This document shows, in pieces, positions 1 to 20,000 of a DNA stretch of 20,000 bases (position 1 is its first letter; every line of letters starts with the position of its first letter). This stretch comes from Chiloscyllium plagiosum (Eukaryota): the NCBI RefSeq assembly GCF_004010195.1, contig NC_057749.1:10125043-10145042 (forward strand). The letters are read 5' to 3'. The notes below the pieces were generated by a model that worked only from the letters and a program-made list of their open reading frames with translations, was not told the origin of the DNA and searched no databases. The position numbers and the translations under genes were made by a program.

Positions 1-155
1 TTTTCTGACAATCGATTGATGGTTATCATTCCAGATGTTTATTGAATCCAAATTCCACCATCTCCCATGGCTGGATTTGAACCCAGCTGCCCAGAGCATT
101 ACCTGGGTCCCTGGATTAACAGTCCAGCAATAATATCACGAGGCCGTTGCCTCCC
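1..155 (-). mobile_element. tRNA-derived SINE, 5' part (probably DeuSINE/SacSINE1-like)
   Basis: Minus strand starts ggggaggcaacggcc...gggttcaaatcc (pol III B-box-like); homologous to the right half of 13676-13950. Family name from recall only. Confidence 0.6.
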
Positions 156-312
156 CGAAACTCGAGTAGAAGTCCCCTCTTTGTTTCTATCCACACACGG
201 TAAGACATCAGTAAAAGGGGTGCAGCTAGTGTAACATTAACACTGACCTTCAGAACCAATGCCTAGTACAAAGATTCTCTCTACACATCATTCCATTATA
301 TATCACACATTC

Positions 313-396
313 AGTAAATGCTGAAGAAACTTAGCAGATCTGGCAGCATCTGCAGAGAGAGAAGTAGATCCAGTGTTTCGGGTCAGAACTTCATCA
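313..396 (-). mobile_element. Degenerate Penelope-like terminal repeat fragment with decayed hammerhead motif
   Basis: gctgaagaaacttagcagatctggcagcatc...gtttcgggtc...cttcatca resembles the terminal repeats at 3587, 14918, 16942 and 19864. Confidence 0.55.
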
Positions 397-631
397 TTTT
401 TTATTTTTCTTGTATGGCCAATCCTTCCTGTTCACTTCCAAATTCACATTTCAAATCGTGGTTTGACCTTCTCTCGAAGGTCTGTATCTCTCATCCAGTT
501 AATAAGCAGAAGGCAAACACATATTTCATACCAACGTGGGGCCAGTATAAAGGTGACCTGTCCTAAGATAATAACCAGTGGTTTACTCTTGCATTGATGT
601 ACTGAGTGTCGAGGTGTTTGCTCCACTGCAG

Positions 632-791
632 GTGATAGGGTCGCCATTGAGCCCGGAATCCCCAGAGAAATTGACGAACATTGCCGAACTGGGCGTTACA
701 ACCTCTCGCCAACAATCTTCTTCTCTGCTACCCCTCCCGATGATGGGAACCTTTGCCAATACAATACCCACGATGCCAGCTACTGTTACAA
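632..791 (+). CDS. SORD: Sorbitol dehydrogenase, internal exon (human exon 4 equivalent)
   Basis: ctgcAG|GT GAT AGG...TAC AA|GTgagc; 160 nt; translates (G)[52 protein letters not shown](K), recognisably SORD. Not captured in frame by the ORF track. Confidence 0.96.
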
Positions 792-954
792 GTGAGCATC
801 TGTTTCATGTAATAATATATTTATGAAGATCCTTGGGCAGCTTTGTGTTAAAGAGTGAGAATTGGTTATGTACAGCTTGGGGACTAACCACTCCACAAGA
901 GGAGGGGGGACGGTGAGGAAGCAGGTCTTCTGCAAACTATGACAATTTGAACAT

Positions 955-1637
955 TTGACGTCTCTGGAACTATACTTGGTGGAGTTTAGAAGGATGAGGA
1001 GGGATCTAGTTGAAACTTACAGTTTACTGAACAGCCTGGACAGAGTGGACATTGGGAAGATGTTTCCACTGACAGGAGAGACGAGGACCCAAGAGCGCAT
1101 ACTTAGAGGAAAGGGAATAGCCCCTAGAACCGAGATAAGGAGAAATCTCTTTAGCCAGAGAATGGTGAATCAGTTGAAGTCATTGCCACAGAAGGCTGTG
1201 GAGGTCATTGAGTATATTTAAAACAAAGAGAGTTAAATTCTTGATTGCCAAGAGGGTCAAGGCTATGGGGTGAAAGAGGGATTAGATTAGATTAGATTCC
1301 CTAAAGTGTGGAAACGGCCCTTCAGCCCAACCAGTCCACACCGACCCTCTGAAGAGCAACCCATCCAGACCCATCCCCCTCTGACTAATGCATCTAACAC
1401 TATGGGCAATTTAGCATGGCCAATTCACCTGACCTGCACATCTTTGGACTGTGGGAGGAAACCGGAGCACCCGGAGGAAACCCACGCAGACACGGGGAGA
1501 ATGTGCAAACTCCACACAGACAGTTGTCCAAGGCTAAGAATGGGCTTGAGAAACTTATCAAACATGATTGAATGGCCGAGCAGATTGATGGGCCGAATGG
1601 CCTAATTTCTGCTCCTATGTCTAATTTCTTATGGTAT
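955..1637 (+). mobile_element. CR1-type LINE 3' fragment, interrupted by a SINE
   Basis: ORF 955-1221 (LYLVEFRRMRRDLVETY...RRNLFSQRMVNQLKSLP) is CR1 ORF2 C-terminus; 3' UTR gatgggccgaatggcct...ttcttatggt follows the SINE. Confidence 0.85.
1280..1535 (-). mobile_element. HE1/V-SINE-like SINE, 5'-truncated
   Basis: (gatta)n tail; core gggaggaaaccggagcacccggaggaaacccacgcagacacggggagaatgtgcaaactccacac shared with seven other copies here. Confidence 0.9.
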
Positions 1638-1705
1638 AGAGGTTGGACTGTGTGCTTTATTCTGCACTGCACTCTAGTTATCTAGCCAACTGAACTAATT
1701 GCGTC

Positions 1706-1835
1706 AACTGAGGTTACATTGAAGGTCCCACCTTCTCAACCTCACCCCTTCTCTGAGGCATGGTGACCCTCAGGTTACACTACTACCCGTTGTCGCTCTC
1801 ACGATTGAGACAGCAGCACTGTGATCCTCTGGGGC
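1706..1835 (+). repeat. Unclassified dispersed repeat (copy 1)
   Basis: ctgaggttac..tgaagg...cttctcaac...ctcaggtta.ac.ac.acc...gtc.ctctc aligns by eye with 18042-18171. Confidence 0.6.
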
Positions 1836-1837
1836 GA

Positions 1838-2268
1838 TCGAATCAGCCCCTTTGGCCCATCAAGTCTGTGCTGCCAAAAATAAATAACTAGCTATATTAG
1901 TCCCACTGCACCTGAATGTTATAATATTGCATGTGCTCATGCATGTACTTGTAAAAGGTTGTGAGGTTTCCCACCTCAACTATCCTTCCAGGTAGTGACT
2001 TCCAGACCCCTGCCACCCTCTTGGTGAAAAAGGTTTTCTTCCAGTCCCCTCTAAACCTCACTTTAAAATTATGCCTCCTTGTTATTGACCCTTCGACTGT
2101 GGGGAGCAGATGCTTTATTTTTATCTTGTCCATGCCCCTCGTAATGTTACACATGTTTATCAGCACTTCTCCCAACTTGCTTTGCATTGAAGCAAACAGC
2201 TTGTCCAGCCTCTCTTCATAGCTGCAACATGCTGGTGAATCTCCTTGGCACTACTCCAGTGCAGTCAT
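1838..2268 (-). mobile_element. CR1-type LINE 3' fragment
   Basis: ORF 1897-2187 (-): TRRHNFKVRFRGDWKKTFFTKRVAGVWKSLP, CR1 ORF2 C-terminal signature. Confidence 0.85.
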
Positions 2269-2467
2269 ACATTGTCGACTTCATACCTCAGTTCTGATCC
2301 CCATGGTGGGTTGAAGCAATATATTATGGGGTAATGGGATAACATTGGGAATTTATAAAAATGGAAATTTTGACTGCGTGGATGGAGAATGTAAAGGCCT
2401 TTTTCCTTGGGTATTAATCTGGCCTATGTCCTAAATACCCAGTTAAACACATATGCATAGCAACTCA

Positions 2468-2744
2468 GGTGGAGGTTAAGTGGTTAGCACTGCCACCTTA
2501 CTGTGCCAGGAACTTGGGTTCAATTTCCACCCTCAGGCGACTGTGCAGAGTTTTCACCTTCTCCCTGTGTCTGCGTGGGTTTCCTCCATGTGGTCTGGTT
2601 TCCTCCCACAGTCCAAAGATATGCAGGCTGGATGTATTAGCCATGGGAAATGCAGGGATAGGGTAGGGAGGGACCAGGGTCTGGGTGGGAGGGTCAGTGT
2701 GGACTCGATGGGCCGAATGGCCTGCTTCCACACTGTAGGGATTC
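2468..2744 (+). mobile_element. HE1/V-SINE-like SINE
   Basis: agtggttagcactgcc / gggttcaatt (A/B-box-like), central core, 3' gatgggccgaatggcctg...cactgtagggattc. Confidence 0.9.
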
Positions 2745-3586
2745 AACGTTACTGTGGCCCTCAAAGAAATAAAGTGTTGCAATTCCTGTGAGCTGAAGCG
2801 TTCTTGTTTATAAGACAGTGATGTGCCCTAAGCAAACAGTAGGTCTATTTATTACACTTTTTGGATTGGATTTCCACTGCACACCCCTGTCACATGATCA
2901 AGAGACAAATATTGTGCTCATGTTACAGAGCTCCAGAACAGTGACCTATCATTAGTTTTGGCAAGTAGGTACTTGAAGTAACAGAATATGCCAGTGTGTA
3001 TTTGAAACCAGCTTATCAAAAAAATTACGCAATATAATCTTTCAGGTTACTTTGCAAATTTTCCAACCAATTCTTTCAGAAAGGAAATTAAGAACAAAGA
3101 ATCTCTATGCAAGTTTTCACTCTCACGTGGGTTCATTAGACTAACAACATTTTACCAATTCTGTTCCTAAATTGTCTACACTCCTAGTGACATGCCATGA
3201 TTTAATCTAAAAGGGTTACCCTATCTTAGAACTCATGTACTGAATACATTTCCTGCTGGAACTTGGATTTGGCAAATTCTCACTGTACTGCCTAAGATTT
3301 CTCTTAAAAATGGATTTAATCGCAGAGAGAATCACAGAGTTGTTGCTGTGCAGAAGGAAGCCATTTGGCCCATCGAATCTGCACTGGCCCTCTGAATATG
3401 CATTTTGACTTAGTGCCATTTTTTTGTCATCCTGTAAGTTGTTCTATATAAATAATCAGCAGTGCCCTCTTGAATGCTTCAATTCAACTCTGCATTCTAG
3501 ACAGTGCACTCCAGACCATTGTACCATTGCAGTTCGACCTCCCTATTCTTCGATTCCCACCCCCTTAGAATAAGGGCCAATGTTCC

Positions 3587-3817
3587 ATTAGAGTGTTGCT
3601 GGAAAAGCACAGCAGGTCAGACAGCATCCAAGGTGCAGGGAAATCAATGTTTCGGGCAAAAGCTCTTCATCAGGAATGAATGAAGCTCCTAATGAAGGGT
3701 TTTTGCCCGAAACCTCAATTTTCCTGCTGCTCAGATGCTGCCTGACCTGCTGAGCTTTTCCAGCACCACTCTAATCTTGACTCTGATCTCCAGCATCTGC
3801 AGTCCTCACATTCGCCT
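3587..3817. mobile_element. Fold-back non-autonomous Penelope-like element (two inverted terminal repeats, each with a hammerhead motif)
   Basis: About 3587-3675 is an imperfect reverse complement of about 3687-3775; flanks atgttccatt / atattccatt look like a target duplication. Confidence 0.8.
3646..3673 (-). ncRNA. Minimal hammerhead ribozyme motif (core intact, helix II with one mismatch)
   Basis: Minus strand CUGAUGA-A-GAGC-UUUU-GCCC-GAAA-CA-UU. Confidence 0.55.
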
Positions 3818-4065
3818 GATATTCCATTTGCCTTCCTGAATATCTACTGCCTGTCTGTTCAAGCTATCTGAGTATCTTGCACAAGCGTACCCCCAAGTCC
3901 CTCTGTGTTGCAGCTCTGCACAGTTTCTCTCCATTTAAATAATATTCTGTTCTTTTGTTCTCCTTTCCAAAATGAACAACCTTGCATTACACTGCATTTG
4001 CCAAATTTTTCCCATGTACTTAATCTATCAATATCTCTCTGTTAATTGCTTGTATCCCTCTCACA

Positions 4066-4219
4066 GTCAAAAAGTGCGGTGCTGGAAAAACACAGCCGGT
4101 CAGGTAGCATCCCAGGAGCAGGAGAGTCGACATTTCGAGCATAGCTCTTCATCAGGTGCTTTTCCAGCACCGCATTTTTTGATTCGGATCTCCAGCATCT
4201 GCAGTCCTCACTTTCTCCC
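4066..4219. mobile_element. 154-bp ORF-less Penelope-derived element with perfect 15-bp target-site duplication
   Basis: TGTATCCCTCTCACA at 4051-4065 and 4220-4234; internal inverted repeat (about 4066-4093 vs 4156-4183); hammerhead motif at 4129-4155. Confidence 0.88.
4129..4155 (-). ncRNA. Minimal hammerhead ribozyme motif
   Basis: Minus strand CUGAUGA-A-GAGC-UAU-GCUC-GAAA-UG-UC. Confidence 0.65.
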
Positions 4220-4416
4220 TGTATCCCTCTCACAACCTACCTTTCCTCCTATTTTTGTGTTGTCTGCACATTTGGCTATAGTACATTCATTTCCTTCTTT
4301 CAAGTCACAAATATCTATTGGAAACAGTTGCAATCGCAGCACAGGTCCCTGTGGAAACCCACTGGTCCCAGAAATGAACCCCTTAACCCCACTCATGGTT
4401 TCCTGCCCATCAGCCA

Positions 4417-4722
4417 ATTAGATTAGATTAGATTACAGTGTGGAAACAGGCCCTTCGGCCCAACAAGTCCACACCGACCCGCCGAAGCGCAACCCACCCA
4501 TACCCCTATATTTACCCATTACCTAACTCTACGGGCAATTTAACATGGTCAATTCACCTAACCTGCACATCTTTGGGATTGTGGGAGGAAACCGGAGGAA
4601 ACCCACGCAGACACGGGGAGAACGTGCAAACTCCACACAGTCATTCGCCTGAGTCAGGAACTGAACCCGGGTCTCTGGCGCTGTGAGGCAGCAGTGCTAA
4701 CCACTGTGCCACCGTGCCGCCC
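4417..4722 (-). mobile_element. HE1/V-SINE-like SINE, full length
   Basis: Minus strand starts gggcggcacggtggcacagtggttagcactgctgcctcacagcgccagagacccgggttc and ends in (taatc)n. Confidence 0.93.
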
Positions 4723-4727
4723 ACGGT

Positions 4728-5075
4728 GAACAGGAGAATCGACGTTTCGGGCATAAGCCCTTCTTCAGGAATGAGGAAAGTGTGTCCAGCAGGCTAAGAT
4801 AAAAGGTAGGGAGGAGGGACTTGGGGGAGGAGCATTGGAAATGCGATAGGTGGAAGGAGGTCAAGGTGAGGATGATATGCCGGGGTGGGGTGGGGGCGGA
4901 GAGGTCCAGAAGAAGATTGCAGGTTAAGAGGGCGGTGCTGAGTTCGAGGGATTTGCCAGAGGTGTTCTCTGAAACGTTCCTCCGCAAGTAGGCCTGTCTC
5001 CCCAATATAGAGGAGGCCACATCGGGTGCAGCGGATGCAATAGATGATGTGTGTGGAGGTGGTGGTGAATTTGTG
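4728..5075 (-). mobile_element. Penelope-like element 3' fragment (GIY-YIG endonuclease remnant plus terminal repeat)
   Basis: Minus frame STHIIYCIRCTRCGLLYIGET...RFREH is a GIY-YIG motif; terminal repeat nearly identical to about 14970-15129. Confidence 0.9.
4741..4768 (-). ncRNA. Minimal hammerhead ribozyme motif (intact)
   Basis: Minus strand CUGAAGA-A-GGGC-UUAU-GCCC-GAAA-CG-UC. Confidence 0.75.
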
Positions 5076-5080
5076 AGAGA

Positions 5081-5183
5081 GATGAGCCAAATGCAGGCAA
5101 ATGGGATGAGTCCAGTTTAGGATATCTGGATGGCATGGGCGAGTTGGACTGAAGGGTCTGTTACCGTGCTGTATGCCTCTATT
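5081..5183 (+). mobile_element. CR1 3' UTR fragment
   Basis: Similar to the CR1 tails at 12241-12350 (-) and 17860-18018 (+). Confidence 0.7.
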
Positions 5184-5640
5184 CATTCATCGATGCTCAA
5201 TTTGAATGGAAGTGGCTCTGAAAAACCCTCCTGTGACATTTAACGCCATTGATTTATATGAACTTTTAATTAAAATCCTGAGAAGTTACAAAATGTCTTT
5301 GAATGAATAGAAGACGGACTCTCTTTAGTTGTAAGGCAGGATTTCCCTTGTGAAAGTTTGGGGACCTGAGCTCACTGCTGCCATGTCACTGTGTTCCACT
5401 GCACCCTCTCTCACTCTCACAAAGCATCATCCCCCTGCAATCCCAGATCTTCTCGCCCAACACCCCCACTCTGCCAGTTCACTCACTTAGGGACCATGAC
5501 GATTGGGAAGACTCAAAGAGGAATCAGGGTGGGAAAATGCATGGGTAACGCTGTTACCAGTGGTTGATTGTCAGTCTGTATTTGTCAGTTACTGACGCAC
5601 ATGTAGCACTTCAGTTTAAGGGAAATCCTTTCTGTACTCT

Positions 5641-5946
5641 CAGGTGGTTCAGTGGTGAGCACTTTGCCTCACAGCGCCAGAGACCTGGGTTCAATTTCTG
5701 CCTCAGGCGATTGACTGTGTGGAGTTTGCACATTCTCCCCGTGTTTGCGTGGGTTTCCTCCGGTGCTCCAGTTTCCTCCCACAATCCAAAAATGTGCAGG
5801 TTAGGGTGAATTGGCCGTGCTAAATTGCCCATAGTGTTAGGTGAAGGGGTAAATGTAGGGGAATGGGTCTGGGTGGGTTACGCTTCGGCAGGTCGGTGTG
5901 GACTTGTTGGGCCGAAGATCCTGTTTCCACACTGTAGGTAATCTAA
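5641..5946 (+). mobile_element. HE1/V-SINE-like SINE
   Basis: Reverse-complement homolog of 4417-4722; ends taatctaa. Confidence 0.92.
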
Positions 5947-6298
5947 ACTTGGAACTTTCAGAAATGCTGTTCTCGATGTTATAAATCATAATTACATGCC
6001 TGTCTGGTATTTCCCTGTATCTTGTCCTTGAAATTCAACCTGTCTGTATATCAACAAGCCAGACTTGAGATGAAATTACCTTTATGCCTCTCCCTTCCTC
6101 CTATGGTGCTCACTAATGAGGAAGCTAATTTCTTTCTTCTCACGGAAACTGGTTGGACTAGATAGACATCTTTACAAATGCAAAAGGCTCAAGGTTATAT
6201 TCAGCTGCTGCCTTTGACCTTCAAAGGGAAAAATTTGCACTTATAAAGCACCTTTCATCATGTCCCAAAGTGTCTCACTGTCAGTAGAGTACACAATT

Positions 6299-6490
6299 TG
6301 GAGATGCCGATGTTGGACTGGGGTGTACAAAGTTAAAAATCACACAGCACCAGGTTATAGTCCAACAGGTTTATTTGGAAGCACTAGCTTTTGGAGCGCT
6401 GATCCAGAGTTTTGCATTGACAGCCACCTGATGAAGGAGCTGCACTCCGAAAGCTAGTGCTTCTGAATAAACCTGTTGGACTATAACCTA
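6299..6490. mobile_element. Fold-back non-autonomous Penelope-like element (second family)
   Basis: aggttatagtccaacaggtttatttggaagcactagcttttggag is inverted against ctccgaaagctagtgcttctgaataaacctgttggactataacct; decayed flanking direct repeat gtagagtacacaatt (6284-6298) / gtaaaatacacagtt (6491-6505); related copy at 16534-16882. Confidence 0.8.
6425..6459 (+). ncRNA. Minimal hammerhead ribozyme motif (intact, sense to SORD)
   Basis: CAC-CUGAUGA-A-GGAG-CUGCA-CUCC-GAAA-GC-UA-GUG; helix I CAC/GUG, helix II GGAG/CUCC. Confidence 0.75.
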
Positions 6491-6760
6491 GTAAAATACA
6501 CAGTTGCAATGTGGCAACCAACTGGCACACAGCAAGCTCCCCACAAATAAAATCCATTTATGACTGGATCATCTGTCTTTTCTTTTTAGAAATTATAAAA
6601 TAAACCTTTTGTTTGAGAGTACAGTCGCCTCATGTCTTAAAGTTCATTTTAATGGAAAAGGCTTGGGTGGTAGAACTCTGGGTATTGTTGCTGAAATAGT
6701 GTTCCTGTTGTGAAAGAACTTCAGAGGGTTTTGCTACTGAAGTCATTGTTGGCAACATCA

Positions 6761-6970
6761 CATCTACCACATTGTATCCACCATATTGTATCCACCATGT
6801 TATATCTCCCACACTGTAACTATCCACATTGCTTCTGCCTCATTGTATCTACCACACTATCTATCCATACTCTTTCTTCCTCATTGTATCTACTGACATT
6901 GTATCTATCTATGGTGTATCTATCTACATTGTATCTATTCACATTGTACCTATTTACATTGTTCTTATCC
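6761..6970. repeat. Degenerate minisatellite, unit about 14-15 bp (cattgtatctayca-like)
   Basis: Recurrent attgtatc(c/t)a motifs; explains low-complexity ORFs 6710-7027 and 6820-7002. Confidence 0.85.
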
Positions 6971-7120
6971 AAATGGGCCCAGAATACTGATGTGAGCACC
7001 ATTGAATCAGTATTATTTTTTGCTTAAAAGATTTTTACTCCCTTTCTATCACATGGACATTAACTTACAGTGGCTTGGTAGTGTAGAACTTGAATATTAC
7101 TGAAGTAAGAGGGTTTAGTG

Positions 7121-7880
7121 GAGTCAAAGAGCCACACAGCATAAAAACAGACCCTTCAGTCCAACCTTTCCATATCAAACATATTCCCAAACTAAACTAG
7201 TCCCACCTGCCTGCTCCTGGCCCACATCCCTCCAAACCTTTCCTGTTCATGTACTTATCCAAATGTCTTTTAAGTGTTGTAAGTGTACCCGCATTCACCA
7301 CTTCCTCGGGAAGTTCATTCCACACGCAAACCACCCACTGTGTAAAAAAAATGCCCCTCATATCTTAAATATCTGCCCCCCATCCTTGGGGAAAAGATGA
7401 CTACCATTAACTCTATGTATACCCCTCATTATTTTGTAAAGTTCTATAAAGTTGCCTCTCAGCCTCCTTTACCTGAGTGAAAAACCTCCCAGCCTCTCCA
7501 GCTTTTCTTTATAATTCAAACCTTCGACACCCAGGAACATTCTGGTAAATCTCCTCTGAACCCTTGCCAGCTTAATAATATTCTTCCTGTAACTGGGTGA
7601 CCAGAAGTGAACTCAGTACTCCAGAAGAGCCTCCACCAAGCTTCTGTACAACCTCAACCTGACGTCCCAACTCCTGTACTCAAATGACTGTACAATAAAG
7701 GCAAGTATGCTAAAAGCCCTTTTAACCATCCTGTGATGCAAACTTCAAAGAATTATGTACCTGAATCCCTAGGTCCATCTGTTCAACAGCACTACCCAAA
7801 GTCCTACCATTAACTGTATAAGCTCTACTCTTGTTTGTTTTACCAAAATGCAATACTTTGCATTTATCCAGACTGAACTC
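7121..7880 (-). mobile_element. CR1-type LINE 3' fragment
   Basis: Collinear similarity with 12241-13045 (acagacccttc.gtccaac..., cccaactcctgtactcaa, ttgcatttatc). Confidence 0.88.
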
Positions 7881-8258
7881 TTTACATTCACCATGGCATG
7901 TGCAGGAATTACAAGCTTGAAAGGGAACAATAAATCATACTGAGTTGTCAAGCTAACTTTGATTGCAATGGAAAATGCATCTGGCAATTATGATGCTCTG
8001 CAATAACAAGGAACAAATCCAGGCACTTTTGAATTAATCAGAAGGATGGGGCAGAATAGCTCCCTGATGTGTTCTCTGGAGTAATGCTTTACCCAATCAC
8101 TTGACTTGCCAACCCCATGCAGTGTAAATAGTTGTTCCCTTTGAAATGTGACATTCTTGCATCTTGTTCTGATGAGGGCAAGACAATAAACCTTCAATGG
8201 TAAGTCACTTTATGTTTCAGGAAAGCTCAGTGTTTGTGCTGTTTCATTTTTGTTTCAG

Positions 8259-8377
8259 GCTCCCTGAATCTGTGAGCTTTGAGGAAGGTGCTTTGATTGA
8301 ACCCCTCTCTGTTGCAATTCACGCCTGTCGTAGAGGAGGGGTTACAATTGGCAGCAAGGTCTTCATTTTGGGGGCAG
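8259..8377 (+). CDS. SORD: Sorbitol dehydrogenase, exon 5 equivalent
   Basis: tttcAG|G CTC CCT...GCA G|GTaagc; 119 nt; (K)[39 protein letters not shown](G); phase continues from previous exon; contains EPLSV and the start of Rossmann GAGPIG. Confidence 0.97.
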
Positions 8378-8589
8378 GTAAGCCCATTGCATTTTGGGGG
8401 CAGGTAAACTCATTGATTGTGTGAGTAACTATTAGCACTGCTGAAAATTTTGAATGGAATATTTTTGCATTCTTCCATTTATTTTCACTCTTCCCCACCC
8501 CAGGCAGTCTCAGGTTAATGTTCAAGGAAGGAGGTACTTGGATTGGAGGTGCTACAATGAAGCCTCAGTATACTGATCCTTTTCATGAG

Positions 8590-9405
8590 TGGCTGAGTCA
8601 ACTGGGTCCATATTGTCACAAGTGTAGAAAAATGAGAGGTGATGTCATGGAATCTCTACAGTGTAGAAGTAGGCCATTCGGCCCATTGAGTCCACACCAA
8701 CTCTCCAAAGACCATTTCACCTAGAGCCAGCCCTCGCTACCCTATCTGTGTAACCCTGCATTTCCCATGGTTAACCCACCTAGCCTGCATATCCTGCACA
8801 CTGTGGGCAATTTAGCATGGCCAATCCACCGAACTCGCACATCTTTGGACAGTGGGAGGAAACCGGAGCACCCGGAGGAAACCCAAGCAGACATGGGGAG
8901 AATGTGCTAACTCCACACAGACAGTTGCCCGAGGGTGGAGTGAAACCCAGGTTCATGGCGCTGTGAGGCAGTAGTGCTAACCACTGAGCCACTCGCTGAA
9001 ATGTAGGGATTCTGAAGAGTAAAAGCTGAGAGGTTATTTTCACCTGCTGGGGAAACTAGGACATGGGGCTCAGTCTCCAGATAAAGAACCTTCAGAACTG
9101 AAATGGATAATTTTTTGTTGAGCAAAGGTATGAAGGGATATGGGCCAAGGCTGGTATAGGGAGTTAGACCACAGCTCAGCCACAATCTCATCGAATGGTG
9201 GAACTGGCTTGAGGGGCTGAATGACCTGCCTAATTGAGATGAGGAAATCTTCCTCCGCTCAAAGGGCTGTGAACCTTTGGTATTTTGTATCCCAGGGAGT
9301 TGTGTATACTCCATTGTTGACATAATTAAGACTGGCATAGACTAAATCCCCGATATGGAGGTGAACAGGAAAGTGGAGAGGTAGAAGATGAGTCACAATC
9401 ATTTT
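8590..9405 (+). mobile_element. Nested CR1-type LINE fragments, interrupted by a SINE
   Basis: gaaaaatgagaggtgat..., ggggaaactaggaca..., CR1 3' tail (gaatggtggaactggcttgaggggctgaatgacct) and gagatgaggaaatcttc...aagggctgtgaacctttgg. Confidence 0.7.
8645..8995 (-). mobile_element. HE1/V-SINE-like SINE
   Basis: Core ggaggaaaccggagcacccggaggaaaccca; head gctgtgaggcagtagtgctaaccactgagccac. Confidence 0.92.
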
Positions 9406-9532
9406 GTTTTCATTTTTCTCTCTTGGGTTGTCAAAGTCAGCATACTGCCTATCCCGAACTGCCTTTGAACAATCTTCTGAACACTTTCCCTTATATGCCT
9501 TGGTGTCATGTTTTGAATTTACAATGCTTTTA

Positions 9533-9925
9533 CGAAATGAGACCAAAAAACTGCAGATGCTGGAATCCAAGCTGGACAAGCAAGAGGCTGGAGGAACACA
9601 GCAAGCCAGGCAGCATTAGGAGGTGGAGATGTCAACGTTTCGGGTGTAACCCTTCTTCAGGACTCAGGATGGGCGTGGGGGAAGCTGCAGATAAAAGGGG
9701 TGGTGGGGGAGAGGGGGATAGGTGAAGACAGGTAGAGGGTACGACCTGGTTGGCCAATGGGAGGAATGAATCTGGTTGTTGGCAGGGAGGAGTGGTAGGG
9801 AGGGAGAGGGACTGGGAAGGGAGTCTGGGGATGGGAAGGGAGATTATTTGGAATTGGAGAACTCCGTGTTGAGTCCTCCCGGTATGTCAGCTGTCCAGGC
9901 GGAAGATGAGGTGTTATTCCTCCAA
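9533..9925 (-). mobile_element. Penelope-like element 3' fragment
   Basis: Minus strand encodes decayed LEE*HLIFRL..PGGLNTEFSN, resembling the C-terminus of the PLE endonuclease region, followed by a terminal repeat with hammerhead motif. Confidence 0.8.
9631..9663 (-). ncRNA. Minimal hammerhead ribozyme motif (intact)
   Basis: Minus strand GUC-CUGAAGA-A-GGGU-UAC-ACCC-GAAA-CG-UU-GAC. Confidence 0.78.
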
Positions 9926-10402
9926 CATATCTTATGACATGAAGTATCTGGGAGCGTTTTAATACATTACAGATATCAAATCAATACAACTTGGCATTGC
10001 AGTAAAGCAGCAAAAGAAGCATTCGGAGTTTTCAACAAATTCACATGCCTCCTGTAGTCTGGGAGGGACGCACTTGATCGCACTTTGTTGAGGAGTCAGT
10101 GAGGTGTAAAGATAATTCGCAGAAAGAAAAATCAGATTATGCCTAAATTCCGTAAATGTTTTGGTTTCGTTTATGCAGAAGTTGCAGAATTTCTGTCATG
10201 TCTGTTGAGTAATTCTTTGCAAATGGTTGTCAAGCTTAGTACCAGAGAAAGCCATTCATCAGAGAGTTGAGGGCATTGTGTCCCAGTTCTCAAAGGCTCG
10301 CTCCTACAGAGTGCAGGCCAGCACTAAGAGAACTTTACTCCGTCGCTTTGCCTTGTACCTGTCCAGGGTTTTTTCTCACAAACATCTTGTTTTTTGTGAA
10401 AG

Positions 10403-10468
10403 GGCCAATTGGACTCGTGAATCTGCTGGTTTCCAAGTCCATGGGAGCGTCTCAGATTGTGATCTGTG
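10403..10468 (+). CDS. SORD: Sorbitol dehydrogenase, exon 6 equivalent
   Basis: ttttgtgaaAG|GG CCA ATT...TGT G|GTaagt; 66 nt; (G)PIGLVNLLVSKSMGASQIVIC(D); completes the GAGPIG NAD-binding motif. Confidence 0.95.
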
Positions 10469-10902
10469 GTAAGTTGTTTGTTTCGCATGCTGCTTAACTT
10501 TGAGTACTGAATAATGTATTCTCAATCCAGAATCAATGCATTGTTAACATTGTCAGCATTACCTTTGGCGATATCAAACCTGAAATGGATATAATCGATT
10601 AAATGGCTCACAAATCTGTGCCTGCACACAGGAGAAAATTAAAGTTAAAATCCAATAGTGTATGTAACTTTAGTTTATCTCTACGCTGCCTCCTTCTAAT
10701 TCCTTATTTGCTATTTTCACTTCAGGCAGAGAAATTGTCTTTTGAAACTCCTTCCGGGTTTCTCTGCTTTAACATTTTGTAGGCCAGAAGAAGGCTTTTC
10801 GGCCTGCCATACCTGTGCTGGCTGTCTGAGAAAGCAATGACAGATGTGCCCTTTTCCCTCATGCCAGCTTCATATTTATTCTTTTAAAGTATGTCACATC
10901 TT

Positions 10903-11705
10903 GGAGTCATACAGCACAGAAACAGATCCTTCGGTCCAACCAGTCCATGCCGAATGTAATCCCAAACTAAGCTAAACGTAATCCCGCCTGCCTGAGCTTG
11001 GCCCATATCCCTCCAAACATTTCTTATTCATTTACTTATCCAAATGTCTTTTAAACATTGCAACTGTATCCACATCCACCACTTCCGCAGGAAATTCATT
11101 CCACACATGAACCATTCTCTGTGTAAAAGAATTGCTCCTTGTGTCTTTTTTAAATCTTTTACTTCTCACCTTAATAAGATGCCCTCTAGTCTTGAAGTCC
11201 CCCAACCTAGGGAAAAGACACCTGCTGTTCCTCTCATCTATATACCTCACGATTTTATGAGAACCATAGAATCCCTACAGAATTTGGCCCATCAAATCCA
11301 CACCAATCCTCCAAAGAGCAGCCCGTTCAGACCCACCTCCCCCACTGTAACTCTGTGTTTCCCACTGTTAATCCACCAAACCTGCATATCTTTGGACTGT
11401 GAGAAGAAACCAGAGCACCCAGAGGAAACCCACGCAGACATGGGGAGAATATGCAAACTCCACACAGACAGTTGCATAAGGCTGGAATCGAACCTGGATC
11501 CCTGGCGCTGTGAGGCAGCAGTGCCAGCCACTGTACCAATGCTACAGAAGTTTATGAACTTGTCTAAGGTCATCCCTCAACCTTCTACACTCCAGTGAAA
11601 AGTCCCAGCCTATTCAGCCTCTTCCCTATCTCAAACCCTCCATTCCTGGCAACATCCTGGTAAACATCTTCTGAACCCTCTCCAGCTTAATGATATCCTT
11701 CCTAT
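10903..11705 (-). mobile_element. CR1-type LINE 3' fragment, interrupted by a SINE
   Basis: ORF 11032-11250 (-): KTRGHLIKVRSKRFKKDTRSNSFTQRMVHVWNEFP. Confidence 0.88.
11261..11550 (-). mobile_element. HE1/V-SINE-like SINE
   Basis: SINE core and head; flanked by tttatga at 11254-11260 and 11551-11557 (possible target duplication). Confidence 0.9.
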
Positions 11706-11721
11706 GACATATATATACATA

Positions 11722-12240
11722 AGTATGTAAAGTTAGCTCGCTGAGCTTGAAGATTTGTTTTCAGACGTTTCGTCACCATGACTAGGTAACATCATCAATG
11801 AGAGTCTCTGGTGAAGTGCTGGTGGTATGTCCCGCCTCTCTATTTATAGGTCTTGGTTTCTTAAGGTTGGTGATTTGATTTCCTGTTCTTTTTTTCAAAA
11901 GAAGGTAGATAGGATCAAAGTCGATGTGTTTATTAATGGGAGTTCTGGTTAGAATGCCATGCCTCGAGGAATTCTCGTGCGTGTTTTTGTTTTGCCTGTC
12001 ATAGGATGTGTGTGTTGTCCCAGTCAAAATGGTGTCCTTTTTTGTATGGAAACTAATGATAGTGGGTTGTGTCTTTTGGTGGCCAGTTGGTGTTCATGTA
12101 TCCTACTGACAAGTTTCCTGCTAGATTGTCCGACATAGTGTTTTTTACAGTTCTTGCATGGTATCTTGTAAATGACATTAGTTTTGCTGACAGTATCTAA
12201 TGGATCCTTTAGGTTCATTAGTCTCTGTTTAGGTGTGTTT
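11722..12240 (-). mobile_element. Penelope-like element 3' fragment (distinct family), GIY-YIG domain
   Basis: KDPLDTVSKTNVIYKIPCKNCKKHYVGQSSRKLVSRIHEH is a GIY-YIG motif; terminal repeat with hammerhead motif at 11761-11801. Confidence 0.9.
11761..11801 (-). ncRNA. Minimal hammerhead ribozyme motif (C3U variant)
   Basis: Minus strand UCA-UUGAUGA-U-GUUACC-UAGUCAU-GGUGAC-GAAA-CG-UC-UGA. Confidence 0.65.
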
Positions 12241-13675
12241 ATAGAGTCATAGTCATAGAGATGTACAGCATGGAAACAGACCCTTCGGTCCAACCTGTCC
12301 ATGCTGACCAGATATCCCAACCCAATCGAGTCCCACCTGCCAGCACCCGGCCCATATCCCTCCAAACCCTTCCTATTCATATACCCATCCAGATGCCTTT
12401 TAAATATTGCAATTGTACCAGCCTCCACCACTTCCTCTGGCAGCTCATTCCATACATGTACCAACCTCTGTGTGAAAAAGTTGCCTCTTAGGTCTCTTTT
12501 ATATCTTTCCCCTCTCACCCTAAACCCTCTAGTTCTGGACTTTCCCACCTCAGGGAAAAGACCTTGTCTATTTACCCTATCCATGACCCTCATGATTTTA
12601 TAGACCTCTATAAGGTCACCCTTCAGCCTCCGACGCTCCAGGGAAAACAGCCCCAGCCTATTCAACCTCTCCCTATAGCTCAAATCCTCCAACCCTAGCA
12701 ACATTCTTGTAAATCTTTTCTGAACCCTTTCAAATTTCACAATATCCTTCCGATAGGAAGGAGACCAGAATTGCAAACAATATTCCAAAAGTGGCCGAAC
12801 CACTGTCCTGTACAACTGCAACATGACCTCCCAACTCCTGTACTCAATACCCTGACTAATAAAGGAAAACATGCCAGACGCCTTCTTCACTATCCTATCT
12901 ACCTGTGACTCTTCTTTCAAGGAGCTATGAACCTGCACTCCAAGGTCTCTTTTTTCAGGAAAGGACCTGACTATTAAGTGTATAAGTCCTGTTAAGATTT
13001 GCTTTTGAAAAAGCAGCACCTTGCATTTATCTAAATTAAACTCTATCTGCCACTTCTCGGCCCATTGGCTCATCTGATAAAGATCCCGTTGTAATTCAAG
13101 GTAACCTTCTTCGCTGTCCACTACACCTCCAATTTTGGTGTCATCTGCAAACTTACTAATTATACATCTAAACTCATATCGGAGTCATTTATATAAATGA
13201 CAAAAAGTAGTGGACCCAGCACAGATTCTTGTGGCGCTCCACTGGTCACAGGCCTCTAGTCTGAAAAACAACCCTCCACCACCACCCTCTGTCTTCTACC
13301 TTTGAGCCAGTTCTGTATCCAAATAGCTAGTTCTCCATGTATTCCATGAGATCTAACCTTGCTAATCAGTCTCCCATGGGGAACCTTGTCGAACGCCTGA
13401 CTGAAGTCCATATAGATCACATCCACCGCTCTACCCTCATCAGTCTTCTTTGTTACTAAGTCAAAAAACTCAATCAAGTTTGTGAGACATGATTTCCCAC
13501 GCACAAAGCCATGTTGACTGTCCCTAATCAGTCCTTGCCTTTCCAAATACATGTACTTCCTGTCCCTCATGGTTCTCTCCAACAACTTGCCCACTACCAA
13601 CATCAGGCTCACCGGTCTATAGTTCCCTGGTTTGTCCTTGCCACCTTTTTTTAAACAGTGGCATCACGTTAGCCA
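12241..13675 (-). mobile_element. CR1-type LINE, about 1.4 kb of RT domain and 3' end (disrupted)
   Basis: SQHGFVRGKSCLTNL, VDVIYMDFSQAFDKVPH, decayed PQG motif, FADDTKIGG, RPLLEYC..WSP; in-frame stop and frameshifts; tail (ctatga)n. Confidence 0.95.
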
Positions 13676-13950
13676 AACCATGTTGCAGTGGGTCTGGAGT
13701 CACATGCAAGCCAGACCAGTTAAGGATGGCTGATGTCCTTCCCTCAAGGACATTAGGATGGGATTTTACCAAAATCTATGATAGTGTCATAGTCACCATC
13801 TCGGAGATTAGCTTTCAATTCCAGCTTTTATTAGTTGAATTTAAATTCCACCCACTGCCCTGGTAGGATTTGAACTCTTGTCCCCAGAGAATTAACTCTG
13901 GCCTCTGGATTATTAGCCCAGAACCATTAGCACTAAATCACGACCTCCTC
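13676..13950 (-). mobile_element. tRNA-derived SINE (probably DeuSINE/SacSINE1-like)
   Basis: Minus strand ctaatgtccttgagggaagga...ccttaactggtctggcttgcatgtgactccagaccc resembles the recalled Deu-type central domain; homologous to 1-155. Confidence 0.6.
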
Positions 13951-14060
13951 CATCCCTCATTAATCATGTGAGCAGTATTGTGACCAAAAGCAGAACTCGG
14001 TCTGCTATAGACCAATTGTCTTTCTGTAATTTATTCATTGGTGTTGACTCCCCAGGTAAT

Positions 14061-14397
14061 TGGCAGCACGATGGCTCGATGGTTAGCACTGCTGCCAACA
14101 GCACCAGGACCTGGATTCGATTCCAGCCTTGGGCGACTGTCTCTGTGGAGTTTGCACATTCTCTCCGTGTCTGCGTGGGTTTCCTCCCACTGTGCAAAAA
14201 TGTGCAGGTTATGTAGATTGGCCATTTTAAATTGCTCATAGTGTCCACGAAAATACAGGCTCGGTGGAGTAGCCATGGTAAATGTGGAGTTACGGGGAGT
14301 GGGTCTAGGGGGGTAGGTTGCCCTACAAAGAGTCAGTGCGGACCCGATGGGCCAAATGGCCTTCTTCCATTCTGTAGGGGTTCTCTGATTCTATGAA
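14061..14397 (+). mobile_element. HE1/V-SINE-like SINE
   Basis: ggcagcacgatggctcgatggttagcactgctgcc head, central core, tail gattctatga. Confidence 0.92.
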
Positions 14398-14982
14398 TTG
14401 ACTGCCTTAGATGTCTATCTTATGCTGTCCTTTTACTGTCTGCATTCAGTCCATTTCCTCACCCTCCCCAACTACCTTCTCTGAGTTTTTTCCATCACCT
14501 TCTATAGCTGTCTAAGTATATGACTGAAGTATTGTATTCCTCCCTCCCTCTCTCTTTGACATTATGTACTGTTCCTCTATTCTCCAACTGTTGCCAGAAC
14601 TTCCTCAGTGTCTTTTTGTCTGTGCAGGATCTGAAAACATTCTCCTGTAGCACCTCAGGGTTTTTTTTCCCTGAGACTCAGTTTCTTTGATGTTGACATT
14701 TTCTCCATTCTGACAGAGTTGGTCTTAGTTATCGCAAAACTTCAGTCTTTTATTTACCATTAATGTCATGTGTTTGTTGCATGTGTTATACCACTGAACA
14801 ATGCTGAGGTGACTCTTGTTCTACTTCTGCAACAGGGTAATTTTCTTGACTTCAAAATGTCTTAGTAATTACAAAATTTCTACACACACTCTCTCAAGCC
14901 AGGTTCAAGAACCTTTAGAGCTGAAAAATGTGTTGCTGGAAAAGTGCAGCAGGTCAGGCAGCATCCAAGGAGCAGGAGAATC

Positions 14983-15010
14983 GACGTTTCAGGCATAAGC
15001 CCTTCTTCAG
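14983..15010 (-). ncRNA. Minimal hammerhead ribozyme motif
   Basis: Minus strand CUGAAGA-A-GGGC-UUAU-GCCU-GAAA-CG-UC (G-U pair at base of helix II). Confidence 0.65.
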
Positions 15011-15129
15011 GAATGAGGAGGGTGTGCCAAGCAGGCTAAGATAAAAGGTAGGGAGGAGGGACTTGGGGGAGGGGCGTTGGGAATGCGATAGGTGGAAGGA
15101 GGTTAAGGTGAGGGTGATAGGCCGGAGAG

Positions 15130-15481
15130 NNNNNNNNNNNNNNNNNNNNNNNNNNNNNNNNNNNNNNNNNNNNNNNNNNNNNNNNNNNNNNNNNNNNNNN
15201 NNNNNNNNNNNNNNNNNNNNNNNNNNNNNNNNNNNNNNNNNNNNNNNNNNNNNNNNNNNNNNNNNNNNNNNNNNNNNNNNNNNNNNNNNNNNNNNNNNNN
15301 NNNNNNNNNNNNNNNNNNNNNNNNNNNNNNNNNNNNNNNNNNNNNNNNNNNNNNNNNNNNNNNNNNNNNNNNNNNNNNNNNNNNNNNNNNNNNNNNNNNN
15401 NNNNNNNNNNNNNNNNNNNNNNNNNNNNNNNNNNNNNNNNNNNNNNNNNNNNNNNNNNNNNNNNNNNNNNNNNNNNNNNNN
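15130..15481. other. Assembly gap (352 N)
   Basis: Run of N. Confidence 1.
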
Positions 15482-16533
15482 GGTGGGGGGGTGGATCTGA
15501 CGAGGGAGTGGCGGAGGGAGTGGTCTTTACGGAACGCCGATGGGGAGGGGAGGGAAATCTATCCTTGGTGGTGGGGTCTGTTTGGAGGTGGCGGAAATGA
15601 CGAAGGATGATACGATGTATCTGGAGGTTGGTGGGATGGTAGGTGAGGACCAGTGGGGTTCTGTCCTGGTGGCGATTGGAGGGGCGGAGGAGTGGGAAGT
15701 GGAGGAGATGTGGTGGAGAGCAACGTCAACCACATCTGAGGGGAAATTGCCATCTTTGAAGAAGGAGGCCACCTGGGTTGTTCAGTATTGGAATTGGTCC
15801 CCCTGGGAGCAGATGCGGTGGAGGCGAAGGAATTGGAAATATGGGATGGCGTTTTTACAGGGGGCAGGGTGGGAGGAGGTGTAATCTAGGTAGCTGTGGG
15901 AGTCAGTCGGTTTATAGTAAATGTCTGTGTTGAGTCGGTCACCCGAGATAGAAATGGAGAGGTCTAGGAGGAGGAGGGAGGAGTCTGAGACAGTCCAGGT
16001 AAATTTGAGGTTGGGGTGGAAGGTATTAGTAAAGTGGATGAACTGTTCAACGTTCTTGTGGGAGCACGAGGTAGCGCCGATACAGTCATCAATGTAGCGG
16101 AGGAAAAGGTGGGTGTGATGCCAGTGTAGCTGCGGAAGATGGACTGTTCCACATACCCTACGAAGAGGCAGGCATAGCTGGGGCCCATGCGGGTGCCCAT
16201 GGCTACTCTTTTGGTTTGGAGGAAGGAGGAGGATTGGAAAGAGAAGTTGTTCAGAGTGAGGACCAGTTCAGTCAGTCGAAGGAGGGTGTCCAGTTCAGTC
16301 AGTCGAAGGAGGGTGTCAGTGGAAGGGTACTGGTTGGATCGGCGGGAAAGGAAGGAGCGGAGGGCTTTGAGGCCTTCGTGATGGGGTTTGGCAGGAAAGG
16401 AAGGAGCGGAGGGCTTTGAGGCCTTCGTGATGGGGTTCGGCGGGAAAGGAAGAACCTTTACTGTGGTGTCAGCTACTTAAGCTCTCTAGCTCCACCTAGA
16501 GGGTTAAAAAATCTAGTACAATAAATGTAGATC

Positions 16534-16882
16534 AGGTCAGAAGTCACAGGACACCAGGTTATAATCCAGCAGGTTTACAGAGGAACCTCAATTATCCGGC
16601 ATTCGATTAACCGGGCTTTGGATCATCTAAACAAGATCACAAGGTCCCGATGTGTGGCTAACTACATTATCCGGCATCGATTATCCGGCATTCAATTAAC
16701 CGAACGAAATACTCTCCACCTGTGTTCTTTGGATAATTGAGTTTCCTGCATATTTAAAATCACCTGATGAAGAAGCAGTGTTCCAAGAACTTGTGACTTT
16801 AAATAAACCTGTTGGACTATAGCCTGGTGTCATGTAACTTTTGACTTTGTCCATCCCGGTGCAACACCAGCACCTCAACATC
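16534..16882. mobile_element. Fold-back Penelope-derived element (related to 6299-6490), decayed hammerhead at 16761-16795, interrupted by a MITE
   Basis: acaccaggttataatccagcaggttta inverted against taaacctgttggactatagcctggtgt; CAC-CUGAUGA...GUG retained but GAAA changed to AAGA. Confidence 0.75.
16578..16750. mobile_element. Tigger/pogo-like (Tc1-mariner superfamily) MITE
   Basis: TA|cagaggaacctcaattatcc ... ggataattgagtttcctgca|TA; imperfect terminal inverted repeats, TA duplication, internal attatccggcat x3; removal restores the host aggtttatttaaaatcac. Confidence 0.75.
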
Positions 16883-16941
16883 GCAACACAGACCAGTGAC
16901 TAGACCAATGCAATCAAACATAGGGTTTGAGGAACATGCTA

Positions 16942-17066
16942 TTCTAAGGAAAGGTCACTGGAACCAAAATGTTAATTCTGCTTTCTCTCCACAGATACTG
17001 CCAGACCTGCTGAGCTTTTCCAGCAAATTCTGTTTTTGTTTCTGATTTCCAGTATCCGCAGTCCTT
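16942..17066 (+). mobile_element. Solo Penelope-like terminal repeat with decayed hammerhead
   Basis: tt-ctaagga-aaggtcactggaacc-aaaa-tgtt-aa followed by ctgccagacctgctgagcttttccagca, as in the other terminal repeats. Confidence 0.7.
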
Positions 17067-17151
17067 GCAGCTTTTTTCAATCAAACACAGATCTATTAAA
17101 CCATTGAGCACTATGATTAATATTGCCACACATGTAATTCTAACGTTTCAG

Positions 17152-17333
17152 ATTTATCACTGAAAAGACTGGAAAAGGCAAAGCAAATGGGAGCCAGTTT
17201 CACAATCGCAGTCGAGCAGAATATGACACCCCAGGAACTGGGTCAGAAGGTGAAGCAGATCCTAGGTGGAGCTATGCCAGATATATCCATTGAATGCACT
17301 GGAGCAGAGCTATGTGTCCAAGGTGGTGTTTAT
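17152..17333 (+). CDS. SORD: Sorbitol dehydrogenase, exon 7 equivalent
   Basis: tttcAG|AT TTA TCA...GTT TAT|GTaagt; 182 nt; (D)LSLKRLEKAKQMGASFTIAVEQNMTPQELGQKVKQILGGAMPDISIECTGAELCVQGGVY; IECTG motif and the NAD-specificity Asp at the junction. Confidence 0.95.
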
Positions 17334-17434
17334 GTAAGTATGGAATTGGTATAGCTGACACTGATAGGTTAGATAGTTGAATAATTTTAAACAAAGATTA
17401 TAAATGCACGAGAAGCTGTTCAAGAGAAACTTCA

Positions 17435-18025
17435 CATGACTGATTCCAAGAGGGGGAAGGGGCTTGTCTTAAGAGGAAAGGTTGAGCAGTTTGTGCCTGG
17501 ACCTGTCAGAGTTCAGAAGAATGAGAGGTGATCTTATTGAAACATATAAGATCGTGAGGAAGGGTCCCTGGAGCATTGGAGGCTATGGGGTGACCTTATA
17601 GAGGTTTACAAAGTTATGTGGGGCATGGATAGGATAAATAAACAAAGTATTTTTCCTGGGGTGGGGGAATCCAGAACTAGAGGGCATATGTTTAGGGTGA
17701 GAGGGGAAAGATATAAAAGAGACCTCAGGGACAACGTTTTCACGCAGAGGGTGGTACGTGTATGGAATGAGCTGCCAGAGGAAGTGGTGGAGGCTGGTAC
17801 AATTGCAACATTTAAAAGGCATTTGATGGGTATATGAATAGGAAGGGTTTGGAGGGATATGGGCTGGGTGCTGGCAGGTGGGACTAGATTAGTCATAGAG
17901 ATGTACAGCATGGAAACAGACCCTTTGGTCCAACCCCTCCATGCCGACCAAATATTTTTGGTCAGCATTGACGGTTTGGACCAAAGGGTCTGTTTCCATG
18001 TTGTACATCTCTATGACTCTGTGAC
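17435..18025 (+). mobile_element. CR1-type LINE 3' fragments with fold-back 3' UTR
   Basis: ORF 17616-17837: SRTRGHMFRVRGERYKRDLRDNVFTQRVVRVWNELPEEVV; inverted duplication at 17891-18018. Confidence 0.9.
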
Positions 18026-18041
18026 AGAGTGGATGCTGGGA

Positions 18042-18171
18042 GGCTGAGGTGACTGTGAAGGAATCTGCTTCTCAACATCTCCCCAAATCTCAGGCTAAAC
18101 CACAACCAATCGTCTCTCTCTAATGAAGGAGTCACCCTAAGGACATCGAAGACTATGGCAACTTTACCTTT
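18042..18171 (+). repeat. Unclassified dispersed repeat (copy 2)
   Basis: Aligns by eye with 1706-1835. Confidence 0.6.
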
Positions 18172-18445
18172 CATATTCCAAAATGATCCCCCCAGAGAAG
18201 GGATCTCCAAGGTAGTGCAACTTTTACTGTATATATACTAAATCAGAATTTGTGATTGATTTGATCACAAAGAGGATTGGTGGTGACATTTTGACTGAGA
18301 AAGTGCTTTTGTTTTATTAAATCCTTGGCTACTATCACAAACTGCAGAATTTTAGGACAGGAATTTTGACAGGTGAATCTATGACTGCCTGAAATTGTGA
18401 ATGAATGTCTATTGTTTATTCCAACTATTTCACGTGTTTCCTTAG

Positions 18446-18567
18446 GCGACCAAGTCTGGAGGTGTGTTGGTTCTTGTCGGGTTAGGCCAACCTTCAACAA
18501 ACATCCCCTTGTTAGATCTGATAGTCCGAGAAGTGGATATCAGGGGAGTTTTCAGATATTGCAACAC
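18446..18567 (+). CDS. SORD: Sorbitol dehydrogenase, exon 8 equivalent
   Basis: ccttAG|GCG ACC AAG...AAC AC|GTaagt; 122 nt; [40 protein letters not shown](T). Confidence 0.96.
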
Positions 18568-18700
18568 GTAAGTACTTTAAAAAAAAATTATTGTAAAACT
18601 CCTGAATTCACTTGACTGATTATTATGGATTCAGTGGAAATCTCAGAATTCATGCTGATTTTTCATTAGTAGTAGTTGTAGTCATAGTCAATCAGAACCC

Positions 18701-19046
18701 TGCACGGTGGCTCAGTGGTTAGCACTGCTGCCTCACAACGCCAAGGACCTGGGTTCAATCCCAGCTTTAGGTAACTGTCTAAATGGAGTTTGTACATTCT
18801 CTCTGCATCTGTGTGGGTTTTCACCAGGTGCTCTGGTTTCGTCCCACAGTCAGAAAGATGGGCGGGTTGGGTGGGTTGACCATGCTAATTTGTCCACAGT
18901 GTCCAGGGATGCGCAGGTCTAGGTGGGTTAACCATGGGAAACGCAGGGTTCCAGGGATAGAGTAGGGAGCTGGTTGAGATGCTTTTGGGAGGGTTGGTGT
19001 GGAATCGATGGACCAAATAGCCTGCATTCACACTGTAGGGATTCTA
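18701..19046 (+). mobile_element. HE1/V-SINE-like SINE
   Basis: gcacggtggctcagtggttagcactgctgcctcac...gggttcaatccc head; tail cactgtagggattcta. Confidence 0.92.
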
Positions 19047-19417
19047 AAGAATTAGACAGGAGCTTGGGAACTCTGCAGGTTGCCCATTGCCTCAGCCAGT
19101 CGGAGTCAGGTTGCTAACCAACGAGCTCCCTTTATTCCTGAATGTTTGAAATTTGATATTCTTGCATTTGTCCTGATGACAGCAAGGCACAGAGTTTCTA
19201 TCAAGTGTCTCTCCTTTCCTGATGAATACGTGAGGTGTTCCCGGACATGTATCTTTACTTTTGAAGGTGCCAGACAACTTGAAATGATTATTTCACTATA
19301 ACACTGAATGGCAGTCAAAAATATAAAAGGTGGATGTGGAAGACTATTGACAAGTAAAAACCATGACTTGAATGATTACAGTTATCCTCCTTTCTCTTCT
19401 CATTCCTGTCACTTCAG

Positions 19418-19574
19418 GTGGCCAGTGGCAATCGATATGTTGGCTTCAAAGCGTATTGATGTGAAACCTTTGATCACTCATCGCTTTCCCCTGGAAGAGG
19501 CTCTCGAAGCGTTTGAAACCACAAAGAAAGGAGTGGGAATCAAAGTCATGTTGAAATGTGACCCGGACAACTAG
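19418..19574 (+). CDS. SORD: Sorbitol dehydrogenase, last coding exon (exon 9 equivalent), with stop
   Basis: cttcAG|G TGG CCA...AAC TAG; (T)[51 protein letters not shown]. Confidence 0.97.
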
Positions 19575-19863
19575 AGTGCCCCGAGAAAGTTGCTTCTTTT
19601 TCTGATGTGCAGGGTGCACCTTCAGTCGTAATCATTCAGGGGTCGTCCACTGACCAGTGGATAATTGTGCACATATCATTAGCGTGGGTGGGTACCTCGG
19701 CGTTAGGCTTCACTTTGCTCAGTATCATGTCAATTTTTTTTTTATTGTTCATTCTTAGCTGCCCTGGCATGCCCAGAAGCTGCAGTGTCCGACAGCTCCA
19801 GTAAGGGTTAAGGGCCAATAACATCCTATAATCCTATTGTAACACAGGACTAAAGCACATACG

Positions 19864-20000
19864 AGGAGAAAGTGAGGTCTGCAGATGCTGGAGATCAGAG
19901 ATGGAAATGTGTTGCTGGAAAAGCGCAGCAGGTCAGGCAGCATCTAGGGAACAGGAGAATCGACGTTTCGGGCATTAGCCCTTCTTCAGGAATGAGGAAA
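19864..20000 (-). mobile_element. Penelope-like terminal repeat downstream of the SORD stop (runs off window)
   Basis: Near-identical to 14925-15018 and 4728-4779. Confidence 0.88.
19962..19989 (-). ncRNA. Minimal hammerhead ribozyme motif (intact)
   Basis: Minus strand CUGAAGA-A-GGGC-UAAU-GCCC-GAAA-CG-UC. Confidence 0.75.

Follow-up and report, generated by a model that had tools for sequence, protein, structure and literature searches.

What are the hammerhead-like motifs that recur across this stretch of the Chiloscyllium plagiosum genome (the window, 20,000 nucleotides), and which kind of element left them there? One answer is that they are chance matches of a short degenerate pattern in repeat-rich DNA. 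The loose pattern CTGANGA-N4-30-GAAA would by itself be expected about twice per 20 kb; it matched seven times in the window against 2.18 expected, and seven matches were reached in 1 of 200 shuffles. Rfam hammerhead models find none of the motifs: there were no window matches at the gathering score, and no hammerhead family was among the 9 matches at E<=10. The motifs share the catalytic core of the Rfam hammerhead families and fall outside the curated models because helix III is missing and helix I is short. We also applied a strict descriptor that demands the core (a bulge being allowed), at least 4 bp in helix II, GAAA, self-complementarity of the 15.2/16.2 pair, and UH. The window matched it 5 times, whereas 300 dinucleotide shuffles averaged 0.01 matches and never exceeded 1. 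Reversed-pattern controls gave 0 in nine genome searches and 1+1 in the tenth, including 0 where the forward pattern matched tens of thousands of times, and the motif flanks are homologous repeat copies. The shuffles and the reversed-pattern controls rule out chance matching, to which we attach a negligible probability, and the recurring pattern reported in the preliminary description is real.

Each of the 12 listed sites is a copy of a repeat that carries a hammerhead, and at least four families (A, with subtypes, B, C and D) are represented. Both core boxes are present at 7 of the 12. Five pass the full minimal-hammerhead descriptor (4768-, 6428+, 9660-, 15010- and 19989-), two keep both boxes but lack a stem pair, the helix III palindrome or both, and the remaining five have broken cores. 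The sites are as follows.

319..397, minus strand: strongly decayed hammerhead-plus-tail (nhmmer E 6e-4), with a broken core at about 372-397(-)
3646..3673, minus strand: A2-type family A hammerhead with a UUUU loop and both core boxes kept; A.C mismatch in helix II, helix III ACAU instead of ACGU
3689..3716, plus strand: right arm of a head-to-head pair whose left arm is 3646..3673(-); core broken (CUAAUGA, G5 to A)
4129..4155, minus strand: family A4 hammerhead with a compensated helix II (GAGC/GCUC); helix III AUGU instead of ACGU
4741..4768, minus strand: complete family A1 hammerhead, CUGAAGA-A-GGGC/UUAU/GCCC-GAAA-CGUC, scoring 70.9 bits; helix I is UC/GA plus one more pair
6428..6456, plus strand: complete family B hammerhead, GGAG/CUGCA/CUCC, helix III AGCU, H17 = A, helix I CAC/GUG
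9634..9660, minus strand: complete family D1 hammerhead, GGGU/UAC/ACCC, helix I GUC/GAC, cleavage triplet GUU
11764..11798, minus strand: family C hammerhead with a 6-bp helix II (GUUACC/GGUGAC) and helix I UCA/UGA; the core (UUGAUGA) is broken because C3 is changed to U
14983..15010, minus strand: family A1 hammerhead that passes the descriptor; C11.1 to U makes the closing pair G.U (GGGC/GCCU)
16764..16792, plus strand: decayed family B copy sharing 78% identity with that at 6428; neither the GAAA box nor helix II survives
16944..17065, plus strand: decayed hammerhead and tail resembling the D2 type (GGGUC/GACCC), core CUAAGGA, GAAA lost; nhmmer match over 16964-17065 (E 1.9e-8)
19962..19989, minus strand: complete family A1 hammerhead, loop UAAU, matching the strict descriptor near the window end

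Judged by sequence, the helix III changes at 3646-3673(-) and 4129-4155(-) are of the CpG-to-TpG/CpA type.

The 310 kb of sequence examined yielded 42 parsed copies in which both boxes are present and the stem is paired. A 1-nt bulge follows CUGANGA (after A9) in all 42, and G10.1 is present in 40; in the window, G10.1 occurs in 6 of 6 copies and C11.1 in 5 of 6. There is no helix III loop, only a 4-nt palindrome at 15.1-16.1 that would allow dimer formation. It reads ACGU or AGCU in 29 of the 42 parsed copies, and so it does in 5 of the 7 copies that keep both boxes in the window; of the 13 parsed copies lacking it, 10 have AUGU or ACAU, the forms that CpG decay yields. The boxes CUGANGA ... 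GAAA ... UH, in type-I order, are kept in the majority sequence of each family genome-wide. Around this constant core, helices I and II vary between families with pairing retained: helix II occurs as GGGC/GCCC, GAGC/GCUC, GGAG(C)/(G)CUCC, GUUACC/GGUGAC, GGGU/ACCC and GGGUC/GACCC, and helix I, only 2-4 bp long, as GAUU/AUUC, GAAU/AUUC, GAC/GUC, GUG/CAC, UGG/CCA and UGA/UCA. The helix pairs given in the preliminary description stand, except that GAGC/GCUC applies to 4133 alone, since the copy at 3650 reads GAGC/GCCC.

The compensatory helix changes claimed there are borne out by this between-family pairing and by the substitution pattern within families A and D, where 24 cells were changed on both sides, compared with 12.0 +/- 2.4 in shuffles (0 of 500 reached this value), and the pairing signal was highest at slide 0. 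Genome-wide, the pair 10.2-11.2 is G-C in 128,504 copies, A.C in 2,901, G.U in 2,564 and A-U in 1,943. Independence predicts about 161 A-U pairs (odds ratio ~34); the 1,943 nevertheless represent few evolutionary events, because the GAGC/GCUC class is largely one amplified subfamily. As the copies are related by descent, the number of covariation events in general is much smaller than the number of copies. For six copies, minimum-free-energy folding was no better than that of shuffles (z -1.36 to +0.96), and predicted dimers pair via the cleavage-site palindrome, not in the catalytic fold.

These features closely match the minimal hammerheads (min-HHRs) that Cervera and de la Peña (2014; PMC4209133) described in the terminal repeats (pLTRs) of metazoan Penelope-like elements (PLEs). 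The type-I layout, the CUGANGA and GAAA boxes, the unpaired base between A9 and 10.1, the G10.1-C11.1 pair and a helix III reduced to the palindromic 15.2/16.2 pair without a loop are common to both, as are many families per genome with compensatory changes and a predominance of solitary or opposite-strand paired motifs from truncated elements. The extra base and palindromic helix III singled out in the preliminary description are thus present, but as already published min-HHR traits. Helix II differs, being 7-8 bp in Schistosoma and often only 4 bp here, and so does the host lineage: cartilaginous fish are absent from the text and supplementary file 2 of that paper.

Coding remnants within the window link motifs of families A and C to PLEs.

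4794..5186, minus strand: PLE GIY-YIG endonuclease remnant directly upstream of the 4741-4768 hammerhead (Pfam PF01541, E 2.2e-4, 21.9 bits, below the gathering cut-off of 22.6), aligning to the GIY-YIG region of protein P0031 (E 8e-6)
12075..12176, minus strand: GIY-YIG remnant upstream of the family C hammerhead (PF01541, E 8.2e-3, below gathering), aligning to the same region of P0031 (E 3e-4)
15782..16476, minus strand: PLE reverse-transcriptase (RT) remnant (YIDD region), part of the same copy as the 14983-15010 hammerhead

The precomputed Pfam domains of P0031 include RVT_1 and GIY-YIG. The remnant at 12075..12176(-) and a neighbouring reverse transcriptase of LINE type at ~12180-13663 (RVT_1, E 1.1e-14) lie in one frame free of stops. 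The RT fragment at 15782..16476(-) had no Pfam match; its relatives are uncharacterised shark and ray proteins with RVT_1 and PF26215 domains, one of them with GIY-YIG as well. An N run (15130-15481) interrupts the copy between this fragment and its hammerhead. The fragment has at least 151 genome matches (150 of 61,214 first-look candidates were scored). Of 12 RT-anchored loci, 10 have a hammerhead downstream in the same orientation; at 8 of the 10 its distance from the beginning of the RT match is 1.1-1.26 kb. No full-length PLE copy was seen among the RT-anchored loci examined, because N runs interrupt them. Families A and C directly follow RT and GIY-YIG remnants in the same orientation, as in the PLE layout, and the sequence evidence supports PLE identity for these main families. 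For families B and D1 no ORF link was found within the 310 kb examined, and their putative assignment to PLEs is by architecture only. The PLE origin proposed in the preliminary description gains the upstream GIY-YIG remnants and the RT-anchored loci as support for A and C, but no such link for B and D1.

We consider it highly probable that the motifs are min-HHRs of PLE terminal repeats, and that the window holds 5′-truncated, mostly mutated copies of at least four families. In an intact element the ribozyme would sit in the pLTR, just 3′ of the RT/GIY-YIG ORF, followed by a tail of ~80-120 nt. A vertebrate precedent is the Poseidon element PAc of Anolis carolinensis, an EN+ PLE that likewise carries a hammerhead in its pLTR (PMC11167929). 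There the ORF starts inside the hammerhead, whereas here a loop II AUG occurs only in subtype A1, where its frame closes just after the tail (one copy examined); A2 and A3 lack an AUG at this position. An internal reverse-transcription start defines the PAc 'tail'. Here we find two 3′-end classes ~35 nt apart, a spacing that fits the 30-40 bp 'tail' given in PMC8557442.

The insertions also show the other features published for PLEs, namely 5′ truncation, an adjacent inverted 5′-truncated copy and a tail in only some copies. In the window, the head-to-head arms 3587-3675 and 3687-3775 are 84% complementary, an inverted short tail piece at 4156-4209/4227(+) adjoins the 4129..4155(-) hammerhead (inverted pair 4060-4156/4156-4209), and the family B copy at 6428(+) is paired with an inverted arm (~6296-6405/6416-6492). 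None of the tandem arrays in the window contains a hammerhead motif. Most copies are 5′-truncated and many begin at the hammerhead 5′ edge: of 39 family A arms in 200 kb sampled at random, 17 start at profile positions 100-113, with the core starting at 111. Genome-wide, 11,201 head-to-head pairs have 0-30 nt between cores, versus 1,002 with 31-60 nt. Together, the clustered starts and tight pairs point to a discrete 5′ end a few nt upstream of C3.

Such an end is what would be expected if the ~90-125 nt units beginning with the hammerhead were a separate non-autonomous class, SINE- or retrozyme-like, mobilised in trans by PLE enzymes. Non-LTR retrozymes and amphibian satellite hammerheads, as described in PMC7229834 and a 2026 preprint (10.64898/2026.07.22.740005), resemble the present motifs in being type-I, with a weak palindromic helix III and dimer-dependent activity, and in very high copy number (126,247 in axolotl); they are proposed to originate from PLE pLTRs, and the preprint argues this origin for animal retrozymes. 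They differ, by the same accounts, in forming head-to-tail arrays that give rise to circular RNAs and in keeping loop-loop tertiary contacts. Head-to-tail tandems, the retrozyme hallmark, are rare here, with 143 pairs (spacing 90-120 nt) against the 11,201 head-to-head pairs. Moreover, hammerhead-plus-tail is continuous with PLE 3′ regions in 9 of the 39 random arms, those extending 80 nt or more ahead of the core (profile start <=30), at the window copies 4745 and 14987 and at the 10 RT-anchored loci, and heavy 5′ truncation with an adjacent inverted copy is the published PLE pattern. We regard a separate class as doubtful.

A related proposal, which we offer tentatively as a less likely reading, keeps the motifs within PLEs and takes the hammerhead 5′ edge as the discrete 5′ terminus of the RNA that is reverse-transcribed in most insertions, ~120-nt hammerhead-first RNAs being the dominant template. 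Transcription of these short RNAs could begin at a start site within the pLTR, or initiation could be internal, on the upstream pLTR, and the tight head-to-head pairs could form at the terminus by cDNA snap-back or twin priming.

How far the motifs act as ribozymes is a separate matter. In active source elements the RNA, by analogy with the literature, would self-cleave 3′ of UH, which probably requires dimerisation via the ACGU or AGCU palindrome and/or assistance by the element's protein, and the cut may serve to process multimeric or read-through transcripts. The window copies themselves are probably inert relics, because only 5 of 12 retain the full motif and no same-family intact tandem pair is present. 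Min-HHR activity in vitro is very low (PMC4209133). According to PMC11167929, PAc cleavage was seen only when the element's protein was added, the hammerhead was dispensable for insertion in vitro, with core mutants inserting normally, and no RNA-seq ends fell at the cut site; PMC8557442 describes PLE clades that thrive without hammerheads. The weak in vitro activity, the PAc observations, the short helix I and the concentration of fold-back junctions at the 5′ edge of the motif would all suit an RNA fold kept for a non-catalytic role, as an RT/EN binding or positioning site or a template-switch signal, with no cleavage in vivo. CUGANGA, GAAA, UH and G10.1-C11.1 are, however, fixed across otherwise dissimilar families while the helices covary, and this is the catalytic core; a mere binding site would need neither the H17 rule nor a palindromic helix III. 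We judge a purely non-catalytic role unlikely, and retain the PLE min-HHR reading.

The copies appear to sit in introns of a sorbitol-dehydrogenase-like gene, as marked by a single exon.

17152..17335, plus strand: sorbitol-dehydrogenase-like host exon flanked by AG and GT (Pfam ADH_zinc_N, E 1.2e-6), matching residues 200-262 of a PDB sorbitol dehydrogenase (E 5.4e-13)

The earlier placement of all motifs inside one gene is supported to the extent of this one exon. The exon is not part of the elements; relative to it, 7 of the 12 motif sites lie in antisense orientation.

We counted motifs across the genome with five exact patterns, each requiring both core boxes and a paired helix II. About 160,000 were found, or ~1 per 20-22 kb, among them 22,241 of family B, 3,633 of the D1 stem type and 3,516 of family C (C3 in 95 of 100 among the matches listed); the D2 stem type (GGGUC/GACCC) is also present genome-wide. 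The very large repertoire anticipated in the preliminary description is thus found, but its figure of one motif per 2 kb reflects local enrichment, because the window is ~6x denser than the genome. PMC4209133 called 4,000 copies in coelacanth and 9,000 in Xenopus remarkable. The element is of a known kind; its number in Chiloscyllium plagiosum is unusually large. If the template-end proposal is true, the repertoire would be among the densest hammerhead-motif sets across genomes with counts compared, and the motif may have been selected chiefly for setting or holding a template end or an RNA dimer, transcript cutting being secondary.

Within the repeat-rich 20 kb window, taken from a 3.56 Gb assembly and interrupted by a single N run (15130-15481), the loose pattern CTGANGA-N4-30-GAAA occurred 7 times against 2.18 expected, a number reached by 1 of 200 shuffles, and a complementary helix II separated the boxes in all 7 matches. 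We then applied a strict descriptor in which the core, with or without a 1-nt bulge after it, leads into a helix II of >=4 bp, and GAAA is followed by a 15.2/16.2 pair that is self-complementary and then by U and H. It identified 5 sites, compared with a mean of 0.01 and a maximum of 1 in 300 dinucleotide-preserving shuffles. Two further sites fail this descriptor through changes that are both of the CpG-to-TpG/CpA type. The other five sites named in the preliminary description are genuine copies, but reading of their core, box and stem sequences revealed that each is broken.

Hammerhead motif copies in the window (single positions in the first five lines are core starts)
4768, minus strand: strict-descriptor site
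6428, plus strand: strict-descriptor site
9660, minus strand: strict-descriptor site
15010, minus strand: strict-descriptor site
19989, minus strand: strict-descriptor site
3646-3673, minus strand: fails the strict descriptor; A.C mismatch in helix II, ACAU instead of ACGU
4129-4155, minus strand: fails the strict descriptor; AUGU instead of ACGU
3689, plus strand: broken copy, CUAAUGA
11764-11798, minus strand: broken copy, UUGAUGA
16764, plus strand: broken copy, GAAA and stem gone
16944, plus strand: broken copy, CUAAGGA
about 372-397, minus strand: broken copy, heavily decayed

No Rfam hammerhead family matched in the window, either at the gathering score or at E<=10 (cmscan). Weak mir-1805-like and mir-365/mir-22-like Rfam matches (6368-6473, 3634-3729) were discarded, as they are the inverted fold-back pairs themselves.

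Passages of Cervera and de la Peña 2014 (PMC4209133) define the minimal hammerhead (min-HHR) of metazoan Penelope-like elements (PLEs) with a conserved G10.1-C11.1 pair, and describe a palindrome at 15.2-16.2, numerous covarying families in each genome, copies that are solitary or on opposite strands, and very low activity, dimers included. Every sequence trait given in those passages is present in the Chiloscyllium plagiosum motifs. The "extra base" that had been singled out earlier was seen as a bulge in 42 of 42 parsed copies, but it already belongs to the min-HHR consensus in the same passages. The helix III palindrome (ACGU or AGCU) is retained in 29 of the 42; of the 13 copies without it, 10 carry AUGU or ACAU. 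Loop II of subtype A1 is UUAUG, and its AUG opens a frame of ~42 codons that runs through the tail (284-420 in locus L017). The ORF of PAc, the Poseidon PLE of Anolis carolinensis, begins inside the hammerhead according to a section of PMC11167929. A similar role for the loop II AUG is not supported: the L017 frame closes just past the tail, the L017 copy is a short fold-back, and AUG is missing from subtypes A2 (UUUUG) and A3 (CUGUG).

The motifs are located within interspersed repeats, with family A represented at 3650, 3689, 4133, 4745, 14987 and 19966, family B at 6428 and 16764, and family D1 at 9638. Family A copies have a common tail 3' of the cut site, GAUUCUCC...GAUGCUGCCUGACCUGCUG...UUUUCCAGCA..., and their 3' ends fall into two classes, about 82 nt past the cut and about 35 nt further, in agreement with the PLE "tail" of 30-40 bp described in part of PMC8557442. 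Three remnants of Penelope proteins were detected in the window.

Penelope protein remnants in the window
4794-5186, minus strand: GIY-YIG remnant, upstream of a motif on the same strand (Pfam E 2.2e-4, below gathering score)
about 12075-12176, minus strand: GIY-YIG remnant, upstream of a motif on the same strand (Pfam E 8.2e-3, below gathering score)
15782-16476, minus strand: reverse-transcriptase (RT) remnant, relatives with RVT_1 and PF26215

Each of the two GIY-YIG remnants aligns with P0031, within the GIY-YIG region of this 611-aa protein, for which the precomputed domains are RVT_1, PF28514, GIY-YIG and PF26215. The RT frame has no Pfam match; its relatives are uncharacterised shark and ray proteins bearing RVT_1 and PF26215, and its protein-language-model neighbours agree with the RT identity. 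A genome-wide search with this fragment lists 61,214 first-look candidates. Among the 12 best loci anchored on it, 10 carry a hammerhead downstream on the same strand, positioned 1.1-1.26 kb beyond the start of the RT match in 8 of those 10. Since RT or GIY-YIG remnants lie upstream on the same strand, we assign families A and C, on sequence grounds, as PLE 3' ends. Families B and D1 share the PLE-hammerhead architecture, and no link between them and any ORF was found across the 310 kb examined.

Of the 12 RT-anchored PLE copies, 8 are interrupted by N runs, most often in the stretch from RT region to hammerhead (15130-15481 in the window, and loci L011, L013, L015, L016, L019 and L021). No full-length element is visible among the N-interrupted loci, and the 5' pLTR (the PLE terminal repeat) and the ORF start are unseen there. 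An 837-aa "open frame" on another contig proved to be artefactual, produced by an N run of 1,828 bases. The RT remnant itself contains tandem duplications of 27 bp x 2 (16263-16317) and 49 bp x 2.3 (16339-16452), with 93-100% identity. A LINE-type RT at 12024-13663(-) (RVT_1, E 1e-14, FADD motif) shares an uninterrupted reading frame with the PLE GIY-YIG remnant that it runs into, so this LINE copy abuts or interrupts the family C Penelope copy; sequences similar to its 3' end occur at 943-1221(+), 1897-2250(-) and 17550-17837(+).

The helices vary around the fixed boxes. Helix II takes the forms GGGC/GCCC, GAGC/GCUC, GGAG(C)/(G)CUCC, GUUACC/GGUGAC, GGGU/ACCC and GGGUC/GACCC, and helix I the forms GAUU/AUUC (2 bp, U.U, 1 bp), GAAU/AUUC (4 bp), GAC/GUC and GUG/CAC, with UGG/CCA and UGA/UCA within family C. 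Cross-family pair counts were made by parsing because a MAFFT alignment misplaced stems of unequal length and put family B off by one column. Exact pattern counts over the whole genome were obtained for pair 10.2-11.2.

Whole-genome exact pattern counts for pair 10.2-11.2
G-C: 128,504
A.C: 2,901
G.U: 2,564
A-U: 1,943

About 161 A-U copies would be expected under independence, making the compensated form ~12-fold enriched (odds ratio ~34). The signature of most A-U copies is the same (CUGAUGA, UUAU loop), so that they amount to a single amplified lineage; this speaks for selection on a source element, but represents few events. Ten A/D copies were used to build a covariance model, which recovered 70 A/D copies in 310 kb but neither family B nor family C. 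In the A/D alignment 81.7% of cells pair, versus 79.6% in shuffles (reached by 1 of 500), both-side changes occupy 24 cells versus 12.0 +/- 2.4 (0 of 500), and the pairing signal is maximal at zero slide; these statistics carry the caveats that the copies are related and the alignment is model-fitted. Thermodynamic folding did not distinguish the copies from shuffles, and the energies support neither side; in the minimum-free-energy structure of the dimer the palindrome is used and the catalytic fold is not formed. Subtype A3 (for example L031:1624-1665 and L041:4993-5034) has GAAU instead of GAUU after the cut site, which turns the interrupted helix I of A1 and A2 into four contiguous pairs, and this would make A3 the most promising subtype to assay for activity.

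Five exact patterns were used to count, genome-wide, the motifs in which the two core boxes survive and helix II is still paired.

Genome-wide copies of five exact patterns
GGGC/GCCC: 128,504
GAGC/GCUC: 1,943
Family C (C or U admitted at core position 3): 3,516
Family B: 22,241
GGGU/ACCC: 3,633
Total: 159,837

Control searches with the patterns reversed returned 0 matches for four of the five, and 1+1 for GGGU/ACCC. ACGUC is retained by 87,693 of the GGGC/GCCC class, and C3 is present in 95 of the 100 first-listed family C matches. The density estimate rests on these counts, equivalent to one motif per ~22 kb, and on a pseudo-random 200 kb sample, in which both boxes and a helix II of >=4 bp are present in 10 copies (one per ~20 kb). 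Of the 39 family-A/D arms in the sample, whatever their state, 30 extend as far as the hammerhead, boxes and stem survive in 10, and 7 satisfy the full descriptor. With 6 copies keeping boxes and stem in 19.6 kb, the window lies about six-fold above the genome rate, and the proposed extrapolation of one motif per 2 kb to the genome therefore fails. Counts of 4,000 in coelacanth and 9,000 in Xenopus were termed remarkable in the passages of PMC4209133; the ~160,000 of C. plagiosum is >10 times higher. Relative to the 126,247 canonical type-I hammerheads of axolotl, as given in part of PMC7229834, for a genome of 28 Gb (later preprint), the density per megabase here is roughly ten times greater.

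The arrangement of copies is asymmetric.

Paired motif copies, genome-wide
Head-to-head pairs with cores 0-30 nt apart: 11,201
Head-to-head pairs with cores 31-60 nt apart: 1,002
Head-to-tail pairs at a spacing of 90-120 nt: 143

A count by eye over the 50 tight pairs that head the listing gives a spacer of 5-6 nt in 16 and of <=10 nt in 28. In the random 200 kb sample, 17 of 39 arms start at profile positions 100-113, where the core starts at 111. Inverted 5'-truncated partner copies are a published PLE feature (part of PMC8557442), and the portions of the PLE literature examined contain no statement that the axis of such pairs lies at the hammerhead 5' edge. It is this location of the axis that suggests a discrete 5' terminus of the reverse-transcribed RNA at the hammerhead 5' edge, a reading we hold to be rather unlikely; the same axis may equally be a by-product of PLE enzymes resolving insertion. 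Rare micro-tandem arrays also appear in the head-to-tail listing (G000:C7:77281088-77281244, C7:77962992-77963147 and C15:55272602-55273101), whose units contain little beyond the hammerhead; one period is about 40 nt and another, with no fewer than 7 units, about 72 nt. They resemble retrozyme-type arrays in miniature or the outcome of repeated template switching.

As far as the published sections go, cleavage would probably require a dimer joined by the helix III palindrome, the element protein, or both. Dimer cleavage of hammerheads was reportedly treated by Lünse et al. (RNA Biol). The step itself is taken from the published model, by analogy with which the motif of source elements would cut PLE RNA, multimeric or read-through, on the 3' side of H17 (parts of PMC4209133, PMC6765202 and PMC11167929). 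In the present families the predicted cut would follow GUC (A and C), GUU (D1) or CUA (B). Genomic copies run 80-120 nt past the cut, and the template RNA must therefore have been uncut at that hammerhead. This deduction agrees with in vitro results from Anolis in which, according to a section of PMC11167929, unprocessed RNA was the main insertion substrate.

The motifs had been placed inside one gene, which they may be; one host exon was found.

Host exon in the window
17152-17335, plus strand: sorbitol-dehydrogenase-like exon with AG/GT flanks (PDB 3qe3 residues about 200-262, E 5.4e-13)

A decayed PLE tail (16964-17065) stops about 90 nt before the acceptor site of this exon. No second exon emerged by Pfam match when 73 of 199 short plus-strand ORFs were scanned, chosen among the 150 that head the list, at positions under about 14.5 kb and clear of known repeats. 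An 86-nt near-perfect hairpin at 17912-17997(-) matches the mir-616 model (41 bits, E 3.7e-6, far under the gathering score of 100); it consists of two inverted copies of a repeat also present at 12250-12315, so it is likely no microRNA gene and most likely a transposon-derived fold-back. The window copies, ordinary debris in what appear to be introns, are best read as inert, because the motif is partly lost in 7 of 12, no tandem of two intact same-family copies is present, and 7 of 12 are antisense to the sole host exon found.

This kind of element is already known; the lineage and its scale are undescribed in the searchable literature. A search for shark retrotransposon hammerhead ribozymes returned no paper on shark hammerheads, cartilaginous fish are absent from supplementary file 2 of the 2014 paper (PMC4209133), and a 2026 preprint on animal retrozymes (10.64898/2026.07.22.740005) includes, in its accessible part, one cartilaginous-fish genome, for tandem retrozymes only. 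Penelope-type minimal hammerheads are now confirmed in a shark-type genome, at ~160,000 motif copies, and the whole class of PLE minimal hammerheads escapes current Rfam models. The asymmetry of 11,201 versus 143, together with the clustering of starts at the 5' edge of the motif, places quantitative constraints on the mode of insertion and could guide work on the still-unsettled function of the ribozyme.
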